DNA from: Elusimicrobia bacterium GWA2_69_24
GTDB taxonomy: Bacteria > Elusimicrobiota > Elusimicrobia > UBA1565
Direction of reading: 5' to 3'
Length of the DNA stretch: 64,000 nucleotides
NCBI GenBank assembly: GCA_001799695.1
Contig: MGTY01000063.1
Coordinates: 23,255 to 87,254, forward strand
How positions within the stretch are numbered: the first letter of the stretch is position 1; each line of letters begins with the position of its first letter. The notes below the pieces were generated by a model. That model searched no databases. It was not told the DNA's origin and was given only the letters and a program-made list of their open reading frames with translations. This document shows, piece after piece, positions 1 through 64,000 of this stretch. The translations under genes and the position numbers were made by a program.

Positions 1-421
1 CCAAGCGCGCGGCTTTCAAGAGGTCATGCCGCTCATGGACATGGATGAGGGGCTGTCCGTGACCGATTCCCACGGCTACACCTGCTATTACAGCGTCCTC
101 TTCATCATCTCGGCCCTGTGCCTCCCTCTCGGCCGGAGGGCCTTCTGCCATCACTTCTGCTGGATGGGGCCGTTCTGCACCTTGGGGACCTGGGTCCAGG
201 GAGCACTGCGCACGCCCTCCCTCCGCCTGCGCGCCGACCGGGACCTCTGCGACGGCTGCGGGGAATGCGACGCGGCCTGCCCCATGAGCCTCGAGGTCGC
301 GGCTCTGGTCAAGAGCCGGCGCCTGCGCCATACCGACTGCGTGCTCTGCGGATCCTGCGTGGACGCCTGCTCCCGCCGCGCCATCGCCTTCGGCTTCGGA
401 AGGCCGGACCCGGTCGGATGA
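1..421 (+). CDS. 4Fe-4S binding membrane protein (NapH/MauN-like polyferredoxin), 5'-partial
   Basis: GRRAFCHHFCWMG motif plus two ferredoxin motifs (CDGCGECDAACP, CVLCGSCVDAC); the frame is open from the window edge. Confidence 0.85.
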   Translation, partial: QARGFQEVMPLMDMDEGLSVTDSHGYTCYYSVLFIISALCLPLGRRAFCHHFCWMGPFCTLGTWVQGALRTPSLRLRADRDLCDGCGECDAACPMSLEVAALVKSRRLRHTDCVLCGSCVDACSRRAIAFGFGRPDPVG

Positions 422-1122
422 CCAAGAACATCGTCATCGGCGCGCTGGCCGTCCTATGCGCCGCGTTCGCCTGGCTCGCGCTCAACAACCGAGCCTGGAT
501 CGGCCGCCTACCCTGCCCGGGCCCCTCGTCCTTCTCCAGGACGGACCAGCGCGGGAACATCATGCGCCTGGCCCGGGAAGTCCAGGCGAAATACGGCGAC
601 GCCCTGCACCTCCCGCCGCCCCTCAAAGCCCAGCCCGATTTCCCGCGCGATTTCGCGGACTTCAAGTTCGTCCGCGTCGTGGTGGTGGCTCCGCAGAACC
701 ATCGCTATTCCGGGTACCATGTGGTCATGGCCAACGACATCGCGATGAAGAGTCCCCCGGACCGGCTGGCCGACGGCTCCAAGATCCTGAAGGTGCAGTT
801 CCCGCTGGTGCGCGACCCCGTGAACAACATCTTCCCGGCGGACCTCGAATCCGTGTTCATCGTGGAGAAGGACTCCCGGAAGTATCCGAAGGAACTGGAA
901 GGGTTCGCCTTCGACATCTTCGATTTCTACCATAAAAAGCGGCTGGTCACGACTCCGGAACTGCAGAAGTGGTGCTTCGAGTGCCATCGCGACCGGGCCG
1001 GGAAGAACTACCTCTTCTCCCCCCTGCACGGGGGGCTCCGCCAAGTCGACATCCCCGCGTGGCCGTCCGCCGGCTTCCCCCTCCTCGAATGGAACAAGCC
1101 CCGCGTAAACGAACTGCCCTAG
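418..1122 (+). CDS. cytochrome P460 family protein
   Basis: ATG at 418 overlaps the upstream stop (ATGA); N-terminal hydrophobic anchor; DGSKILK segment and C-terminal CFECH heme motif followed by YLFS, the layout of the P460 family. Confidence 0.7.
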   Translation: MTKNIVIGALAVLCAAFAWLALNNRAWIGRLPCPGPSSFSRTDQRGNIMRLAREVQAKYGDALHLPPPLKAQPDFPRDFADFKFVRVVVVAPQNHRYSGYHVVMANDIAMKSPPDRLADGSKILKVQFPLVRDPVNNIFPADLESVFIVEKDSRKYPKELEGFAFDIFDFYHKKRLVTTPELQKWCFECHRDRAGKNYLFSPLHGGLRQVDIPAWPSAGFPLLEWNKPRVNELP

Positions 1123-2876
1123 CGGTCCTCCTCGTCTGCCTCGGCCTCGCGGCCCTCGCGGTCTGGGAATCGGCCCGGCGTCTGCGCCCGGCGCCTCCGC
1201 CCCGAGGACCTATCCTGGAATGGGACCGGCCGCCCCTGCCCTTCCGTCTCACCGACGTCTCCCGGGCCGCGGGGATCACCCATGCGCACCGGAAATTCCG
1301 GGCGCACCCCTCGCTGGCGAACATCGCGCCGTGGCTGGTCGCCTATGAGGCCGCCGTGGCCGTCGCGGACGTGGACGGCGACGGCTGGCAGGACATCTAC
1401 CTCACCAGCGGCGAACCGGGATCCCGGAACGCGCTCTACCGCAACAACCATGACGGCACCTTCACCGATATCGCCGGACGCGCCGGGCTCGCGGATGTCA
1501 ATCAGAAGACGGGTTCGGCCCGGCCCCTGTTCTTCGACTACGATAACGACGGGAAGAAGGACCTCCTGCTCACCACCTATCACTGCGCCAAGGTCTTCCA
1601 CAACGAGGGAAACGCCCGGTTCCGCGACGTCACCGCCGCCTCGGGCCTGCGGCACTGCGGCTTCGCTCCGGCGTCCAACGTGCTCGACTACGACGGGGAC
1701 GGCTTCCTGGACGTCATCATCGGGGACTACTTCAAGCCCGTGGACCTGCTCCGCCCCGCGGATTACCGCTTCATGCACCACAGCTACCGCGTCTCGGCCA
1801 ACGGCGGGACCGCCGCCGTGTACCGCAACAACGCGAACGGCACCTTCACGCGGGTGCCGGGCGACCTGGGGATGCGCAAGCCCATGTGGAACCTGGCCAT
1901 CGGGGTCTACGACCTGCGCGGCACGGGCCGGCCCGACCTCCACTTCGCCCTCGACTACGGGCTCGACGCCCTCTACCTCAACGAAGGCGGCGGCCGCTTC
2001 GCGGACGCCAGCGCGGAGCTGTCGGACACCGACAGCATGAGCAGCATGAGCTCGGAATTCGGCGACCCCTTCAACGAGGGGCGCCCCATGCTCTTCGTCT
2101 CCGAGATATACTCCCGTCCCTTCGTCCCCGAGGGGAACATCCTGTGGCGCCGCCGGCCCGACGGCCGGTTCGAGGATGTCGCGGACCGGCTGGGGGTCAA
2201 GGACTGCGGCTGGGCCTGGGGCCCCAAGTTCGTCGACCTCGACAACGACTCGCTCCAGGACCTCGTGGTGACCAACGGCTACGTCTCGGCCAACCGCGGC
2301 AAGGACTACTGGGACCTGCTCTCGGTGTTCGTGCGCGAGGAGGGCCGTGACATGGAGGACTCCCGCGTCTGGCCCGCGATGGCGGACGCCTCCATGGACG
2401 GCTACCAGCAGAAGTGCGTGTTCTGGAACCGCGGCGACCGCTTCGAGAACGTGGTGGCCGGCACCGGGATGAAGCTGGACTTCTCGGACGGCCGGGGACT
2501 GGCCGTCATCGATTACCTCAACGACGGCGGCTCCAGCCTGATAGCCTCCAGCGTCGGCCAGCCCGCCAGGCTTTACCGCGACGAGCCCGCGCGCGGAAAC
2601 GGCTGGATCGGCTTCCGCCTGCGCGGCACCCGGAGCAGCCGCGACGCCTTCGGGGCCGAGGTGACGATACGCCTGCGCGGCGGCCGCACCCTGGGCCGCC
2701 AGCTCCAGCCCGCCAACGGCTTCCAGAGCCAATCCGACGACCGCCTGCATTTCGGGCTCGGCCCCGCGCCCGCCATCGAGTCGGTGACCGTGCGCTGGCC
2801 CTCCGGCGCCCGGCAGGAGCTGGGGACTCCCGCGCCGGGCCGCTATCACGACGTGGTGGAGCCCCGGGGCCCATGA
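1089..2876 (+). CDS. CRTAC1 / ASPIC-UnbV family protein with FG-GAP repeats
   Basis: Multiple DxDxDG repeats (DVDGDGWQD, DYDNDGKKD, DYDGDGFLD) and C-terminal ASPIC/UnbV motif (GFQSQSDDRLHFGLG...VRWPSG); start MEQAPRKR with a TM/signal segment. Confidence 0.9.
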   Translation: MEQAPRKRTALAVLLVCLGLAALAVWESARRLRPAPPPRGPILEWDRPPLPFRLTDVSRAAGITHAHRKFRAHPSLANIAPWLVAYEAAVAVADVDGDGWQDIYLTSGEPGSRNALYRNNHDGTFTDIAGRAGLADVNQKTGSARPLFFDYDNDGKKDLLLTTYHCAKVFHNEGNARFRDVTAASGLRHCGFAPASNVLDYDGDGFLDVIIGDYFKPVDLLRPADYRFMHHSYRVSANGGTAAVYRNNANGTFTRVPGDLGMRKPMWNLAIGVYDLRGTGRPDLHFALDYGLDALYLNEGGGRFADASAELSDTDSMSSMSSEFGDPFNEGRPMLFVSEIYSRPFVPEGNILWRRRPDGRFEDVADRLGVKDCGWAWGPKFVDLDNDSLQDLVVTNGYVSANRGKDYWDLLSVFVREEGRDMEDSRVWPAMADASMDGYQQKCVFWNRGDRFENVVAGTGMKLDFSDGRGLAVIDYLNDGGSSLIASSVGQPARLYRDEPARGNGWIGFRLRGTRSSRDAFGAEVTIRLRGGRTLGRQLQPANGFQSQSDDRLHFGLGPAPAIESVTVRWPSGARQELGTPAPGRYHDVVEPRGP

Positions 2877-4318
2877 TCGAGCGCGCCTTCGTCGAATTCG
2901 TCGTGCCTCCGGACGGCTTGGTCCTGCGCTGGGGGGTCTGGTTGGGCGCGGCCGCCTTCCTGGCCGCGGCCCTGTTCCTGCGCCGCCGGCTGGCCGGCCG
3001 CGACCCGTATCCCGCGCTCCGCCGGCTCTACGCCAACCCCGTCGTCTCCTCCCTGCGCGCGGCCATGGCCGCGGGCTTGATCGCTCTCACGGCCGCCTGC
3101 TGGCTGGGCCCGGCGAGCGCCGGGCTCAACCCCGGCGCGGCCGCCCTCTGGGGCCTATGGTGGCCCGCGCTCGCCTTCCTGCCGTTCCTCGTCGGGCGCG
3201 GCTTCTGCGCCGTCTGTCCGGTCATGGCGCTGGGGACCTGGCGCAGGTCCGTGGGCAGCCTACGGCTGCCCCTGCCCCGGAGCCTCGCCGGGACCGGTTT
3301 CCTGCCCGCCGCCCTGGTCTTCCTGGCCTTCGGCGCCGCCAGCCACCTCTTCCTGATCGAGCAGCGGCCCTGGGCCGCAGCGCGCTTCATCCTGCTCATG
3401 TTCGCCGTGGTCGTCGTCCTGCTCCTCGCGTTCGAGGAATGGGTCTGGTGCTCCCGCCTCTGCCCCGTGGGAGCCATCCAGGCCTCCCTGGCCCGCTTCG
3501 CCTGGCTGCGCTCGTCCCCCAAACCGCCGCCCCAGCTCTGCCGCCTGGGCCTGACCCCGGATTCCCCGGAGCCCCTCTGCAGCTTCTGCGGGGACTGCTG
3601 GAGGGGCCTCGGCCGACCGCCCGCCTTCAGCGTGCGGCCGCCGTTGTCCGCGGGGGACGGAGCGGCCCTATTCCCCGGCGAGCTGCTCCTCATGTCGGTC
3701 TTGCTCGCGCACGTGCTCTTCGAACTGCTGACCACCTGCGACCCGGTCCGCGCCTACCTCCTCCAGATAGAGCGGGCGATGATCGTCTACGTGCCTCTGG
3801 GCGCCCCGCCGCCCTGGACCGCCGGCCTCTCCCTGCAGGCTCTTCTGGCCGGGGGCACCCTGCTCGCCGCGGCCGCGGTGGCGGGGCTGCGGCCCCTCCT
3901 GGCCCATGCCTTCAACGCCGAATCGGCGCGCTTGGCGCCCGGACAGGCCGACCGCTTCGGAGCGGCCCAGCTCCCCCTCATCGCGGCCGCGTACGCCGGC
4001 TTCCACGTCCCCTCCGTCTGGCTCGCGGCGCCGGTCTTGCGGCGCTTCCTCTCCCTGCTGGCGGGGGGCTCCTGGTCGGACCTCCCCCCCCTCCTCGGGG
4101 CGGAGGTCCCCGTGGGGACCTTCCTGGTGCTCCGGCTCTCCTTGCTCGCCTTGGGACTCGGCTCCTCCTGGCGCTCCCTGGGCCGGGTCCGCGACGCCCT
4201 GCCCGGCTCGCCCGAGCTCCAGGAGCGCCTGCGCGCGGAGCGGCTCTACGCGCTCATCCTCGCCGCAGGCCTGGCGCTCCTCTATCTCGCGCCGAACACC
4301 GAGGCGGACCCATGCTGA
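2873..4318 (+). CDS. 4Fe-4S binding polytopic membrane protein
   Basis: ATGA overlap; WGLWWP...GRGFCAVCP, WCSRLCPVG and CSFCGDC motifs; many hydrophobic helices. Confidence 0.75.
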   Translation: MIERAFVEFVVPPDGLVLRWGVWLGAAAFLAAALFLRRRLAGRDPYPALRRLYANPVVSSLRAAMAAGLIALTAACWLGPASAGLNPGAAALWGLWWPALAFLPFLVGRGFCAVCPVMALGTWRRSVGSLRLPLPRSLAGTGFLPAALVFLAFGAASHLFLIEQRPWAAARFILLMFAVVVVLLLAFEEWVWCSRLCPVGAIQASLARFAWLRSSPKPPPQLCRLGLTPDSPEPLCSFCGDCWRGLGRPPAFSVRPPLSAGDGAALFPGELLLMSVLLAHVLFELLTTCDPVRAYLLQIERAMIVYVPLGAPPPWTAGLSLQALLAGGTLLAAAAVAGLRPLLAHAFNAESARLAPGQADRFGAAQLPLIAAAYAGFHVPSVWLAAPVLRRFLSLLAGGSWSDLPPLLGAEVPVGTFLVLRLSLLALGLGSSWRSLGRVRDALPGSPELQERLRAERLYALILAAGLALLYLAPNTEADPC

Positions 4319-5559
4319 AGCGCCCGAGACTCGCCGCCGCCTTCCTCCTGCCCGCCGCCGCGTGCGCCCTGCTCGTGCTGCAGCCGCGGCCGGACCGGGC
4401 GGCCCTCGCGCGCCGGGCCGACGCGGCGTCGGAACTGGGCTGGAGCCGGATGGTGGAGGGCCTCACCCGTCCGGCCCTGACCGGCATCGGCGGCGGCGGC
4501 TGGGTGCGCCTGCGCGACGCGGTCGACGGCCGGACCGTCGAACTCGGCCCGGGGATGTACGTCGAGAGCCAGGTCTACGACCTCGATTGGTTCCTGCGCG
4601 GGATCGCGGACGGCCTGGGGCGTCCCGGCGACGCGGCCCTGGCTTCCGAGGCGGTCGCCATCCTCCTCAAGACCCAGGACCCGGCAGGCGGACATTGGCC
4701 GTGGAGCGACGACGGCTGCGTCCACGAATCCCTGGCCCTGGCGCTGCTGAGCGCGGGACATCGGGCCGAGGCGGAGCGCGCCCTGCGCTGGGCCATGCGC
4801 TGGGCCGAGGCCGGCCACGTCCTCCCGGACGGGACCGTCCTGGAGGTGGAGAGCGCCCATGTCATGAAGTCGTGGGGGCCCAGCCCGGCGCCCCCCGTGC
4901 CGGCCGGGGCCGGCATCCCGCCGCCTCCCCAGCGCATGAAGATCCCCACCGACACGGCTCCCGACGAACTGCCCATGCTCCTGCGCCTGCTGGCCGCCTC
5001 CGGCCAGGAGAGGCGCTATCCGGAGACCGCGCGCCGCCTCCGCCAAGGGCTGGAACGGGCGATCCGGGACTTCGACTACGGCCCGGAGGAGAGCGCCGAT
5101 TTCAAGCGCCTCTTCGGCCTCGTCGACTACGGCGCGGCCGTGCGCGACGGCCTCCTCCCGCGGGACGCCCTCTACGAACAGTCTCTCCGGCACCTCGGCC
5201 ATCTCGCCCGGCGCGAAGCCCGCAAGCGGCCCGAGGACCCCTTGGTGCTCGGGCTCCTGCTCATCGGCGTGGCGGAGACGGAACTGTATCCCGAGATCCC
5301 CGACACCGCCGACCGGCTGGCGGCCGGATTACTGTCCTTGCAGAGCTCGAGCGGGGAATGGGAGATGCCGCCCTTCATCTTCGAGGTGGATTGGGTCTCC
5401 TGGGGCAGGATGCTCCGGGACCTGCTCCCCGGGAAACCCCTGCGCCCACTCGCCTCCGACCGCATCGTCGGACGGCTCGAGAGCCTGCCCACCTACCTGG
5501 CGGCCCGGGCCCTGCGCAGCTACGCGCGCCGGGCCCGCCAGCCCTTGACCGGGAATTGA
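4312..5559 (+). CDS. exported alpha/alpha-barrel protein with prenyltransferase/squalene-cyclase-like QW repeats
   Basis: Signal-like N-terminus; LLKTQDPAGGHW and LLSLQSSSGEW repeats; overlaps the upstream stop. Confidence 0.5.
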   Translation: MLKRPRLAAAFLLPAAACALLVLQPRPDRAALARRADAASELGWSRMVEGLTRPALTGIGGGGWVRLRDAVDGRTVELGPGMYVESQVYDLDWFLRGIADGLGRPGDAALASEAVAILLKTQDPAGGHWPWSDDGCVHESLALALLSAGHRAEAERALRWAMRWAEAGHVLPDGTVLEVESAHVMKSWGPSPAPPVPAGAGIPPPPQRMKIPTDTAPDELPMLLRLLAASGQERRYPETARRLRQGLERAIRDFDYGPEESADFKRLFGLVDYGAAVRDGLLPRDALYEQSLRHLGHLARREARKRPEDPLVLGLLLIGVAETELYPEIPDTADRLAAGLLSLQSSSGEWEMPPFIFEVDWVSWGRMLRDLLPGKPLRPLASDRIVGRLESLPTYLAARALRSYARRARQPLTGN

Positions 5560-5646
5560 GCGCCCTGTGCGCGGTTGTTGAACCCGGCCCGGCATACTGA
5601 GGTTGACCCGGCGGCGCGTTGTGCCGCGGGCGAAGGAGGCAACACC

Positions 5647-6042
5647 ATGCCGCTGAGAGCGATGCGGGGGATTTTGGCCGCGATGACGGCGGCCGTCACG
5701 ATCGCCGCGGTCTCCGTCGGAGTGCGCGCGATGTGCGGTCACTGCGGCGAAGCAGGCGCGAGCGCGGGCAAGGCGGCCCACTCCCACGGAGACAAGACCG
5801 CCGCGCACCAGATGAAGGGCTGTCCATCCCTGGTCGAGGGAGCCGAGGTCAAGGTGACGAACACGGAGAAAGGGGTCATGATCGAGATCACGGCGAAGGA
5901 TCCCAAGGCGATAAAGGATATCCAGTCCGCGGCCGCCCGCATGACGATGGCGGGCGCTTGTCCGCATTGCGGGATCAAGGGCAAGGCGGACGACAAGGGA
6001 GCGAAGAAGGGAACTCCGGCGAACGGACCGGGACGGCAGTAA
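5647..6042 (+). CDS. small exported Cys/His-rich hypothetical protein
   Basis: GGAGG RBS; signal peptide; CGHC, HSH and CPHC motifs. Confidence 0.6.
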   Translation: MPLRAMRGILAAMTAAVTIAAVSVGVRAMCGHCGEAGASAGKAAHSHGDKTAAHQMKGCPSLVEGAEVKVTNTEKGVMIEITAKDPKAIKDIQSAAARMTMAGACPHCGIKGKADDKGAKKGTPANGPGRQ

Positions 6043-6052
6043 CCGGGGCCCG

Positions 6053-6814
6053 TCAGCGTCCCATCTGCAGCGACCGGAAGGCGATCGACGGGTACAGCGC
6101 CTCGACGGCGGAACAGTATTTCGAGTACCTCCGCTCCTCCAGCCCGAGTCCGGCGCAGGACTCCGCCAGCCATGACGGCATGGCGCAGGGGAGCTTGATC
6201 TCCAGGACCGCGATCCCGGAGGGCAGGAAGACGCGGCCGTCCTCCGGACGGCCGCCCGGGTAGGCGGCCGGGCCCGAGGCGCGCAGGTTCGTGTCGATGG
6301 TGACTCGGAGGGAAGGCTTCAGCCGGGACACGAAAGCGACCCGTCCATACGTCACCCGGCAGACGGGATACAGCGGTCTGCGGTTGACGAATCCGCTGGG
6401 ATCCCGGTCGGAGGGGACGCCCTGGAGGCGACGCTCGGGCAGATGGAGCGGCGCCTGCAGCGAGCCGGCGGGCCAGCGGGAGTGGGTGTAGCGCGTGCGG
6501 AGCTTGTGGATGCGGTCCCCGACGCGCCGCTTGACCTCCAGGAAGACCGGGGAGTCCGGCTCGCAGCCGCCCGCGCCCCAGGCGCCGTAGAATCGGGCGC
6601 GCACCTTGAACCGGGGGTCGACCCCGTCGATCTTCTCATGATAAGAATCGAAGCTGTCCGAATCGTAATAGACCGAGTTCACGAGATAGCCCTCGGGGCC
6701 CGAATGGGGATCGGGGACGCACGCGTCCGCGATGCGGGCCGTGAACGCCGCCGCGGTCCGATGCGGAACCAGGTACTTGCACTCCCGCCGCGGGAGCGGA
6801 GTCAGCGGACCCAC
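6053..6814 (-). CDS. VTC domain (polyphosphate polymerase-like) protein
   Basis: RRECKYLV, SVYYD, RFKVRARFYG, LEVK, LRVTID, VLEIK and SKYC motifs; GTG start inferred at 6814. Confidence 0.85.
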   Translation of the reverse strand: MGPLTPLPRRECKYLVPHRTAAAFTARIADACVPDPHSGPEGYLVNSVYYDSDSFDSYHEKIDGVDPRFKVRARFYGAWGAGGCEPDSPVFLEVKRRVGDRIHKLRTRYTHSRWPAGSLQAPLHLPERRLQGVPSDRDPSGFVNRRPLYPVCRVTYGRVAFVSRLKPSLRVTIDTNLRASGPAAYPGGRPEDGRVFLPSGIAVLEIKLPCAMPSWLAESCAGLGLEERRYSKYCSAVEALYPSIAFRSLQMGR

Positions 6815-9438
6815 GCCGGCCTCCCTTGGGACTCCAGGAAGAGGGCCTTGCCCTTGCGCGCGGCGGGAGCCGCCCCGCCCGCGGCGGAGAGGATGCGGCT
6901 CCGCGGGTCTCCCAGGACGTCGGCTTCCCGCGAATGCAGGAACGCCGCGTCGTCGAGCCAGGCTTCTCCCCCGCGCTCCCAGCGCCAGTCCTTCATCGCG
7001 GCGTCCAAGCCGACGCCGCAGTCCTCCAGACGCACGCCCAGCAGGGCGACCCGGCCGGCGTCCTCTACGGCGACCCCCTTCCCGGCCCGGGTGATCCGGG
7101 ACGTCTTGACCACCGCCGTCGCCCCCTTCCCGACCCGGAGGCACGGCCCGCCGCAATCCTCGAAGCGGGAATCCGCGATCGTCGCGCTGCCGGACTCCAG
7201 CCCGAAGCCGTCGCCGCCGTTGCTTCTGAAGATGCTGCCGGAGACCGAGCCGTGGGAAGCCTCCCAGCGCATCCCTCCGGAGGCGGACCGCTCGAAGACG
7301 GTCCCGGAGACGGAGACCGAGGACAGGGCGATGTGGACGGCTCCCGGTCCGGCCGCGTTGGAGCCGAACCGGCTCCGCCGGATGATCACCCGGTCCACTT
7401 CGGAGAGCGTCAGCATCCCCGGGAACCGCTGGGCGTAGCGCCGGCTGCCGGCGCCTCCTTCCATATCGAGGTGCAGGATCGCGGCCTCCCGCACCCCGGA
7501 CCCCCACGCCGCCACCGTCCCGAAGGGGCGGTCGGGGACCAAGGGACGGATGCGGACGGGGCTCCCCTCCGTGCCCTCGATCCGGAGCGGGCCCCGCACC
7601 AGGAGGTCGACCCGCGGGCCCAGCAGCAGGGTCGTCCCCGCCCGGATCGTGACGGGCTGGCCGGGCGCATGGAGCCGGGTGGAGGACAGGACCACCCGGC
7701 CGGGCCCGAACACGACCGGCTCATGGTCCGGCGGCGGGAACCGGTCCGGGGGCAGCCCCGCCTCGCGGCGCAGCCGCGCGGCGTGCTCCGCCGGGATCCG
7801 GCCGAGGGGCAGGGGCCGGCCGGTCAACCGGGCGGTGAATCCGTAATCCTCCGGGCGGCCCTCCAGTCGATGGAAGGCATAGGCGGTGCTCCAGCCGCGC
7901 CCGGCAGGCCCGCCCATGCTCGTCAGCAGGATGCGCGAGGCGCCGCTGCGCAGGTCCTTGGCCATGGCGCCCTGGAGTCCCCTGACCACCACCTCGAAGC
8001 CTCCCCCCCAACGGCTCACGACCGCGACCGCCGCGAGGTCCAGCTGGGCGCGGATCCATACGGTGGATTCTTCGATGGAGCGGACCAGCCCTTCGACGTC
8101 GGCGTCCAGAGCCAGGACGCTCACCAGCGAGCGCGACACCGCCTTGTCCACCGCCCCCATGTCCCCCGCATGCAGGTCCGCGCGGGCGGCGGCCCGGATC
8201 TCCTCCCACTTCCGCCGGACCATGCCCGCGGCGCTCTCCTGCGAGCCGAACCCTCGCAGGAGGGCGTCGAGCTCCTCCACGTACAGGGCCACGTTCCGCG
8301 GATCCTCGAGCCAGACCTTGGTAAGGGGGTTCGCGTAATGCAGGACCGGCCGCAGGGTGGTGCCAGTCTCCCGGTACATGTCGTACCCGTTCGCATCCAC
8401 GACGATCGGAGCGAACCGCCCGGAGGCGGAGTCCAGCCAGAGGGCTAGGTTGTGCACGCTCATGTGCGTGCTGCCCGCGTGGCAGAGGACCGCCAGGCAG
8501 CGGGCGAAGGCCTTCCGGTCGACGAGCTCGTTGAGCCGTTCCTGGCGGGCGGGCGAGGGCTTCTGCAGGATGGTCTCGATGAGCGTCTGGAGGTCGGCCC
8601 GCGCCGCCTCCGGGCGGCCGCTGGTGGAGATCTCCCACGTCCGGGCGTCCGCGAACACCGCCTTGCGCCGGCGGAGCATGGGTCCCGTCCCGTCCTCGAG
8701 GCGGAAAAGGCTCCCCGGGCGGCCGACGCCCCGCGCGACCAGCAGGTCGTCCAGGCGCCATTGCCGGGTATAGAGCCCGAAGTATCTCCGGTTGATGAAG
8801 AGGCGGACGAAGTGCTCGCCGACGTTCAGCAGCCCCCAGCGCCGGCTGAGCTCCACGCTCAGCCAATTACGCAGGGCGGTGGCGTCTTCCGGCGCCGTCA
8901 GGATGTGGTCGCGGTAGCCCGAGGCCAGACGGGACTTCGGAAAACGGATGCGCAGCGAGGGCTTCCAGGCTTGGTGGTGCCAGTTGTTGGTCCCCCGGTA
9001 GCCGATCCGGACGGGGATGGCGGCGCCGGATTCGGACTCGAGGGTCCCGTACACCGCGGGCTTCCGGGGCAGCAGCCCGAGGCCGAAGGGCAGGATGTCA
9101 TGGTTCAGCCGGTACAGTCCGTCGCGCCTCAGCCAGAGGCGGACCGAGGGGACGGCGGCGTCGCGGCTGGGCAGGGGGCCGGCGAAGAGCACGTTGGAGA
9201 AGGCCGCCAGGTTGTCGGAGACGACCTTGGGATGGAGGATGAGGCGGGACCAGGGCCGCAGAGGGATCCCGGTCCAGTCGCCCAGGGCCCGGTTGAGCAG
9301 GGGAGTGTACAGGGTCAAGGCGCTCAGGACGACCGCGATTAACGCTCCCAGGGCGAGGCCGGCGGCGGCCAGGGACGCCGGATCGACGGCCCGCGACCGG
9401 CCGCCCCTGGAGATAAGGCTAGGGGATATCCACGGCAT
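6802..9438 (-). CDS. CotH kinase family protein with C-terminal right-handed beta-helix
   Basis: YRGTNNWH, KPSLRI, FVRLFINRRYFGLY, HNL and D motifs; pectin-lyase-like repeats in the C-terminal third. Confidence 0.8.
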   Translation of the reverse strand: MPWISPSLISRGGRSRAVDPASLAAAGLALGALIAVVLSALTLYTPLLNRALGDWTGIPLRPWSRLILHPKVVSDNLAAFSNVLFAGPLPSRDAAVPSVRLWLRRDGLYRLNHDILPFGLGLLPRKPAVYGTLESESGAAIPVRIGYRGTNNWHHQAWKPSLRIRFPKSRLASGYRDHILTAPEDATALRNWLSVELSRRWGLLNVGEHFVRLFINRRYFGLYTRQWRLDDLLVARGVGRPGSLFRLEDGTGPMLRRRKAVFADARTWEISTSGRPEAARADLQTLIETILQKPSPARQERLNELVDRKAFARCLAVLCHAGSTHMSVHNLALWLDSASGRFAPIVVDANGYDMYRETGTTLRPVLHYANPLTKVWLEDPRNVALYVEELDALLRGFGSQESAAGMVRRKWEEIRAAARADLHAGDMGAVDKAVSRSLVSVLALDADVEGLVRSIEESTVWIRAQLDLAAVAVVSRWGGGFEVVVRGLQGAMAKDLRSGASRILLTSMGGPAGRGWSTAYAFHRLEGRPEDYGFTARLTGRPLPLGRIPAEHAARLRREAGLPPDRFPPPDHEPVVFGPGRVVLSSTRLHAPGQPVTIRAGTTLLLGPRVDLLVRGPLRIEGTEGSPVRIRPLVPDRPFGTVAAWGSGVREAAILHLDMEGGAGSRRYAQRFPGMLTLSEVDRVIIRRSRFGSNAAGPGAVHIALSSVSVSGTVFERSASGGMRWEASHGSVSGSIFRSNGGDGFGLESGSATIADSRFEDCGGPCLRVGKGATAVVKTSRITRAGKGVAVEDAGRVALLGVRLEDCGVGLDAAMKDWRWERGGEAWLDDAAFLHSREADVLGDPRSRILSAAGGAAPAARKGKALFLESQGRPAWVR

Positions 9439-10120
9439 GGCGGACGACCCGATACGAGACTCCGAGGTTATCGTTGAGCCGGGCCACGGAATCCAGGATC
9501 CGCCGTTCCGTCACGCCGCGGCGCGGCCGCACGGAATACACGACTTCCCGGACCGCGCCGGCCTGCACCGTCTCGACGTAGGCGAGGCTGAAGGCTTCGA
9601 AGAGCTCTCCGAGAAGCGGCCGCAGGGCGGCCTCGTAATCGACGTCGAGCCGGAACCGCACGGACAGGAGCACCTCCCGGCTCTCGGGGTAGGGGGCGAA
9701 ATCGAACGCATGCATGAGGTAGACGGCCAGGAGGATCAAGCACGTCCCGACCGCGCTCATCGCGAAGAACCCGGTCCCGCAGCCCATCCCGATCGAGATG
9801 GCGAAGAACACGAACGCGACGTCCAGGGGCGATTTGATCGCCGTCCGGAACCGGATGATCGAGAGCGCCCCCACCAGCGAGAACGCCCGGGCGATGTCGC
9901 TGCCGATGATGGTCATGATGAAGGCGGTCACCATGCCGATCAGGACGAACGTATGGACGAGCGGCTGGGAGTAGGACGACCTCGAGCTGATCCGGCGGTA
10001 CATCAGGCCGATGAGAAGGGACAGGGCGGCGCTCAGGGTCAGCCCGACGATGACCTGCCAGACGGATACCACGGAGGTGAGGCTCTCGGGCAGGCGCAGG
10101 GTCTTGACCAGTTCGTCCAT
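9419..10120 (-). CDS. DUF4956 domain membrane protein
   Basis: IARAFSLVGALSIIRFRTAIK signature; GGAG RBS. Confidence 0.9.
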   Translation of the reverse strand: MDELVKTLRLPESLTSVVSVWQVIVGLTLSAALSLLIGLMYRRISSRSSYSQPLVHTFVLIGMVTAFIMTIIGSDIARAFSLVGALSIIRFRTAIKSPLDVAFVFFAISIGMGCGTGFFAMSAVGTCLILLAVYLMHAFDFAPYPESREVLLSVRFRLDVDYEAALRPLLGELFEAFSLAYVETVQAGAVREVVYSVRPRRGVTERRILDSVARLNDNLGVSYRVVRHAVDIP

Positions 10121-10182
10121 GGCTCCGGCTCAGCGGCCGGCTGGGAAGTGTATTAAATTCACCGGCCCGATTGCTGGCCGGC

Positions 10183-11088
10183 TCAGCGCACGCCCAGGCG
10201 GAGCAGGGGCCGCAGGGGCAGAGGCCGGAGGCGGGTCTCCAGCCCGCGGTAGACCTTTTGGTAGCGAGGGGCCTGTTCGAGCCTCAGCGCGGGGAACCGC
10301 CCCAGAAGATCGTCGGCGATCTCCCGCTGGAGTCGGGCCAGGCGGATATTCTCCGCGGCGGAGGACCGCCGGGCATAGCGGAGCTCGTTGATCTCGATCT
10401 CGACCTCGCAGAAGTCGACGCGGGCCCAGAGCTTGCGGGCCGTCACCCGGTCCACGGAGACGGTGAACACCGGGCCCTCGGGGTCTTGGATGTAGACCCG
10501 GTCGCGGTGCTGACGCACCACGACCACGGGGACGAGGTCGGCCGGGGCGACGCCCAACAGAGCCGGGAACGCCGCGCTCGCGGCTCCCCGGTCCGCGGAT
10601 TTCAGCATGGCGAGGAACGGATAGACCGGCTCCGACCCGTAGGGCGCGACCTCGCCCGCGACGCGGTTCTTGACCTTGTACTTGATCTCCTGCGGCGCGC
10701 CGGTTTCCGGCGTCGGGACCTTAACCTGGACCCATTCCTTGACCTTGTAGCGGACGTCCTCCCCCGTGTACCGCCGCCGATGGCGCACCTCCACGTCCTT
10801 ATCCAGCAGGGCCAGGCCCGGGGTGTCGTAGTAGACGTCGGTAAAATCCTCCGAGGCGGACTCCTGGGAGGCTCCCGGGCCGCCGAAGCGCCGCAGGACC
10901 CCCGCGTCGCGGTAGCGCTCCGAGATGTACGCCCTCACCGGCTCCACCTGGCCGGCCGGCACGACGAGCTTGATATCCTTGTCGATGCGCGCGGGAGCGG
11001 CCGCCTCTCCGGAAGCGGCCGGAAGGCTCCCGGCCAGCCACAGGCTCAGGAAAACTGCGGTCAAACCGCTCACGGGAGGACGCACCAT
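10183..11088 (-). CDS. exported CYTH (triphosphate tunnel metalloenzyme) domain protein
   Basis: DIKL, DVYYDTP, VRHR, QVK and EVEIE motifs; signal peptide; start chosen 7 nt after TATCAT (alternative ATG 11097). Confidence 0.75.
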   Translation of the reverse strand: MVRPPVSGLTAVFLSLWLAGSLPAASGEAAAPARIDKDIKLVVPAGQVEPVRAYISERYRDAGVLRRFGGPGASQESASEDFTDVYYDTPGLALLDKDVEVRHRRRYTGEDVRYKVKEWVQVKVPTPETGAPQEIKYKVKNRVAGEVAPYGSEPVYPFLAMLKSADRGAASAAFPALLGVAPADLVPVVVVRQHRDRVYIQDPEGPVFTVSVDRVTARKLWARVDFCEVEIEINELRYARRSSAAENIRLARLQREIADDLLGRFPALRLEQAPRYQKVYRGLETRLRPLPLRPLLRLGVR

Positions 11089-11126
11089 GGAGGCCATGAT
11101 ATCAAACCCCGCGGCGCGCCCCCGGA

Positions 11127-11432
11127 CTATTCCTCCACGTGCTCGCGGCCCATGCGCACCAACTGTTCGACATGGACGTCGTCCAGGTGATAGAGGATCC
11201 TCTTGCCCTCGCGGCGGCACGCGACGAGACGGGCCTGACGCAGGGTCTGCAGCTGGTGGGAGACGGCGGAGATCGTGACGCCCAGCGCGGCCGAAAGCTC
11301 GCCGACGGCATGCTCCCCTTTGGACAGGATGAGCAGCAGCCGCAGGCGCCGCGGGTCGCTCAGATGCTGGAAGAGGTCGGCCAGGTCCTGCAGGGACGCC
11401 TCATCCAGGCCGCGGGCGAGGGTCGGCTTCAT
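11127..11432 (-). CDS. ArsR/SmtB family metal-sensing repressor
   Basis: LSDPRRLRLL, SAVSHQL and YHLDDVHV...EHVEE alpha5-type metal site; ATGA overlap with the permease. Confidence 0.9.
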   Translation of the reverse strand: MKPTLARGLDEASLQDLADLFQHLSDPRRLRLLLILSKGEHAVGELSAALGVTISAVSHQLQTLRQARLVACRREGKRILYHLDDVHVEQLVRMGREHVEE

Positions 11433-12688
11433 CCGCGGACCGTGTAGCCGGCTTTCAGCACGGCCTGGCAGGCCTGCTCTCGGTCGAGCGCCCGTCCCCA
11501 GAGCCTGGCCAGGCCCTTCTCGACGTCCACCTCGACGCGCAGGACGCCCTGGACGCCCTCGAGTCCCCGGCGGACGTGCGCCGCGCAGTTGGCGCAGGTC
11601 ATCCCTTCCACCTGGAGCGCCAGTTCCTGCGCGCCCGCGGCCCGGGCGGCGCCGAGACGGCCCTTGAGCCAGTCGCGCAGGTCCAAGAAGGTCCAGCGCA
11701 GGAGCAGGGCGGCGAGCGCCGCCGCGGAGACGGTCTGGACGACCAGCCACAGACCGGAGTCGGCCGCGTGGTGATGCTCCGCCACGTGCCGCACCGTCAG
11801 GGCTCCGAACGCGCTCTGGAACAACAGCCCGGCCAGGACGCTCGAGACCACGATGGTCCCCAGATAGATGAGCATAACGCGGCGGCCCAGCACCCGGTAG
11901 ACGGCTCCGATAGTGGACACGTTCGTCGCGGGACCCGCCATCAGGAAGACCAGCGCGGAGCCGGCCGGCAGGCCCGCCCGGACCAAAGACGCCGCGATGG
12001 GGACGGAGCCGTTGGAGCAGACGTACATAGGCACGGCCGCGACCAGGACCGCCAGCATCCCCAGGGCGCCGCCCAGAGCTGGGAAGGCGGCGAGGTAGTC
12101 CGGGGGCACGGCCAGATTGAGCGCGGCCGAGACCAGGATGCCGACGAGCAGGTAGCGGTAGACGTCGCCGATGAGCTCCGAAACGCCGTAGCGGTACCAG
12201 CGCCGCCAGGCCGGCAGGGGCGGCTCGCTGCGCGGACAGGCGGCGGGCTCCGCCTCCGGGAGCTGTCCCGCGCCCCGGGCACGGGGAGCGAACCAGTGGG
12301 TGAGGAAGCCCCCCGCCAGACCCGAGACGAAGGTGACTGCCATCATGTAGAGGGCCATGGGCCAGCCCAGGAAGGAGGCGGTGATGAGGAGGCTGTCGGC
12401 CCCGGTCTGCGGGGTGCTGATCATGAATCCCACGACCGCGCCGTTGGTGGCGCCGCTCTTGCGGAGCCCGATGGCCGTCGGGATGACCCCGCAGGAGCAC
12501 AGCGGCATGGGCACGCCCAGGAAGACGCTCTTGACCACGCTGGCCAGCCCGGGGGTCCCGATCTGCCGGAGGATGACGTCGGCGGGGAGGGAGTGCTTGA
12601 GGAGGGTCGCGATGGCGGCGCCCAGGAAGAGGTAAGGCGCGAGTTCGGTCAGGATGGTCCAGAGTTCGAGCGGGAATCGGGCGAGCAT
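11429..12688 (-). CDS. permease (DUF318/SO_0444-like metal efflux) with C-terminal HMA domain
   Basis: PLCSCGVIP, YVCS and GPATN motifs; C-terminal GMTCANC; GGAG RBS before ATG 12688. Confidence 0.9.
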   Translation of the reverse strand: MLARFPLELWTILTELAPYLFLGAAIATLLKHSLPADVILRQIGTPGLASVVKSVFLGVPMPLCSCGVIPTAIGLRKSGATNGAVVGFMISTPQTGADSLLITASFLGWPMALYMMAVTFVSGLAGGFLTHWFAPRARGAGQLPEAEPAACPRSEPPLPAWRRWYRYGVSELIGDVYRYLLVGILVSAALNLAVPPDYLAAFPALGGALGMLAVLVAAVPMYVCSNGSVPIAASLVRAGLPAGSALVFLMAGPATNVSTIGAVYRVLGRRVMLIYLGTIVVSSVLAGLLFQSAFGALTVRHVAEHHHAADSGLWLVVQTVSAAALAALLLRWTFLDLRDWLKGRLGAARAAGAQELALQVEGMTCANCAAHVRRGLEGVQGVLRVEVDVEKGLARLWGRALDREQACQAVLKAGYTVRG

Positions 12689-12704
12689 GAGGTCAGCTCC
12701 GCAG

Positions 12705-12753
12705 ACACTTGAATACTTGTTCAAATGTTAACAGTAAAGCGTGTCCGCGTCAA
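12705..12753 (-). promoter_or_regulatory. sigma70-type promoter with overlapping ArsR/SmtB operator
   Basis: Minus strand TTGACG-N17-TAACAT (12753-12725); imperfect inverted repeat ACACTTGAATACTTGTTCAAATGT at 12705-12728. Confidence 0.8.
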
Positions 12754-12777
12754 GGGCACTCCAGCGGGTCCCCGGGG

Positions 12778-14310
12778 TCACCACCAGCGGCCCTCGGCCC
12801 CCACGTCGCGCTCCCCCCCGGCGACGTCGAACCAGCGCTTGGCTCGCTGCGGGCGGCCCGGGAGCCTCCGCCCGCCCTGGCCCACCAGCCTCCCCTCCGG
12901 CAAGGCCCCCTCCGCCAGGAGCCGAGCCGCCTCCGCCTCCAGGAGCGCTGGAGGGGACCCGCCGGAACCCGCTGCCGCGGCGAAAGCCGCCCAGCGCTCC
13001 GGCTCGGAACGCAGGCGGCAGTAGGCGGCCGCCAGGCGGCTCGCGCGGACCAGGTCGCCGGCGCTGAAAGAACGGGTGCTCCGCACCAGCCCTTCCGGAT
13101 CCGTCTCGATCCCGAAGCGGTCCAGCATGCGGGCCAGGGGGGCGTTGGGAAGCACGACGAGGTCGAAGAAGGTGATCTGCGCGGCCGGCGAGAAGCGGAG
13201 CGCCCAGCCCACGCTTTCCCGGAAGGAGTCGTAATCGTCCCCCGGCAGGCCGAGAATGAGCTCCAATTCGACGCGGACGTTGGGATGAGCGATCAGGCTG
13301 CGGATGTTCCGCGCCGACCGCTCGAGGTCCAAGGGACGGCCGACGCTGCGCAAGGTCGGGGCATGGGTGGATTGTATCCCCAGGGCCAGCATGACCCGCG
13401 GCACCCGCCCCAGGGCCGCGACGGTCCCGGGGTCGAGGAACTCCGGGCTGAGCTCCAGGTACAGCACCCCGTTCCAGTCCCGGAAGACCTCGAGCACCCG
13501 GCGCGCCCGGTCCTGGTCCGCGTTCAGGGTAGGGTCGGTGAGGTAGACGGTCCCCGCGAAGCCGGCGCGCCGCAGCGCCGAGACCTCCCCCCGCAGACGG
13601 TCCAGAGCGAAGGTCCGCACCGTATGCCGCCCGGCGTGGTAGTCGCAGTAGACGCAGGCCCCGGCGCAGCCGCGGGACGTCTCCAGGCAGACCATCCCCA
13701 CCGCGCCCGGACGGACGGAGACCGCGCCGGAAAGGTACGGCGATGGGAGGGCGCCCAGGTCGGAGACCTCGCGCGCGGCTCCGGTCCACAGCGCCGAGTT
13801 TCCGCGGCGCAGCGCGAGACCGGGAACGGACTCCGCCGCCGTGCCGTCCAGCCAGGCCTCCAGGAGCCCCGCGAAGGGGACTTCCCCCTCCCCGGGGATC
13901 GCGCAATCCACGAAGGAGTGCCCGCGCAGGAAATCGCGCAGGCGGGCGGGGTCGCGCGGCACCTCCGGCCCTCCCAGGACCACGCGGACCCCGGGCTGCC
14001 GGGCCTTCAGCGCCTTGCAGGCGCGCAGGACCGCGTTCAGGTTCCATAGGTAGCAGCCGAAGGCCGCGACGTCCGGGCGGGTGCGCAGCAGCGCGGCGGC
14101 CGCCGCGGGCCCCCGGACGCCGTCTGTGAAGACGCGGTTCTCCATGACGCATCTCCCGGCGAGCCCGGGAACGGCCTGCGCGTAGGCGCGGACGGAGCCC
14201 AGGCCCAGCGGCAGGTCCGCGAGCAGCCGCACGCAGCCGTAGCGGTCCTCCGCCCCGCGCGCGCGCGCATGAGGCCAGAAGGTCTCGATATAGGAGAAGG
14301 CTACCCTCAC
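12778..14310 (-). CDS. cobalamin-dependent radical SAM protein (rSAM9)
   Basis: PDVAAFGCYLWN, GGPE, GEGE and ETSRGCAGACVYC; GTG start 1 nt after the upstream stop; 510 aa, paralog of 14312-15844. Confidence 0.9.
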   Translation of the reverse strand: MRVAFSYIETFWPHARARGAEDRYGCVRLLADLPLGLGSVRAYAQAVPGLAGRCVMENRVFTDGVRGPAAAAALLRTRPDVAAFGCYLWNLNAVLRACKALKARQPGVRVVLGGPEVPRDPARLRDFLRGHSFVDCAIPGEGEVPFAGLLEAWLDGTAAESVPGLALRRGNSALWTGAAREVSDLGALPSPYLSGAVSVRPGAVGMVCLETSRGCAGACVYCDYHAGRHTVRTFALDRLRGEVSALRRAGFAGTVYLTDPTLNADQDRARRVLEVFRDWNGVLYLELSPEFLDPGTVAALGRVPRVMLALGIQSTHAPTLRSVGRPLDLERSARNIRSLIAHPNVRVELELILGLPGDDYDSFRESVGWALRFSPAAQITFFDLVVLPNAPLARMLDRFGIETDPEGLVRSTRSFSAGDLVRASRLAAAYCRLRSEPERWAAFAAAAGSGGSPPALLEAEAARLLAEGALPEGRLVGQGGRRLPGRPQRAKRWFDVAGGERDVGAEGRWW

Positions 14311-14311
14311 C

Positions 14312-15844
14312 CTACCACCACCTCGGATAGGTCCCGACGTCTTCCCCGGCGGCGCGGGATTCGATCCAGCGATGGACCCGCGGCGCCCAGTCCGCGAGCC
14401 GCCGGCCACCCTGGCCCACGACGCGGATGTCCGGGATGCGCCCCTCGGCCCGCAGGCGCCGGACCTCGTCCTCCAAAAGCGCGGAAGGCCGCCGGGCGGA
14501 CGCCCCGGCCGCGCGTTCGAAAGCGCTCCAGCGCTCCGGGTCCGAACGCAGGTGCGAATAGGCCGCGACCAGCCAGCTCGCGCGCGCCAGGTCCCGCTCC
14601 GGGAAACCGCGGCAGCCGGTCACCAGCCCCGCCGCGTCCGCCTCCAGCCCGAAGTCCCCCCGGCTGGACGCCAGCGGGGAGTTGGGCAGCAGCACGAGGT
14701 CGAAAACGGTCAGGTGCGGCCGCCGCGGGGAGAAGGACAGCACCCAATCGATGCTGCCGCGGAAGGACGCGTAGCTTTCCCCGGGGAGGCCCAGGAGCAG
14801 CTCCAGCTCGACGCTGACGTTGGGATGGGAGAGCAGGGCGGCGATGTTCCGCGCGCTCTTGCGGAGATCGCAGGGCCGCCCGACGGCCGCGAGCGCTTCG
14901 GGAGACGTCGACTGTATCCCGATCGCCAATGAGGGGGCCGCCATGGCCGCGATGGCGCGGATGGACCCCGGCGTGAAATCCCCGGGAGTGAGCTCCATGT
15001 GCACGGGATTGGGCAGGTCCCGGAGCAGGCGGAAGACGGCGGCGCCGCGGTCCCGCGCGGCGTTCAGGCTCGGGTCGGTGAGATAGACGCAGCCCTGGAA
15101 ACCGGAGCGCCGCACGGCCTCCAGGTCCCGCCGCAGGCGCTCCGGGGGGAAGCGCCGAACACGATGGCGGCCGGCGTGATAATCGCAATAGGAGCAGCGG
15201 AACGGACAGCCGCGGGCGGTCTCCAGGGTGAGCATGCCCATGGCTCCCGGCCGGATGCTCAGCGCGCCGGATGCGTACGGCGCCGGGATGTCCCCGAGCT
15301 CGACGACGGGCGCGGCCGGGGGCCCGACCACGACCCCGTCCCCCTGCCGGAACGCCAGACCCGGGACCGAGACCGGAGCCTTCTTGCGCAGCAGCGCCCG
15401 CAGGAGGTCGCGGAAGGCGATCTCTCCCTCCCCGCGGACCAGGAAATCGGCCGCCGGGATCCCGGCCAGCAGCGCGCTCAGGGCCGCGGAATCCCTCGGG
15501 ATATCCGGCCCGCCCAGCACCACGAGGGGCTTGCGCCCCCTGGCGCCGAGCGCGTCACACACGCGCCGGACGCGTTCGGAGTTCCAGAGGGTGCAGGTGA
15601 AACCGACGAGGTCCGGGGCGCCGCGCAGGATCTCCGCCGCGGCCTGCGCGTCGCTCCCTCCGTCGGGGATGAGGAGGGTGCGCAGCTCCACGCGCCGGGC
15701 GAGCGCTGGATCCGCCTCCGCGAAAGCGCGCAGGCAGCCGATCCCCAGCGCGCCGTCCGCGGACAGCCGCACGCAGCGGTAGCGGTCTTCACCCCCGTCC
15801 GTCCGCGTCCAGAAGCTCTCCAGGTAGACCAGCACGACCTTCAT
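14312..15844 (-). CDS. cobalamin-dependent radical SAM protein (rSAM8)
   Basis: PDLVGFTCTLWN, GGPD, GEGE and ETARGCPFRCSYC; ATGA overlap; 510 aa. Confidence 0.9.
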   Translation of the reverse strand: MKVVLVYLESFWTRTDGGEDRYRCVRLSADGALGIGCLRAFAEADPALARRVELRTLLIPDGGSDAQAAAEILRGAPDLVGFTCTLWNSERVRRVCDALGARGRKPLVVLGGPDIPRDSAALSALLAGIPAADFLVRGEGEIAFRDLLRALLRKKAPVSVPGLAFRQGDGVVVGPPAAPVVELGDIPAPYASGALSIRPGAMGMLTLETARGCPFRCSYCDYHAGRHRVRRFPPERLRRDLEAVRRSGFQGCVYLTDPSLNAARDRGAAVFRLLRDLPNPVHMELTPGDFTPGSIRAIAAMAAPSLAIGIQSTSPEALAAVGRPCDLRKSARNIAALLSHPNVSVELELLLGLPGESYASFRGSIDWVLSFSPRRPHLTVFDLVLLPNSPLASSRGDFGLEADAAGLVTGCRGFPERDLARASWLVAAYSHLRSDPERWSAFERAAGASARRPSALLEDEVRRLRAEGRIPDIRVVGQGGRRLADWAPRVHRWIESRAAGEDVGTYPRWW

Positions 15845-17625
15845 GCCTCGGGTCCTCCGGAGCGCGGCGTGGGCCAGCGCCCCCAGACGGTCAGACCCAG
15901 CCGGGCCAGCCCGCCCGTGGTCGAGGCCGAGGGCGCGACGGAGGCGGAGTAGCGCAGGCTCAGGTGCGCGGCCTCGAAGGCCTCGGCCTCGCGGATGAAA
16001 TCGTCGATGGCCAGCTCCCCGGGGGCGCGGTAGGGCACGTTGAACGGGTCCAGCCAGCCCTCGGCCCCCGCGGGCAGGCGGAGTCCGAGCTCGGCGCGGC
16101 GGAGGAAGGCGCGCGTGAACCGCGCCAGGCAGAAGCGGAACAGGATGACCTTGTAGATGGTCTCCGCGCGCTCCGAGACCCAGCGCAGGGTGTCGTGGAA
16201 CGATTCCCGCGGCTGGAGCGGGTGGCAGAGCAGGAAGACGAAGGGCGCGATGCCGGAGCGCCAGCAGGACCGCAGCTGCGCGTCGGCCGGCTCGAGCTCG
16301 ATGCCCTTGGAGAAGGCGTCCAGCTCGCCCTTGGTCACCGTCTCCAGGCCGAAGAAGAGCTCCTTGCAGCCGGAGGCGGCCAGGTCCCGGAAATGCGCCT
16401 CGTCCAGCCCCGCGTCGAACCGGGCCAGGGATTCCCAGGTGTAGGCCGAGCCGCGCTCGCGCAGGGACCGGGCGAAGCGCCGCAGCACCGCTCCCGGCGC
16501 TCCGTTGTCGGAGAGGGTGAAATGAGTGCGCCCGTAGAGGCGGTGCATCTCGTCCATGTGGTCCAGGATGCGCGACAGATGGCGGTCCGAGACCCCCTCC
16601 TTGGGCGTGGAATGCAGCTCCGTGTAGCCGGGGAAGACGTGATAGCAGAAGGTGCATTGCGCCCAATGGCAGCCGCGGGTCAGGCGGACCGCGAGCGTCG
16701 GCATGGGATAGAGGTCCATGGGCAGGCCGTCATAGACCGGGAACTCCAGCGCCTCGAGAGGGATGGGAGCGGCCGGAGGCTCCGGAGCCCGGCCGCGCAG
16801 GACGACCCCGCCGATCCCTTCCAGACCTCGGCCGGAATCGACCCGGTCCAGGATCTCCAGGAGCGGGAGCTCCCCCTCGTGCAGCACCGCGGCGTCGAAC
16901 CGTTCGAAGAAGGCGGCGAACCCGGGCAGGAGCTCGCCCGCCGCCGTGCACCAGACCCCGCCCGCCACGATCCGGCTGGAGGGGGCCCGCTCCCGCGCCA
17001 GGCGCGCCAGGACCAGGGCCGGGATCAGCTGGGAGGCGGAGCAGAGCGTCACCCCGAACACCTTCGGGGCTCCCCGCGCCAGGACCCGGTCCAGGAATCC
17101 CGCGTAGAACTCCTCCAGCACGGGGAAGCGCTCGCGGGACAGGGCCGCGACGTCCTCCGCCGACCAGGACGGCGGGCGGAAGGTCACGGCGTCCAGGAGT
17201 TCGACGAAACCGCGCCAGGCCCCGGGCTCGGCCAGCGGCCGCAGGGCCTCCGGCAGCTCCGGCAGGGGGACGGTCTCCTTCACGTTCGAGAAGAGGTTCT
17301 CGCGCGCGGCGCGGCGATAGAGTTCCCGGGACGGAGAGCGCCCCAGCTTGAGCCGCAGCGGCGCGGGCTTGGCCGCGTTCATGGCCCGGGCCGCGCGGTC
17401 CAGGAAATCTCCGCGCGGGCCGCGCCAGGCCAACTCCCGGAAGCAGCGCTCCAGGACCTGGGGCCGGCACAGATGGCGATACATGAACTCCATGTTGGCG
17501 TCGGCCTGCGCGACGGTGCGCCCGTGCTTGCGGAGGTTCGCGGTCAGCTGCGGGATGCCGAGCTCGGGATGGGTGACGAGTATGTTGAGGGGCGGGAAGA
17601 CGAGCACGGCGTCCGGGGCGCTCAT
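15841..17625 (-). CDS. cobalamin-binding-type radical SAM protein (rSAM7)
   Basis: LVFPP...P.LGI, IVAGG, EGE and TRGCHWAQCTFC (Cx4Cx2C variant); FFGLE. Confidence 0.85.
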   Translation of the reverse strand: MSAPDAVLVFPPLNILVTHPELGIPQLTANLRKHGRTVAQADANMEFMYRHLCRPQVLERCFRELAWRGPRGDFLDRAARAMNAAKPAPLRLKLGRSPSRELYRRAARENLFSNVKETVPLPELPEALRPLAEPGAWRGFVELLDAVTFRPPSWSAEDVAALSRERFPVLEEFYAGFLDRVLARGAPKVFGVTLCSASQLIPALVLARLARERAPSSRIVAGGVWCTAAGELLPGFAAFFERFDAAVLHEGELPLLEILDRVDSGRGLEGIGGVVLRGRAPEPPAAPIPLEALEFPVYDGLPMDLYPMPTLAVRLTRGCHWAQCTFCYHVFPGYTELHSTPKEGVSDRHLSRILDHMDEMHRLYGRTHFTLSDNGAPGAVLRRFARSLRERGSAYTWESLARFDAGLDEAHFRDLAASGCKELFFGLETVTKGELDAFSKGIELEPADAQLRSCWRSGIAPFVFLLCHPLQPRESFHDTLRWVSERAETIYKVILFRFCLARFTRAFLRRAELGLRLPAGAEGWLDPFNVPYRAPGELAIDDFIREAEAFEAAHLSLRYSASVAPSASTTGGLARLGLTVWGRWPTPRSGGPEA

Positions 17626-17735
17626 CGGCAGGCTCGACGGCGCGCAGTCTTGCGGGCGCCGACGGCACTGTGCCCGGGCACAGTCGATACTGTTCGAGGC
17701 CCGCGACCGCCGAAGCCGATGTTATAGAGCTTCAT
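17622..17735 (-). CDS. putative 37-aa small ORF inside the radical SAM operon
   Basis: TGATG overlap with the upstream stop and ATGA overlap with the downstream start; MKLYNIGFGGRGPRTVSTVPGHSAVGARKTARRRACR; no homology recognised. Confidence 0.3.
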   Translation of the reverse strand: MKLYNIGFGGRGPRTVSTVPGHSAVGARKTARRRACR

Positions 17736-19297
17736 CAATAATGTCCGTCTGTTCGTCTGGGTGTTTGTTTTCCAAGCGCCGTTGTCGTTCGAACCCGACA
17801 ACGACGCGCGACCCCGCCGCGCGCGTTCGCGGCGAGCCAGGCGCGGGCCCCCTCCGCCACCCGCTCGGCGGGCACCGGGTCCGGGCCCGCGGCCAGGGGC
17901 GTCAGATATTGGAGCGCGCCGCGCTCCCACTCGGCCAGGGAGCGCTCCATGGGGATCCCCCGGGCTTCCAGGAAATCGGACAAAGAGGACGCCGCCGCCC
18001 AGAGCGGGCCGCCGCCCCGGCGCAGCGCGTCCCAGGCCGCGGGATGCCGGCGGAAGAAACTCAAACGAAGGGCAGTTCGGCGCCCGTCGCGCAGTTCGGC
18101 CGCCGAAAAGGTCCTCGTCGAGCGGACGCTGTAGGGAGGCTCCGCGTCGGCGCGGATGCCCAACTCCCGGCGCCGGCGATGGAACTCGGTCCCGGGGAAG
18201 AGCTGCATGGGGAAGACCTGCGCCTCGGGGACGTCCAGCGCGGACATCCACTCCAGGCTGCGCCGGTAGCCCCGCAGGTCGTCGCCGGGCAGGCCGAGTA
18301 TGAGCTGTATCGAGAGCCGGGCCTTCGGAGCCTTGCGCTTTAGGAGGTCGACGCCCCGGCGCACCGCCGCCTCGTCGAAACGGCGGCCGGCCGCGCGCAG
18401 GGCCTTCGGGTTCACGGACTGCACCCCGCCTTCCAGGATGAACCCGCGGTGGTCGCAGAGGCCGGCGAGCTTGGCGTCGATGTTCCCGAAATAGGCGTTG
18501 AACCAGAAGCGCGCCTCCTGCCGGGGATCGGCGGCGCGGATCGCGCGCAGGACCGCGGCGGCGCGCTCCCGGTGGAGGAACAGGTCGGGATCGGCGAAAT
18601 GCACCAGCGTCCGGGGATCCATGCGCAGGATGGCCCGGAGCTCGGCCGCGACCCGCTCCAGGGGAAAGTGCCGCGGCCGGACGCCGTTGGGCCAGGAACA
18701 GAAGGCGCACGCGTAGGGGCAGCCCCGGGTGGTCTCGATGGCCGCCCGGCCCATTCCGGCCCAGGCTTGGGGCAGGGGTCCGGACAGATAGGGGGACGGC
18801 AGGGTCTTCAGGTCGCGGATCGGCGTGCGCCCGGCGGTCCGCAGCGTCCTCCGGCCGCGGCGCAGGACCAGACCGGCCACGTCCTCGAGAGCGCCGCGGC
18901 CGAGCCACGCGCGCAGGACGCCGGCGAAGGTCTCCTCCCCCTCGCCCACGACCACGGCCTCCGCGCCCGTGCGGCGGAGCAGGCGCTCCGGATGGAGCGA
19001 CGCCTCCTGGCCGCCCAGGACGAGATGGATGCCGGGGATGCGCGCGCGCAGGAGCGCGGCCAGGCGGACGACGGCCTCCTCGTTGCAGAGCTGGCAATGG
19101 AGTCCCGCGGCGTCCGCGCCCGCGGCCTCCAGCCGCCGCGCCAGGGCGTCCAGGTCGTCCTCCATGGATTCGTCGACGATGGACAGCTCCACCGCGCCCA
19201 GGTCCGGCTGCGACTCCGCGTAGGCCTTGAGATAGCCCAGGCCCAGAGCGTTGGCCCGCTCCTCCCGCGGCAGCAGCGACACGAGGGCCGTCTTCAT
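17735..19297 (-). CDS. cobalamin-dependent radical SAM protein (rSAM6)
   Basis: LGLGYLKAYA, GGQE, GEGE, ETTRGCPYACAFCSW and LILGLPGD. Confidence 0.9.
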   Translation of the reverse strand: MKTALVSLLPREERANALGLGYLKAYAESQPDLGAVELSIVDESMEDDLDALARRLEAAGADAAGLHCQLCNEEAVVRLAALLRARIPGIHLVLGGQEASLHPERLLRRTGAEAVVVGEGEETFAGVLRAWLGRGALEDVAGLVLRRGRRTLRTAGRTPIRDLKTLPSPYLSGPLPQAWAGMGRAAIETTRGCPYACAFCSWPNGVRPRHFPLERVAAELRAILRMDPRTLVHFADPDLFLHRERAAAVLRAIRAADPRQEARFWFNAYFGNIDAKLAGLCDHRGFILEGGVQSVNPKALRAAGRRFDEAAVRRGVDLLKRKAPKARLSIQLILGLPGDDLRGYRRSLEWMSALDVPEAQVFPMQLFPGTEFHRRRRELGIRADAEPPYSVRSTRTFSAAELRDGRRTALRLSFFRRHPAAWDALRRGGGPLWAAASSLSDFLEARGIPMERSLAEWERGALQYLTPLAAGPDPVPAERVAEGARAWLAANARGGVARRCRVRTTTALGKQTPRRTDGHY

Positions 19298-20904
19298 AGC
19301 GAATACTTCCAGTTGCGGGCCGGTATGCGCGAGCGCACCGACGCGCCCCCCACCTGGAGCTTCCGGTCCCCGCGCTCGGCCCAGAGCCGCAGGGTCCGCG
19401 CGAACAGCGCGGTGAAGGATGCCATGCAGCGGTCCTCCGCGCGCCGGCCCACTCCCCCGAAGACCCCGCCGACGAGCCGCAGGAGCGCGGCCGAGCCGGG
19501 CTCCGGAGCCCCGGCTTCGGAGACCAGCTGCAGGCCGACCCGTCCCGACTCCCGGAGATAGCGCTGGCCCGGACGCACGCGTTCCAAACGCAGGATGCGG
19601 CGTTCGCCGTCGATGGAGACCGGGACCTCGAATTCGCAGGTGTGGGAGAAATCGAGCCCCGCGGGCCGCGGAACCCCCGCTCCGCTCTGGCAGAGGCAGA
19701 CTCCCTCGGAAAACGGGGCGGCCCGCGTCCCGTTCCGGGCGCGCAGCGCGCGCTCCCAGAACGCCAGGCAGTCCGCTCCCATCTCATGGCCCCGATAGCC
19801 CGCAGGCCCTTCCTCCCAATAGAAGAGCCGGCCCGCGATGCGCGAGCGCGCGGCTGGACCGAGGGCGAGGACCGAGTGCGGGCTCAGCGGGAGCCGCGGG
19901 TCATCTTCGTCTTCGCGACCGTAGTAATGGGCGGTCGGGCGCGCGCCGGGGGACTCCACCGAGAAGCACCAGTCCGAGTCTGTCGCCATCGGGCGGGCGA
20001 CCCCCAGCAGAGGACGGAAGCGATAGCCCCGGGCCGCCGCGAACGGCGGAAGCCGGCGCGCCAGCCCCTCGAACAGGCCCAAGAGACGCCGCTCCAGCCG
20101 GGCGGCCCCTCCGGGCGGCAAGCCTTCGAGATAGGGCGCGGTGGGACGGAACAAGTTGACCTGGATCTGGGCGGGCGCGAACCGGGCGGCGGCCGCGAAG
20201 GAATCGCATAGGTCGCGGGGACCCTGCCCGGCCAGGCCGGCCAGCAGGTCGATGTTGAACCCGTCGGGGAAGCCCGCCGCGCGCACGGCCGCCACGGCCC
20301 GGGCCACCAGAGCCCGGTCCTGGTAGCCGCGGTCCACGCTGCGCAGCAAAGACGGGTCGAAGGTCTGGACCCCCATGCTGGCCCGGGTGAAGCCGAGCTC
20401 CCGGGCCAAGCGGAGCTTGCGCGCCGAGGCGCCGCGGGGATTGAGCTCGAAGGTCGCCACCGCGTCCCGGGAGAGCCGGAACGAGGAGTGGAAAGCCTCC
20501 ATGAGCCTCGCCAGCTGGCGCTCCGAGAGCAGGGTCGGGGTGCCGCCGCCCAGCGCCATGCTGTGCACTTCGAGGCCGCGGAGCGCGTCCCCCGCGCGGC
20601 GCAGCCGGGCCGTCAATCCCACCAGGTAGGCGTCGACCTGCGCCGCCGACCTCATGCGCTCGCGCTGGATGTCGCAATACCGGCACAGGCTGCGGCAGAA
20701 AGGGAGATGCAGGTAGACGTTGAGCCGCGCGCCCCGGGGATCGCGGCGCAGGCGCTCGGCGTGGCTCCGCCACACGCTCAGGACCTCGCCCTCGCCGAAA
20801 CCGCGGACGGGCAGGAGATGCAGGAACAGCCCGAACGCCTCCTCCAGGTCGAGCCGGTCCCCGGCGCAGTCGCGATACAGCTCCCCCGGCGCGGTCTTCC
20901 TCAT
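19294..20904 (-). CDS. HemN-like radical SAM protein (rSAM5)
   Basis: VYLHLPFCRSLCRYC, GGGTPT, ELNP, RASMGVQTF and NIDLLAGL motifs; ATGA overlaps at both ends. Confidence 0.85.
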   Translation of the reverse strand: MRKTAPGELYRDCAGDRLDLEEAFGLFLHLLPVRGFGEGEVLSVWRSHAERLRRDPRGARLNVYLHLPFCRSLCRYCDIQRERMRSAAQVDAYLVGLTARLRRAGDALRGLEVHSMALGGGTPTLLSERQLARLMEAFHSSFRLSRDAVATFELNPRGASARKLRLARELGFTRASMGVQTFDPSLLRSVDRGYQDRALVARAVAAVRAAGFPDGFNIDLLAGLAGQGPRDLCDSFAAAARFAPAQIQVNLFRPTAPYLEGLPPGGAARLERRLLGLFEGLARRLPPFAAARGYRFRPLLGVARPMATDSDWCFSVESPGARPTAHYYGREDEDDPRLPLSPHSVLALGPAARSRIAGRLFYWEEGPAGYRGHEMGADCLAFWERALRARNGTRAAPFSEGVCLCQSGAGVPRPAGLDFSHTCEFEVPVSIDGERRILRLERVRPGQRYLRESGRVGLQLVSEAGAPEPGSAALLRLVGGVFGGVGRRAEDRCMASFTALFARTLRLWAERGDRKLQVGGASVRSRIPARNWKYSL

Positions 20905-23000
20905 GGGGCCGACCCTTCCAGCCGGGACCAGGTCGCGCTCCCGGAGCCGAACGCCCGGCGGGGGGGGTCCGGCCGCCAGCCCCCTTTCCGGAGGTCCGCC
21001 ATGACGGCCGAGACCGGGCGGCCGCGGAAATCGTCGAGGATCGTGAGACGGGCCCCGGGCCGGCAGCGCCGCCGCAGTCCGGCGAGCCAGGCCCCGGCAT
21101 CCCCCGGCAAGCCGCTCAGGGCGTTCGCGAAGACGACCCGCCGGTAGCCCCCGCCCCAATCCGCCGGCCGCGGCAGGGGAGCACGCCTCCCCATGCGGAG
21201 TATCCCGCGCACGGGGAGCGGGGAGCCCAGCACGTGACGCGTGTCGTGGGGGTCTTCGGACAGGAGCACCAACCCCGCCACCCCCTCCAGGCCGGCCTGC
21301 AGGTGGGAATCCCGGGCCCAGCAGAAAAGGAGGGTGGGTCCGCCGCCCGCTCCCCGCAGACTGCGGGCCAAGGCGGGGTTCCGGCAGACGCCGGTGAAGA
21401 GCGCGCGGTTCACCGCGGCCTCCAGGACGCGCGCGGGCTCCCCGGCGGAGCCGAAGCGGGACGCGGCCCAGCGCGCGGCGCCGCGCAGGATGGCCAGCCG
21501 GTCGCGCAGGGACACGCGGCGGGCGGGCCATTCCTGGAAAGGCAGGAGTTCGTTGGGCGGACGCGAGGACTCGATCGTCTCGAACAGCCGGCGCGGGGAG
21601 AAGTCGCCCTCCGTTTCGAGCCAGTCCGCCAGCTCCGAGCACAGGCGCGTGACCGAGCCCTCCTTCCGGGCCTCCGCCGCCTCATCCAGGACCAGCCGGA
21701 CCGGCCCCAGCCCCAGGAGGAAGACCGCGTCGAAGAGGAGCCTCCGGGCCGCGCGGATGTCGGCCGCGGAGAAGCCGTCGGTGGAGGTCACGAGGTAGGG
21801 AGGCTCCTTCTGCCAGCGCAAGCCGTGCCGCCCACAGTCCCGGGCGAAGGGCGTGCCGGGCAGGACCATGAGGTGATAGACCTCGCAGGTGTCGACGCCC
21901 TGGGACCAGACCCAATCGAGACTGCGGCGGAAACCCGCCAACGTGTCTCCCGGCAGGCCGAGCACCAGCTGGGTCTTGATGCGCGCGCTGGGGGCTTCCC
22001 GCCGCAGCAGGCGCAAGCCGCGCGCGGCCTTCCCGAGGTCGAAGCGGCGGTTGCAGGGGAAGAAGGCGGCCGGGTTGGCGGACTGGAGCGCCGCCTTGAA
22101 CGAGAAGGCCGGGCGGTCCGCCAGCCGCGCCCCGACCCGGTCGATGTGCTCCGGGTTGGTCTCGAATTCGAAGCCGAGCCTGCCTGCGGGGTCCTCGCGC
22201 CGGATGAGCCGCAGAAGCCGGGCCCCGGCGGCGCGGTCCTGGAAGATGTCGGCGTCGGCGACCAGGACCTTCTTCGCCCCGGTCCGCAGCAGCAACCGGA
22301 TGTCGGCGCGGATGCGCGCCGGGGAGAATCGCCGGACCCGCGAACCCTTCCCGGGCCAGGCGCAGAACGCGCAGTCGAAAGGGCAGCCGCGCGCGGTCTC
22401 GAGCACGGTCCATTCCCGCCGCCCCGCGCCCGTCAGGCCGCAGGGAGAGGGCAGGCGGTCCAGGTCGCGCAGCGGAGGGCGCGGCGGATTGACGACCGCG
22501 CGGCCCCGCGAGCGGAAGGCCAGGCCCGCGACGCCCGCGAAGCCGGCGCCGCGGCCCAGGGACCGCGGCCCAGGGACCGCGGCCCGGTCGAGGAGTTCGG
22601 CGAACGTCGCCTCCCCCTCGCCGCAAACCACGAGATCCGCGCCGCGCTCCATGATCCAGGCCGCCGGGTCCGAGGACGCCTCCGGCCCGCCCACCAGGAT
22701 GAGGACCCCCGGGGCCGCGGCTCGGAGAGCGCGCACGACCCGGCGCACCTCCGCGACGTTCCAGGCGTAGCAGGAGAATCCCACGAGGTCCGGCTTCTCG
22801 GCCGCGATCCGGCCGGCCAGCGTCTTCGCGCTCGCGGACCCGACGATCCACTCCCGCAAGGACACCTCCGCGCGGCCGCGCCGCGGCTTCCGGCAGCCCT
22901 CCGCGTAGGCCTTCAGGCACGCCAGGGCCAGCCCGCCCTCGTAGTCGGCGTTCGCCGAGAGCGCGGCCAGCAGCACGCGCAGCGGCGGGCGCCGCTTCAT
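20901..23000 (-). CDS. cobalamin-dependent radical SAM protein with C-terminal methyltransferase-like domain (rSAM4)
   Basis: PDLVGFSCYAWN, GGPE, GEGE and ETARGCPFDCAFCAW; 699 aa; ATGA overlap. Confidence 0.9.
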   Translation of the reverse strand: MKRRPPLRVLLAALSANADYEGGLALACLKAYAEGCRKPRRGRAEVSLREWIVGSASAKTLAGRIAAEKPDLVGFSCYAWNVAEVRRVVRALRAAAPGVLILVGGPEASSDPAAWIMERGADLVVCGEGEATFAELLDRAAVPGPRSLGRGAGFAGVAGLAFRSRGRAVVNPPRPPLRDLDRLPSPCGLTGAGRREWTVLETARGCPFDCAFCAWPGKGSRVRRFSPARIRADIRLLLRTGAKKVLVADADIFQDRAAGARLLRLIRREDPAGRLGFEFETNPEHIDRVGARLADRPAFSFKAALQSANPAAFFPCNRRFDLGKAARGLRLLRREAPSARIKTQLVLGLPGDTLAGFRRSLDWVWSQGVDTCEVYHLMVLPGTPFARDCGRHGLRWQKEPPYLVTSTDGFSAADIRAARRLLFDAVFLLGLGPVRLVLDEAAEARKEGSVTRLCSELADWLETEGDFSPRRLFETIESSRPPNELLPFQEWPARRVSLRDRLAILRGAARWAASRFGSAGEPARVLEAAVNRALFTGVCRNPALARSLRGAGGGPTLLFCWARDSHLQAGLEGVAGLVLLSEDPHDTRHVLGSPLPVRGILRMGRRAPLPRPADWGGGYRRVVFANALSGLPGDAGAWLAGLRRRCRPGARLTILDDFRGRPVSAVMADLRKGGWRPDPPRRAFGSGSATWSRLEGSAP

Positions 23001-25228
23001 GACGCCCGGCCCCCTCCGCGGGAGGAAGACGGCGCCGCCCCGGGGACCGCGGCCCCTGGGCCGCGGCACTCCACGAGAGTCCACGGGATCCCGCCGGCGC
23101 GGGAGACCGTGCGCGGCGCGGTCCGTATCGTCCAGCCAGCCGAGAGCAGGTCCTTCCGGAGGCCGGCCAGCCGCTCCCGGCGCGTCCGCTCCGGCTCGGC
23201 CGCGACCTCCAGCGGATACCGCCCCTGCAGGGAATCCAGGATCATGAGCCGGGCTCCGGCGGGACAGGCCCGGCGCAGGACCGCGAGCCAGGGGACCGCC
23301 TCCTGCCCGGGGAGATAGCTGTAGATGTTGGCGGCCAGGATGCGGGAGTAGCCCTGTCCCCAGCGCTCCGGCCGGACCAGCGAACGGGGGCGCAGGCCCA
23401 CCCGCACCGCGTCCTTGACGAGGGGCGACCGCAGCAGTCCGGGATCGAGGTCGTGCTTGTCTTCCGAAAGCAGGACCAGGCCCTGGACGTCCCGCCGGCG
23501 TACCAGGAGTTCGCGGTCGCGCGCCCAGCACAGGAGCAGGGTCCCGCCCGGAGGCAGCGGCTCCCCCCGGTCCTGGTTGAGGAATTCCGCGATCTCCGTA
23601 CCCCGGGAAGCCGCTTCCCACCGCGCGCGCCCGGCCGCCGCGTCGAGGAAGCGGGCCGCCGCGCCCGCGAGGACCGGGTCCCGCTCCTTGAGCCGGGAGA
23701 GCGCCCAGCGGCGCGCGGCTTTCAGGGCCGCGATCCGCCGGGGGACGGGCAGCTCGTCGGTGTTCCAGTTGCCGGAAGGCAGGAACACCCCTTCCGAGCG
23801 GCCGCGGTTCCACTCCGCGAATCCCCGCTCGAACGGACGCCCCGCAGCCACGGCGTCGGTCAGCTCGCGGCAGGCCTCGGTCGGCCCCGTGCCCGCCTCG
23901 TCGAGACGGCCCTGCATGCCTTCCAGGACCGCGCGCAAGGCCCACAGGTTGAAGACGAAGGCGACCCGCTGCAGGAGCTTGCGGGCCTCCAGGAGGTCCG
24001 CCTCGGAGAAGGTAGCGGTGGCGAGGACCCAGTGGGGCGGCTCCGGATCCCAGCGCAGGCCGTGGCGGGCGGATTCGCGGTGATAGGTCGTCCCCGGCAG
24101 CACGGCCAGCCGGTAAACGTAGACCTCGTCGGCGGCCGTGCGCAGGGTCCAATCGAGGCTGCGCCGGAACCCGTCGAGCGTGTCTCCGGGCATGCCCAGC
24201 ATGAGCTCGACCCCGACGGTGCACAGCGGGGCGTGCCGCTGGAGGAGCCGGATCCCGGCCCCGAAACGCTCCACGCTGAAGACCCGGTTGGCGGCGCGCA
24301 GGGCCTCGGGCGTCGTCGATTCCAGGGCGCCCCGGAACAGGAAGCCGGAGCGGTTGCAGAGGCGGGCGAGCTCCGCGTCCATGTAGCCGTAGTTGGTCTC
24401 GAAATGGAACTGCAGGACGCCGCCCGGATCCTCCTCGTGGAACGCCTTCAGGATGGCCTTGGCCCGCGTCCGGTTCATGAATAGGTCCGCGTCCGCGACG
24501 AAGAGCCGGGTGCCCCGGGTCTGCGCCGCGATGGCGCGGATCTCGGCCCGGACCCGGGCTTCCGAGAAGTAGCGCATCCGCCCGCGAGTGCCCAGCCAGG
24601 CGCAGAACGCGCAGGAGAAGGGGCAGCCCCGCGTGGTCTCGATCACCCCCCCGTCGAAGGCGAAATCCGCGAAACGGATGATCCCCTGGAGATAGGGCGA
24701 AGGGATGGAATCGAGCTCCGCGATGGGGGGTCGCGGCGCGTTGACCGCGGCCCGGCTCCCGCCGCGGGCCGCCAGCCCGAGGATGTCCTGCGCGGGCAGT
24801 CCCGCGCAGAGGCGGCGCAGGAGCTCGGCGAAGGCGGCCTCGCCTTCGCCGAAAACGACGAAATCCGCGTCGTGGCTGGTCAGCCAGCGCCCGGGGTCCG
24901 CCGACACCTCGGGCCCGCCGAGCACGACGCGCAGCCGGGGCGAAGCCGCGCGCAGGAGAGGCACCAGTTCGCCGATGGTCCCCGCGTTCCAGAAATAGCA
25001 GGAGAAGCCCACGAGGTCCGGCTTTCCCTCCAGGATGCTCTCCGCGATCGCGGCCGCGGGGCGCGCCCCGAGCACATGCTCCTGGATGGTGATGGGACAG
25101 CGCTCGGGCCCGGACCCGGGCCGCGAACCGGCGTACGCCTTGAGGTAGCCCAGGGGCAGCATCCCGCCGTACGCGTTATCCGGGGACAATGCGACCAAGG
25201 ACGTCCGGAGGAGGCGCCCCGGCTTCAT
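22997..25228 (-). CDS. cobalamin-dependent radical SAM protein with C-terminal methyltransferase-like domain (rSAM3)
   Basis: PDLVGFSCYFWN, GGPE, GEGE and ETTRGCPFSCAFCAW; 743 aa; ATGA overlap. Confidence 0.9.
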   Translation of the reverse strand: MKPGRLLRTSLVALSPDNAYGGMLPLGYLKAYAGSRPGSGPERCPITIQEHVLGARPAAAIAESILEGKPDLVGFSCYFWNAGTIGELVPLLRAASPRLRVVLGGPEVSADPGRWLTSHDADFVVFGEGEAAFAELLRRLCAGLPAQDILGLAARGGSRAAVNAPRPPIAELDSIPSPYLQGIIRFADFAFDGGVIETTRGCPFSCAFCAWLGTRGRMRYFSEARVRAEIRAIAAQTRGTRLFVADADLFMNRTRAKAILKAFHEEDPGGVLQFHFETNYGYMDAELARLCNRSGFLFRGALESTTPEALRAANRVFSVERFGAGIRLLQRHAPLCTVGVELMLGMPGDTLDGFRRSLDWTLRTAADEVYVYRLAVLPGTTYHRESARHGLRWDPEPPHWVLATATFSEADLLEARKLLQRVAFVFNLWALRAVLEGMQGRLDEAGTGPTEACRELTDAVAAGRPFERGFAEWNRGRSEGVFLPSGNWNTDELPVPRRIAALKAARRWALSRLKERDPVLAGAAARFLDAAAGRARWEAASRGTEIAEFLNQDRGEPLPPGGTLLLCWARDRELLVRRRDVQGLVLLSEDKHDLDPGLLRSPLVKDAVRVGLRPRSLVRPERWGQGYSRILAANIYSYLPGQEAVPWLAVLRRACPAGARLMILDSLQGRYPLEVAAEPERTRRERLAGLRKDLLSAGWTIRTAPRTVSRAGGIPWTLVECRGPGAAVPGAAPSSSRGGGRAS
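23009..23069. repeat. 61-bp GC-rich dispersed intragenic repeat, copy A
   Basis: 57/61 identical to 27578-27638, translated in a different reading frame. Confidence 0.8.
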
Positions 25229-27402
25229 GCCGCCTTCCCCTCCAGCCGGTACCAGGCCACCCCGTTGGGGGACATCGACCGCTCGGGAGGGGCGACGGGC
25301 TCCCAGCCCGAGGCGGAGAGCGCCCCGCCCGCGGCCGCGGCCGCGTCCTCGGGGGAACGCGGTTCGGGACCGAGAGCGGGGTCCAGCGGGCTCCAGCCCA
25401 GCATGTCGTCGAGGATGAGCAGGCGGCAGCCGGGCGCGCAGCGGCGCCGGAGCCGCTTCAGCCAAGCGGACCGCGCCGGAGCCGGCAGGAAGGAGAAGGT
25501 CTGCGAGAACACGACGCGCGAGCAGCCCTCGCCCCATAGCTCGGAGCGCGGGTCCTTCCCGGGCTCCGTCCGGACCCGGACCACGTGCCGCAGGGGGAGC
25601 GGGGAGCCCAGGACGGGGTTGAGGTCTCGCTCCTCCTCCGTCAGGAGCACGACCCCCTGGAAATTCTCCAGCCGCACGTGGCGGTCCACGTCCCTCGCCC
25701 AGCACACCAGCAGGGCCCCCCCGCCGGACGGAGCCGCCGCCCCCTCCTTCATGAAGCGGGACAGGGCGGCGTCGAAAGCCGCCTCCCGCCAGAGCACGCG
25801 ATGCAGTGCCATGCGCAGGAAGCGCTCCATCCTCTCCCGGAGCCGGGCCGGCGCGCGCACCAGGCGCTGCCGTGCCCAACGCGCGAACCCGGAGAGGAGG
25901 GCCGCCCGCTCCCGGGGGGTGAGGACCTCCTCGGGGCGCTCGATGAAGGCCAGCCGCTCCTTGAGCATCCGCGCTTCCAGCTTCGCGTGCTCCGCTTCGA
26001 ACGGATAGACCCGGCGCGCCTCCAGCCAGCGCGCGGCGTCCTCGCAGGCGCGGACCAGGTTCCCGCGCCCCGCACCGGAGGCCGGGCGCAGGGCCAGCAG
26101 CGCGTCGCGCACCGGCCAGAGGTTCATCAGGAGCGAGGACCGGTGCACCGCCCGCCGGGCGCCGCGGAACGCCGCCGCCGGGAAGGTGGGGGTGGCCTCC
26201 ACGAGATAGGGCGCCTGCGCGGCCCAGCGCAGGCCCAGACGCCGCGCCGAACGCATGAAGGCGGTCCCGGGCAGCACCATGAGATGGAACGCGCGGCAAT
26301 AGTCGAAGCCCTGCTCCAGGACCCACTCCAGCGTCTCGCGGTAGCCCTCCGGGGTGTCCCCGGGCATGCCCAGGATCAGCTCGATGCCCACCTGGGCCTT
26401 GGGCGCGCGGCGCCGCAGCAACCGCACGCCCCGCGTGAACGCGGGCAGGTCGCAGCGCCGCCGGGCTTCCCGGAATACCGCCTTGTTGGTGGACTGCAGC
26501 CCGGCCGTGATGTTGAAGCCGCGCTTGTCCGCGAGAGCGGCGAGCTCCGCGTCGAAATGGCCGGGATTGGTCAGGAACTCGAACTGCAGGGTGTCCCGCG
26601 GGTCCTCCTCGCGGAAGATGCGCAGGATGCGCTTGGCCCGGGCGCGATCGAGGAACAGGTCGGCGTCCGCCAGGCACAAGCGGATCCCGCCGCCCTGCGC
26701 CACCGCGCCGCGCACCTCCTGCCGAACGCGCTCCTCGGGGAAATAGCGCACCTTGCCGCCTTTCCCCGGCCAGGAGCAGAAGGCGCAGTCGAACGGGCAG
26801 CCGCGCGCGGTCTCGAGCACCATGCATTCCCGGCGCTGCCGGTCGACCCGCAGGATGCCGCTCAGATACGGAGAGGGGAGCGTCTCCAGGTCCGCGGGGG
26901 GGCGCGGCGGGTTGGCGACGGGTCCGTCCGCCGCGCGATAGGCGAGCCCCGGCACGCCGGCGAGGCTGCCGCCCGTCATGGCCTTGCCCAGCAGCTCCGC
27001 GAAGGTGAGCTCGCCTTCCCCGAACACGACGGCGTCCGCCGGAAGCCGGCCCAGGGCTCCCGCCGGGTCCGGGGAGACCTCCGGACCTCCGAGCACGACC
27101 AGCGTCCCCGGGGCGCGGCGCTTGACGATGGCGGCGACCTCCCCCACCGTCTTGACGTTCGATGCGTAGCAGGTCAGGCCGACCAGCCCGGGCTCCCCGG
27201 CCAGGACCTCGGCCGCGATGGCCTCCGGCGGGGTCTGGGTCTGGACCCACTCCGAGATACCGATCTCCACGCGGTCGGAGCCCAGCCCCGGCCGGGACTG
27301 GGCGTAGGCCTTGAGCATGGCCAGGGGCAGCCGCCAGTCGAAGTCGGTGTCCGCCGAGGGGATGCCCAACAACACGCGGAAAGGGGGCTCCCGGCCCGTC
27401 AT
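25225..27402 (-). CDS. cobalamin-dependent radical SAM protein with C-terminal methyltransferase-like domain (rSAM2)
   Basis: PGLVGLTCYASN, GGPE, GEGE and ETARGCPFDCAFCSW; 725 aa; ATGA overlap. Confidence 0.9.
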   Translation of the reverse strand: MTGREPPFRVLLGIPSADTDFDWRLPLAMLKAYAQSRPGLGSDRVEIGISEWVQTQTPPEAIAAEVLAGEPGLVGLTCYASNVKTVGEVAAIVKRRAPGTLVVLGGPEVSPDPAGALGRLPADAVVFGEGELTFAELLGKAMTGGSLAGVPGLAYRAADGPVANPPRPPADLETLPSPYLSGILRVDRQRRECMVLETARGCPFDCAFCSWPGKGGKVRYFPEERVRQEVRGAVAQGGGIRLCLADADLFLDRARAKRILRIFREEDPRDTLQFEFLTNPGHFDAELAALADKRGFNITAGLQSTNKAVFREARRRCDLPAFTRGVRLLRRRAPKAQVGIELILGMPGDTPEGYRETLEWVLEQGFDYCRAFHLMVLPGTAFMRSARRLGLRWAAQAPYLVEATPTFPAAAFRGARRAVHRSSLLMNLWPVRDALLALRPASGAGRGNLVRACEDAARWLEARRVYPFEAEHAKLEARMLKERLAFIERPEEVLTPRERAALLSGFARWARQRLVRAPARLRERMERFLRMALHRVLWREAAFDAALSRFMKEGAAAPSGGGALLVCWARDVDRHVRLENFQGVVLLTEEERDLNPVLGSPLPLRHVVRVRTEPGKDPRSELWGEGCSRVVFSQTFSFLPAPARSAWLKRLRRRCAPGCRLLILDDMLGWSPLDPALGPEPRSPEDAAAAAGGALSASGWEPVAPPERSMSPNGVAWYRLEGKAA

Positions 27403-29300
27403 GGCCGCAGGAGCTCCTGGTCCGCGGGATACGCCGCGAGCTGCTCCCGGAAAGTCCCCACGCAATGCGGATAATGGGGGCAGCCCAGGCAGGTCTCGGG
27501 CTTCACAAAACTCTGGTGGAGGATGTAGAGCTTGATGGAATCCGCGATCCTGGCGCCGGCGATGACCGGCGAACGCTGCCCCCTCCGCGGGAGGTTGACG
27601 GCGCCGCCCCGGGGACCGCGGTCCCCGGGCCGCGGCACCCGCCGCTGGATGCAGACCGGGAAGGCGGCCAGGGACCGGGACCGCACCTCGCGCAGGATCT
27701 GCTCGTAGGAGGGGGCCAGGTCCGCGTAGGGCAGGTTCATGCTGTCGGGGTCCTTGGGCCGGAGCGGGAGGATGCTGAAGGGGAGCTTCATCTCCTGGAG
27801 CGCCCAGCGCTCCAGCTTGGCGACGGAGCGCAGGTTCTGCTTCATCAGATTGGTGTGGAGATAGACCTCCGCCCCGCCCACGCGGCGCAGGTTCACGATA
27901 CCCGCCACCACGTCGCGGAAGCTCCCGGGGCGGCGGGTCAGGGCGTCGTGCTCGTCGGGGTCGCTGGAGTACACGGGGATGGGGAAGGACGTGGCGCCGG
28001 CCTCCACCAGCCGGCGCGCGAAGCCCGCGTCGGCCAGGAGCGTCCCGGAAGTCATGACCTCCACCTCCCGGAAGCCGCAGCGGCGGCAGAGGCGCAGGAT
28101 GTCCAGTATGCGGGGATGCAGGAGCGGCTCGTTGCCCAGGAGGGCGACCCGGGTCCGCCCCACCTTGAGGTTCTGCCGCATCGCGGCCTCCACCTCGTCG
28201 AAGCTCTGCCCGGGGTCCGCCACCTTGGCCTTGCAGAAGATGCAGTCCAGCAGGCAGCCGGAGCGCAGGAAATAGAACATGCGGTCCAGGTCCGGCAGGC
28301 GCAGGCGCAGGAAGCGGTCCTGCCCGCGGAAATCGGCCAATAGCAGCCCGCGCTTGATGGCCGGGTTCTCGGAGCGGTCATGGAACCCGCGGATAGGCTT
28401 CTTGAAGAAGGCGCAGAGGCTCAGGGCCAGATGCACGTTGTTGAGCCAGAGGCCCCGGGCCGCCCCGGTGAGGGCCGCGTTCGCGCGGGCAAGCCGTTCC
28501 CCCGGGCTCCGGAACAGGGCGTCCAGCCCGTCGAGGCCGCGCGCCGCGACCGCCGGGAAAGCCGCGCGGAGGCCCGGCCAGGGACCGTCGCCATGGGCGG
28601 GCCTCCAGACCAGCGCTCCGTCCGGACCCAGCCGGAGCTCGTTGGCCAGGAGCTCCGGCACCGGGTCCTCGTAGAGATTGAGCACGTCGAGCGGCTGGGG
28701 CCGGTCCCCGTGCTTCTGATTGAGCCCGCCCAGCCATTCCGACAGGCCGGCACGGAGCTTCCCCTCGGAGCCCGGCGGCCAGAGGACGCCGAGCTCCAGG
28801 CGCAGGCGCACCTTGGCCGGAGCCAGGGCTTCCAGCGCCTTGAGGCGGGGCCGCAGCGCCGGGAGGTCGCGCGGTCCGAGCACGGCTTCGAACACGCCCA
28901 GGACGCCCGCGGCCCGGAGGCGCCGCAGTTGGGCCGCGCTGCGCGCCAGCCCGGGTCCCTCCCGGGGACCGGCCCGGACCACGACCTCGGCTTCCAGCTC
29001 GCGGAGGGACCGGAGCAGCCCCGCGGGCACCGGCTCGGGGGTATCGAAGCTGAGGGAAAGCTCCCGCCCCTGCTCCAGCGCGGCGCGGTGGAGCTCACGG
29101 AGCGGGGCCAGCCAGAGGCCGCGGCGCCCCCACAACCCGCTGCCGCGCAAGGTCACCCGCAAGCGCAGGGGTCTGGAGGCGAGGAGGAGTCCGAGGGACT
29201 TCTCCAGGACGGCGCGCACCAGGGTCCGCCCGCCCTCGCGCGGCACGACCGTCAAGCCGTGCAGGACCCCGCCGGTGGACCCGACCTCGATCAGCCTCAC
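27399..29300 (-). CDS. two-domain radical SAM protein with C-terminal Cys motif (rSAM1; resembles HxsC-type maturases)
   Basis: GCLLDCIFC, GNEPLLHP, MTSG and C-terminal FVKPETCLGCPHYPHCVG; the N-terminal half lacks a CxxxCxxC motif. Confidence 0.8.
   Translation of the reverse strand: MRLIEVGSTGGVLHGLTVVPREGGRTLVRAVLEKSLGLLLASRPLRLRVTLRGSGLWGRRGLWLAPLRELHRAALEQGRELSLSFDTPEPVPAGLLRSLRELEAEVVVRAGPREGPGLARSAAQLRRLRAAGVLGVFEAVLGPRDLPALRPRLKALEALAPAKVRLRLELGVLWPPGSEGKLRAGLSEWLGGLNQKHGDRPQPLDVLNLYEDPVPELLANELRLGPDGALVWRPAHGDGPWPGLRAAFPAVAARGLDGLDALFRSPGERLARANAALTGAARGLWLNNVHLALSLCAFFKKPIRGFHDRSENPAIKRGLLLADFRGQDRFLRLRLPDLDRMFYFLRSGCLLDCIFCKAKVADPGQSFDEVEAAMRQNLKVGRTRVALLGNEPLLHPRILDILRLCRRCGFREVEVMTSGTLLADAGFARRLVEAGATSFPIPVYSSDPDEHDALTRRPGSFRDVVAGIVNLRRVGGAEVYLHTNLMKQNLRSVAKLERWALQEMKLPFSILPLRPKDPDSMNLPYADLAPSYEQILREVRSRSLAAFPVCIQRRVPRPGDRGPRGGAVNLPRRGQRSPVIAGARIADSIKLYILHQSFVKPETCLGCPHYPHCVGTFREQLAAYPADQELLRP
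27578..27638. repeat. 61-bp GC-rich dispersed intragenic repeat, copy B
   Basis: Matches 23009-23069; contains the perfect 22-bp palindrome CCCGGGGACCGCGGTCCCCGGG (27608-27629). Confidence 0.8.
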
Positions 29301-29313
29301 GGCTTATATGATA
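29301..29313 (-). promoter_or_regulatory. putative -10 element (leaderless start) of the radical SAM operon
   Basis: TATCAT 7 nt upstream of GTG 29300 in an AT-rich spot; no Shine-Dalgarno. Confidence 0.5.
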
Positions 29314-32300
29314 CTAAGACTTAGGCGCCGGCGGCGGCGGGACCGCGACCAGGCGCGCCTTCCAGTAACCGCCCTCGGTGAAGCAGCCCCAGCCCCAGCG
29401 GATCCAGCCCAGCAATGAGGACGCCAGCCATAGCGCCCAACAGAGCATGGCCAGCCGGTAGACCATGAGCGGCACGGAGAAGGCCCAGGCCCGCGGCAGG
29501 ACGGCGCCCGCCCGGTCCTGATACCACAACAGCTCGTGCGCGGAAGAGCCGTTCCCGCCGATCTGCATGTCGGGCAGGCCGAGCAGGCCCTGGGCGATCG
29601 AGGAGAACAGGCAGGCGAAAGCCACGAGGGTCAGGAGCCCCAGCCCCGCCTGCAGGACGTCGAAGCTCTCGTAATGGCCGAGGACGTTGCGCTTGCGCCA
29701 GCCCAGGGCCAAAAACCACAGGGCGACGACCGCGGCGACCGGGACGGGGGTCTGGGTCAGCCCCAAGGACAGCAGGAACCATTCCCGCGCTCCCAGCGGC
29801 GTCAAGCGGATCTTCCCCAGGCCCAGGCTGACCAGACCGAAGACGACGAGCAGGCTCCAGAACAGCACGGCCGGCCCCATCCGCGGCCCTCCGACGAAGA
29901 GCGTCCAGCGGTCCTCGGGCATGGACACGGAGAGGTTCGCGTTCACGCTCCCCAGACCCAGGTCCACCTTGGGGGTCCGGTAGGCCATGCCGATGCCCTT
30001 GGGCTCCCGCCAACTGAATTCCGCAATGTGCGTCCCTGGGCGGACGGGGAAGGTGACGTTGAGGCCCTCCTGCCGCACCGGCTCCGCGTTCCCGTCGATC
30101 TTGACTCCCTGGAGCTCCGCCCCGGGCGGCAGGACGAGGGTGTGCTGGCCGCCGCGGTTGGAACGCATGTGCAGCTCCAGCGTGGAATCCGTGGCCCGTA
30201 TTCCCGGCGCCGCGCGCAGGGCGACCCGGTCGAAGGTGATGGTCTGGCCGGGAACGCCCTCCGGCCGCTGGACGCGGATCTTGACCGACTCCCCCGGCCA
30301 GGGCCGCCATTCGCGGACCCGCGCGCCGGAATCGTCCGGGGCATGGACCGCGGGGATGCCCTCGGGTTGGGTGTTCCAGATGGGGCTGGCGTCCAGCCGC
30401 CAGACTTCGACCCAGGGCGACTTCCCGGGAGCCCGCAGTTCCAGGACCGGGGCCTGCTCCAGCACCGAGCTCCACTGGACCTGCGCGGTCTGCGGGCCCA
30501 TGCTGACCAGGGCCTTGCCCTTGGCGGTGCGCACGTTGGCGGAGGTGATGGATTCCCCGTCGAGGAGCGGGATCTCGAGCACCACGGCGGAACCTACCGG
30601 GGTCAGGCGCTCGACCGTGGTCGCGACCTGCCACGACAGCCCCAGGCTCAGCGTCCGCTCGACGCGCACGAAGGGCGGGAGGTTGGTCGCCTCCATGGCC
30701 GAAGCCGCCGCGGAGCGCCCCCCCCGCCGGGTGAGCTGGAGGTTGTCCTCCGCCTGCCCGTCCTCGTGGACCCCGTCCAGGATCCACCCCGCGACGGAGG
30801 ACTCCACGCGGTGCGGCTTGAGGGGCAGCGGTAGCTGCAGGGTCTCGCGCTCGGGGATCGGCCCCTCCATGCGGACTTCGTGGCTGCCCCGGGACAAAGC
30901 GACCCAGAGCGTGCCGTCCGGAGACAGCATGAGCGGCGCCCACGCGCCGTCGAGCTCGACCCGCGCCGGCAGCCATTGCTTCGCCCCGCCCGGCAGGGGG
31001 ACCGCGGTCTGCGCGTCGGCGTTGATGCGCAGGCGCAGTTCGAGGAGTTCGCCGGAGGCCCGCAGGCTCATCTTGGGCATGTCCGCGCAATCGGGCGAGC
31101 ACTCGGGCTCGGCCAGGAGCCGCCGCTTGAGCTCTTGCAGGATCTCCGGCGTCGGGGTGTCGGACGGCGCCGGGCTCTTCGCCGAGGTGGGGAAAGCGCC
31201 CGCCGCCAGCAGGAGGAGCGGCAGGAGCGCGCCCGCGGCCTTACGCCAGCCCTCGCGGGAACCCAGGGTCTTGAGCCAATCCTCCACGGGCAGATTGAAG
31301 AAGAGCAGGGCCAGGGCGATGACCAGACCCACGCGCAGCAGGGAGAGCATGAAGTTCAGCCACGGCGGGATCCATAGCAGGAAGAGCCGCTGGCCCCCGC
31401 GCACCGGTCCCCGCCAGGACAGGGATATCTCGTTCCAGGTCCAGCTGGGCAGGCCGGGCCCCGTGGAGACCTGCGACTTGGGGTCCGGGGCGTAGAGGTT
31501 GTACAGGCGGCTCGACACCTGCGGGGCCGCCTGCTTCGCTTCGGACTCCATGGAATTCAGCCGCGAGAGGGAACCCCGGAGCGCCTTCGCCCGCGAAGCC
31601 CGCTTCATCGGCGCCTTGCCGGCGAAGTTCCCGCCGCCGCCCGCCATCCGGCCGCCTTCCCCGGAATCGAAATCCGAAGTTTGTTCCGCAGCCGGGGAAG
31701 CCGGCTCCTCGGCGAGGGCACCCATCTGCATCATGTCCATCATCGTGATGCCGCCGCTCCCGCCGCGCAGCGAACCCCGCTCTAGCTGGGGATACAGGGC
31801 GTTGCGCACCTGCAGGATCAGGAAGGGGATGCTGACGAGCAGGAGGACGACCCACACCGCGTAGCGGTAGGCGCGGACCCAGCGCAGGAACACCCCTTCC
31901 GGCAGGGCGCGCACCAGAGCTTCCCCGGCCAGGGCGAAGAGCCAGACGTAGCGCGGGGCGGAGGGCTCATGCCACACGAGCCCGGCCGCGACCAGCCCGG
32001 CCGCCCCCCAGCGCCAGCCCCACAGCTTTCCGATGGAGAAGGCCAGGATGAGGACCAGGAAGAAATCGAGCAGGGTCCAGCGCGCCACCCAGGTGGGATA
32101 CGCCTTGTCCACTCCCCAGGCGTGGACCAGCCGCCAGCCCGGAGGCGTATGGATGCTCCCCTTGACCCGGTCGAAATCGTGGTTCCAGCTCACGGCGGGC
32201 ACGGCGGTCCGGCCGGGGATGCGGCTGTCCGCGCTTACGTCGAGGGTCCCCTGCCGGATCTCGATGCCCGCGGGGCCCCCGCTGGAAAGGGCGTTGAGGA

Positions 32301-33501
32301 ACTGGTCTTCGCCGGAGACCGCGGCCCGGCCGAGCTGCGTGCCCGGGGCCATCTCCAGGCGCCAGCTGCGCCGCAGGGTGCCCGCGATCCTGTCCTGCAC
32401 CGTCATTCCCCCCCCGTTGAAATCCAGCCAGAAGGTCCGGTCCAGGCTCAGGCGGTCCGCGGCCGGGTCCGCGTCTCCCCGGCGCCGCTCCACGAGCTTC
32501 ATCGTGCTGCCGGGACGCATGAGATAGGCGGCGAACTGCCGCCAGTCCTCGGGCAGTTCCGTCTGCTGGGGGTCGATCGCCGGCACCCCTTCCACGGACG
32601 CGAGGCGGAAGGAATCGTACGGGACGAATACCCAGGCTTCGTCGGAATCCCAGGCTCCCCCGGGCTCGGAGAGGGTGACGGCCGCGGCGGGCCCTTCGTG
32701 CCGGCCCTCCAGGCTCACGACCCAGTTCCCGGGCCGGACCTGCACGCGGAGCCGTCCATCGGGGTCGAGGCGCGCGGGCAGCGGGGACTGCAGGGCCATG
32801 GGGACGAAGCCCTCGGGCAGGGCCCGGCCCAGGACCACCTCCCGGTTCTCGCCGGAGACCTTGAGCTGGACCTGGGTCAGCAGGCGCAGCGGCACGTCGT
32901 CCTCCAGGCGGCGGTGGACGATGATGTCCATGCGCTTCTCCCCCGCCTGGACCCCGTGCGTGCGCTGCAGCCAGACCCGTCCCTGCTCGTCCCGCATCGG
33001 GAAGCGCGCCGCCGCCCCCCGCACGCTGAGGGAAAGGAGGCCGGTGTCGTTGGGGACCTGGAGGATCTCGGGGAGGGCGTCCCAGCGGAACGAGCCGCTC
33101 ACCGTATGGCGGCCGTCGGAAAGGCGCAGAGCCGGGGAGCCGCCCCTCAGGATGACGGGGGCGGGGGTCCCGTCCACCGTCGTCTCCTGGGGCCAGCGCT
33201 TCGCGTCGCCGGGGAGCGCGACCCAGGCCTCGCCGTACACCCGCCAGGACTGGGTGAAGGCGCCGCCCTTATCGTCGAGGGAGAGCTCGAGGCGGGAAGG
33301 CCAGAGGCAGCGATGCTCGCCGCCCGAGCCGTTGAGGGCGGGGCACTTCGCCTGTTCCTGCCCGTGCAGTGCCCAGCCGATCCACGGCTTGAGGGGTTCC
33401 GGGACGTCCTGGGGCGCCAGCGGACCGGCCGCCCGCAGCGGCGTCGGCGGGATGAACGCAAGAAAGCCGGCGCAGGACAGCACCGCGAGAAGAGTTCTCA
33501 T
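29314..33501 (-). CDS. large (1395 aa) membrane protein of unknown function with an internally duplicated architecture
   Basis: Signal peptide; two beta-rich extracytoplasmic regions each followed by TM helices; coding-like GC3 bias. Confidence 0.8.
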   Translation of the reverse strand: MRTLLAVLSCAGFLAFIPPTPLRAAGPLAPQDVPEPLKPWIGWALHGQEQAKCPALNGSGGEHRCLWPSRLELSLDDKGGAFTQSWRVYGEAWVALPGDAKRWPQETTVDGTPAPVILRGGSPALRLSDGRHTVSGSFRWDALPEILQVPNDTGLLSLSVRGAAARFPMRDEQGRVWLQRTHGVQAGEKRMDIIVHRRLEDDVPLRLLTQVQLKVSGENREVVLGRALPEGFVPMALQSPLPARLDPDGRLRVQVRPGNWVVSLEGRHEGPAAAVTLSEPGGAWDSDEAWVFVPYDSFRLASVEGVPAIDPQQTELPEDWRQFAAYLMRPGSTMKLVERRRGDADPAADRLSLDRTFWLDFNGGGMTVQDRIAGTLRRSWRLEMAPGTQLGRAAVSGEDQFLNALSSGGPAGIEIRQGTLDVSADSRIPGRTAVPAVSWNHDFDRVKGSIHTPPGWRLVHAWGVDKAYPTWVARWTLLDFFLVLILAFSIGKLWGWRWGAAGLVAAGLVWHEPSAPRYVWLFALAGEALVRALPEGVFLRWVRAYRYAVWVVLLLVSIPFLILQVRNALYPQLERGSLRGGSGGITMMDMMQMGALAEEPASPAAEQTSDFDSGEGGRMAGGGGNFAGKAPMKRASRAKALRGSLSRLNSMESEAKQAAPQVSSRLYNLYAPDPKSQVSTGPGLPSWTWNEISLSWRGPVRGGQRLFLLWIPPWLNFMLSLLRVGLVIALALLFFNLPVEDWLKTLGSREGWRKAAGALLPLLLLAAGAFPTSAKSPAPSDTPTPEILQELKRRLLAEPECSPDCADMPKMSLRASGELLELRLRINADAQTAVPLPGGAKQWLPARVELDGAWAPLMLSPDGTLWVALSRGSHEVRMEGPIPERETLQLPLPLKPHRVESSVAGWILDGVHEDGQAEDNLQLTRRGGRSAAASAMEATNLPPFVRVERTLSLGLSWQVATTVERLTPVGSAVVLEIPLLDGESITSANVRTAKGKALVSMGPQTAQVQWSSVLEQAPVLELRAPGKSPWVEVWRLDASPIWNTQPEGIPAVHAPDDSGARVREWRPWPGESVKIRVQRPEGVPGQTITFDRVALRAAPGIRATDSTLELHMRSNRGGQHTLVLPPGAELQGVKIDGNAEPVRQEGLNVTFPVRPGTHIAEFSWREPKGIGMAYRTPKVDLGLGSVNANLSVSMPEDRWTLFVGGPRMGPAVLFWSLLVVFGLVSLGLGKIRLTPLGAREWFLLSLGLTQTPVPVAAVVALWFLALGWRKRNVLGHYESFDVLQAGLGLLTLVAFACLFSSIAQGLLGLPDMQIGGNGSSAHELLWYQDRAGAVLPRAWAFSVPLMVYRLAMLCWALWLASSLLGWIRWGWGCFTEGGYWKARLVAVPPPPAPKS

Positions 33502-33577
33502 GAAGATCCCCCAGAGCAGGTAGCTTATCCGTCTCGGAAGGCCCCTGCAAGCGCTTCTTAGCCTAGCGCGCGGCGCG

Positions 33578-34141
33578 TCACTTGACGATCTTCAGCACGG
33601 CCCGGAAGCAGGGGTCCGTGCAGCGCTCCAGGAGCTCGAACAACGCGGTCTCCACGGTGGTGATGACGACGCCCGCCTGGCGCAGCCGGGCCAGCGCGGC
33701 CGCGTGGTCGACTTCCTTGCGGGAGCCGGCCGCGTCCGCGCAGAGGTGGACCTGGTAGCCCGCCGCGGCGAGGTCGAGCGCGGTCTGCAGGACGCACACG
33801 TGGCTCTCGATGCCGCAGAGGAGCGCCTGGCGGCGGCCGGTGGCCTCGAGCGCGGACAGGAACTTCGGCTCGCCGCAGTTGGAGAAACTGGTCTTCACGA
33901 CGGGGAGCGCGCCCGCGCCGAGCGCCGAACGCAGGACGGGATGGGTCGCGCCGATGGCGGCCGGGTTCTGCTCCGTCACGATGAGGGGCAGGCCCAGGGC
34001 TTGGGCGCCCGCGATCAGCCGCCGCGCCCCGCCCAGGACCCGCTCGCGGACCGCGGGCTCGTACACGCCCACGAGCTTCTCCTGGATGTCGATGACGATG
34101 AGTACGGCGCGGTCCCGCTGCAGCAAGGTCTCATAGCGCAT
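33578..34141 (-). CDS. isochorismatase family hydrolase
   Basis: VIDIQEKL, TEQ, KTSFS and GIESHVCVLQT. Confidence 0.9.
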   Translation of the reverse strand: MRYETLLQRDRAVLIVIDIQEKLVGVYEPAVRERVLGGARRLIAGAQALGLPLIVTEQNPAAIGATHPVLRSALGAGALPVVKTSFSNCGEPKFLSALEATGRRQALLCGIESHVCVLQTALDLAAAGYQVHLCADAAGSRKEVDHAAALARLRQAGVVITTVETALFELLERCTDPCFRAVLKIVK

Positions 34142-34144
34142 GCT

Positions 34145-35038
34145 CTACTCCTCGGGGAACCAGGGCTGGCGCACCAGCCGGTCCAGGTCGCGGTTCCCGC
34201 AATACATGAGATAGCCCTGGGCGTGCGCCCGCTCGTAGGCGAGCTCCTTCTTCGCGGGCTTGGTCACGAAATCCAGGATGAAGACGGTCTTCTCGGCCTT
34301 GACGGCGAGGTCCAGGAAGCGCTCGATCTTCTCGGTGACCCGGGGCGGGGTGGGCCGGCTTTCCGCTTCGTAGCCGAAATAGGCCCCGTCGCGGAGTATG
34401 CCGTTCACCGCGGCGAGATACGACTCGTCGGCCAGCAGCTCCTCGCCGTTCTGCGGGTACACGGCGAACCCGGTGAGGCCGCGGCTCTGGCGGGCGTAGC
34501 GGATGAGCCCCAGGACGAAGCGCTTCATCTCGTCCGGGGCGGTCTTGCGGCCCTGAGCGTCGAAGAACTTATAGGCGTCCACGCCGTCCAGGACCACTCC
34601 GTCGAAGCCGGCGTCGAGGATCCGGTCCAGGTAGCTGTCCGGCCCGCCGTAGATGAGCCTCTGCCACTCGCCTTCCCAGAAGCGGACGCGCCCCCGGTCC
34701 AGCCAGACGGGAGGGTCGTCCCCCCAGGAACGCTTCCAATAATAGCGGAAGTCCTGCGCCTCGGCGATCGGGAGATGGGCCAGGACCGTGCGGGGTCTGC
34801 CGGCCTTCCTCATCCGGGCGACCTCCTCCCGCGTCAGCCGCTTCTGGTCGCTCCCGTCCCGGGAGTAGTCCAGGATCAGTATGTCGAACGGAGCGGCCGC
34901 CAGTTCGTCGGGTTTGAGCCTCCGGAGCTGGACCGCGAAATGCGGGCCGCCGAGATGCGGGGGACGCTTCTGCGCCTCCCGGGCGTTCGCCGGCAGTGCG
35001 GCCGCGGCCAGCAGGACCGCCTCCATAAGGAGCCTCAT
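34145..35038 (-). CDS. GH114 / TM1410-like endo-alpha-1,4-polygalactosaminidase family protein
   Basis: ILDYSRDGS, AEAQDFRYYW, GFDGVVLDGVD and PQNGEEL; signal peptide. Confidence 0.8.
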   Translation of the reverse strand: MRLLMEAVLLAAAALPANAREAQKRPPHLGGPHFAVQLRRLKPDELAAAPFDILILDYSRDGSDQKRLTREEVARMRKAGRPRTVLAHLPIAEAQDFRYYWKRSWGDDPPVWLDRGRVRFWEGEWQRLIYGGPDSYLDRILDAGFDGVVLDGVDAYKFFDAQGRKTAPDEMKRFVLGLIRYARQSRGLTGFAVYPQNGEELLADESYLAAVNGILRDGAYFGYEAESRPTPPRVTEKIERFLDLAVKAEKTVFILDFVTKPAKKELAYERAHAQGYLMYCGNRDLDRLVRQPWFPEE

Positions 35039-35074
35039 GCCGTCGATTGTCGTGTTTGTGGCCCCCCTTGTCAA
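35039..35074 (-). promoter_or_regulatory. sigma70-type promoter, leaderless
   Basis: TTGACA-N17-GACAAT-N7-ATG. Confidence 0.65.
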
Positions 35075-35104
35075 TGGTGTCGCCGGTTGCTCTAATAACA
35101 CGCC

Positions 35105-36385
35105 ATGCCGCGCTTCCCGGACGGATTCCTGTGGGGCGCCGCGACCGCCGCCTACCAGGTCGAGGGCGGCAACGCGGGCTCCACCTTCGCCGCGTGGGAG
35201 AAGGTCCGGGGCTGGGAGCCGTGCGGCCTCGCCGCCGATTCCTGGCGGCGCTGGCCGGAGGACATCCGCTGCCTGCGCGAACTGGGGCTCGGAGCCTACC
35301 GCTTCTCCGTCGAATGGTCCCGGGTGGAGCCGCGTCCCGGGGAATACGACGAGGCGGCTCTCGCCCGCTATCGGGAGCAGGTCCGCGCCCTGGCCGAGGC
35401 CGGCATCCGGCCCATGGTGTGCCTCCATCATTTCTCCGAGCCGGCCTGGCTCTACGAGCTGGAGCCGTCGGGCTGGACCTCCCCGCGCTGCGCCGGATAC
35501 TTCCTGCGCTTCGTCGAGCGGGTCCTGGCCGCGTTCCAGGGCGAGGTCCGCGACTGGCTCACCTTCAACGAGCCCATGGTCTGGCTGCTCCTGGGCTACG
35601 GGCTGGGGCATTTCCCTCCGGGCCTCAGGTCCCTCTTCTCCCTGGAGCGCGTCCTCGGGGAGAACGGCCCCCAGGGCACGGTCCTGCGCGCCCACGAGGA
35701 GGCCTACCGCCTCATCCATCGCGCCGTGCCGGCTGCCCGGGTGTCCGTGGCCCAGAACATCGTCGACCTCCGGCCGGCGAGCGGGGACCCCGCGGACGCG
35801 CGGGCCGTGCGGGACCTCGACCTGCTCATGCACGGCCGCTTCCTCGACCGGGCGCATGCGGCCAAGACCCTCGACTTCATCGGAGTCAACTACTACACCG
35901 GGATCTTCGTGCGCGCCGCGCGCCTGCCGCTCTTCCCGGCCGGGGCCCTGCCGGGCTACGCGGAGCTGGAGCGGGCGCTGGGACCGCGGCTGTTCCGCCT
36001 GCTGGGCGGCCGGCGCGGGGAGGCGCCCCGTTCGGACATGGGCTGGGAGGTCGTACCGGAGGGGCTCGGCCGGGTCGTCCGGCGGGTCTGGGCGGCCTAC
36101 GGCCTGCCCATCTTCATCACCGAGAACGGCGTGGCGGACGGGACCGGGGAGCTGCGCGCGGCGTTCCTCCAAGACCACCTGGCGGCTCTGCGCGGGGAGA
36201 TCGAACGAGGCGCGCGGGTCCTGGGCTACCTGCACTGGAGCCTGCTCGACAACTACGAATGGGGGAGCTTCCGCCCGCGGTTCGGGCTATACTCGGTGGA
36301 CCGCGCCGGAGACTTCGCCCGCCGTCCGGCCCCCGGGGCGCGGGCCTACGCGGACATCGTCCGCGAGAACGAAGGAGGACTCTGA
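35105..36385 (+). CDS. glycoside hydrolase family 1 (beta-glucosidase-like)
   Basis: FLWGAATAAYQVEG, TFNEP and ITENG catalytic motifs, WSLLDNYEW. Confidence 0.95.
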   Translation: MPRFPDGFLWGAATAAYQVEGGNAGSTFAAWEKVRGWEPCGLAADSWRRWPEDIRCLRELGLGAYRFSVEWSRVEPRPGEYDEAALARYREQVRALAEAGIRPMVCLHHFSEPAWLYELEPSGWTSPRCAGYFLRFVERVLAAFQGEVRDWLTFNEPMVWLLLGYGLGHFPPGLRSLFSLERVLGENGPQGTVLRAHEEAYRLIHRAVPAARVSVAQNIVDLRPASGDPADARAVRDLDLLMHGRFLDRAHAAKTLDFIGVNYYTGIFVRAARLPLFPAGALPGYAELERALGPRLFRLLGGRRGEAPRSDMGWEVVPEGLGRVVRRVWAAYGLPIFITENGVADGTGELRAAFLQDHLAALRGEIERGARVLGYLHWSLLDNYEWGSFRPRFGLYSVDRAGDFARRPAPGARAYADIVRENEGGL

Positions 36386-37110
36386 TGGGACCTGAAGTTC
36401 ACAACGAGGCGCTCGAGAAGGCGCTGCGGGAATCGGCCGGAGGCTGCACGGAAGAACTCCGCAGCCGGATATTCTCCGAGCTCCTGCGCGGCCGGCTCAT
36501 CGTCGAAGTGGCGGGCCCGCCGGCCGGGCCGCAGGCCGGGCTCTCCCTGATCGGGGTCCGCGGCCCGGACGGGCGCCGCGGCTTGCCGGTGTTCACGAGC
36601 CGCGAACGGCTCACCCTCTGGAAGCCGGAGGCCGGCCACGCGGCCGCCATCCCGGCTCAGGGGCTTTTCGGCATGGCCCGGGACGCCGGCTTCGACGCGA
36701 TCGTCGTCAATCTCCCGGACCCGGCTTGGGAGATATCCAAGGCGGACGCCGCGCTCCTCGCGCAGGGCCAGGTCCCGGGGCCCCGGGACGCCCAGGTCCG
36801 CTGCGAGATCCGTCCGGCCCCGGCGGCGCTCCCCGCGGCCGCCCTCGACTTCGCGCGTGGCAAGCTGATCACCCTTCCCGAAGTATCCTGCGCCTATTTC
36901 TTCACGCTGGCGTTCGCCGATTCCCCTCCCGGCCTGGCGCTCGGAGTGGGGCTCTCCATCCATCCAGAGACCTGGAAGTCCGCCTGCGGCGCCATCGAGA
37001 AGTCCCTGGCCGGCATGCCCCCGCTCGCCGAAGGGTTCCGCGTCATCCCCCTGGAGAAAGAGATGCTCAAGGCGGTGCGCCGGCTGGGGCTGCGCGTGCT
37101 GGACCGCTGA
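36385..37110 (+). CDS. SseB family protein
   Basis: TGATG overlap and GGAGG RBS; LPVFTS, IVVN and a C-terminal SseB-C-like region. Confidence 0.7.
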   Translation: MGPEVHNEALEKALRESAGGCTEELRSRIFSELLRGRLIVEVAGPPAGPQAGLSLIGVRGPDGRRGLPVFTSRERLTLWKPEAGHAAAIPAQGLFGMARDAGFDAIVVNLPDPAWEISKADAALLAQGQVPGPRDAQVRCEIRPAPAALPAAALDFARGKLITLPEVSCAYFFTLAFADSPPGLALGVGLSIHPETWKSACGAIEKSLAGMPPLAEGFRVIPLEKEMLKAVRRLGLRVLDR

Positions 37111-37111
37111 C

Positions 37112-37200
37112 GCGCCGTTCGGCCCAAGCCGGCATGGGCCAAATACCTCTTCTCGCGGGGCCTACGGACCCCGGCGCATCCGCGCCGCATCGGCTATCCT
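37112..37200 (+). promoter_or_regulatory. triple-box promoter (GGGCC-N3-GGnCCC-like boxes plus -10)
   Basis: Boxes at 37112, 37136 and 37158; TATCCT 37 bp after the start of the last box; similar geometry at 43935 and 52810. Confidence 0.5.
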
Positions 37201-37210
37201 GACAGCGCAC

Positions 37211-39430
37211 ATGCTTAAAAGGGCGCTATCCGCGCTGCTCTGCCTGTCGCTGGGCGGCCAGACCGCTTTCGCCGGGATCGTCACCGGCGTGGCGCGCCTC
37301 CCCGCCTCCGGCCCGACCTCCTCCCCGGCGGTCGTCCTGAACCTCTCCGGCCTGGCGCCGGGCGCGCTCCTCGCGCCCGCGGCGTTCGGCCCGGCGTCCT
37401 TGGGGAACTCCCCCCTCTTCCTGCCGCAGCCGCTCTCGTCCATCCGTACGGACCCTTCCCGCGCCATCGTCCCGGCGGCGGCCCTGGGGTCGCCGAGCTC
37501 CGCGCGCGGAGTCTCCGCTTCCTTTGCGGGTGCCGCGATGAAAACCCCGGCCCAGGCCGCGGCGCCCGGACAGTCCGCCCCCGCGCCCGAGAAGGACCCG
37601 GTCGGCCGCCGGCTGTCTTCCATCGAGTCCGAGGTGCGCAAGGCCGGGGAGTCCCTCGCCTCCGAATCCGGCGAGGACGCGCACTCCGCGGCGGACCTGG
37701 GGTTCCGGGCCTTGACCGGCGAGAAGGGGATCGACGCCGCCGCGGAAGTCCCGGTGCCCGCGGGCCCGGCCCACGGCTCCCCGCGGCTCCAAGCTCCGGG
37801 GACGGACCCCTCCGGGGATACTGCCGCCGCGCAGACGCCGGAGGACGTCCCCGCCCCGCGAGCCTCCCTGGCCGGGAGCCTGCGCGCCCGGCTGCGGGTC
37901 TTCGCCGACGACGAGCGCAACCGCTCCTTCTGGCGCTACCTGGCGGGCTACGCCACCTACCTCGTCGGCGTGGAGATGTACATCGTCGGCCTGCCGTTTT
38001 TGATCTCCTCGTTCACGCGCAACACCCTGCGGGAGAACGGCGACCTGCGGGCCGCCAACGCGGAAGCTCTCCAGGCCCTGGTCCGGGAGAACCGCAGCCT
38101 GGCCCGCATCGCCCATTGGACCTCCCAGGCGGTCAGCTACGTCTGCGTGCCCCTGTTCGCGCGCGATGCCGAGGCGGGCCCCCGGAAATGGCTCCTGCGC
38201 TCCTCCTTCATCCGCGTCGGCCTGCTGTCGCTCATCCCGGCGGTGTTCTTCGCCTCGGGCATCTTCTCGGTGCAGGCCGCGGCCTGGACCCTGTTCGGCA
38301 TCATCGCGGTGCACTCCTTCTTCCTCGGCATATTCGCCACCATGGAGGCCGGCACCACCACCAAGATCATCGGGGACAAGAGCGTCACCCCGGCCGAGCG
38401 CATGAAGGCGAACGCCCTGTTGACCCTGGTGGCCGCCGCCATCGCCGTCGTCGCCCCGGCCTTCGCGGGGCCGCTCGCCCACATCGGCAACCTGTTCGGC
38501 AAGGAGGGGGTCGGGGGGGCGGTCATCTTCGGCATCTACGCCCTTACCGTGGGCATCGCCGGGCTGATCTTCGCCGGGATCGGCATCATCGGACGGAAGG
38601 CCATGGCGCGGCAGGAGACCGCCGGCAGGGAGACCGCGCCCGCCGAGGCGGCCAAGCCCCATATCGTGAAGGACCTGTGGTCCGCGCTCCAGGACGGGAC
38701 CCGCCTCATCCTCAAGAGCCGCTTCCTGCGCACGATGCTGCTCCTCAACCTGGTCGTCTCGCTGTTCTCCGACCCCCTCATCTTCAACGTCCTCCCGGAA
38801 TTCGTCGAAGGACTGCTCAAGGCGAACCCCGCGGCCGTAGACGGCCTGCTGGGCGTCCCGGTGCTCGGCTGGTTCGTCAAGAGCCTGAGCACCACCCCCA
38901 TGGGCTATTTCGGCCTGCTGGTGGCCGCCGGAAGCTTCGGCAGCATACTCGCCAGCCTGCTCCTCAAGCCGCTGCGCAGGCTCTTTCTCAGGCTCGGGTT
39001 CAAAACGGAGGAGTCGCTCACCATCCCCTTCTATCTTCTGGCGGCCCTGGAGGTCCCGGCGTTCTGGGCCATGACCCTGCTGCCCGGGGTCTGGAGCGTG
39101 CTGGGACTCTACGCCTTCCAGCTCTTCGCCGTCAGCTTCGCGAGCATGATCATCATGGGCATCCATCAGAAGACGCTGGGCGCCTACTCCGCCTCGGACC
39201 TCAACAAGGTCCTCGCCGCGGAGTCCTTCCTGACCATACTCGCGGCCATCGCCTCTACGTGGTTCTACGGATTCGTCCTCACCGACATCTCCATCCGCAC
39301 CGCGCTGCTCATCGCGGCCGGAGCCACCACCGTCATGGGGGCCCTGCACGCCGCGGCCCCCTGGATGTTCTTCACCAAGGAGCAGCGCCGGGGCACGAAA
39401 GCCTCCCGCAGCGACCTCATCGACGCGTAG
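37211..39430 (+). CDS. MFS transporter with signal peptide and long low-complexity N-terminal extension
   Basis: About 12 hydrophobic helices after residue ~235; ERMKANALL...VVAPAFAG MFS motif; Ala/Pro/Ser-rich leader. Confidence 0.8.
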   Translation: MLKRALSALLCLSLGGQTAFAGIVTGVARLPASGPTSSPAVVLNLSGLAPGALLAPAAFGPASLGNSPLFLPQPLSSIRTDPSRAIVPAAALGSPSSARGVSASFAGAAMKTPAQAAAPGQSAPAPEKDPVGRRLSSIESEVRKAGESLASESGEDAHSAADLGFRALTGEKGIDAAAEVPVPAGPAHGSPRLQAPGTDPSGDTAAAQTPEDVPAPRASLAGSLRARLRVFADDERNRSFWRYLAGYATYLVGVEMYIVGLPFLISSFTRNTLRENGDLRAANAEALQALVRENRSLARIAHWTSQAVSYVCVPLFARDAEAGPRKWLLRSSFIRVGLLSLIPAVFFASGIFSVQAAAWTLFGIIAVHSFFLGIFATMEAGTTTKIIGDKSVTPAERMKANALLTLVAAAIAVVAPAFAGPLAHIGNLFGKEGVGGAVIFGIYALTVGIAGLIFAGIGIIGRKAMARQETAGRETAPAEAAKPHIVKDLWSALQDGTRLILKSRFLRTMLLLNLVVSLFSDPLIFNVLPEFVEGLLKANPAAVDGLLGVPVLGWFVKSLSTTPMGYFGLLVAAGSFGSILASLLLKPLRRLFLRLGFKTEESLTIPFYLLAALEVPAFWAMTLLPGVWSVLGLYAFQLFAVSFASMIIMGIHQKTLGAYSASDLNKVLAAESFLTILAAIASTWFYGFVLTDISIRTALLIAAGATTVMGALHAAAPWMFFTKEQRRGTKASRSDLIDA
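39350..39430 (+). repeat. 81-bp direct repeat, left copy (3' end of the MFS gene)
   Basis: First 69 bp identical to 42636-42704; 77/81 overall. Confidence 0.95.
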
Positions 39431-39459
39431 GGAGACTAGGCTGCCCTTCGGTCTCACGA

Positions 39460-39969
39460 CTACGGCGTTTCGTCTTTGCCCCCTTCCAGCGAGCGCGACA
39501 ACCGGAGGCAGTAGAGCAGCGGGAGAGCGCCGAAAATACCGAAGGAACAGTCGAGCAGCCTCCAGTAGAAGGGGATCCCGCGCAGGGGCCCGGCGATGAG
39601 CGCCACCGGGAGGACCAAGGCGCAGCAAACCACGCCCGCCTGCAGCACCCACCGGTTCCTGGTCGGATCGCGCAGCGGCCCGATGAAGAATATCGCGATG
39701 GCGACGTGGGCGAAACCCAGCCAATCCGTTCCGTACGCGATCCACGGATATGCGGCGTAACTGCGCTCAAGACCCACACGGACCGTCGCGATCCACAGGC
39801 GCAACCCGCCCAAACTCTCCATCGGAGCATCGGCCGCGATTCCCAGCATTGCGGACAGGAACCCGAGCTCGCGCGACAGAGGGAAGGCCGTCAGGCCGCT
39901 CAGGATAAGCCCAACGATGAAGACAATGAGCGCCGCGCGATAGCGAACGATCAAAGCGGAGCGGTCCAT
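39460..39969 (-). CDS. conserved hypothetical membrane protein
   Basis: Hydrophobic helices; YGTDWLGFAH and RGIPFYWRLLDCSFG motifs. Confidence 0.75.
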   Translation of the reverse strand: MDRSALIVRYRAALIVFIVGLILSGLTAFPLSRELGFLSAMLGIAADAPMESLGGLRLWIATVRVGLERSYAAYPWIAYGTDWLGFAHVAIAIFFIGPLRDPTRNRWVLQAGVVCCALVLPVALIAGPLRGIPFYWRLLDCSFGIFGALPLLYCLRLSRSLEGGKDETP

Positions 39970-40009
39970 GCCTGCCACGCAACCAGAGTAATACGGAACA
40001 GCGCAGCCG

Positions 40010-41587
40010 TCAAGGGAGCGCATCTACTTTCGATTTTCCCGATCTCCCGGCGAGTCCTGCCGACTCGGCGACCAGCTGAGCCGCGCCGCGCGTCGAGTTT
40101 CCGGCCTCCACGCCGTCCTGCGGCGCCCCCCAGAACCGCTCCAGTGTCGGCCCAGTCGCCGTGTGCCGATCCCGGAGCAACCAGCTGCCGATCTCGTACG
40201 GCCAGACGCGGCGGCCCATCTCGCCGTACCAACGCATGGCGTGACGAAGCTTTCGGTCGGGCTGCAGGAAGGTGCGCCATAAGGCCTTGGGCCGAAGCTG
40301 CACCAGGGCCTCGATCAGCTTCACCCACAATAGGACGCGCCAGGGAGCCACGTTTCTCGTGGAGAGCACTTGATGCTTGTAGTCCCAGAGGCTTTGGTCG
40401 GTTTGAATGACTAGCCGCCCGCCGGCCAGGCGGGAATAGGGAGTCCAGCGATGCGGCGTGACATAGAGCGCTTGCAGCTGATCCGGGTCATACGACAGCA
40501 ACTGCCGCAAGCCCCTCCAATAATCGGCATCAGTCTCCTCCTCGAAACCCACGACCCACGTCGACATAGACAAGATGCCGTTCTCGCGCAGAAGACGGAT
40601 GGCCTCGCGGTCCTTCGTAGTGGTGCCTCCCTTTCGGATCACCTTGAGCGTCGCTTCGTTGGTGTTTTCCATCCCCAGGAGAAATCGTATCCAGCCGGCT
40701 TTCTTGTAACGTGGGAGGATGTCGGCATCTCGCACGATGTCGTCGGCGCGGGTCGAACCGACGAGCGTCAGATCGACGCCTTCGGCGATCAGGGCCTCCA
40801 GGAATTCACGCCATACTTCCCTTGCGGATGTGGGGTTCTCATCGGCGAAGTTGACCACTTCGACCCCGTGCGCGCGATGCAGCCAAGCGAGCTCGGCCGC
40901 GAACTTCTTTGGGTCGCGGTGCCGCCACTGAGTCCAGAAACCGCGCTGGCCGCAATAATTGCACCGGTGCGGACAACCGCGCGAGAACTGGACCACGACG
41001 GCGCGCCTGCCGCCCCAATAGCTGTAGCGGCGGAAATCGATCAGTTCCCAGCCGATGCGGTAAGAATCCAGGTCACCGATCATGGGGGCCAGGGGAGTGG
41101 CGCGCGCTTTGCCGTCTTGCCTGATCGCGATCCCCGGGATATCACCCAATGGGCCGCGGCTCGCGATGGCGTTGACCAAACGCAGTGCCGTCTCTTCTCC
41201 TTCGCCGCGCACGATGACGTCGACCTGGGGCTCTTCGCACAGTATCTCCCGCCAATGGTATGTGGGGAACACCCCTCCGTAGATGATCCACGAATCCGGG
41301 AGCGCGGTCCTGACTGCGCGGCTCAGTTCCGCGATGATGGGATGACCCGATGTCGAGCCGGAATGCCCGAAGAGCACCGCGTCGGGAGCGTACGCGACGG
41401 CCTCTTGGATGATCCGGGACTTGGGCATAGGGCCGAACTCAGCGTCGAGAAGCCTGACGTCGTGGCCTGCGTCCAACAGCGGGCCGCCAACGGCAAGGAG
41501 TCCAAGCGGCGGGAGGTGATCGTCCGGGATCCGGCTCCCGATCGAAGGATGAGGCGCGTTGATGAGCAGGATGCGCAGAGGGCTCAT
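40010..41587 (-). CDS. bchE: BchE-like cobalamin-dependent radical SAM protein (anaerobic oxidative cyclase family)
   Basis: GGVFPT, GEGE, SRGCPHRCNYCGQRGFW, FADENPT, TRADDIVRD and YVTPHRWTP; symbol reflects family resemblance only. Confidence 0.75.
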   Translation of the reverse strand: MSPLRILLINAPHPSIGSRIPDDHLPPLGLLAVGGPLLDAGHDVRLLDAEFGPMPKSRIIQEAVAYAPDAVLFGHSGSTSGHPIIAELSRAVRTALPDSWIIYGGVFPTYHWREILCEEPQVDVIVRGEGEETALRLVNAIASRGPLGDIPGIAIRQDGKARATPLAPMIGDLDSYRIGWELIDFRRYSYWGGRRAVVVQFSRGCPHRCNYCGQRGFWTQWRHRDPKKFAAELAWLHRAHGVEVVNFADENPTSAREVWREFLEALIAEGVDLTLVGSTRADDIVRDADILPRYKKAGWIRFLLGMENTNEATLKVIRKGGTTTKDREAIRLLRENGILSMSTWVVGFEEETDADYWRGLRQLLSYDPDQLQALYVTPHRWTPYSRLAGGRLVIQTDQSLWDYKHQVLSTRNVAPWRVLLWVKLIEALVQLRPKALWRTFLQPDRKLRHAMRWYGEMGRRVWPYEIGSWLLRDRHTATGPTLERFWGAPQDGVEAGNSTRGAAQLVAESAGLAGRSGKSKVDALP

Positions 41588-41820
41588 GACGGCTTCCATT
41601 TGGCCTCCTCCCGGCGCCTGTGCTCGCGGAGCCCTGCCCAGGCCTTCGTGAGCGCGACAAACGCCTCAGACGTCGCCGGGTGTCGGCTTCTCTCCTCCCA
41701 GACGAAGGTGATGGCGGTGGTCAGACCGTCGCAATAGGCCTTCTGGCTCTTTGCGACGGGCGCGCCCACGACCGGCTCCGCCGTGCCCGGCCTTTCGACT
41801 CCGTTCAGGTTTCCATCCAT
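41584..41820 (-). CDS. small hypothetical protein
   Basis: GGAGG RBS; ATGA coupling with the bchE-like gene. Confidence 0.5.
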   Translation of the reverse strand: MDGNLNGVERPGTAEPVVGAPVAKSQKAYCDGLTTAITFVWEERSRHPATSEAFVALTKAWAGLREHRRREEAKWKPS

Positions 41821-41978
41821 GGCACCTCCCTGCGGCTCTTCTGCGAGCGACGACGCTGCCAGTCCTCGATCAGGATCCCCGCGCAGATCAGCAGGAGCGT
41901 CGGGAGGGACGTCGCGAGCCCGGCCAGCTTCAGGCCGCGCTCCACGAGTCCGTAGGCAGGGTCGCTCTTTATGGTCAT
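41805..41978 (-). CDS. small hypothetical membrane peptide (57 aa)
   Basis: One hydrophobic helix; first ORF after an operator-bearing intergenic region; overlaps the next start. Confidence 0.4.
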   Translation of the reverse strand: MTIKSDPAYGLVERGLKLAGLATSLPTLLLICAGILIEDWQRRRSQKSRREVPWMET

Positions 41979-41988
41979 ATTTCTGTGC

Positions 41989-42006
41989 TTCCTGTAGCGA
42001 CTGAAA
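41989..42006. promoter_or_regulatory. putative GbsR/MarR operator
   Basis: TTCCTG-N6-CTGAAA, resembling the palindrome over the regulator's own promoter (42570-42587). Confidence 0.55.
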
Positions 42007-42023
42007 TATACATCCAAAAAAAA

Positions 42024-42557
42024 TCAGCCCTTCAGGCCCAACAAACCGATCGCCTTGCCCCCCAACGCGAGAAACCGACGGATCATCGGCGTCGGCAGGC
42101 GACGCAGCTCCTCGTACCAACGCGAAAACACCTCAAAGAAGCCCAGCATTTCCTGCACGCGGTGCTTGGCGTAGGTTCCGTCCGGACTGCCATCGTCCAA
42201 ATCCGCGGCCGCCTCCTTAAGGATGCGCATCCAGGGATCGATCTCCCGCCGCTTCTGCTCCGCGACCACGGTTCGCATCATCTCCCAAACGTCCGGCAGG
42301 CACTCGAAATATTCCCGTCGGCTGCCCAGGACGTGGACCGTCTTCACAATGCCCCAACTCTGCAGCTCCTTGAGGCTGTTGCTCACATGCGAACGGGCCA
42401 CCGACAGTGTCTTAGATATCTCCTCGGCGTCCAGGGGCTTGGGCGACAGGAAGAGCAGGCCGTGGATCTGGCACTCCGTGCGGTTGAGACCCCAATGGCT
42501 GGCCATTTCACCGTACCGCGTCAGGAACCTCTGGGTCCTCTCGGAGAGTTGCGGCAT
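42024..42557 (-). CDS. GbsR/MarR family transcriptional regulator
   Basis: GEMASHWGLNRT, VARSHVSNSLKELQSWG and RREIDP motifs. Confidence 0.9.
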   Translation of the reverse strand: MPQLSERTQRFLTRYGEMASHWGLNRTECQIHGLLFLSPKPLDAEEISKTLSVARSHVSNSLKELQSWGIVKTVHVLGSRREYFECLPDVWEMMRTVVAEQKRREIDPWMRILKEAAADLDDGSPDGTYAKHRVQEMLGFFEVFSRWYEELRRLPTPMIRRFLALGGKAIGLLGLKG

Positions 42558-42569
42558 GGATTTCTCTTA

Positions 42570-42604
42570 TTTCTGAGTATACAGGAAGTTCAATAAATTG
42601 TCAA
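42570..42604 (-). promoter_or_regulatory. sigma70 promoter with overlapping operator
   Basis: TTGACA-N17-TATACT; TTTCTG-N6-CAGGAA palindrome centred on the -10. Confidence 0.8.
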
Positions 42605-42635
42605 GGGCCCCGGGGGGTGTTGGCCGATGGTCCCA

Positions 42636-42716
42636 GCCGCGGCCCCCTGGATGTTCTTCACCAAGGAGCAGCGCCGGGGCACGAAAGCCTCCCGCAGCGA
42701 CCTCGTCGACACCTAA
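42636..42716 (+). repeat. 81-bp direct repeat, right copy (orphaned MFS 3' end)
   Basis: Encodes AAAPWMFFTKEQRRGTKASRSDLVDT* versus ...SDLIDA* in the intact gene. Confidence 0.95.
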
Positions 42717-43903
42717 GCCGCTTCGGGGGGAACGACGGGGAAGGCGACGGTGAAGCGGGAGCCCCGGCCCGGACCGCGGCTGGAGGCCGATATCGAGCCG
42801 CCGTGCAGCTCCACCAGCCGGCGCACGATGGCGAGCCCGACGCCCAACCCGCCGTGTTCTCGGGTCAGGGCATCCTCGGCCTGGAGGAAGGGCGCGTACA
42901 TCCGCTCCAGGAACCGCGGCGCGATCCCGGCGCCGGAGTCCGTCACGGTGACCCGGACGGCGGCGCCCTTCGCGGACAGGCCGACTCTCACGGCCTGCCC
43001 CTTCTTCGAGAACCGGATGGCGTTGTCCAGGAGGTTCCCGAACACCTGCTGCAGCCTCCCGGCGTCGCCCAGGACCCGCGCCGCGGGCGCGGCGGGGGGC
43101 AGGACGAGTCGCACCCGGCGCGCCGCGGCGGCGGGACGCGCCGCATCCGCCGCGGCGCGCAGCACCTCGGACAGTCCGAGGACCCGCCGCTCCAACGTCA
43201 TCTTGCCGGACAGGAGGTGCGTGACGTCGAGCAGTTCCTCGACGATCTTCGAAAGCGCCTTGATGTCATCGGCGATGGAGTCCAGGGCGCCGCGAGCCTC
43301 GACGCTGTCCAGGGACTTGTTGCGCAGCAGCCAGGTCCAGCCCAGCATGCCGGTCAAAGGGGTGCGCAGCTCGTGGGACACGATGGCCAGGAACTGGTCC
43401 TTGGAGCGGTTGGATTCCTCGGCCGCGAGGCGGGCCGCCGTCTCCGCCTCGAACAGGCGCTGGCGGTCCTCCTCCATCCGCTTGCGCTCGGTGATGTCCA
43501 TGAACGCGCCCACGATCCCGGCCGCCGCGCCGTTCTCGTCGCGGAACACATCTTTGGCGTAGATGACCGGACGGTCGCAGCCGTCCTTGTCCCGGACCTT
43601 GAACTCATAGACCTGACGGGCGGGATGGCGCAGCAGCTCGAGGTCCTTGCGGTGGTATATCCGCGCATGCTCTCCGGGCCAGAGCTCGTAGACCGTCTTC
43701 CCCCGGATCTCCTCGGCGGTCACGCCCATCACCTCGGTGAAAGCGTTGTTGCAGCCCAGATACCGGCCCTTCGCGTCCTTGTAGAAGACGGGGTTGGGGA
43801 TCGCGGAAAGGAGCGCCTGGGTGAACAGCTCCTTCTCCCGCACCTTGGACTGCAAAGCGACCCTCTGCCTCTCGGCGGCGGAACTTCGCCCCCTGGACTT
43901 CAT
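42713..43903 (-). CDS. PAS domain sensor histidine kinase (cytoplasmic)
   Basis: PAS/PAC (VFYKDAKGRYLGCN...DITERK), H-box SHELRTPL, NLLDNA, DSGAGI and GGLGVGL. Confidence 0.92.
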   Translation of the reverse strand: MKSRGRSSAAERQRVALQSKVREKELFTQALLSAIPNPVFYKDAKGRYLGCNNAFTEVMGVTAEEIRGKTVYELWPGEHARIYHRKDLELLRHPARQVYEFKVRDKDGCDRPVIYAKDVFRDENGAAAGIVGAFMDITERKRMEEDRQRLFEAETAARLAAEESNRSKDQFLAIVSHELRTPLTGMLGWTWLLRNKSLDSVEARGALDSIADDIKALSKIVEELLDVTHLLSGKMTLERRVLGLSEVLRAAADAARPAAAARRVRLVLPPAAPAARVLGDAGRLQQVFGNLLDNAIRFSKKGQAVRVGLSAKGAAVRVTVTDSGAGIAPRFLERMYAPFLQAEDALTREHGGLGVGLAIVRRLVELHGGSISASSRGPGRGSRFTVAFPVVPPEAA

Positions 43904-43934
43904 GGTCCCCCAATCATAGCACGAACCGGCTTCT

Positions 43935-44024
43935 GGGCCGATGGTCCCAACCCGCCGCCTGTCCACTGCCTCCGGTCGATGGGGCCCTTGGTCTCATACC
44001 CCTTTTCCGCATGACGGATAAACT
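43935..44024 (+). promoter_or_regulatory. triple-box promoter (GGGCC-N3-GGnCCC-like boxes plus -10)
   Basis: GGGCCGATGGTCCC at 43935, a weak box near 43959, GGGCCCTTGGTCTC at 43982; TAAACT 37 bp after the start of the last box. Confidence 0.5.
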
Positions 44025-44035
44025 ATGACTACGAT

Positions 44036-45580
44036 ATGACATCCCGCTTCCTATTCCTGGCGCTGCTGCTGCCCGTCGGAACCGAGGTCCATGCCCAGCG
44101 CGCGGCCCCGGTCCGCATCGACGCCTCCGCCGGCCTCTCGCCCATCGTCCCGGGACTCCAGTCCCCCATACTCTCCTTGGGGTCCCTGTCGCAGACGTCT
44201 TTGCTCACCCCCGCTTTGAATCAGCCGTCCGCCCTGCCGTCGCTATCTCTGCACGGGCTCGTCCCCGCCCTCGCGCGGCCCCTCCCCTCCGCGGGAGGAA
44301 CACTTCTCCGCCCCTGGGCCGCCGCCGTGTCCCCCGCCGCCGCGGTGCCTGCGGTCGTACCCGCGGCCGCCCAGAGCGTCCTGTCCAGGACCCTCTCCGG
44401 AATCTTCACCGGCCTCTCCAAGACGGAGCGCGGCGGCGCCGGAGCCGGGAGCATCCTGGGCCAGACCTTCGACGGGAGCCTTCCCGGCAAGGGCGCCGTC
44501 TCCGCCGCGGCCGACACCCCCATCCGTTTCAACGGACGCACCCTGCCGCGCCGGATGTTCACGGACCGGGACGCCATGGGAGACAAGCTGGTCGAAGCCA
44601 TCGACGCCACGCAGGGGAACCTCGACATCGTCATCCTGGAGCTCAAGTTCCGCAAATTCGCCGACGCCCTCATCCGGGCCAAGGCGCGCGGGGTCAAGAT
44701 CCGCGTCATCCTCGACGAGCGCCGCATGTACCCGACCCCGGGGAAGGGGACGCGCTCGCAGGACATCCAGGCCATCATCGACGCGGGGCTCGAGATCCGG
44801 ACCATCCGCGGCAAGCTCCCCTACGGGATGATGCACAACAAGGTCTCCATCCACGACGACAAGCTCATGCTGGCCGGCTCCTTCAACTGGACCCACGCGG
44901 CCGACACCTGGAACTACGAGAACGCGGTCTTCCTCGATGACGCGCACACCATCCGGGGCTTCCAGGACTACTACAAGTGGATCTGGGACCAGTCGCGGGC
45001 GTTCGACCCCCAGCAGAGCGGCCCCAACGAGGACGGCCCCTACAACGGCCTGCCGCCCAAGGACACCGTGCTGCCCGTGCGCTTCCACGGGATGAAGCTC
45101 CCCGCCTACGCCTTCTCCCCCTCCGACGAGCCTCAGAACTGGATCATCAAGGTGCTGGAGAAGGCCGGGAAGTCCCTGGACCTGGCCATGTTCAGCTTCA
45201 CCTCGGTCGAGATCCAGCAGGCCATCGCCGCGGCCCGCGCCCGCGGCGTGCGCGTGCGCATCGTGTTCGACAAGCGCAACGCCCTGGAGATGCGCGAACA
45301 GCGCTGGTTCATCGAGAACGGCTTCGACGTCGTCGTCTCCATGGGGCGCAACAAGGAGCGCGGCGTCCTGCACAATAAGTTCGCGGTGATCGACGGGGAG
45401 CTGGTCCAGACCGGCTCCTACAACTGGACCCAGAACGCGCGGCACAACAACTTCGAGAACATCGTGTTCCTGGACGACGCGGTCTCAGCGGAGCAGTACA
45501 CCGCCTACTTCGAGCGCCTGCGCGCGCAGGGCGAGCTCGCCGACCCGTCGATGCTCCCGCCGCTCCCTCCGCAGCCCTGA
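44036..45580 (+). CDS. exported phospholipase D family protein (two HKD domains, Nuc-like)
   Basis: HNKVSIHD...GSFNW and HNKFAVID...GSYNW; signal peptide plus low-complexity leader. Confidence 0.9.
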   Translation: MTSRFLFLALLLPVGTEVHAQRAAPVRIDASAGLSPIVPGLQSPILSLGSLSQTSLLTPALNQPSALPSLSLHGLVPALARPLPSAGGTLLRPWAAAVSPAAAVPAVVPAAAQSVLSRTLSGIFTGLSKTERGGAGAGSILGQTFDGSLPGKGAVSAAADTPIRFNGRTLPRRMFTDRDAMGDKLVEAIDATQGNLDIVILELKFRKFADALIRAKARGVKIRVILDERRMYPTPGKGTRSQDIQAIIDAGLEIRTIRGKLPYGMMHNKVSIHDDKLMLAGSFNWTHAADTWNYENAVFLDDAHTIRGFQDYYKWIWDQSRAFDPQQSGPNEDGPYNGLPPKDTVLPVRFHGMKLPAYAFSPSDEPQNWIIKVLEKAGKSLDLAMFSFTSVEIQQAIAAARARGVRVRIVFDKRNALEMREQRWFIENGFDVVVSMGRNKERGVLHNKFAVIDGELVQTGSYNWTQNARHNNFENIVFLDDAVSAEQYTAYFERLRAQGELADPSMLPPLPPQP

Positions 45581-45583
45581 GGC

Positions 45584-46810
45584 CTACTTGGCCGGGGGGA
45601 GGAACTCCTTCTCCAGCTCCTCGTATCTCTGGATGACCGCGCGCACGAAGGCGCGCTTGTCGTTGTAGCTCCCCGGGAAGAAGCTCCCCTTGAAGCCGGC
45701 CACCACGAGGTTGCGCAGGCCGCGGCGCGACAGCTTGATGTGCTTGGCCACCAGCTCGAACTCGTGCGTCACCGTGGTATTGGAGACCAGCCGGTTGTCG
45801 GTGCAGAGGGTCACCGAGAGCCCGGCCTCGATCATCTTGGCGACCGGGTGGTCCTGGACGGAGGCGATGTAGGGGACGGTCTGCAGGTTGCTCGTGACGC
45901 AGACCTCGATGCCGATGCGCTGGCTGGCGATGTAGTCCACCAGGTCTTGGACGTAGCGCTCGTGGTCCTTGATCTTCGGGTCCTTGATCATGTTGGAGTG
46001 GAACAGGAAGGTCCCGTGCCCGATGCGGTTGGCATGGCACTCCGTGATGGCCTGGAAGATGGACTCCGGGCCGTAGGCCTCGCCGGCGTGGACGGTCTTC
46101 TTGATGAACCGGCTGTGCGCGTACTGATAGGCCTCCCAGTGGTCGTTGGGAGGGAAACCCGACTCCTCGCCGGCCAGGTCAAATCCCACGATGGGAAGTT
46201 TCTCGTGCTCGATCAGGGCGCCGGCCGTCCGGGCCAGCTCCAGGGAGGTTGCGGCGTAGACCTGGCGCTTGTCCGCGTGGGCCATGACGCGCAGGATGTC
46301 GGCGAAATAGGGGGACATGCCCTTGCTGAAGCGCCGCATGGCGCAGACGATGACCCCGGAGTGGAAGGGCAGGTCCTTGCCCGAGCGCACGACCTCGGTG
46401 CCGTTGTGCGCCTTGGCCCCGGCCTCCAGGCCGCGGATGACCGCCCGGATGGCGTCCGCGGGGGTCATGCCCTTGGCCGTGTGCAGCTGGGGGCCGAAAC
46501 GGACCTCGATGTAGCGGACGCCTTCGGCGATGTTGTCTTCGACGAGCTCGCGCGCCACCCGCTCGATGTTCTCGGGGGTCTGCATCACGGCGCAGGTGAA
46601 GCCGAAGCCCTTGAGGTACTCGGGCAGGTTCGCGTACCGGTCCTTGAACACGAGCTCCCGCATCCCCGCCTCGTCGTAGGAGGGCAGCTTGACGCCTTCC
46701 TGCCGGGCCAGTTCGATGAGCGTGCTCAGCCGGAGCGAGCCGTCCAGATGCAGGTGGAGGTCCGTCTTGGGGACCTTCTTCAGGAAAGCCGCGGTGATGT
46801 GCTTCTGCAT
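45584..46810 (-). CDS. add: adenosine deaminase family protein
   Basis: DLHLHLDGS, GFDLAG.E, HAGEAYG, RIGHG, SNLQT and TDN motifs. Confidence 0.88.
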   Translation of the reverse strand: MQKHITAAFLKKVPKTDLHLHLDGSLRLSTLIELARQEGVKLPSYDEAGMRELVFKDRYANLPEYLKGFGFTCAVMQTPENIERVARELVEDNIAEGVRYIEVRFGPQLHTAKGMTPADAIRAVIRGLEAGAKAHNGTEVVRSGKDLPFHSGVIVCAMRRFSKGMSPYFADILRVMAHADKRQVYAATSLELARTAGALIEHEKLPIVGFDLAGEESGFPPNDHWEAYQYAHSRFIKKTVHAGEAYGPESIFQAITECHANRIGHGTFLFHSNMIKDPKIKDHERYVQDLVDYIASQRIGIEVCVTSNLQTVPYIASVQDHPVAKMIEAGLSVTLCTDNRLVSNTTVTHEFELVAKHIKLSRRGLRNLVVAGFKGSFFPGSYNDKRAFVRAVIQRYEELEKEFLPPAK

Positions 46811-46844
46811 GATGGAACCTCCTAAGCTGCGAGAGGGTAGGATA

Positions 46845-47840
46845 TCATTTCGCCGCCTGCGCCAGTCCCTCGCGCTGGCGCTGCAGTTCCAGACGGAGGC
46901 GGCGCTCGCTGCGGCAGGTCAGCAAAGTCCGCGCCAGCATGAGATAGACGCCGGAGGTCGGGATCATGAGGATCCGCTCCGGGTCGAGAGGGTTCTCCCG
47001 CCGGAGCAGGGCCAGGGTCCCCAGACCGATCCAGATCGGCCAGACGCAGGCCAGCCGCACCCGCCACAAGGACGGCGGTATCCGGAGGGCGTACTCCTCC
47101 CCGAGACGGAGATGCTCCGCGGCGGCGTCCACCCAGCGAAAGTACTCGTCGCGGATCCGGGGGAACGCGGCGGGGTCCCGGAGCCCCTCGGGCTCATCCA
47201 CGGGCAAGTAGCAGCGCCCGAGGCGCAGGTCCCGGGGGATGTCTCTCAGGATGTTGATGAGCTGCAGCCCCTTCCCGAGATGGATGCCGAGCCGGATCAT
47301 CTCCTCCCGGTCCAGGCTCCGGAACTCCGGCAGGTGCGCGTGGCACATGCGGGTCCAGAACTCCCCCACGCAGCCCGCCACCATGTAGGTGTAGCGGTCG
47401 AGCTCCGCCTCGTCCGAGAGCGCCGTCACCCGGTCGTCGCCCTCTCCCGGGAAGCGCTCAAGGTCGAATATCTGCCCTTCGATGATCGTGTCCAGGACCG
47501 CCCGAATGCGCCCCTGGTCTTCCGGCGAGAAGGCCGCCAGCCGGGCGCCGCACTCGCCGAGGCGCTCGAGCAGGCGCCGCTCGGCGGGCAGGGCCTGGTC
47601 CCGCGCCAAAGCGCCCGCCGGCCCGAAGTCCCCCGCGCGCAGGCGCCGGAGCTGGTCGAGCCGGGCGGCGCGGGGCACGGCCCGGGTGTCCGCCACGGTG
47701 TCGCTGGCCCGCGCCAGCAGGTACGCCAGGGATATCTGCGAGCGGATCTCCCGGGGCAGGACCTTCAGGCTCAGGTAGAAGGACCGGGACACTTCCTTGA
47801 GGAGGGAGCCCGTCAGCTCGTCGTTCGCCGCGCCGGCCAT
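46845..47840 (-). CDS. phytoene/squalene synthase family protein
   Basis: VSRSF, YLLARASDTVAD, YTYMVAGCVG, GLQLINILRD and GRCYLP. Confidence 0.9.
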   Translation of the reverse strand: MAGAANDELTGSLLKEVSRSFYLSLKVLPREIRSQISLAYLLARASDTVADTRAVPRAARLDQLRRLRAGDFGPAGALARDQALPAERRLLERLGECGARLAAFSPEDQGRIRAVLDTIIEGQIFDLERFPGEGDDRVTALSDEAELDRYTYMVAGCVGEFWTRMCHAHLPEFRSLDREEMIRLGIHLGKGLQLINILRDIPRDLRLGRCYLPVDEPEGLRDPAAFPRIRDEYFRWVDAAAEHLRLGEEYALRIPPSLWRVRLACVWPIWIGLGTLALLRRENPLDPERILMIPTSGVYLMLARTLLTCRSERRLRLELQRQREGLAQAAK

Positions 47841-47846
47841 AGTCCG

Positions 47847-49319
47847 CTAAAGTTCCGCGGCCAGGGCCGCGAAGGCCGCGTCCGCATCCTGGGCGCGCAC
47901 GAAGCGCAGGCCCTCGGGCAGGTCGCCGAACTCCTTGAAGTCGTGGATGAGCTCGCCGGGCTTGCGGATGGCTTCCGCGCGCATCTCCTCGTACTCCGTG
48001 GCCTCCCCGGTGACGGTCTCGGGATAGAGGCGGTGGTCCCGGAACCGGAGGAAGGGGGTGAAGAAGCCGTATTTCGGCAGGAAGGATTCCAGAGCGGAGA
48101 GCTTGTACAGGTTCCGGAAGGCGTTGTAGGGGGCGTTGCGCAGTCCGGCCGTGCAGCCTTCAAGCTCCGGGGTCTTCAGGTTCAGGGTCTCGGCCAGGGC
48201 CTTGCGCCCGCTGCGGCGGTCGCGCTTCCAGAACCCGCCTTTCTGACCTTTTGGATTGTCCACCAGCTCGACGATCCAGTTGCGGCCGATGCCGGGGTCC
48301 GAGAGGTCGGCCATCAGCGCCAGGGCCAAGGACAGCCGCTCCACATCCACGACCTCGGCGGTCAGGCGCGTGAGATCGTTGACCCGGTGCGACCCCATGA
48401 CCCGCGCCCCGAGGGAGAATATCTCGGAGATCAGGGTCTCCTTGACCGCCGAGCGCCGCCCCCCCATCCCCACCCGGAAGGCCGCCCCGCGCTGGAAGAA
48501 CTGGGCCAGGGGATAGCCGTGCCCCGCGGGCAGGCGCGGACTGAGCGGGTCGACCACGATCTCCCCGCCCTGGATGGCGTAGCCGTGACCCTCGGGCTGG
48601 GTCAAGAAACAGACCCGGCTCCGGTTGAAGCCGTAGAAATCGTGCCGCTTCAAGTCGCGGAGGATCTCCTCTTCCGAAGCCTCGGAGCAATGGATGACGA
48701 GCAGGGCCGCCTGCACCGCCCGCTCCGGATCGCGTCCCGCCTCGCGGGCGAGGCTTTCCAGACGGACGCGGTACTGCAGCAGCTGCCGCGGCCCCAGCCC
48801 CAGCGCGTAACGCGCGCCGCCGTCGGGGACTGCGGCCTGGTCGATCTCCGACCGCAACGCGGGGGGGAGCTCCGACAATCTCCCCAGGACCCGTCCCCGC
48901 AGATCCGGGTCGATCTCGGGACTCGCGCCCCGGATGACGTCGGCCAGCTCGTGGAGGTCGAGGGAGTAGAGCGCGCCGATCCCCAGGCGCGTGGCCGCCC
49001 CGCTGAAAAGGAACTGCGCGGCGTACCCTCCGGTCACCAGGAGCTCGCGGGCCCGCCCGCGCTGGGCGTCGGCGGACTCCTTCTCTTCCTGGCCCAAAAC
49101 GAGGGCGGGGACCTGCTCCAGGTCGGAAACGCCGACGTGAAAAGCGTTCGCCTCCGCCGCGATGCGCATCTGGGCCTGGACGTCCTCCTGCACCATGGCC
49201 CGTTCGGCGGCGTCGAGCGCCGGGCCCAGCCGCGCGGCGAAGGCCTCGGGCAGGCTGCGCTCGAAGGCCTCGTGCGAGCGGTAGGCCAGGTTGCGCGCGT
49301 CGATCTCGGGGGTGGGCAT
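47847..49319 (-). CDS. divergent UDP-sugar pyrophosphorylase-like (UDPGP family) protein
   Basis: GAATRLG, FYGFNRSRVCFLTQ, PAGHG and KGG motifs resemble UDPGP/UAP enzymes. Confidence 0.5.
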   Translation of the reverse strand: MPTPEIDARNLAYRSHEAFERSLPEAFAARLGPALDAAERAMVQEDVQAQMRIAAEANAFHVGVSDLEQVPALVLGQEEKESADAQRGRARELLVTGGYAAQFLFSGAATRLGIGALYSLDLHELADVIRGASPEIDPDLRGRVLGRLSELPPALRSEIDQAAVPDGGARYALGLGPRQLLQYRVRLESLAREAGRDPERAVQAALLVIHCSEASEEEILRDLKRHDFYGFNRSRVCFLTQPEGHGYAIQGGEIVVDPLSPRLPAGHGYPLAQFFQRGAAFRVGMGGRRSAVKETLISEIFSLGARVMGSHRVNDLTRLTAEVVDVERLSLALALMADLSDPGIGRNWIVELVDNPKGQKGGFWKRDRRSGRKALAETLNLKTPELEGCTAGLRNAPYNAFRNLYKLSALESFLPKYGFFTPFLRFRDHRLYPETVTGEATEYEEMRAEAIRKPGELIHDFKEFGDLPEGLRFVRAQDADAAFAALAAEL

Positions 49320-49324
49320 GCGCG

Positions 49325-50707
49325 CTAGAGCTCCACGGCCTCCAGGTACTTGGGCGTATGGCAGGAGAACCCGAGCTCGCTCACGATGCGCTCCGACATG
49401 GCGCGGAGCCCTCCGGCCTCGCCGTGGACGAGGAACACCTTTCGGGGAGCCGGGTCCGCGGTGCGCAGCCAGGCGACCACGTCATCGGAATCCCCGTGGG
49501 CGGACATCCCCTGGATGGCGGCGACCTGGGCCTTGACCGGGACGAACTCGCCGAACATCTTGAGTTCCCGTTTCCCCTCGAGCAAGGCCCGTCCGCGGGT
49601 GCCCTCGGCCTGGTAGCCGACGAGGAGGATGAGGTTCCGGGGGTCGGAGACCCGGGTGCGCACGTGGTGCAGGATGCGTCCGCCGGTCATCATCCCGCTC
49701 GCGGAGATGATCACGGCCGGGCCGTCCAGTTCGTTGAGTCGCTTGGACTCCTCCGGCTTGCGCACGAAGCGGGTCTGGCGCGGATTGAGCAGACTACCCG
49801 AACCGCCCGCATCCTCGAGCTGCAGGTTGTGCTCGTGGCGGTAGCGCTGATAGATCTTGGCGGAATCCACGGCCATGGGACTGTCCACGATGACCGGCAC
49901 GTCCGGGAACGCGCCGCGGTCCTGCATGCGCCGGATGTGATAGAGGAGGACGGAGGTCCGGCCCACGGCGAACGCGGGGATGACGACCACCCCCCCCCGT
50001 TCCAGGACGGGGACCATCGTCGCCCCGAGCTGGTCCGGAACCGAGGGGTCGGCCCCGCGCTTGCTCCCATAGGTCGACTCGGCGAGCACGTAATGCATGC
50101 CCTTCGGCAGGGGCGCGGGCCCGCGCATCAGGTCCTTGTCGTAGCCGCCCAGGTCGCCCGAGACCGCGAGGCGCCGGCCCTCGAAATCGAGCACCGCAAA
50201 GGCCGCGCCGAGGATGTGCCCGGTGGGATGGAACGCCGCCCGGATCCCCGGAACGAGTTCGACTTCCCGGTCGAAATCGAGGGTCCGCAGGTGAGTCAGG
50301 GTGTGCTGGGCGTCCTCCTTCGTGTAGAGCGGAAGGGCGGGTTTGTGCTTGGAGTAGCCCTCCTTGTTCGCGTAGCGCGCCTCTTCCTCCTGCAGATAGC
50401 CGCTGTCCGGAAGGAGGAGCCCCAAAAGCTCGCGAGTCGCGGGGGTGCAGAAGATGGGGCCTTCGAACCCTCCCCGCACCAGGCGCGGGAGATAGCCGCT
50501 GTGATCGATGTGGGCGTGGGTGACCACCACGGCGTCGATCTCCGCGGGCGGGACCGGCAGCGGCTCCCAATTGCGCTGCCGGAGCTCCTTGAGTCCCTGG
50601 AAGAGCCCGCAATCCACGAGTATCCGGGTCCCTCCCGTTTCAAGCAGGAACTTGGAACCGGTGACGGTACCGGTCGCTCCGAGGAAACGCAATGTGGGTT
50701 GTGCCAT
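49325..50707 (-). CDS. MBL-fold beta-CASP ribonuclease
   Basis: GATGTVTGS, THAHIDHSG, GHILG, ESTYG, PAFAVGR and SAHGD. Confidence 0.93.
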   Translation of the reverse strand: MAQPTLRFLGATGTVTGSKFLLETGGTRILVDCGLFQGLKELRQRNWEPLPVPPAEIDAVVVTHAHIDHSGYLPRLVRGGFEGPIFCTPATRELLGLLLPDSGYLQEEEARYANKEGYSKHKPALPLYTKEDAQHTLTHLRTLDFDREVELVPGIRAAFHPTGHILGAAFAVLDFEGRRLAVSGDLGGYDKDLMRGPAPLPKGMHYVLAESTYGSKRGADPSVPDQLGATMVPVLERGGVVVIPAFAVGRTSVLLYHIRRMQDRGAFPDVPVIVDSPMAVDSAKIYQRYRHEHNLQLEDAGGSGSLLNPRQTRFVRKPEESKRLNELDGPAVIISASGMMTGGRILHHVRTRVSDPRNLILLVGYQAEGTRGRALLEGKRELKMFGEFVPVKAQVAAIQGMSAHGDSDDVVAWLRTADPAPRKVFLVHGEAGGLRAMSERIVSELGFSCHTPKYLEAVEL

Positions 50708-50816
50708 GAATGGGGCTCCGTGCGAAGTATAATCATAGCCCATACGGACGAGGTCGGCAAATCCATTGCATTAGGCTGGATGAGAGCTCCCGGGGGCGGG
50801 ACTCCAGGAGGCGGAC

Positions 50817-52517
50817 ATGTTCAGGTACGTCACGCAGCGGGACGCGTTCACGGGCGAGGATTACGTCGAAGTCCCCTTCAAGGGCCATCGCCTGGTAGAG
50901 AGCCCTATGTTCAACAAGGGCACCGCGTTCTCGCAGGAGGAGCGCGACAGTCTGGACCTCGACGGGCTGTTCCCGGACGACGTGCAGGACCTGGAGCGGC
51001 AGGTCCAGCGCTGCTGGGAGAGCTACGGCGCCAAGTCCACCGACCTCGAAAAATACATCTACCTGGTGTCCCTGCAGGACCGCAGCGAGACCCTGTTCTA
51101 CCGCCTCGTCCAGGAGCACCTGGAGGAGATGCTCCCCATCATCTACACCCCCACGGTGGGCCAGGCCTGCCGCCAGTTCAGCCATATATTCCGCCGCCCC
51201 CGCGGCCTTTTCGTCTCGCCCAACAACATCCAGCGCATCGAGGACGTACTGCGCAACGCCCCCTTCTCCAACGTCTCCCTAATCGTGGTCACCGACGGCG
51301 AGCGCATCCTCGGCCTCGGGGATCAGGGCGCCGGCGGCATCGGCATCCCGATCGGCAAGAGCAGCCTCTACGTCGCCGCCGGGGGTTTCCACCCCGCTTT
51401 CTGCCTGCCCATCCTCATCGACGTGGGCACCAACAACCCGGACCTCCTCAAGGACCCTCTCTACATCGGACTGAAGTCCCCCCGCCTCACGGGCGACCGC
51501 TACGACGCGCTCATCGAACGCTTCGTCTGGGGAGTCCGGCGGATCTTCCCCAACGCCCTGCTGCAGTGGGAGGACTTCGGCAAGCAGAACGCCTTCCGGC
51601 TGTTGGAGCGCTACCGGGACCGGATATGCTCCTTCAACGACGACATCCAGGGGACCGCCGCGGTCGCGAACGCCACGCTGCTGTCGGCCATGCGCATCAA
51701 GCGCGAGAAGCTGCGGGACCAGCGCTTCGTCCTGGTGGGCCAGGGCCAGGCCGGCATCGGCATCGCCCGGCAGATCCTGCTCGGCCTCATGGACGAGGGT
51801 CTAAGCGAAGCCGAGGCCCGGGAACGCCTCTTCGGGATAGACCAGGACGGCCTCCTCGTGGAAGGGATGGCCGTATCCGAGGAGCAGAAGCCGTTCGTGA
51901 CGCCGCGCGCGCGGGTCGCGGGCTGGGAACTGCAGAACCCGGGGCGCATCGGGATCCTGGACGCCGTGCGCAACGCCAAGGCCACCGTCCTCATCGGCGT
52001 CACCGCCCAACCCGGGACCTTCGACGAGGCCATCCTCCGGGAAATGGGCAAGAACACGCAGCGCCCCGTGATCCTGCCCCTCTCCAACCCCACGAGCAAG
52101 GCCGAGTGCACGCCGGAGGCCGCCCTCCGCGCGACGGAGGGCCGCTGCCTCTGCGCCGCGGGGAGCCCCTTCCCCGGGGTCTCGCAATGCAACAACCTCT
52201 ACATCTTCCCCGGCATGGGGCTGGGCGCGATGGTGTCCGGCACCCTGCGGGTGACCAACCGGATGTTCATCGCCGCCTCCCACGCCATCGCCGGCTCCGT
52301 CACCGAGCAGGCCCTCGCCTCCGGACAACTGCTCCCCGGGATCAAGAACATCCGGGACGTCTCGGCCCGCGTGGCGTTCGCCGTGGCCAAGGAAGCGCGG
52401 GACTCGGGTCTCGGGCTGCTCCGGGACGACTCCCAGTTCCAGCGCATGATCCGCAACGCGATGTGGGAACCTAGATACCTGCCGTATCGCTGGGCAACGC
52501 AGGGATCGGCGCGGTAG
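50817..52517 (+). CDS. maeA: NAD-dependent malic enzyme
   Basis: FNKGTAF, YTPTVG, VTDGERILGLGD, QWEDF, FNDDIQGT and LSNPTSKAE. Confidence 0.95.
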   Translation: MFRYVTQRDAFTGEDYVEVPFKGHRLVESPMFNKGTAFSQEERDSLDLDGLFPDDVQDLERQVQRCWESYGAKSTDLEKYIYLVSLQDRSETLFYRLVQEHLEEMLPIIYTPTVGQACRQFSHIFRRPRGLFVSPNNIQRIEDVLRNAPFSNVSLIVVTDGERILGLGDQGAGGIGIPIGKSSLYVAAGGFHPAFCLPILIDVGTNNPDLLKDPLYIGLKSPRLTGDRYDALIERFVWGVRRIFPNALLQWEDFGKQNAFRLLERYRDRICSFNDDIQGTAAVANATLLSAMRIKREKLRDQRFVLVGQGQAGIGIARQILLGLMDEGLSEAEARERLFGIDQDGLLVEGMAVSEEQKPFVTPRARVAGWELQNPGRIGILDAVRNAKATVLIGVTAQPGTFDEAILREMGKNTQRPVILPLSNPTSKAECTPEAALRATEGRCLCAAGSPFPGVSQCNNLYIFPGMGLGAMVSGTLRVTNRMFIAASHAIAGSVTEQALASGQLLPGIKNIRDVSARVAFAVAKEARDSGLGLLRDDSQFQRMIRNAMWEPRYLPYRWATQGSAR

Positions 52518-52585
52518 GAGCATCGAGCCCTTCCTCGTGCCGGCTGAGGCGCGGGCGCAGGGCGATGAATCCCATGGCCGCGGAC

Positions 52586-52787
52586 CCAGTGCAGTCGTCA
52601 TAAATCCAATCACATTCGTCACCCCGGCGAAGGCCGGGATCCAGCGGCCTGCCGTCACCCCGGCGAAAGCCGGGGTCCAGGCGCCGCACCAGAACAGGTG
52701 TTTGAATCCGTTCCACACGCCGGCTACCGGCTTTCGCCGGCATGACGGCTTTTCAAATGTAAAAAGGCGTTGAACTCACTACACTGG
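52586..52787. mobile_element. MITE-like element containing REP-like palindromes
   Basis: 10-bp terminal inverted repeats with 1 mismatch (CCAGTGCAGT / ACTACACTGG); internal GTCACCCCGGCGAA(A/G)GCCGGG(A/G)TCCAG units at 52618 and 52654 and an inverted copy at 52727-52747. Confidence 0.6.
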
Positions 52788-52809
52788 TGTTTATGCCCCT
52801 CCCCCAGGT

Positions 52810-52898
52810 TCCGCAAAGGTCCCATTCCGCGCTGGGCCGTTAATCGCCCCGGCCTTGCCCCTCCGGCCCAAGGTCCGGAGGCGGATCATTGATACAAT
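52810..52898 (+). promoter_or_regulatory. triple-box promoter (degenerate boxes plus -10)
   Basis: Boxes at 52810, 52834 and 52856; TACAAT 37 bp after the start of the last box. Confidence 0.45.
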
Positions 52899-52927
52899 CA
52901 CGGTAAGCTTTTGCGGAGGAATATCCG

Positions 52928-54793
52928 ATGAAATCCACATCCCGTCTGGCGCTCGCACTATCCGGGGTCCTTGCCGCGGCCCCCGTCTCGGCCCAGATGA
53001 TCCGTACCGCGGCCACGGGAGCGGCCCCCATCGCGGGGATCACGGTCATCCCCTCCGGGTTGTCGGTGCTTCCGGTCAACCACCTTCCCGCTTCCGCGTT
53101 CGGCCTCGGCTCCGCCGGCTTCGCCGTCCTGCCCCAGGTCTCCCACGGCCTGATCCCGATGACCCTCGCCCAATCTCCGACGCTCCCCCTCGCGGCCGCG
53201 AACCTCGTCGCCGCGCAGACCCTGACCGCGGTCCAGCCGCGGGCGGCGCTCTCCGCGAATCCGTCGGCCATCGGCATCGCGGCGCGCACCCAGTCCCTCG
53301 AGGTCGGCCGATTCGCGTCGCGCATCGCCCCCGAGATGAAGTCCATCCAACAGGGCGCCACCGGCGCTTCCGCCAAGACCGCCGCCGACCGGATCTTCAA
53401 CCCCTCCGCACGTTCGGGCGCCGCCATCTCCGAAGGCTCCGAAGTGCCCGCCGTGCCTTCCGCCATGATCACCCCGAAAGCCGCGGGACTGACCAAGTCG
53501 AACGGCGCCCGCACCACCCCGCTCCTCTCGGACGTCACCTATAAGGCCGAGGTCTCCGTGGCGCATCAGCTGTTGCTCCGGGAGACCCTCACCCGCCGCA
53601 AGGCGGGCTGGATCCGCGAGCTCGCCCGCATGGGAGTGCAGCTCGCGGGCCCCGTGGCCCCGGTCCTCACCATCACGGCGTCCAAGGACCTCCCCAAATC
53701 CGGCAAGGTCGAGTTCATGGTCGAGTGGAACCAGGGCGAGATGCACGTCGGGTCCTTCAAGGCCCTCATCACCCTCAAGAACCTCAACCCGGAACTGCGA
53801 CGCCTCGCAGCCCCGCCCGTGCCCGAGGAGAAGCAGCTCGCCGTGCGCTTCAAGAAGACGATCATCGCGAACGTGGGCGGCCTCAACGTGGAGACCGCGG
53901 TCACGGACGACCGGATCGCCGAGTTCCTCGAGGCCAACGGGCTCCGGCTCCTTAACAAAGGCTGGGGCGACTACGAATACCGGGTCTCCGTCACGGGCGG
54001 CGCGCAGGCCGCCGCCATGGCCAAGCTCCTCTCCGGCTCGGACCTCGTCCTCTACGCCCGCCCCGCCGCCCTAAAGGTCCCCGAGGAGCGCCAGCTCGAA
54101 GTGGTCTTCAAGAAGACGACCGTCGTGGACTTCAACGGCCTGCGGGTCGAGACCGCGGTGAGCCCTGACGACATCACCGCGCTGCTGCTCAAGAACGGCC
54201 TGACCGTGCTGGAACTCAGCCGCGACGGGGTCTGGAAGGTCGGGACCGAGGCCGGCATCGCCGCCGAGGTCTCCGACGCCCTCGAGTCGGCCGGCATCAC
54301 CCTCTACGCCCTCCCCCGAAAGCAGGACCTGCCCGAGGACCGGCAGGCCGTCATCAAGTTCCAGAAGTCCGTGATCGTGGACGCAGGCGGGATACTCGTG
54401 GAAGCCGCGGTCAGCGAGGACGACGTCGCCGCCTTCCTGCGCGGCAACGGTCTCAAGGTCGTCGCCGCCTACGGCGACGGGGCCTACAAGGTCGCTGGCC
54501 CGGCGGGGACGGACTCCCAGGGACTCGCGGAGACCCTGGGCAAGGACCGCACCGTGAAGTCCGCGGTCGCGGTCGGCTCGCTCACCGACCAGCAGATTGA
54601 GGCCTCGGCCAAGGGCGTGGCGTCCTACAAGGGCCGCCCCTGGTCCTCCACCGAGTACAACATGAACTACTCGATGTCGTACTCGTATCTCGAGATGGCC
54701 GGAGCGACCCAAGCCCAGCTCCAGAAGTTCTCGGACCTCTGCGACGCGGCGCCCGTGCGCGGCGGCGGCTTCAACCCCTGGTCCGGCGATTAG
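52928..54793 (+). CDS. exported protein with low-complexity leader and three tandem subtilase-prodomain-like repeats
   Basis: GGAGG RBS; signal peptide; three ~85-aa repeats PE..Q..V.FKK...VETAV....I...L..NGL..L. Confidence 0.75.
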   Translation: MKSTSRLALALSGVLAAAPVSAQMIRTAATGAAPIAGITVIPSGLSVLPVNHLPASAFGLGSAGFAVLPQVSHGLIPMTLAQSPTLPLAAANLVAAQTLTAVQPRAALSANPSAIGIAARTQSLEVGRFASRIAPEMKSIQQGATGASAKTAADRIFNPSARSGAAISEGSEVPAVPSAMITPKAAGLTKSNGARTTPLLSDVTYKAEVSVAHQLLLRETLTRRKAGWIRELARMGVQLAGPVAPVLTITASKDLPKSGKVEFMVEWNQGEMHVGSFKALITLKNLNPELRRLAAPPVPEEKQLAVRFKKTIIANVGGLNVETAVTDDRIAEFLEANGLRLLNKGWGDYEYRVSVTGGAQAAAMAKLLSGSDLVLYARPAALKVPEERQLEVVFKKTTVVDFNGLRVETAVSPDDITALLLKNGLTVLELSRDGVWKVGTEAGIAAEVSDALESAGITLYALPRKQDLPEDRQAVIKFQKSVIVDAGGILVEAAVSEDDVAAFLRGNGLKVVAAYGDGAYKVAGPAGTDSQGLAETLGKDRTVKSAVAVGSLTDQQIEASAKGVASYKGRPWSSTEYNMNYSMSYSYLEMAGATQAQLQKFSDLCDAAPVRGGGFNPWSGD

Positions 54794-54800
54794 TCGGCTG

Positions 54801-55151
54801 ATGGACTCCCCCGTCTCCTGGCTGCCCCTGGCGGCCATCGTCGCGTTCTTCGCCTGGCGCCTCTGGCGCTTCCAGGCCGTCAAGCGGCGCCTGCCCGAGT
54901 TGCTGGCCCGCGGGGCCGTGATCGTCGACGTACGGAGCCCCGGGGAGTTCGCGGGCGGGAACCGGCCCGGAAGCATCAACATCCCTCTCGACGAGCTCCC
55001 CGCCCGGGCCAAGGAACTCGACCCCAGCAAGCCCGTCATCGTCTGCTGCGCCTCGGGCACCCGCAGCGGGATCGCCCGGGGCATCCTGATGGCCAAGGGC
55101 TTCCGCGAAGTCCTCAACGCCGGCCCTTGGACCAACACCCTCGAATCCTAG
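54801..55151 (+). CDS. rhodanese-like domain protein
   Basis: IVDVRSPGEF, GSINIPL and CCASGTRS; N-terminal TM helix. Confidence 0.9.
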   Translation: MDSPVSWLPLAAIVAFFAWRLWRFQAVKRRLPELLARGAVIVDVRSPGEFAGGNRPGSINIPLDELPARAKELDPSKPVIVCCASGTRSGIARGILMAKGFREVLNAGPWTNTLES

Positions 55152-55155
55152 CCCC

Positions 55156-55183
55156 TTGACTTATGTCTTTTATAGGATACAAT
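55156..55183 (+). promoter_or_regulatory. toxin-antitoxin promoter/operator
   Basis: TTGACT-N16-TACAAT with the imperfect palindrome TGTCTTTTATAGGATACA. Confidence 0.7.
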
Positions 55184-55198
55184 TAGGATAGACTGTCG

Positions 55199-55528
55199 AT
55201 GCTGCCCCGCGAGCGAGAGGTCCGGCACTGCGTAGACGACGGCAGGGATGCGTTCGGGGATTGGCTGGATGCCCTCAAGGATGTTTCGGGTAGGGCCGCG
55301 ATCCTCAAACGCATCGACCGGATCGAGGAAGGCGATTTCGGGGACCATCGCCATGTCGGCATCGGGGTCTGGGAACTGCGCATCCATTTTGGTCCGGGCT
55401 ATCGGGTCTACTATGGGGAGGAAGGGCCGAAGGTCATCCTGCTTCTTTGCGGCGGCAACAAGGCGAAGCAGCGGCGCGATGTCGCCAAGGCCCAGCGATT
55501 GTGGGTGAACCACAGGAGACTGCATTGA
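55199..55528 (+). CDS. type II toxin, RelE/ParE (HigB-like addiction module killer)
   Basis: GDFGD, GVWELRIHFGPGYRVYY and LLCGG.K..Q..D motifs. Confidence 0.92.
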   Translation: MLPREREVRHCVDDGRDAFGDWLDALKDVSGRAAILKRIDRIEEGDFGDHRHVGIGVWELRIHFGPGYRVYYGEEGPKVILLLCGGNKAKQRRDVAKAQRLWVNHRRLH

Positions 55529-55875
55529 GCGACAGCATCTCTCACCATGACTACATGATGAAGCACCTCGCCGCCCCGGCTGAGGCGGCGGCGTATCTGA
55601 ACGCCGTGGCAGAAGACGGGGACCTCAAAGCCTTGCTGAAAGCCCTCCGCAACGTGGTCGAGGCCCAGGGCGGCGTGGGAATGCTCGCGCAGCGGACGAA
55701 ACTAAGCCGCACCTCCCTCTACAAGACCCTCTCTACCGGCGGCAACCCCGAGATCGGCACTTTGGATGCCATTTTGGCCGTCTATGGCATACGCATCGGC
55801 TTCTTCCCAACCGTTCACCCCCCGCATCCGAACTGGCGCCTTTCCAGCCGCCGCGCGCGCTACAAGACGCGCTGA
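55525..55875 (+). CDS. addiction module antidote protein (HTH antitoxin)
   Basis: AAAYLNA, ALRNVVEAQGG and SRTSLYKTLS.GGNP; TTG start overlapping the toxin stop. Confidence 0.9.
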   Translation: MSDSISHHDYMMKHLAAPAEAAAYLNAVAEDGDLKALLKALRNVVEAQGGVGMLAQRTKLSRTSLYKTLSTGGNPEIGTLDAILAVYGIRIGFFPTVHPPHPNWRLSSRRARYKTR

Positions 55876-56080
55876 TCCAAGGCTGCGCCCCGGTCGAAGC
55901 AACCGTTCGGTACGGCCGAGATGGGCTGCCCCAGCCCGCGGCCTTTTGCAAATGCAATATCTCTCGCCTTTCTGGAAATCCTAGGGATTCGTGGCGATAT
56001 TTGGTGGTATGATGATTGCTCATACTGCATTGAACGCGTCTCGAATCGAGCGTCCGGGACAATCGGGTCAGGGGGCATAT

Positions 56081-56644
56081 ATGGCGCGAACCCAAATCGC
56101 ATTCACCATCGGAATCGCTCTTCTCACAGCACCTTTGCCAATTAGCGCTGAAGAGGTGGGCAAATCCCTCGATGCGCTCAAAGCAGCATTCGAGGTGGAA
56201 CTGGCCTCTGGCCTTGGGCGGACGCAATCGGCCATAACCATGAACGAATACAATTTCATCTCCGCTCTCAACGCTCAGCCTACCGTCTTCCAATTGGTCT
56301 TCCTGAATAAGTATGGTGAAGTCCGTTGGTATAGGGATCCTGCCCAGATCACAAAGCCCTATGACTATTTTGTGCAGGCGGTCAAACAACCGACCGATGC
56401 CATCGAGACCGCATTTGCAAAGATCCAGCCGGTCTCCAAACCTGTTGGGCATGGAAAAACTCGGCATATCGCTATTCCGGTGGTTTTCCACGGCGAGGTG
56501 TCAGGCATAGTGTCGTTCCAATCCGAAGATGATGCATTGACGTCCTTGGTCTCGTTCTGCGGCACCTATCGACAGAATAGAGCAGAAATGCGGAAGGTTC
56601 ACCCAAAAGCGGAGCAACCGCTGAAGAATGCTGTTGGCGATTAA
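56081..56644 (+). CDS. exported hypothetical protein (lower GC)
   Basis: Signal peptide; open 187-aa frame in an atypical-composition patch. Confidence 0.55.
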   Translation: MARTQIAFTIGIALLTAPLPISAEEVGKSLDALKAAFEVELASGLGRTQSAITMNEYNFISALNAQPTVFQLVFLNKYGEVRWYRDPAQITKPYDYFVQAVKQPTDAIETAFAKIQPVSKPVGHGKTRHIAIPVVFHGEVSGIVSFQSEDDALTSLVSFCGTYRQNRAEMRKVHPKAEQPLKNAVGD

Positions 56645-58607
56645 ACTGCCCCCAATGATGCACCCCACAAAGTCACGGCCTCGCAGCGCGCTTTGTGCAG
56701 TGTGCCGTTCTGCCATGGCGATGGCGTTCCTCGTTGTTCCTGCTGCCGCCGACACGGACTGCACCATCGGTGGCTATCATGTCTTCGACTCCCCGTCGAT
56801 CTTCTATTTCCGAGGGGATATGGTCGTCGGCGAAACGCTGCGGATCCCGGCCCCAAACCAGTCCCAGATTGAATCAGTACGGTCGCGAGGGAAGACGATT
56901 ACCAGACCGACCTTGAGAATCTATGATAGGAAACGGCATTCCTTGGGAGCACCCATTCAGATCAGAACGCCCGGCTTGACTGCCGTCTCGGCTGGAGCTT
57001 CCTTGGGCAATCGTGCATATATTGGCGGCGAAGAAGGTCTTTTCACTTCCCTTGACTTGCAGGAGTGGGAACCGGTCTCTTCGTTTGCAGGCCGTAAAGT
57101 CAGCAAGATGCTGGGAGATGGAAGCAATCTCTGGATTGGCATCGATGGGGAGATCGTTCGGCTCCAAGACGAGCGGATCGTCGCACGTCACCCATACGAC
57201 GGAGACGCTGTCGTAAGTCTCACTCGTGTTGGCGAGAAGTTGTTGATCGGCACGATAAAGAAAGTGCCTCCACCGTCCGGATTTTGCGAGCCCTTTTTGG
57301 CCGCGGAGGGACTCCTTGCTCTAGACGTCCCTTCAGGCAAGACGATGCTTTTGCAGGCCCCCAGCAAGCCACGCGAAGCCGCAGCTGTTGAGGTGCGTCT
57401 GTCCTCCGCCATTGGCGCGGCGTCCGTAGTCTTCTCGGATAACCTGACCCTAGACGTCACTTATCTCCTTGAGTCGAACTCAAACCGCCTTACAAGGGCC
57501 ATGAGTAAAATCTCACCAAGTTTCCCTAGAAGATGGCTTCACGAGCATCAGCACCAATCCGAGGCCCTCAAAGATCTGATGCCATTGGTCGAACTGCTTT
57601 ATGTGCAAAGCGACTACTTGTGGTATTGGCACTTCTGGAGAGATGTTCTCACTTGGCTGGGAGAGTGCGCGGAATTCAATCGGTTAAAGCGCATCTACAT
57701 CGGGACCAACCTCCGCAACAAAGAGCAACTAATCAAGCTCCTCGGCCTGAGAGATGACAATTTCGCGCGAGAACTTCTCACTCTGGCAATCGATAGGCAT
57801 GAATATTTCCGCGAGGAACTAGCACGTACCGTTGATCGTCACAAAGCCACCATTTATGACAAGCTTCTGCTCCGGATACTTCGAGAAAGCGCTTCGATTG
57901 AGCCCGAAAGCATCGGAAAGAACATCATCGTCCCATTTCCCTGTCCGGCCGGTCAGGCTGCCGACGCATTGTTGCGAAGAATGGGGGATTCCGCAATCCC
58001 GACAATTCAACAGGTCGCGGAAATGCCTTCGACAAGGCCTATCGTGCGAGAATCCTTGGAGCATCGGCTGCGCAATTGGACTTATTCGACTCACAGGCGA
58101 ACATATAAGACAACGATACAGGTGAAGGCCGAGCACGCTAGCGGTGCGGAAGCCGTTGCAATGCTTGATGATGATGATCCATATGTCCGATTCCAGGCGA
58201 TACAGAATCTGAAGGCCACTCCCGACTTAGTACCACTCGCCAAACTGGTCTCGCTTTTGGGAGACACGAACGACGTGGCGACGCATGCAGCCATAATGAT
58301 CGGCCTTTCAAAGGCGTCGGGCGCCACAGAGGCTCTTCTCAAGGCCCTAGACAGTAGCCACAAAAATCCCATCCGTGTATGGGCCATGATTAGCCTCGGC
58401 AAGCGGCAAGATCATCGAGCATATGCCCCCATGGTGGCATCACTATCCGACCGTAACGCAGACATCCGAAGCGCGGCTGCGAAGGGCTTGGGCGACCTTG
58501 GCGATGTCAGTGCGATTCCAAAGCTTAAAACCTTGCTCCAAGATGAGAATTACGTTGTCCGAAACAGCGCCAGCGAATCCATCCGAAAGCTGGAGGGGCG
58601 GCCTTAA
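56628..58607 (+). CDS. HEAT repeat domain protein (lower GC; start uncertain)
   Basis: C-terminal PBS-lyase HEAT repeats (LDDDDPYVRFQA, LSDRNADIRSAAAKGLG, LQDENYVVRNSA); beta-rich N-terminus. Confidence 0.8.
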   Translation: MLLAIKLPPMMHPTKSRPRSALCAVCRSAMAMAFLVVPAAADTDCTIGGYHVFDSPSIFYFRGDMVVGETLRIPAPNQSQIESVRSRGKTITRPTLRIYDRKRHSLGAPIQIRTPGLTAVSAGASLGNRAYIGGEEGLFTSLDLQEWEPVSSFAGRKVSKMLGDGSNLWIGIDGEIVRLQDERIVARHPYDGDAVVSLTRVGEKLLIGTIKKVPPPSGFCEPFLAAEGLLALDVPSGKTMLLQAPSKPREAAAVEVRLSSAIGAASVVFSDNLTLDVTYLLESNSNRLTRAMSKISPSFPRRWLHEHQHQSEALKDLMPLVELLYVQSDYLWYWHFWRDVLTWLGECAEFNRLKRIYIGTNLRNKEQLIKLLGLRDDNFARELLTLAIDRHEYFREELARTVDRHKATIYDKLLLRILRESASIEPESIGKNIIVPFPCPAGQAADALLRRMGDSAIPTIQQVAEMPSTRPIVRESLEHRLRNWTYSTHRRTYKTTIQVKAEHASGAEAVAMLDDDDPYVRFQAIQNLKATPDLVPLAKLVSLLGDTNDVATHAAIMIGLSKASGATEALLKALDSSHKNPIRVWAMISLGKRQDHRAYAPMVASLSDRNADIRSAAAKGLGDLGDVSAIPKLKTLLQDENYVVRNSASESIRKLEGRP

Positions 58608-58639
58608 GTCTGATTTGCCGCCTCACAAACTTGACCTCT

Positions 58640-58661
58640 CTGCCGAGAAATCCCTCGGCAG
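58640..58661. terminator. stem-loop downstream of the HEAT gene
   Basis: CTGCCGAG-N6-CTCGGCAG hairpin, but no U-tract. Confidence 0.3.
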
Positions 58662-58746
58662 GGACCGGGCGGCGGATCAGGATGCAAACACGACCCGACG
58701 CGCCCAGATCCGCCGTCGCTTCCGCCGATTTTGATAGAGTACACGC

Positions 58747-59829
58747 ATGGGCTTCCTCGTTTCTCTCTTCATGTCGGTGTCCGCGTCCGTCTGCGCGGCG
58801 GAGGCGCCGGCGCCCAGGTTCAGCGTGAAGCTCGTGGGACCGCTGTTCGATAAGGCGAAGAACGTCCCTATCCTGGGGCAGGACGGGGCCTATTCCATCC
58901 CCCTCACCGACGGCACCGCGCTCTGGACCTTCGGCGACACCTTGGTCGGCGAGATCCTGCCGGACGGCAAGGACCGCATCGTGGCCATGCCCAGCAGCAC
59001 CTACGGACTGATGGACGCCACGGACCCCTATTCCCTCAAGGGGAACCTGATGTACTTCCGGGATGCTGCCGACTACCCTCTCCATCTGCTCCGCTACGAT
59101 GCCGACGAGATGTCCTCGGTCCGCCGCTTCTGGCCCCAGCACGGGGTCCAGGTCGGCAAGCGCATCTACGTCTACTACACGCTCATCCAGGCCTTCGGCA
59201 CCGGGATGTGGGATTTCGCCTCCGTGGGTCAGGGGCTGGCGGTCGCCGAGCATCCCGCCGGTCCCTACCAGAGGCTCCGCTACAAGGACAACCCCGCGTT
59301 CTGGAACGACATCCAGCCCGCGTTCGGGGGAGCCGTGCTGAAGGGGAACGACGGCTGGATCTACCTTTACGGGCGCGGCCCCACGGGACCGGGGAAATAC
59401 TCCCTGTTCCTCGCCCGGGTGAAGGGCGACCGGATCGGACAGCGGGACGCCTACGAGTACTACACGAACTCGGCCTCGGCTCCGGGCTGGACGAAGCGAG
59501 TCCACCAGGCCTTCCCCCTGTTCGAGAACGGGCAGACCGAACTCTCGGTCTCCTACAACCCCTTCCTCGGCAAGTACCTGATGGTCTACTCCGACCTCCT
59601 GGCCCAGGACACGGTCCTGCGCCTGGCGGACCAGCCCTGGGGCCCCTGGGGGGCGGCGATTCCCGCGGCGCACTGCGCGCCCATCGAGAAAGACGACCTC
59701 TGCTACGCCGCCAAGGAGCACTCCGAGCTCGCGCTGGACCGCGGCCGCCGTGTGTTCATCACCTCGGTGCACACCAAGAACTACGTCCCGGAGCTCCACG
59801 AACTGCGCTTCGAGCCGCCCGCGCCTTGA
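58747..59829 (+). CDS. DUF4185 domain exported beta-propeller protein
   Basis: GQDGAYS, LWTFGDT, GWIYLYG and ELSVSYNPFLGKYLMVY. Confidence 0.8.
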   Translation: MGFLVSLFMSVSASVCAAEAPAPRFSVKLVGPLFDKAKNVPILGQDGAYSIPLTDGTALWTFGDTLVGEILPDGKDRIVAMPSSTYGLMDATDPYSLKGNLMYFRDAADYPLHLLRYDADEMSSVRRFWPQHGVQVGKRIYVYYTLIQAFGTGMWDFASVGQGLAVAEHPAGPYQRLRYKDNPAFWNDIQPAFGGAVLKGNDGWIYLYGRGPTGPGKYSLFLARVKGDRIGQRDAYEYYTNSASAPGWTKRVHQAFPLFENGQTELSVSYNPFLGKYLMVYSDLLAQDTVLRLADQPWGPWGAAIPAAHCAPIEKDDLCYAAKEHSELALDRGRRVFITSVHTKNYVPELHELRFEPPAP

Positions 59830-59860
59830 CATCCGTCGAGAACAGAGCTAGATTCAATAT
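59826..59860 (+). promoter_or_regulatory. sigma70-type promoter, leaderless
   Basis: TTGACA-N17-TAGATT-N6-ATG. Confidence 0.65.
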
Positions 59861-60274
59861 ATGCCCGATGAGATCTGCGCCGTACTCTTCTACGCCGGAC
59901 TGCTCGATAAGGACCGTCTGAAATCCGCCCAGGACACCGCGGCCCGGGACGGCCTCCCACAGAACCGGATCCCTCAGGTCATCGTGGATTCCGGCTGGGC
60001 CACCCGGGATGCGGTCCTGCAGGCCCTGGCCAAAGCCTGGTACATCCCGGTGGGAGCGGCGCCCGCCCCCGGCACGCCGCGCTCCGAGTTCCTGTCCCTC
60101 GACCTCTGCCGCAAGCGCTTCGTGCTCCCCTTGTCGTCCGACGGCCGCCGGCTCCGGGTGGCCTGCGCGGAGCCGTTGGACGCGATGGCCATCAATGAGA
60201 TCCGCCAGCTGACCGGCTTGGAAGTCGAGCCGGTCCTGCTCCTGGCCGGGGAGATCGCCGCGGCCTTGGAATGA
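59861..60274 (+). CDS. stand-alone GspE/PilB N-terminal (MshEN/GSPII_N) domain protein
   Basis: VLPL....RLRVACAEPLDAMAINEIRQLTGLEVEPV motif; no ATPase domain. Confidence 0.75.
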   Translation: MPDEICAVLFYAGLLDKDRLKSAQDTAARDGLPQNRIPQVIVDSGWATRDAVLQALAKAWYIPVGAAPAPGTPRSEFLSLDLCRKRFVLPLSSDGRRLRVACAEPLDAMAINEIRQLTGLEVEPVLLLAGEIAAALE

Positions 60275-60744
60275 CGCGCTCCGCCCTCCTCGCGCTGGTC
60301 CTGCTGGCCCTCGCTCCGGGCGTCCTCCGGGCCGATGAATGCTCCGATTCCTGCCGCCGGACCACCGGCGCGGAGCGGCCGGGCGGACCCGTACTATCCC
60401 TCTACGTCGACTGCGTCGCCGCCTGCGGCGAAGCGGCCGCATCCACCGCGACCATCCGGGGGAAGTCGGACCAGGACCTCGAGGCCGCTCTCGACGCACA
60501 GGCGCGGCACTCCGAGATCATCCGCAAGACCTGCGAGGTCGCTCAGCAAGTCCAGAACGCCTCCGCGCTCGCCGCCTGCCCCAAGGCCGTCAAGCGCCTG
60601 CAGAAGGCCATCGACGCCGTCCGCGGCGCCCAGGCGGACCGGAGCGGGAAACCCCGCCCAGCCAAGAAACCCGCCCTTCCGGCCAAGAAGCCGCCGACGG
60701 CGCCGCCTCCGGCCGCGAAGAAGCCCGCGAAGACCGCCCCTTGA
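60271..60744 (+). CDS. exported Cys-containing hypothetical protein with Lys/Pro/Ala-rich tail
   Basis: ATGA overlap; signal peptide; six Cys. Confidence 0.6.
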   Translation: MTRSALLALVLLALAPGVLRADECSDSCRRTTGAERPGGPVLSLYVDCVAACGEAAASTATIRGKSDQDLEAALDAQARHSEIIRKTCEVAQQVQNASALAACPKAVKRLQKAIDAVRGAQADRSGKPRPAKKPALPAKKPPTAPPPAAKKPAKTAP

Positions 60745-60751
60745 TACGGCG

Positions 60752-61369
60752 ATGATCGAGCTCGTCGGGTACGCCGGTTCCGCGCTGGTGGCCGTCTCCT
60801 TGATGATGAGCAACATCTGGCGCCTGCGCTGGATCAACCTCGTCGGCGCGGTATTCTTCGTGGTCTACGGCCTGGCCGTGCACGCGATCCCCGTGGCGCT
60901 GGTCAACGCGCTCATCGTGGCGGTGGACGCGTATTATCTCGGCCTGCTTTCTGGGAAGAAGGACTATTTCAGCCTCATGCCCGCCTCCGGCGCGGACGAG
61001 AGCCTGCTCAAGGGCTTCGTGGAATACTACCAGGAGGACATTCAGCGCTTCTTCCCGGGCTTCGCCCTGCGCGGCATCGCCGAGCCGCGCTGCGTGTTCA
61101 CCCTGCGCAACCTCATGCCCGTGGGCCTGTTCGTCTGCGAGAAGCAGGGTCCCCAGACCCTGCGCATCCTGCTCGACTACGTCATCCCCGACTACCGCGA
61201 CCTGCGCAACGCGCGCTACCTTTATTCCACCCAGGCCGGCCTGTTCAAGGAGCAGGGCTTCCGGGAGTTCCGCGTCCAGCCCCGCGCGCCCGAGTTCGAA
61301 GCCTACGTCCGAAAGCTCGGCTTCGCCCCCGTCCCCGGTGAACCCGGTTCCTACGCCAAGCCCGTCTGA
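60752..61369 (+). CDS. YgjV-like membrane protein
   Basis: VGYAGSALVAVSLMM..IWRLRWINLVG; DYVIPDYRD. Confidence 0.75.
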   Translation: MIELVGYAGSALVAVSLMMSNIWRLRWINLVGAVFFVVYGLAVHAIPVALVNALIVAVDAYYLGLLSGKKDYFSLMPASGADESLLKGFVEYYQEDIQRFFPGFALRGIAEPRCVFTLRNLMPVGLFVCEKQGPQTLRILLDYVIPDYRDLRNARYLYSTQAGLFKEQGFREFRVQPRAPEFEAYVRKLGFAPVPGEPGSYAKPV

Positions 61370-61530
61370 CCCCGGCCGCAGCTTGTGAAGGTCCTCGGCA
61401 GGAGTACCGCGCCCGCATCGGCGTCCGGATCGAGTGCCCGCTGGACGTCGCCTCCTACGGGCTCTTCTCCTGAGCGTACATCCGCGGGCCGGCAAAAGGG
61501 GCGGGGTGCGTCATCCTCCGCCCCTTTCCG

Positions 61531-61758
61531 TCAATCGCGGGAATCCTGGACGGCTTCCTCGACGCGGGCTGCCGTCTCCTGGATCGCCTTGTTGGCCGCT
61601 TCCTCGGCGCCGCGGGCCTTCTCGACGCTCTTCTTCATGCCCGCCGCGGCTTCGACCGCGGCCTCCTGCGTCTTCCTGATCTCCTTGTTCTGCTGGAGCT
61701 GGGTCATGAGGTACCAAGCTCCCACCGCGGCCAAGGCGAGGATGATAAGGGTTTTCAT
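61531..61758 (-). CDS. small membrane-anchored coiled-coil hypothetical protein
   Basis: N-terminal hydrophobic helix; TAGACT 6 nt upstream of the ATG. Confidence 0.65.
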   Translation of the reverse strand: MKTLIILALAAVGAWYLMTQLQQNKEIRKTQEAAVEAAAGMKKSVEKARGAEEAANKAIQETAARVEEAVQDSRD

Positions 61759-61767
61759 GGGTACAGT

Positions 61768-62319
61768 CTAACTCTTCGGGGCGGGGTTGCGGTTGGCGAA
61801 GCCGAGGATGGCGCCCAGGGCCACGCTCAGGATGGCGGCGAAGAATACCCGGTAGTTCTCTCCCAGCAGGAAGGTCACCGTATGGGCCGGGATCCAGAAC
61901 CAGCCGATGGACCGGATCGCGGTCGCCATCCCGGCCCAGTGCCAGCGCCAAGAGGCCAGATTGTCCAAGGCCCGGTGGAAGTACATGAGGAACGGGGAGA
62001 AGAGCAGGTTCATCTGCAGGCTCACGGCCAGGGCGAAGGCGAGGCTGCCCGCGTTCCCGCACGCAGCCGGGAGCAGGCCCTGGCCGGCTTGGGCCGGGAC
62101 CAGCAGGGCGAAGCTCGCAAATACCCATTTGACCAGGAGCCCGATGGCCCCCCAGATGGCCAGCTTGGCGGGAAGGCTGCGCGGGGGAAAGGGCGCCCAA
62201 TCCCCGCGGGTGCGGATGACGCCGCCCAGCCATTCGCCGACGGTGCCCAGGACCAGGAACTTGAGCAAAGACGCCCAATAGGGGTGCGCGGGGGTGAACT
62301 CGTTGAGGAACCAGCTCAT
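61768..62319 (-). CDS. Mpv17/PMP22 family membrane protein
   Basis: KFLVLGTVGE, MYFHR..DN and FWIPAHTVTFLL; ATGA overlap. Confidence 0.75.
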   Translation of the reverse strand: MSWFLNEFTPAHPYWASLLKFLVLGTVGEWLGGVIRTRGDWAPFPPRSLPAKLAIWGAIGLLVKWVFASFALLVPAQAGQGLLPAACGNAGSLAFALAVSLQMNLLFSPFLMYFHRALDNLASWRWHWAGMATAIRSIGWFWIPAHTVTFLLGENYRVFFAAILSVALGAILGFANRNPAPKS

Positions 62320-62756
62320 GCGCCGAGCTTGAAGCGGATCCGGAGCACCCCGCCCGCGAAGCTGGAAGAGACGATGCGGAAGCCCTCGAGTTCCTTGGTG
62401 GAGGCCGCGTGCACGCCGATGCAGGGGCACGCGTCGTAGTCCCCGATGCGAACGATGCGCAGAGTCTCGGGCGCGTCTTCGGGGAGGCGCCCCAGGTCGT
62501 AGCGCCGCGCCGCTTCCTCCCGGGGCAGGGACTCGTCGGACACGGGCAGGTCGAGCCGGATGGCCTCGTTCACCCGGCGCTCGATCTCGACGACCTCGAC
62601 GGAGGTGAGCTCCCGATCGAAACGGTAGTCGCACTTGGACTTCTTCTTCTCGATATGGGAGCTGAAGGAGCGGCCCTTTTGGAACATCCGGATCATGGTC
62701 TGGTTGAGCAGATGCTCCGCGGTGTGCATCCGCGGCTCGGCGTATTCCTTGCCCAA
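62316..62756 (-). CDS. AlaX-like / tRNA_SAD editing domain protein
   Basis: HTAEHLL and CPCIGVH zinc ligands. Confidence 0.85.
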   Translation of the reverse strand: MGKEYAEPRMHTAEHLLNQTMIRMFQKGRSFSSHIEKKKSKCDYRFDRELTSVEVVEIERRVNEAIRLDLPVSDESLPREEAARRYDLGRLPEDAPETLRIVRIGDYDACPCIGVHAASTKELEGFRIVSSSFAGGVLRIRFKLGA

Positions 62757-62758
62757 GC

Positions 62759-64000
62759 CTAGCCCGCCTTCTTGAGGGCGAGCGCGATCTTCTCGGCCGT
62801 GATGGGCATGGACTTGATCCGGATGCCCAGCGCGTCCTCGACCGCGTTGGCGATCATGGACGCGGCCGGGATCATGGTATGCTCCCCCACCCCCCGCGCC
62901 CCGAACGGGCCGTCCGGCTGGGCGACCTCGATGAGGATGGGGACGATCTCGTCCGGCACGTCGAGCGCGGTGGGGATCTTGTAGTCGGAGAAGTTCGCGT
63001 TGAGGAGCTTGCCCTTCTCGCTGAAACGCATGTCCTCATAGAGCACGGTGGCCAGGCCCTGCAGGAGTCCGCCCGTGACCTGGGACCGGCACAGGTCCGG
63101 ATTTATGGCCTTCCCGAGGTCCACCGCCAGCACGGCCTTGAGCACCTTGACCTTGCCGGTCTCGCGGTCGATCTCGATCTCGACGCCGGCGGCCCCGGTG
63201 GTGTAGTGCACGTTGGGATGGCCGCCCTGGCTGGTCTCGGGGTCGGAGATGGCGGAGGTGAACTCGGGCATGAACATGCCCCGGCCCATGACGGGGCCGC
63301 CCTTGAAGGTGTGGTCCTCGGCTTCGATGCCCGCGATGACGAAGTCCTTGAACGCGAGCCCGAAGTCCGGCTGGGTGCGGCATTTCACCTTCTCGTCCTC
63401 AAGATACAGGGTGTCCCGCTCGAGGTTGAGGGTGCGCTGCACCAGGTCGAATATCTGCTCGCGCGCGTCGATGGCCGCCTTCTTGACCGCGTTGCCGCAG
63501 CCCCAGGTCACGTGCGAGCCCACGGTCTGCCACTCGTAGGGGTTGCGGTCCGTGTCAGGGGTCTCGACCCGGATCTTGGCGGGCGGCACGGACAGGATCT
63601 CGGCCGCGATCTGGGCGCAGATGGTGAGCAGGCCCTGGCCCATGTCCATGCCGGAAATCAGGACGTTGAGGCTGCCGTCCTCGTTGAACTTGAGGAAGGC
63701 CGAGGAGGAGGCGTTGGGCGGCATGGCCGGAGCTTTCCAGAAGCAGACCACGCCCTTGCCCCGGGCCTTGCGCGGGTCCTTGGGCTTGGTCTTCTTCCCC
63801 CAGCCGATCTCCTTGGCCGCCTTCTCGATGGCCTCGTCGAGCCCGCAGGGGTTCATGTGCGCGCCGTAGCACAGGGTGTCCCCGCCCTTGATGGCGTTCC
63901 GGCGCCGGAAGTCCACGGGATCGATCTTGAGCTCGGCCGCCATCCGGTTGATGTGCGACTCCAGGCCGAAGCCGAACTCCGAGTAGCCGAAGCCCCGGTA
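62759..64000 (-). CDS. xanthine dehydrogenase family molybdopterin-binding subunit, 5'-partial
   Basis: YRGFG, DMGQG, VEIEIDRETGKV, DYKIPT and GPFGARGVGE. Confidence 0.92.
   Translation of the reverse strand, partial: YRGFGYSEFGFGLESHINRMAAELKIDPVDFRRRNAIKGGDTLCYGAHMNPCGLDEAIEKAAKEIGWGKKTKPKDPRKARGKGVVCFWKAPAMPPNASSSAFLKFNEDGSLNVLISGMDMGQGLLTICAQIAAEILSVPPAKIRVETPDTDRNPYEWQTVGSHVTWGCGNAVKKAAIDAREQIFDLVQRTLNLERDTLYLEDEKVKCRTQPDFGLAFKDFVIAGIEAEDHTFKGGPVMGRGMFMPEFTSAISDPETSQGGHPNVHYTTGAAGVEIEIDRETGKVKVLKAVLAVDLGKAINPDLCRSQVTGGLLQGLATVLYEDMRFSEKGKLLNANFSDYKIPTALDVPDEIVPILIEVAQPDGPFGARGVGEHTMIPAASMIANAVEDALGIRIKSMPITAEKIALALKKAG

Follow-up and report, generated by a model that had tools for sequence, protein, structure and literature searches.

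Nine consecutive radical SAM genes on contig C63 of Elusimicrobia bacterium GWA2_69_24 (G000), a groundwater metagenome-assembled genome (MAG) whose relatives are named Elusimicrobia, form a single translationally coupled operon. We propose, as a reading to which we give an even chance of being right, that they constitute a detached tailoring operon for the His-Xaa-Ser repeat peptide HxsA4, within a supersystem typical of the lineage. The nine genes (R1 to R9; Table 1) are co-directional and occupy positions 12778-29300 of the window, by which we mean the whole 64,000-nucleotide stretch that was analyzed.

Table 1. Features of the radical SAM operon and its flanks (window coordinates)
Feature	Position	Strand	Description
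Membrane protein	29314-33501	-	1395 aa, multi-pass; upstream, 13 nt from R1; operon membership uncertain
R1	27399-29300	-	633-aa radical SAM protein; single-copy hallmark family of HxsA4/NFL superclusters
R2	25225-27402	-	725-aa cobalamin-type radical SAM protein with C-terminal extension; R3/R4 paralogue
R3	22997-25228	-	743-aa cobalamin-type radical SAM protein; TokK/CysS-like body plus extra C-terminal domain
R4	20901-23000	-	699-aa cobalamin-type radical SAM protein; R2/R3 architecture
R5	19294-20904	-	536-aa HemN-like (class C type) radical SAM protein; C-terminal half without family assignment
R6	17735-19297	-	520-aa cobalamin-type radical SAM protein, without the C-terminal domain of R2-R4
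Spacer	17626-17734	.	Dispersed palindromic (REP-like) repeat copy with a 37-codon ORF on it
R7	15841-17625	-	594-aa divergent B12-type radical SAM protein; extra N-terminal region of ~170 aa
R8	14312-15844	-	510-aa cobalamin-type radical SAM protein; 51% identical to R9
R9	12778-14310	-	510-aa cobalamin-type radical SAM protein
Permease	11429-12724	-	Downstream, 53 nt after R9; C-terminal heavy-metal-associated domain, CopZ-like

The gene layout of the original prediction was borne out: all nine reading frames are intact and open at the coordinates in Table 1, each with one CxxxCxxC motif, and the six ATGA overlaps joining neighboring genes, as well as the one-base gap between R8 and R9, are present letter for letter. 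Coding sequence accounts for 16437 of the 16523 bases of the array. Independent groundwater metagenome contigs match parts of it with zero mismatches, including one of 2604 nt that crosses both the R9/R8 and the R8/R7 junctions. The only longer spacer had been said to hold a small ORF, and an ORF that starts with TGATG and ends in ATGA is indeed there; however, we rejected it as a gene because it belongs to a dispersed palindromic repeat. Further copies, 59-112 nt long, recur at five other places, on contigs C132, C105, C17 and C21 (twice), and the 20-nt palindromic core gives 35 further short matches on the genome contigs, of 41 blastn rows in all, so that the element reads as a REP-like repeat rather than a gene.

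Pfam searches place Radical_SAM (PF04055) above its cut-off in eight of the nine proteins, R7 reaching 21.0 bits against 29.5, and the B12-binding domain (PF02310) above its cut-off in six (R2, R3, R4, R6, R8 and R9). Six of the seven cobalamin-type enzymes originally counted are thus clear; the seventh, R7, is divergent and weak-scoring (17.7 bits for B12-binding against 32.1), has few relatives, aligns along the B12-binding and radical SAM domains with ApyD (E 5.5e-22) and TIGR03975, both B12 radical SAM models, and shares 27-33% identity with R2 and R6. The remaining two are the HemN-like R5 and the MoaA/HxsC-like R1. No NCBIfam cut-off is reached by any of the nine: the KedN5 family model (NF033712, cut-off 700 bits) gives at best 161.3 bits for R3 and 104-132 for the others, the RiPP maturation model TIGR03975 (cut-off 281.85) gives 46-76 bits for R2-R4 and R6-R9, and BchE-type models score low for R2-R9 (E 1e-7 to 1e-16). 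Paralogy is pronounced, with R2 42-44% identical to R3 and R4 over the full length and R6 ~40% identical to R2-R4.

Both by sequence and by fold, R3 comes closest to TokK and CysS (PDB 7kdx, 9n1b), cobalamin-dependent radical SAM iterative C-methyltransferases with which it has the B12 domain and the radical SAM core in common. The sequence matches have E-values of 1.7e-32 (TokK) and 4.4e-32 (CysS), and the predicted structure (pLDDT 85.8) retrieves CysS with E 5e-29 and TM 0.70 and superposes on TokK too, at only 20-23% identity in the fold alignment. Based on this likeness, we infer that the cobalamin-type enzymes may perform class B methyl transfer to unactivated carbon. The substrates of TokK and CysS are, by their entry titles, pantetheinylated small molecules, and in contrast to these enzymes R2-R4 add a methyltransferase-like C-terminal domain. 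In the R3 model this domain is predicted to adopt a class-I methyltransferase-like fold (DnrK/RdmB/NNMT-type matches, E ~1e-6 to 1e-7); inspection by eye saw no glycine-rich motif I in it. The core of R5 aligns to HemN (1olt, E 2.1e-26) and NocN (E 3.1e-19), with the NCBIfam STM4012/HemW/HemN models all below cut-off (best 132.6 bits against 380) and no HemN_C match in the Pfam search. R1 has a generic radical SAM fold, an N-terminal domain of ~340 aa matching no known family, a core CxxxCxxC at C349, C353 and C356, and four invariant C-terminal cysteines (C550, C604, C607 and C613). Its best NCBIfam matches, HxsC (TIGR03977, 59.2 bits against 267.9) and HxsC4 (NF038332, 56.0 against 500), fall so far under both cut-offs that we rejected its assignment to either; judged by sequence, R1 is a separate, unnamed family.

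The array had been described as lacking visible substrate genes, which is true of the window, where no HxsA-like, HxsB-like or HxsD-like genes were found, but not of the genome, which offers a candidate in trans. Exactly one HxS-repeat ORF occurs in G000, at C9:22710-23144; it scores as HxsA4 (NF038313, 109.5 bits against a cut-off of 55), and its flanking genes are a pair of HxsB genes (501.2 and 466.0 bits against 370) plus HxsC/HxsC4-like and HxsD-like genes with scores below cut-off. The same contig holds six NifD/K-like and two NifH-like genes, out of 8 and 2 in G000 as a whole. The MAG is 85% complete, and contigs C9 and C63 are not joined. The operon is connected to HxsA4 in trans, through the synteny observed in other genomes.

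In counts that overstate independence, the related genomes being kin, HxsA4 exceeds its cut-off in 63 of the order's 101 genomes and in none of 14 control genomes, and it is found in 34 of the 35 NFL-rich genomes of the order (PF00148 best E <= 1e-30); Nfl genes are present in about half of the HxsA4 carriers, with NifD/K-like matches reaching 17 per genome. Orthologues of R1 occur in a single copy each in 18 of the 100 other genomes of the order, all 18 among the NFL-rich set. We observed the R1 orthologue and Nfl genes together in one 20-kb locus in 10 of 12 fetched loci, and an HxsA4 match 2.9-12.5 kb from R1 on the same contig in 10 of the 18 genomes, six of them at 6.6-6.7 kb. In G069:C55, the gene immediately after the R1 orthologue is an orthologue of R6 (E 4.7e-161). 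The operon's enzyme families follow HxsA4 even where no nitrogenase-like genes were found. Thus, in a Methanosarcinales MAG a relative of R1 (26% identity, E 8e-63) is separated by 1.2 kb from an HxsA4-like gene whose product ends in GQW, as in Elusimicrobia HxsA4, and the 21.8-kb locus gave no match to Nfl genes. Similarly, proteins of R2-R4 architecture lie within ~100 nt of HxsA4 in G001:C37 and an R3-like gene sits inside an HxsB/HxsC-like/HxsA4 cluster in G010:C33, neither genome having a PF00148 match.

Twelve of the best 35 R3-like places outside G000 are at most 9 kb from HxsA4. The R3-type B12 clade is nevertheless not exclusive to HxsA4, because 9 of these 35 places are in genomes without any HxsA4 match and 16 have neither HxsA4 nor NFL among the contig's listed matches. 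Of five R9-type places, four abut NFL genes (as do the orthologues in G004 and G008) or lie 6-9 kb from HxsA4 (as in G081); R7-type relatives are near NFL in only one of six places. A neighborhood analysis for conserved co-occurring small ORFs, spanning 40 loci and four G000 contigs, brought out HxsA4 and HxsD-like ORFs and no other such family. The original prediction left the scaffold as either a peptide or protein, or a lipid; the comparative evidence favors a peptide, and the homologous arrays examined had no visible lipid, ACP, PKS or NRPS gene next to them.

The classical His-Xaa-Ser (HXS) system, HxsABCD (NCBIfam TIGR03976-03979), for which an antiphage function has been shown, comprises four genes with five repeats and a peptidoglycan-binding domain, with 99.7% of occurrences in Pseudomonadota (Nat Commun 2026, PMC13128918). 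It has in common with the Elusimicrobia system a ribosomal His-Xaa-Ser repeat protein with radical SAM maturases, a likeness reinforced by the NCBIfam scores of the G000 HxsB pair and HxsA4 and by the best matches of R1. In contrast, HxsA4 of the Elusimicrobia superclusters has 8-35 Ser-His-Gly repeats, a Lys-rich N-terminus and a conserved leader, with no peptidoglycan-binding domain seen, and the clusters, tens of kilobases long, encode radical SAM enzymes of the B12 and HemN-like types as well as nitrogenase-like proteins; within the operon no Hxs gene passes a cut-off, and the HxsA repeat gene is not in the same cluster.

According to Meheust et al. 2020 (bioRxiv 10.1101/765248), the group VI nitrogenase paralogs of groundwater Elusimicrobia are accompanied by suites of radical SAM genes, as many as 13 in a locus, of which some carry B12-binding or HemN_C domains; the claim that the array matches no recognized cluster needs correcting. 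G000 belongs to the lineage of those MAGs and has the same kinds of genes, but its array is not adjacent to Nfl genes. What is new is that HxsA4 is encoded in those superclusters. Meheust et al. were not among the papers using the term "His-Xaa-Ser" in our literature search, which found no paper tying His-Xaa-Ser peptides to Elusimicrobia or nitrogenase-like genes. The presence of HxsA4 in the superclusters, together with enzyme families that follow it without NFL, makes it a concrete candidate substrate.

In light of these associations, we posit a supersystem centered on HxsA4 and ringed by HxsB/HxsC-type maturases and many further radical SAM enzymes, of which the group VI nitrogenase-like (NflHDK) reductases would be part in about half of the carriers. 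Contig C9 would provide the peptide gene, the two HxsB proteins and most Nfl genes, and the C63 operon would add R1-R9 in trans: R1, whose family accompanies HxsA4 elsewhere, seven cobalamin-type enzymes and one HemN-like enzyme. The cobalamin enzymes may be C-methyltransferases of the TokK/CysS type that possibly act iteratively, and methyl groups or cross-links might be added by R1 and the HemN-like enzyme. Their joint target would be the Ser, His and Gly residues of the repeats in HxsA4, the putative direct substrate, with the paralogue sets R2-R4 and R8-R9 perhaps serving different positions or rounds. The earlier suggestion of a dedicated iterative hypermodification pathway survives in part: the coupling, the intact paralogous enzymes and the TokK/CysS-like folds support a multi-enzyme modification operon well, and iteration is possible. 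In polytheonamide-type RiPP pathways, which would be the nearest functional analogy, several cobalamin radical SAM C-methyltransferases place many C-methylations on one ribosomal peptide. The G000 system differs from these in its simple tripeptide-repeat core, in its TIGR03975 scores below cut-off and in that G000 yielded no Nif11/NHLP leader gene, in a search whose NHLP component matched no control genome either.

We consider it unlikely that the operon instead belongs to a group VI nitrogenase-like system converting a tetrapyrrole-type small molecule to a cofactor, with HxsA4 an unrelated neighbor or only a scaffold or chaperone. Such a substrate was predicted for the group VI NFL system from NifH phylogeny and the B12-binding and HemN_C domains (Meheust et al., bioRxiv 10.1101/765248), and a 2026 review keeps it as the working idea and lists the group VI nitrogenase-like function as open. 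In G000 it would accord with the resemblance of R5 to HemN, with HemB and HemC genes, with a gene in the window at 40010-41599, 10.7 kb from the array, that exceeds the BchE cut-off (542 bits against 481), and with an NflDK pair on the array's own contig, flanked by HemN-like paralogues of R5, which includes the nearest NifD/K-like genes, ~22 kb away. However, among solved structures R3 is closest to TokK and CysS, BchE-type models score low for R2-R9, relatives of R1 and R2-R4-type proteins accompany HxsA4 at places where no Nfl gene was found, the NFL carriers are nested within the HxsA4 carriers, and the highest NifD/K-like counts per genome would be odd for a single cofactor pathway.

The distance to the Nfl genes and the location of HxsA4 on a different contig could also indicate an independent pathway acting on a lipid or other natural product, the likeness to Hxs- and NFL-linked enzymes then reflecting only a large lineage-specific expansion of radical SAM paralogues. 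The R3-like places with neither partner listed on their contig, the ~28 radical SAM ORFs of G000 (found with the operon proteins as queries) and a squalene/phytoene synthase gene in the window (46845-47840) would fit this view, which we nonetheless regard as quite improbable: in relatives the single-copy R1 keeps tight synteny with HxsA4 and NFL, in the operon it is translationally coupled to R2, and both the gene content beside the homologous arrays and the small-ORF analysis point away from it. It is very improbable that the enzymes act on the upstream membrane protein or serve metal handling with the permease, in spite of the closeness of both genes and the CopZ-like domain of the latter, as a screen of 28 loci from relatives gave no homologue of either flanking protein and the membrane protein belongs to no known family that we found. 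The permease, which scores 279.8 bits against the cut-off of 300 for the SO_0444 Cu/Zn efflux family, makes the statement that no exporter is adjacent only roughly true; with a promoter-like site of its own at 12753-12725, it is probably a separate transcription unit.

Returning to the proposed tailoring of HxsA4, the wider suggestion that the group VI nitrogenase-like reductases of groundwater Elusimicrobia and the large radical SAM suites that go with them, among them the present operon, form a giant RiPP-like pathway, and are not tetrapyrrole enzymes, is one that we advance only tentatively and hold to be less likely than not. Such a pathway would heavily C-methylate and cross-link a poly(Ser-His-Gly) peptide and possibly reduce it; the product could be a peptide-derived metal-binding polymer or cofactor, and the pathway would include the first nitrogenase-like enzyme acting on a ribosomal peptide. 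If the link to HxsA4 is true, the four-gene His-Xaa-Ser antiphage device of Proteobacteria would widen into modification machinery on a much greater scale, in which a single operon would hold up to seven cobalamin enzymes.

The nine genes of the operon, R1 to R9 (R1 first), are intact, and each translation contains one CxxxCxxC motif; the co-directional arrangement, the exact ATGA overlaps at six junctions and the 1-nt R8/R9 gap expected from the sequence were all confirmed. The Pfam Radical_SAM model is matched in all nine, in R7 below its cut-off. Of the seven cobalamin-type enzymes in the original prediction, six (R2, R3, R4, R6, R8 and R9) have a B12-binding domain above the Pfam cut-off, but in R7 this domain is only weakly matched. 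R5 is HemN-like, the core of R1 resembles the MoaA, AhbD and HxsC types, and none of the nine proteins reached an NCBIfam cut-off in a family-model search. R2, R3 and R4 share 42-44% identity over their full length, the shorter R6 is ~40% identical to them, R8 and R9 are 51% identical, and R7 is divergent. The GC content of the array (0.71-0.76) is like that of its flanks. The stretch is also present in groundwater metagenomes of two independent studies, one contig of which covers two of the array's gene junctions without mismatch; no RNA data set was listed as containing it, which tells nothing for or against its expression.

Features of the operon, its surroundings and related loci
Feature	Location	Remarks
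R1-R9 array	window 12778-29300 (-)	nine radical SAM genes
R1	window 27399-29300 (-)	
R9	window 12778-14310 (-)	
R6-R7 spacer	window 17626-17734	109 nt
Membrane protein	13 nt upstream of R1	1395 aa, no family
Isochorismatase-family gene and GH114 gene	beyond upstream membrane protein	
Permease	53 nt downstream of R9	SO_0444-type Cu/Zn efflux family, 279.8 bits against a cut-off of 300; CopZ-like domain
CYTH, DUF4956 and CotH kinase-like genes	window 6802-11220 (-)	after permease
Tenth B12-binding radical SAM gene	window 40010-41599 (-)	solitary; BchE NCBIfam 542 bits, cut-off 481
Compact operon	contig C63, 9517-19313	before window start; in order: SnoaL-like, 1040-aa TPR protein, HemN-like, two NifD/K-like, HemN-like with HemN_C
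NifD/K-like pair	contig C63, 11244-13923	~22 kb from array; HemN-like genes either side
His-Xaa-Ser cluster	contig C9, 12152-31507	two HxsD-like/HxsB pairs, HxsC/HxsC4-like genes, HxsA4, B12 plus SPASM fusion
HxsA4	contig C9, 22710-23144	NCBIfam HxsA4 model, 109.5 bits (cut-off 55)
Methanosarcinales MAG locus (L093)	2960-13217	B12/SPASM fusion, R1 relative, HxsA4-like gene with GQW end

The upstream membrane protein and the downstream permease were rejected as conserved partners, as homologues occurred in 0 of the 28 relatives' loci screened. The permease gene is preceded by its own promoter-like site, and the CotH/DUF4956/CYTH trio beside it appears unrelated to the array. Elsewhere in the window, one gene scores as BchE, the anaerobic Mg-protoporphyrin monomethyl ester cyclase; phototrophy is not expected of this genome. 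The small ORF noted earlier in the R6-R7 spacer does exist, with 37 codons, but could not be upheld as a precursor peptide, since its sequence is that of a dispersed repeat and it was absent from every relative's locus searched. Copies of 59-112 nt with 83-91% identity recur on contigs C132, C105, C17 and C21 (twice), and of 41 blastn rows in total, 35 are additional short hits, elsewhere in the genome, to a 20-nt perfect palindrome within the spacer. As we read the alignments, both palindrome arms appear changed in the C105 and C21 copies relative to that of the window with pairing kept, and we read the stretch as a REP-like element dispersed in this genome. A repeat-peptide gene was likewise not found in the window, whose tandem repeats are only short GC-rich ones.

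The window belongs to a 4.2-Mb MAG (contig C63, 23255-87254) of 132 contigs and 85% completeness; CobS was not found in it, but may simply be missing from the assembly. Nearly all R1 relatives from the named collection are groundwater MAGs labelled "Elusimicrobia bacterium". According to Meheust et al. (bioRxiv 10.1101/765248), two groundwater Elusimicrobia clades carry nitrogenase paralogues of a new group VI with as many as 13 radical SAM genes alongside, of which some have a B12-binding or HemN_C domain. Their prediction for the substrate is a tetrapyrrole; a 2026 review still calls the function of group VI unknown. Our genome fits this published picture: contig C9 encodes six NifD/K-like and two NifH-like proteins, and a further NifD/K-like pair, with no NifH-like gene beside it in its operon, lies on C63. 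PF00148, the NifD/K-like model, is matched in 40 of the order's 101 genomes, up to 17 times in one genome, and a 13-kb contig of one relative consists of ten consecutive radical SAM genes. Based on the published suites, the nitrogenase-like (NFL) genes of this genome and the arrays of its relatives, the array, which had seemed to match no recognised cluster, is indeed out of the ordinary overall, yet characteristic of this lineage.

When known genes were masked and the small ORFs in 40 loci of relatives and in four contigs of this genome were clustered, one clear family emerged, of 84-179 aa and ending in long Ser-His-Gly repeats. Its single member in this genome, an HxsA4 (His-Xaa-Ser repeat) peptide with ~17 such repeats and a C-terminal GQW, is embedded in the His-Xaa-Ser cluster of C9, ~25 kb from the main NflHDK cluster. 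The HxsB radical SAM maturases there score 501 and 466 bits (cut-off 370), the HxsD-like partners 35 bits, below their cut-off of 41, and the fusion protein has 1064 aa. Neither Nif11 nor NHLP leaders were found in the genome; the NHLP search also matched nothing in control genomes and is thus weak. HxsA4 scores above its cut-off in 63 of the 101 genomes of the order versus 0 of 14 control genomes. Comparison of two result tables places it in 34 of the 35 NFL-rich genomes (PF00148 best E <= 1e-30) and in 32 of the other 66, indicating that the genomes with NFL genes are a nested subset of those with HxsA4; in the single exception (G021) the array runs into a contig end. The peptides, surveyed in loci including L035-L042, L045, L073, L078, L080 and L085, have a common conserved leader, ~8-35 repeats and a C-terminal GQW, GAW or GSGT, the last of which was observed in just six genomes, all NFL-free and from the family to which the window belongs.

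The conserved neighborhoods of R1 connect the operon to this peptide. The R1 family is single-copy in 18 of the 100 other genomes, all of them NFL-rich, and 10 of the 12 fetched 20-kb loci of R1 orthologues contain Nfl genes. Ten of the 18 have an HxsA4 match on the contig of the R1 orthologue, at 2.9-12.5 kb from it (6.6-6.7 kb in six), and in five of the other eight the contig ends short of that distance. In the Methanosarcinales locus the fusion, the R1 relative and the HxsA4-like gene fall within 3.5 kb with no Nfl match in its 21.8 kb; hence the core of the system spans both domains, in the archaeal case with no nitrogenase-like genes nearby. Among the loci read, R1 relatives occur in eight of nine genomes with GQW-ending peptides and in none of nine with GAW- or GSGT-ending ones, a hint, among genomes that are kin, that the GQW terminus goes with R1. 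Prediction of a complex between R1 and HxsA4 residues 1-100 scored 0.01, which speaks neither for nor against their binding, and the R1 model (pLDDT 86.2) matched only generic radical SAM cores (MoaA, BlsE, GDGT-MAS, viperin), a fold search that yielded no functional clue.

A protein with the three-part R2-R4 build is encoded ~100 nt from HxsA4 in G001 (contig C37), and an R3-like gene lies between HxsB and HxsC-like/HxsA4 genes in G010 (contig C33); neither genome has a PF00148 match. Among the best 35 R3-like places outside the window's genome, 12 have HxsA4 at a distance of 9 kb or less, four have only NFL genes nearby, at up to 17 kb, and two are on the contig of an R1 orthologue; the remaining 17 have none of the three on the contig, nine of these being in genomes without any HxsA4 match. 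An R6 orthologue (E 4.7e-161) directly follows the R1 orthologue in G069 (contig C55). Of five R8/R9 relatives, four are either immediately next to NFL genes (G004, G008) or 6-9 kb away from HxsA4 (G081); only one of six R7 relatives is near NFL genes. A first scan of contigs with R5 as sole query found no relatives; R5 paralogues flank the C63 NflDK pair on both sides, and a closer homologue (E 1.1e-83, search of 41 genomes) occurs in G069 on the same contig as the R1 orthologue. The R3 model (pLDDT 85.8) matches the cobalamin-dependent iterative C-methyltransferases CysS and TokK over ~560 columns (E 5e-29, TM 0.70 by target). The fold search aligns its C-terminal part with class-I methyltransferases such as DnrK, RdmB and NNMT (E ~1e-6 to 1e-7); as we saw no glycine-rich motif I in the family consensus, this domain may or may not bind SAM. 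R3 is matched by 1085 representatives at E <= 1e-30, with the full R2-R4 architecture common to ~15 representative clusters.

In light of these associations, the explanation that fits the operon best is that of a tailoring module which belongs to the HxsA4 system but lies apart from it. That the operon, like the group VI system at large, acts instead on a tetrapyrrole draws on the BchE-scoring gene in the window and on HemB and HemC in the genome; set beside the recurrent proximity of R1 and R3 relatives to HxsA4, in some genomes free of PF00148 matches, we consider it less likely.

Under the tailoring-module reading, the C9 cluster would provide the HxsA4 peptide in trans, the cobalamin enzymes would methylate this peptide, and the nitrogenase-like proteins might possibly act on it as well. 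The classical HxsABCD system (PMC13128918) is an antiphage defence in which a five-repeat protein undergoes maturation with a mass change of +8 Da; the system considered here is far larger. In the literature searched, no paper connects His-Xaa-Ser peptides with Elusimicrobia or with nitrogenase-like genes. Radical SAM suites beside NFL genes were already published; their link to HxsA4 appears to be new.

Follow-up and report, generated by a model that had tools for sequence, protein, structure and literature searches.

Several bacterial systems place one sorting tag on dozens of unrelated proteins per genome, among them PEP-CTERM/exosortase, GlyGly-CTERM/rhombosortase, LPXTG/sortase and the T9SS C-terminal domain. 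Bipartite leaders occur in eukaryotes as the signal peptide plus transit peptide of complex plastids and as the PEXEL (RxLxE/Q/D) and RxLR leaders, while extended signal regions in bacteria include the long signal peptide plus AST domain of accessory-Sec substrates, the type V ESPR and YSIRK. Colicins have intrinsically unstructured translocation domains with TolB or TonB boxes, and the tethers of Borrelia lipoproteins are disordered linkers. Linkers of a similar kind are reported to be present as disordered N-terminal stretches after the signal sequence of outer-membrane lipoproteins and to be needed for correct sorting (bioRxiv 10.1101/2021.01.05.425367). MYXO-CTERM/myxosortase is described as a lineage-specific sorting tag system (PMC11980579).

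The window analysed here is a stretch of 64,000 nucleotides from Elusimicrobia bacterium GWA2_69_24. Three of its genes and about fifty more in the genome begin with one leader type, a long, previously undescribed N-terminal module that looks like a new protein address tag; searches of Pfam, NCBIfam, the ESM Atlas and the literature returned nothing resembling it. The three window genes encode an MFS-like transporter, a PLD enzyme and a repeat protein, and all three ORFs are present on the forward strand (Table 1). GC3 jumps to 0.82 to 1.0 exactly at each ATG (about 0.9 for the three genes) and holds through the leader, indicating genuine in-frame coding sequence instead of over-extended ORFs; genome GC is 68.5%. 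All three leaders exhibit the same order, namely a signal-peptide-like helix, an Arg 3 to 8 residues further on, a charge-free run of 49 to 78 residues, a basic patch and a motif. The label "signal-peptide-like" derives from our own hydropathy and charge heuristics and from sequences read by eye, and gene, signal and TM calls were likewise crude heuristics. Helix end sites have small residues at −3/−1 and a bulky −2 (AWA, AFA, VHA) with a basic n-region, and Cys is absent at the predicted cleavage site of the three window proteins.

Table 1. Features of the leader-bearing genes in the window
Gene	Feature	Position	Strand	Basis
MFS-like	Signal-peptide-like N-terminal helix, aa 1-22	37211..37276	+	Basic n-region K3, R4; hydrophobic stretch; AFA|G; GC3 rise at ATG
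MFS-like	Post-helix R29, charge-free Pro/Ala/Ser/Leu/Gly spacer, basic patch R79, R84, R99, K111	37277..37594	+	Charge map, AF2
MFS-like	Two-helix box module, aa 130-169, ending in AADLGFRALTGE	37598..37717	+	AF2 helices; box kept in homologues
MFS-like	Mixed-charge linker, Arg-rich end before TM1	37718..37909	+	AF2 disorder, K+R count
MFS-like	12-TM transporter core, aa 234-739, and stop	37910..39430	+	AF2; PF07690 in homologues
PLD	Signal-peptide-like N-terminus, aa 1-20, ...VHA|Q	44036..44095	+	Sequence reading, GC3
PLD	Arg box R22, R27, charge-free spacer aa 30-80, basic patch R81, R92, R118, K129	44096..44437	+	Charge map
PLD	F-D-G box, aa 135-150, AGAGSILGQTFDGSLP	44438..44485	+	PSSM score 25.7; conservation in 87 sequences; AF2
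PLD	Two-lobed PLD/Nuc-like cargo, aa 160-514, and stop	44513..45580	+	PLDc_2 E 9.6e-54 in 2 stretches; AF2
Repeat protein	Signal-peptide-like N-terminus, aa 1-22, ...VSA|Q	52928..52993	+	Sequence reading, GC3
Repeat protein	Arg box R26, charge-free spacer aa 27-104, basic patch R105, R120	52994..53299	+	Charge map
Repeat protein	Box region aa 125-165 with AKTAADRIFNPSA	53300..53422	+	Unsupervised sampler pick ADRIFNPSAR; homologues by eye
Repeat protein	Cargo: three ~85-aa repeats, C-terminal region and stop	53525..54793	+	Repeats visible in sequence

Charge maps placed the uncharged run at residues 30-78 of the MFS-like protein (49 residues; K3, R4 and R29 before it, R79, D81, R84, R99 and K111 after it), at 30-80 of the PLD protein (51 residues; R4, E17, R22, R27 and D29 before, R81, R92, R118 and K129 after) and at 27-104 of the repeat protein (78 residues; K2, R6 and R26 before, R105 and R120 after). 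Leader-versus-leader blastp with composition-based statistics was null (best E 2.5 to 3.4) and, without the correction, yielded only weak multi-register matches; the similarity of the spacers is therefore compositional. The order-dependent signal common to the three leaders is the architecture together with the box.

A crude scan of the genome (4.2 Mb, 2663 called genes) detected a charge-poor Pro-rich window in 97 genes, starting within the first 60 aa in 62, and removal of 8 of the latter by eye left a family of 54 proteins. The leader common to unrelated cargo that the sequence-only reading had proposed from three genes was borne out for this genome. As called, 43 of the 54 passed the signal-peptide heuristic; among the other 11, a signal-like stretch lies in frame just upstream of the called start in 8, only the n-region K/R is missing in 2 and the remaining one is truncated at the edge of its contig. 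Within the first 220 aa, the median length of the longest uncharged run was 53.5 in the family; for all 2663 genes the median was 17 and the 99th percentile 59. Of the charged residues that follow the helix, the first was basic in 40 of the 54 proteins, the second in 39 and the third in 44, compared with 53% basic overall.

Unsupervised Gibbs sampling recovered an "L...F-D-G" box at 11.93 bits, compared to 8.89 to 9.18 in five shuffled sets, and about 35 of the 54 sites were, by eye, F/Y/M-centred boxes. [FYW]DG was present at aa 80-330 in 24/62 proteins and in 193/2601 other genes (odds ratio, 7.9; p 1.3e-11). In an alignment of 24 leaders (A1), two prolines were invariant and the D and G of the box were conserved at ≥90%. 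These results upheld the earlier claim of a shared motif beyond composition. They also bear on whether the leaders have any common function or are high-GC disordered linkers, built from Ala/Pro/Gly/Ser codons and following an ordinary signal peptide or first TM helix, with a motif that is due to chance or specific to particular families. Such an origin would account for the failure of whole leaders to align and the loss of similarity under composition correction, for the roughly 19 of 54 members without a convincing box, for the plain signal peptides without FDG of PLD homologues from lower-GC families, and for the yield of a profile of the 24 leaders, which at E≤1e-3 matched no more than 23 representatives in a set of 1.84 billion proteins and had matches in just 6 of the 201 genomes of the phylum. 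However, Arg codons are also GC-rich, yet the spacer excludes Arg for 50 to 100 residues, far past the genome's 99th percentile, and the box was found without supervision, beats shuffled sets, is enriched 7.9-fold, always occupies the same position in the architecture and does not vary among 87 homologues although its surroundings are disordered. The background rate of [FYW]DG is 0.6 to 2.2% per 42-aa window. We consider the absence of a common function very improbable.

The end motifs quoted in the sequence-only reading proved to be real, conserved boxes. SILGQTFDGS (aa 139-148 of the PLD protein) includes D146, which is invariant in 87/87 aligned homologues and so equals the catalytic H/K/D columns in conservation; its neighbours F145 and G147 are both conserved at ≥90%. 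The AF2 model is disordered over residues 1-155 (pLDDT 42-55 without secondary structure for the Arg box, spacer and basic patch, about 38-43 for the F-D-G box), while the cargo is predicted at pLDDT 96-99 from about residue 160. An invariant Asp inside an AlphaFold-disordered region indicates that the F-D-G box is a linear motif. In the same alignment P39, P100 and P109 are ≥90% conserved; the N-terminal consensus of the homologues is L.L..P..AQVR, and the motif lies at least 70 aa ahead of the first HxK in 100 of 119 PLD homologues. In the MFS-like protein, AADLGFRALTGE (aa 160-171) corresponds to a "QF..LTGE" box, matched by regex in 15 to 16 of 22 homologues. AF2 predicts a helix at residues 2-27 (pLDDT 55-64), no secondary structure at 19-128 (pLDDT about 30), the two helices of the box module at 130-147 and 155-169 (pLDDT about 74) and disorder at 172-213. 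AADRIFNPSA (aa 152-161 of the repeat protein) corresponds by eye to "AAE..MSPVLG" in the homologues; a strict regex matched only 3/8 of them, and the box scored weakly (1.6) against the class-1 PSSM. The repeat protein itself had no Pfam match, but its homologues P0151 (E 7.7e-6) and P0153 (E 2.2e-7) match the Fervidolysin_NPro-like prodomain PF22148, and its proposed role as an inhibitor is plausible only on this indirect ground.

Homologues of all three cargoes retain a leader, those of the MFS-like and repeat proteins retain leader and box, and every homologue with a named lineage is an Elusimicrobia MAG, in agreement with the suggestion that the leader is lineage specific. The sequence-only reading was also right that signal peptides and long leaders are normally missing from MFS carriers, and this point proved to be the crux. 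The MFS-like window protein had no Pfam match; PF07690 was precomputed for 8 of 24 listed homologues, and AF2 predicts 12 long core helices (pLDDT about 90). K+R counted by hand from the sequence and these helices was 37 in canonical inside loops versus 10 outside, with 7 in the last 30 aa before TM1. The protein has standard N-in topology, and no TM separates its leader from the core. In all, at least 12 polytopic leader proteins, at least 7 of them MFS-type, have an N-in first helix and no intervening TM. For 14 membrane members, K+R in the 30 aa flanking the first cargo TM was higher before it in 8, tied in 4 and reversed in 2.

Hydrolases account for about 20 of 32 Pfam-assigned cargoes, and Endonuclease_1, Peptidase_C11, DUF4953 zincin, Acid_phosphat_B and C92 are usually extracytoplasmic families. 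PPK2, a GT5 starch/glycogen synthase (GlgA-like), ATP-grasp, AAA_5, a SecA-like protein, PRK and one CxxxCxxC protein also carry the leader. As hydrolases are mixed with ATP and Fe-S enzymes and at least 12 N-in polytopic proteins, plain Sec export cannot fit all the cargoes. One possibility, which we regard as doubtful, is that the leader is nevertheless a Sec-exported pro-leader whose signal peptide is cleaved, leader and cargo crossing the inner membrane and the spacer and F-D-G acting in the envelope to direct sorting, anchoring or maturation, as in surface display or outer-membrane passage, as an N-terminal counterpart of C-terminal sorting tags. Essentially all members have signal-peptide-like N-termini, secretome-type degradative enzymes are over-represented in the cargo (S8 twice, S9, S41, M16, C11, C92, zincin, amylases, Endonuclease_1, PLD three times, esterase and phosphatases), the genome has two signal peptidase I genes, and some shorter PLD homologues consist of a signal peptide, FDG almost directly after it and the PLD domain. 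Among 161 plain-signal proteins, 20 taken at random were mostly ordinary envelope proteins and leaderless, so that a leader would mark a further destination than the periplasm or outer membrane. Such export is, however, impossible for the N-in polytopic members; PPK2, the GlgA-like, ATP-grasp, AAA_5 and SecA-like cargoes and the CxxxCxxC protein would be without ATP, ADP-glucose or Fe-S assembly outside; and sorting-enzyme or secretion genes were not found adjoining leader genes. An Arg 3 to 8 residues after the hydrophobic stretch, as conserved here, hampers Sec export in E. coli.

The sequence-only reading had the leader route its cargo through an export or delivery system, as in a host-associated or predatory lifestyle; the shared leader stood, while the N-in 12-TM protein and the ATP- and Fe-S-dependent cargo count against simple export. 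In its bipartite form, a signal peptide would take the protein across the inner membrane and the charge-free, acid-poor region and motif would route it into a further compartment or a different cell, with ATP present and transporters inserting from the cis side. This is the only reading that covers the whole cargo list at once, from hydrolases, nucleases and lipase-like PLDs to kinases, polyP/glycogen enzymes, AAA/SecA-like ATPases and transporters. The copies with a leader are additional paralogues: the leader-bearing GlgA-like genes of genomes G182 and G072 adjoin a leaderless copy, and G000 has a canonical SecA in addition to the leader-bearing SecA-like protein, whose gene was not found in the other 120 genomes searched. 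The genome encodes many giant proteins, and the architecture parallels signal peptide plus transit peptide and PEXEL/RxLR leaders. Against it, no export or delivery machinery came to light. Leader genes are dispersed, 11 of the 54 having a second one at a distance of up to 10 kb (random mean, 11.3), and their neighbourhoods contained no recurrent neighbour except response regulators and histidine kinases. Nothing in the analysis points to a host-associated or predatory lifestyle, or to a host, prey or internal compartment, the genome is large with a free-living-type metabolism, polytopic proteins would need to pass SecYEG without integration and Fe-S cargo would still lack an assembly system. 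Delivery of this kind is, in our view, unlikely.

Tentatively, we favour a membrane-tethering address tag, a lineage-specific modular N-terminal leader read through its motif. The module of about 150 to 240 aa occurs on at least 54 unrelated proteins of the genome and is kept in orthologues. It comprises a Sec-signal-like hydrophobic helix, a conserved Arg-containing box directly after it ("VVR..P" or "AQVR..P"), a charge-free spacer of 50 to 100 aa (Pro/Ala/Ser/Leu/Gly/Val, with a few near-invariant prolines), a basic patch and a short linear motif ("L...[FY]-D-G" or the variant "F..L.GE"). The hydrophobic N-terminus and spacer would anchor the protein at the inner membrane, with basic patch, motif and cargo on the cytoplasmic side, and the motif, in its disordered stretch, may be a docking or cleavage site for a putative shared partner that co-localises, releases or activates tagged proteins. 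The N-in charge bias of the MFS-like protein, the ATP-dependent cargo, the CxxxCxxC protein and the basic post-helix residues argue for the cytoplasmic side, and the leaderless state of ordinary envelope proteins and of GlgA-like and SecA-like paralogues argues for a special class. Against tethering, the N-terminus resembles a genuine cleavable Sec signal, an N-in helix would place the spacer outside, and most spacers contain no TM-grade segment to return the chain. In addition, the preponderance of hydrolases, several of usually extracytoplasmic families, and the 6 of 14 tied or reversed charge tests count against it; no partner was identified; and, by analogy with RseP, the M50-like member L013, which has a single TM ahead of its HExxH, would presumably have its leader outside.

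The known systems resemble the leader in different respects. Colicins also have an uncharged Gly/Ser/Ala-rich disordered N-terminus that contains a short binding epitope and precedes nuclease- or pore-type cargo, but lack a signal peptide, act from outside on target cells and are encoded as toxin and immunity protein pairs, none of which were seen among leader genes. Lipoprotein linkers share a disordered stretch directly after the signal sequence but belong to proteins with a lipobox Cys, span about 10 to 30 aa and are not known to have an invariant motif. Accessory-Sec, ESPR and YSIRK signals set some exported proteins apart by additional conserved sequence next to the Sec signal peptide; these elements are, unlike the leader, short and inside or right beside the signal peptide, and, in contrast to accessory-Sec, G000 has one SecY and its second SecA-like gene is a leader-bearing fusion. 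Plastid, PEXEL and RxLR leaders similarly place a signal peptide, an acid-poor disordered stretch and a short conserved motif, in this order, ahead of unrelated cargo, including membrane proteins; they use the eukaryotic secretory pathway with known proteases or translocons, their motifs are unrelated in sequence, and a second membrane or target cell is not in evidence for the Elusimicrobia leader. CTERM-type, sortase and T9SS tags are C-terminal, 20 to 90 aa long and each served by a dedicated processing enzyme, whereas the leader is N-terminal, is 150 to 240 aa long, is also present on polytopic and ATP-dependent proteins and has, to our knowledge, no such enzyme. Like the leader, these tags combine a short signature motif, a hydrophobic helix and a basic cluster, often with a low-complexity linker to the cargo, and are found on very diverse cargo encoded by dozens of scattered genes per genome within one lineage.

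The three leader-bearing genes of the window lie in an assembly of 4.2 Mb (132 contigs, 68.5% GC, 85% complete), and their ORFs were confirmed as real. Over-extension of the ORFs, an artefact expected at high GC, was ruled out, since third-position GC jumps to 0.82-1.0 at each ATG and persists and since the same N-terminal regions are present in homologues of other assemblies. All lineage-named homologues of the three genes were from Elusimicrobia or Elusimicrobiota MAGs. The sequence-only reading had proposed that the three proteins share one leader order, and charge maps bore this out, all three exhibiting the same six parts in the same sequence. One or two basic residues and about 15 to 20 hydrophobic residues lead to a small-x-small site (AFA↓G in the MFS-like protein, VHA↓Q in the PLD protein and VSA↓Q in the repeat protein), followed 3 to 8 residues on by Arg (R29, R22/R27 and R26, respectively) and by a run free of D, E, K and R (49, 51 and 78 residues) that is rich in Pro, Ala, Ser, Leu, Gly and Val. 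In the fourth part, Arg and Lys supply nearly all of the first charges; the fifth is a short box, and the sixth is a linker to the cargo, which spans about 12 aa in the PLD protein and about 40 to 75 aa in the other two. The tag is selective even locally, as two other proteins of the window have plain signal peptides only.

Positions of the features discussed (window nucleotides; aa, residues of the protein; C, contig of the source genome)
Feature	Position	Strand	Remarks
Protein with plain signal peptide, without leader	29314-33501	-	1395 aa; no Pfam match
SseB-family gene	36508-37110	+	PF07179, E 4.9e-9; directly upstream of the MFS-like gene
MFS-like gene	37211-39430	+	leader bearing
Box, MFS-like protein	aa 160-171		AADLGFRALTGE; motif quoted in the sequence-only reading
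Region of lower GC	39430-42700		GC 0.64-0.66
Candidate ORF	40451-41737	+	no Pfam match; failed GC3 filter
Candidate ORF	41751-42596	+	no Pfam match; failed GC3 filter
PLD gene	44036-45580	+	leader bearing
Box, PLD protein	aa 139-148		SILGQTFDGS; motif quoted in the sequence-only reading
Repeat-protein gene	52928-54793	+	leader bearing
Box, repeat protein	aa 152-161		AADRIFNPSA; motif quoted in the sequence-only reading
Low-GC island	55150-58610		GC 0.54 (about 0.68 around)
Small gene, overlapping pair	55199-55528	+	
Small gene, overlapping pair	55447-55875	+	
659-aa protein in the island	56628-58607		HEAT-like repeats at C terminus
DUF4185 protein	58747-59829	+	plain signal peptide, without leader
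L013	C33:1532-6091	-	1520-aa leader-bearing fusion: M50/site-2-protease-like, SecA-like motor, TPR repeats
L020	C56:80667-84569		CxxxCxxC radical-SAM-like protein behind signal-peptide-like leader
L034	C95:15009-16289		PPK2 behind signal-peptide-like leader
L038	C107:37728-40520		GT5 glycogen/starch-synthase-like enzyme behind signal-peptide-like leader

Genes of the source genome were called with a crude caller of our own (stop-to-stop ORFs with GC3 and GC2 filters), giving 2663 genes, and were scanned for 70-aa windows with no more than 4 charges and with 6 or more Pro. Such a window was present in 97 of the 2663 and started within 60 residues of the N terminus in 62 of the 97; removal by eye of eight of these 62 (multi-TM proteins, a PPP-rich response regulator, a TPR protein and others) left 54 members. 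A signal-peptide heuristic (a basic n-region, then a hydrophobic h-region of 7 to 15 residues) was passed by 43 of the 54 as called and by all three window proteins, the 11 others comprising eight with an in-frame signal-like stretch upstream, two without a Lys or Arg in the n-region and one cut by a contig end. The longest uncharged run within the first 220 aa had a median of 53.5 residues in the 54 members compared to 17 across the genome, where the 99th percentile was 59. As Arg codons are as GC rich as those of Ala, Pro and Gly, this absence of charge is not explained by mutational bias. Homology over the whole leader was rejected: the leaders were not alignable, and pairwise blastp of the three window leaders with composition-based statistics gave no match (best E, 2.5 to 3.4). 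Without composition correction, several weak matches were detected between them in different registers, the signature of shared compositional bias. Despite these unalignable whole sequences, the leader architecture is strongly non-random. Elsewhere in the genome, several giant ORFs of 3000 to 8700 aa (contigs C84, C130, C96, C53 and C16) contain long internal charge-poor, Pro-rich stretches with the same composition as the leader spacer.

A similar motif at the leader ends had also been noted, and an unsupervised search recovered a shared box. With 125 aa around the spacer end as input, an unseeded Gibbs sampler converged on 'L...[FY]DG' at 11.93 bits, above the 8.89 to 9.18 bits obtained with five shuffled sets. 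The sampler chose the quoted sites in the PLD gene and the repeat protein, and about 35 of the 54 chosen sites were, by eye, the box or its variant '[FM]..[LA][LI]G[E]'. The box was recovered only when the run was restricted to the post-spacer region; a first run on aa 61 to 330 settled on Ala/Pro low complexity (12.25 bits versus 10.4 to 10.7 in shuffles) and was discarded. The triplet [FYW]DG was found at aa 80 to 330 in 24 of the 62 leader candidates versus 193 of 2601 other genes (odds ratio, 7.9; p 1.3e-11), the background rate being 0.6 to 2.2% per 42-aa window, and right behind plain signal peptides in this genome FDG exhibited no enrichment (5 of 231). An alignment of 24 class-1 leaders (termed A1) has further conserved islands: a 'VV(R)..P' box behind the helix, an 'LP[ST][LV]' element in which two prolines are invariant, and the box itself, its D and G each conserved at 90% or more.

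Were the proposal wrong, the sequence-only reading predicted, homologues would lack the leader at random; this was not observed, the leader being kept across the three cargoes. For the PLD protein, the best 120 of 232 homologues at E≤0.001 were taken, leaving 119 without the query's own sequence. Among these 119, 100 had [FYW]D[GADNS] at least 70 aa ahead of the first HxK and, by our own heuristics, 99 combined an M start with a signal-like N terminus and 69 had an uncharged run of at least 40 residues. In an alignment of 87 PLD sequences, D146 was invariant and F145, G147, P39, P100 and P109 were conserved at 90% or more, with a mean majority frequency of 0.29 in the rest of the spacer versus 0.72 in the enzyme. 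The PLD family was present in 7 of 101 sampled genomes, and its members in three lower-GC genomes of another family had a plain signal peptide and no FDG. The MFS-like protein gave 24 matches, of which 22 were kept after removal of P0124 (99% identical) and P0125 (same first 240 residues); 18 of the 22 were signal-like and 15 or 16 had a 'QF..LTGE' box. Two of these homologues, P0129 and P0141, had the box region and lacked the signal helix and spacer at their start, and these short N termini may reflect wrong gene starts. All eight repeat-protein homologues (nine matches less the query itself) were signal-like, with 'AAE..M..V.G' at the corresponding place in 8/8 by eye and 3/8 by a strict regular expression.

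AlphaFold2 models placed the motif outside the cargo fold. With the 87-sequence alignment, the PLD core was predicted at a pLDDT of 96 to 99 from about residue 160, and residues 1 to 155, including the invariant F-D-G, had no secondary structure (pLDDT 38 to 55), so the motif is a conserved linear one in a disordered region; the idea that FDG belongs to the PLD fold or latches onto the cargo was unsupported, as the model leaves it disordered. The model of the MFS-like protein, built on 21 sequences, begins with a helix (2-27) and is disordered over residues 19-128; two further helices follow (130-147 and 155-169, pLDDT about 74), of which the latter is the box, and a second disordered stretch (172-213) leads to a confident 12-helix core. 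The leader is very probably a real, selected and shared module with a linear motif read in trans, and we give very little credence to the alternative that the leaders have no common function.

Pfam assigned 32 of the 54 cargoes (31 of the 51 scanned plus the window PLD). These comprised transporters (MFS_1, five); PLD-type enzymes (PLDc_2, three including the window gene); peptidases (two S8, S9, S41 with PDZ, M16, C11, C92 and a DUF5117/DUF4953 zincin); glycan enzymes (two alpha-amylases, a 2999-aa GH94 protein and a GT5 starch synthase); nucleases (Endonuclease_1 and PD-(D/E)XK); esterase/phosphatase-type hydrolases (an esterase, two HAD and HD_5); and nucleotide-using proteins (PPK2, PRK with PQ-loop, ATP-grasp, AAA_5, a SecA-like protein with TPR and a member with a weak radical SAM match). 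The radical SAM score was 25.5 bits, below the cut-off of 29.5, but this protein has CxxxCxxC at residues 542-549. At least 12 members had five or more TM-like segments behind the leader. A control sample of 20 random proteins from the 161 of this genome with plain signal peptides and no spacer consisted mostly of ordinary envelope proteins (porins and solute-binding, SurA-, DegP-, DsbA-, HlyD-, FecR- and LysM-type proteins) and also included a lipoprotein PLD and a subtilase, indicating that the leader marks a distinct class rather than exported proteins in general.

The window PLD gene matched PLDc_2 (E 9.6e-54) in two stretches, with H267/K269/D274 and H446/K448/D453 invariant in the 87 sequences, and belongs to the PLD superfamily, with two HKD-type lobes. 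The MFS-like protein matched no Pfam family at E≤0.01; PF07690 was precomputed for 8 of its 24 listed homologues, and a motif-A-like 'D..G.RK' was seen by eye between helices 2 and 3. The repeat protein had no Pfam match and only 9 matches among 5.8 billion proteins; its homologues P0151 and P0153 matched the Fervidolysin_NPro-like PF22148 (E 7.7e-6 and 2.2e-7), so that this cargo may consist of tandem protease-prodomain-like units acting as inhibitor or chaperone. The low-GC island near this gene is probably a small foreign insertion, and its overlapping gene pair resembles, on inspection, a toxin of the RelE/HigB type and an antidote of the HigA type. Where both forms were found, the leader-bearing version is an extra copy: two relatives (G182 and G072) each carry one GlgA-like gene with the leader and one without, and the source genome has a canonical SecA beside the leader-bearing SecA-like protein, with one SecY and two signal peptidases I.

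Topology constrained how the leader could act. The MFS-like protein follows the canonical pattern of an Arg-rich stretch ahead of helix 1, a long basic central loop and a basic tail, with 37 Lys and Arg in canonically cytoplasmic loops versus 10 in the others (hand count on AlphaFold2 helices). As neither this protein nor its paralogue L023 has a TM segment between the signal-like helix and the N-in helix 1, the leader end must be cytoplasmic. Among 14 membrane members, the 30 aa ahead of the first cargo TM had more Lys plus Arg than the 30 aa behind it in 8, as many in 4 and fewer in 2. Few spacers reached a Kyte-Doolittle mean of 1.7 over 19 residues, so they are not hydrophobic enough to re-cross the bilayer as helices. 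No classical route fits all members. We tentatively favour a membrane-tethering address tag, in which basic patch, motif and cargo would face the cytoplasm, because N-in transporters and ATP and Fe-S enzymes were weighted most, as hard constraints. A sorting pro-leader exported by Sec was judged rather unlikely: the leaders bear every visible mark of cleavable signal peptides, including AxA-like sites by eye (such as AWA↓T in addition to those of the window proteins), and hydrolases, several from normally extracytoplasmic families, make up about 20 of the 32 assigned cargoes, but N-in polytopic cargo contradicts passage of the leader across the membrane, and PPK2, the GlgA-like synthase, ATP-grasp, AAA_5 and the Fe-S-type protein need the cytoplasm. 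A crude signal peptidase site predictor of our own chose sites too early and was dropped.

The dedicated export or delivery machinery envisaged in the sequence-only reading found no support in the genome. Leader genes were unclustered, 11 of the 54 having another within 10 kb compared to a random mean of 11.3; no specific recurrent neighbour family was found beside the 54; and there is one SecY. The SseB-like protein was rejected as a general partner, its gene being the only one of its kind in the genome. L013 has HEFGH ... NLIPL..DG (by eye) and SecA_DEAD, PPXD and P-loop signatures, and its make-up was seen in none of the 120 other genomes searched in the phylum, which makes it no conserved motor; two giant ORFs, in genomes G112 and G014, have SecA-like segments. 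A bipartite transit or delivery leader, in line with the sequence-only proposal, we regard as improbable: a Sec signal peptide, a charge-free, acid-poor transit region and the invariant F-D-G as recognition motif would carry a dedicated proteome of digestive hydrolases, polyphosphate and glycogen enzymes, ATPases and polytopic transporters across the inner membrane to a second energised compartment or membrane, or to another cell. Such a leader would be the prokaryotic counterpart of plastid signal-plus-transit leaders or of PEXEL/RxLR host-targeting signals.

The A1 profile detected the leader at E≤1e-3 in 6 of 201 sampled genomes of the phylum (the source genome, 3 of 4 of the same family, 1 of 7 of a sister family and 1 of 58 of a small-genome family), a lower bound, as only 17 candidates were scored per genome, and in 23 of 1.84 billion representatives, a small number attributable to fast spacer divergence; the profile recovers its own members and generalises poorly, so its counts are no census. 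Among 26 of these genomes, first-look candidates numbered 34 to 87 in 11 of 14 genomes of the same family and order, 8 to 20 in the remaining three (2.0 to 2.3 Mb) and 1 to 7 in twelve same-class genomes of 1.2 to 1.7 Mb. Leader and box were confirmed by eye at six of the fetched loci, in three other genomes.

The leader constitutes an undescribed N-terminal tag, borne by about 2% of genes in an uncultivated lineage from groundwater. Full-text literature searches returned no description of such a leader, nor did passages of bioRxiv 10.1101/2023.11.21.568195 and 10.1101/765248, among them the main comparison of groundwater Elusimicrobia and a giant-gene preprint. Pfam-A and NCBIfam searches with 20 leaders (150 to 250 aa) at E≤1 gave only chance-level or cargo-start matches, and the ESM Atlas gave no usable look-alike for PLD residues 1 to 175. 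The cargo breaks the usual rules, with signal-peptide-like N termini on N-in transporters, PPK2, a GlgA-like synthase and SecA-like and Fe-S-type proteins; localisation predictors would label all of them secreted, distorting metabolic reconstructions of Elusimicrobia. If tethering is true, a whole enzyme set would be membrane held through a new kind of anchor; if transit is true, proteins would be moved to a destination not yet known in bacteria. New machines of the envelope have repeatedly come to light through sorting tags common to dozens of proteins, as with sortases, exosortases, T9SS and myxosortase, and the invariant linear motif offers a direct handle on the partner, via profiling or pull-down.

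Among known signals, the Tat motif (S/T-R-R-x-F-L-K) is absent from the window proteins, which begin MLKR, MTSR and MKSTSR; RR occurs inconsistently in some members and some PLD homologues (LRRFA). A lipobox is likewise absent, there being no Cys at the h-region end in the three proteins and none at all in the PLD protein. The leader belongs to none of the closest known systems: C-terminal sorting tags (PEP-CTERM, MYXO-CTERM, LPXTG and T9SS CTD) also mark dozens of proteins per genome, but there the motif, TM segment and basic tail are at the C terminus, whereas the leader is N-terminal; in architecture, signal-plus-transit and PEXEL/RxLR leaders come closest.
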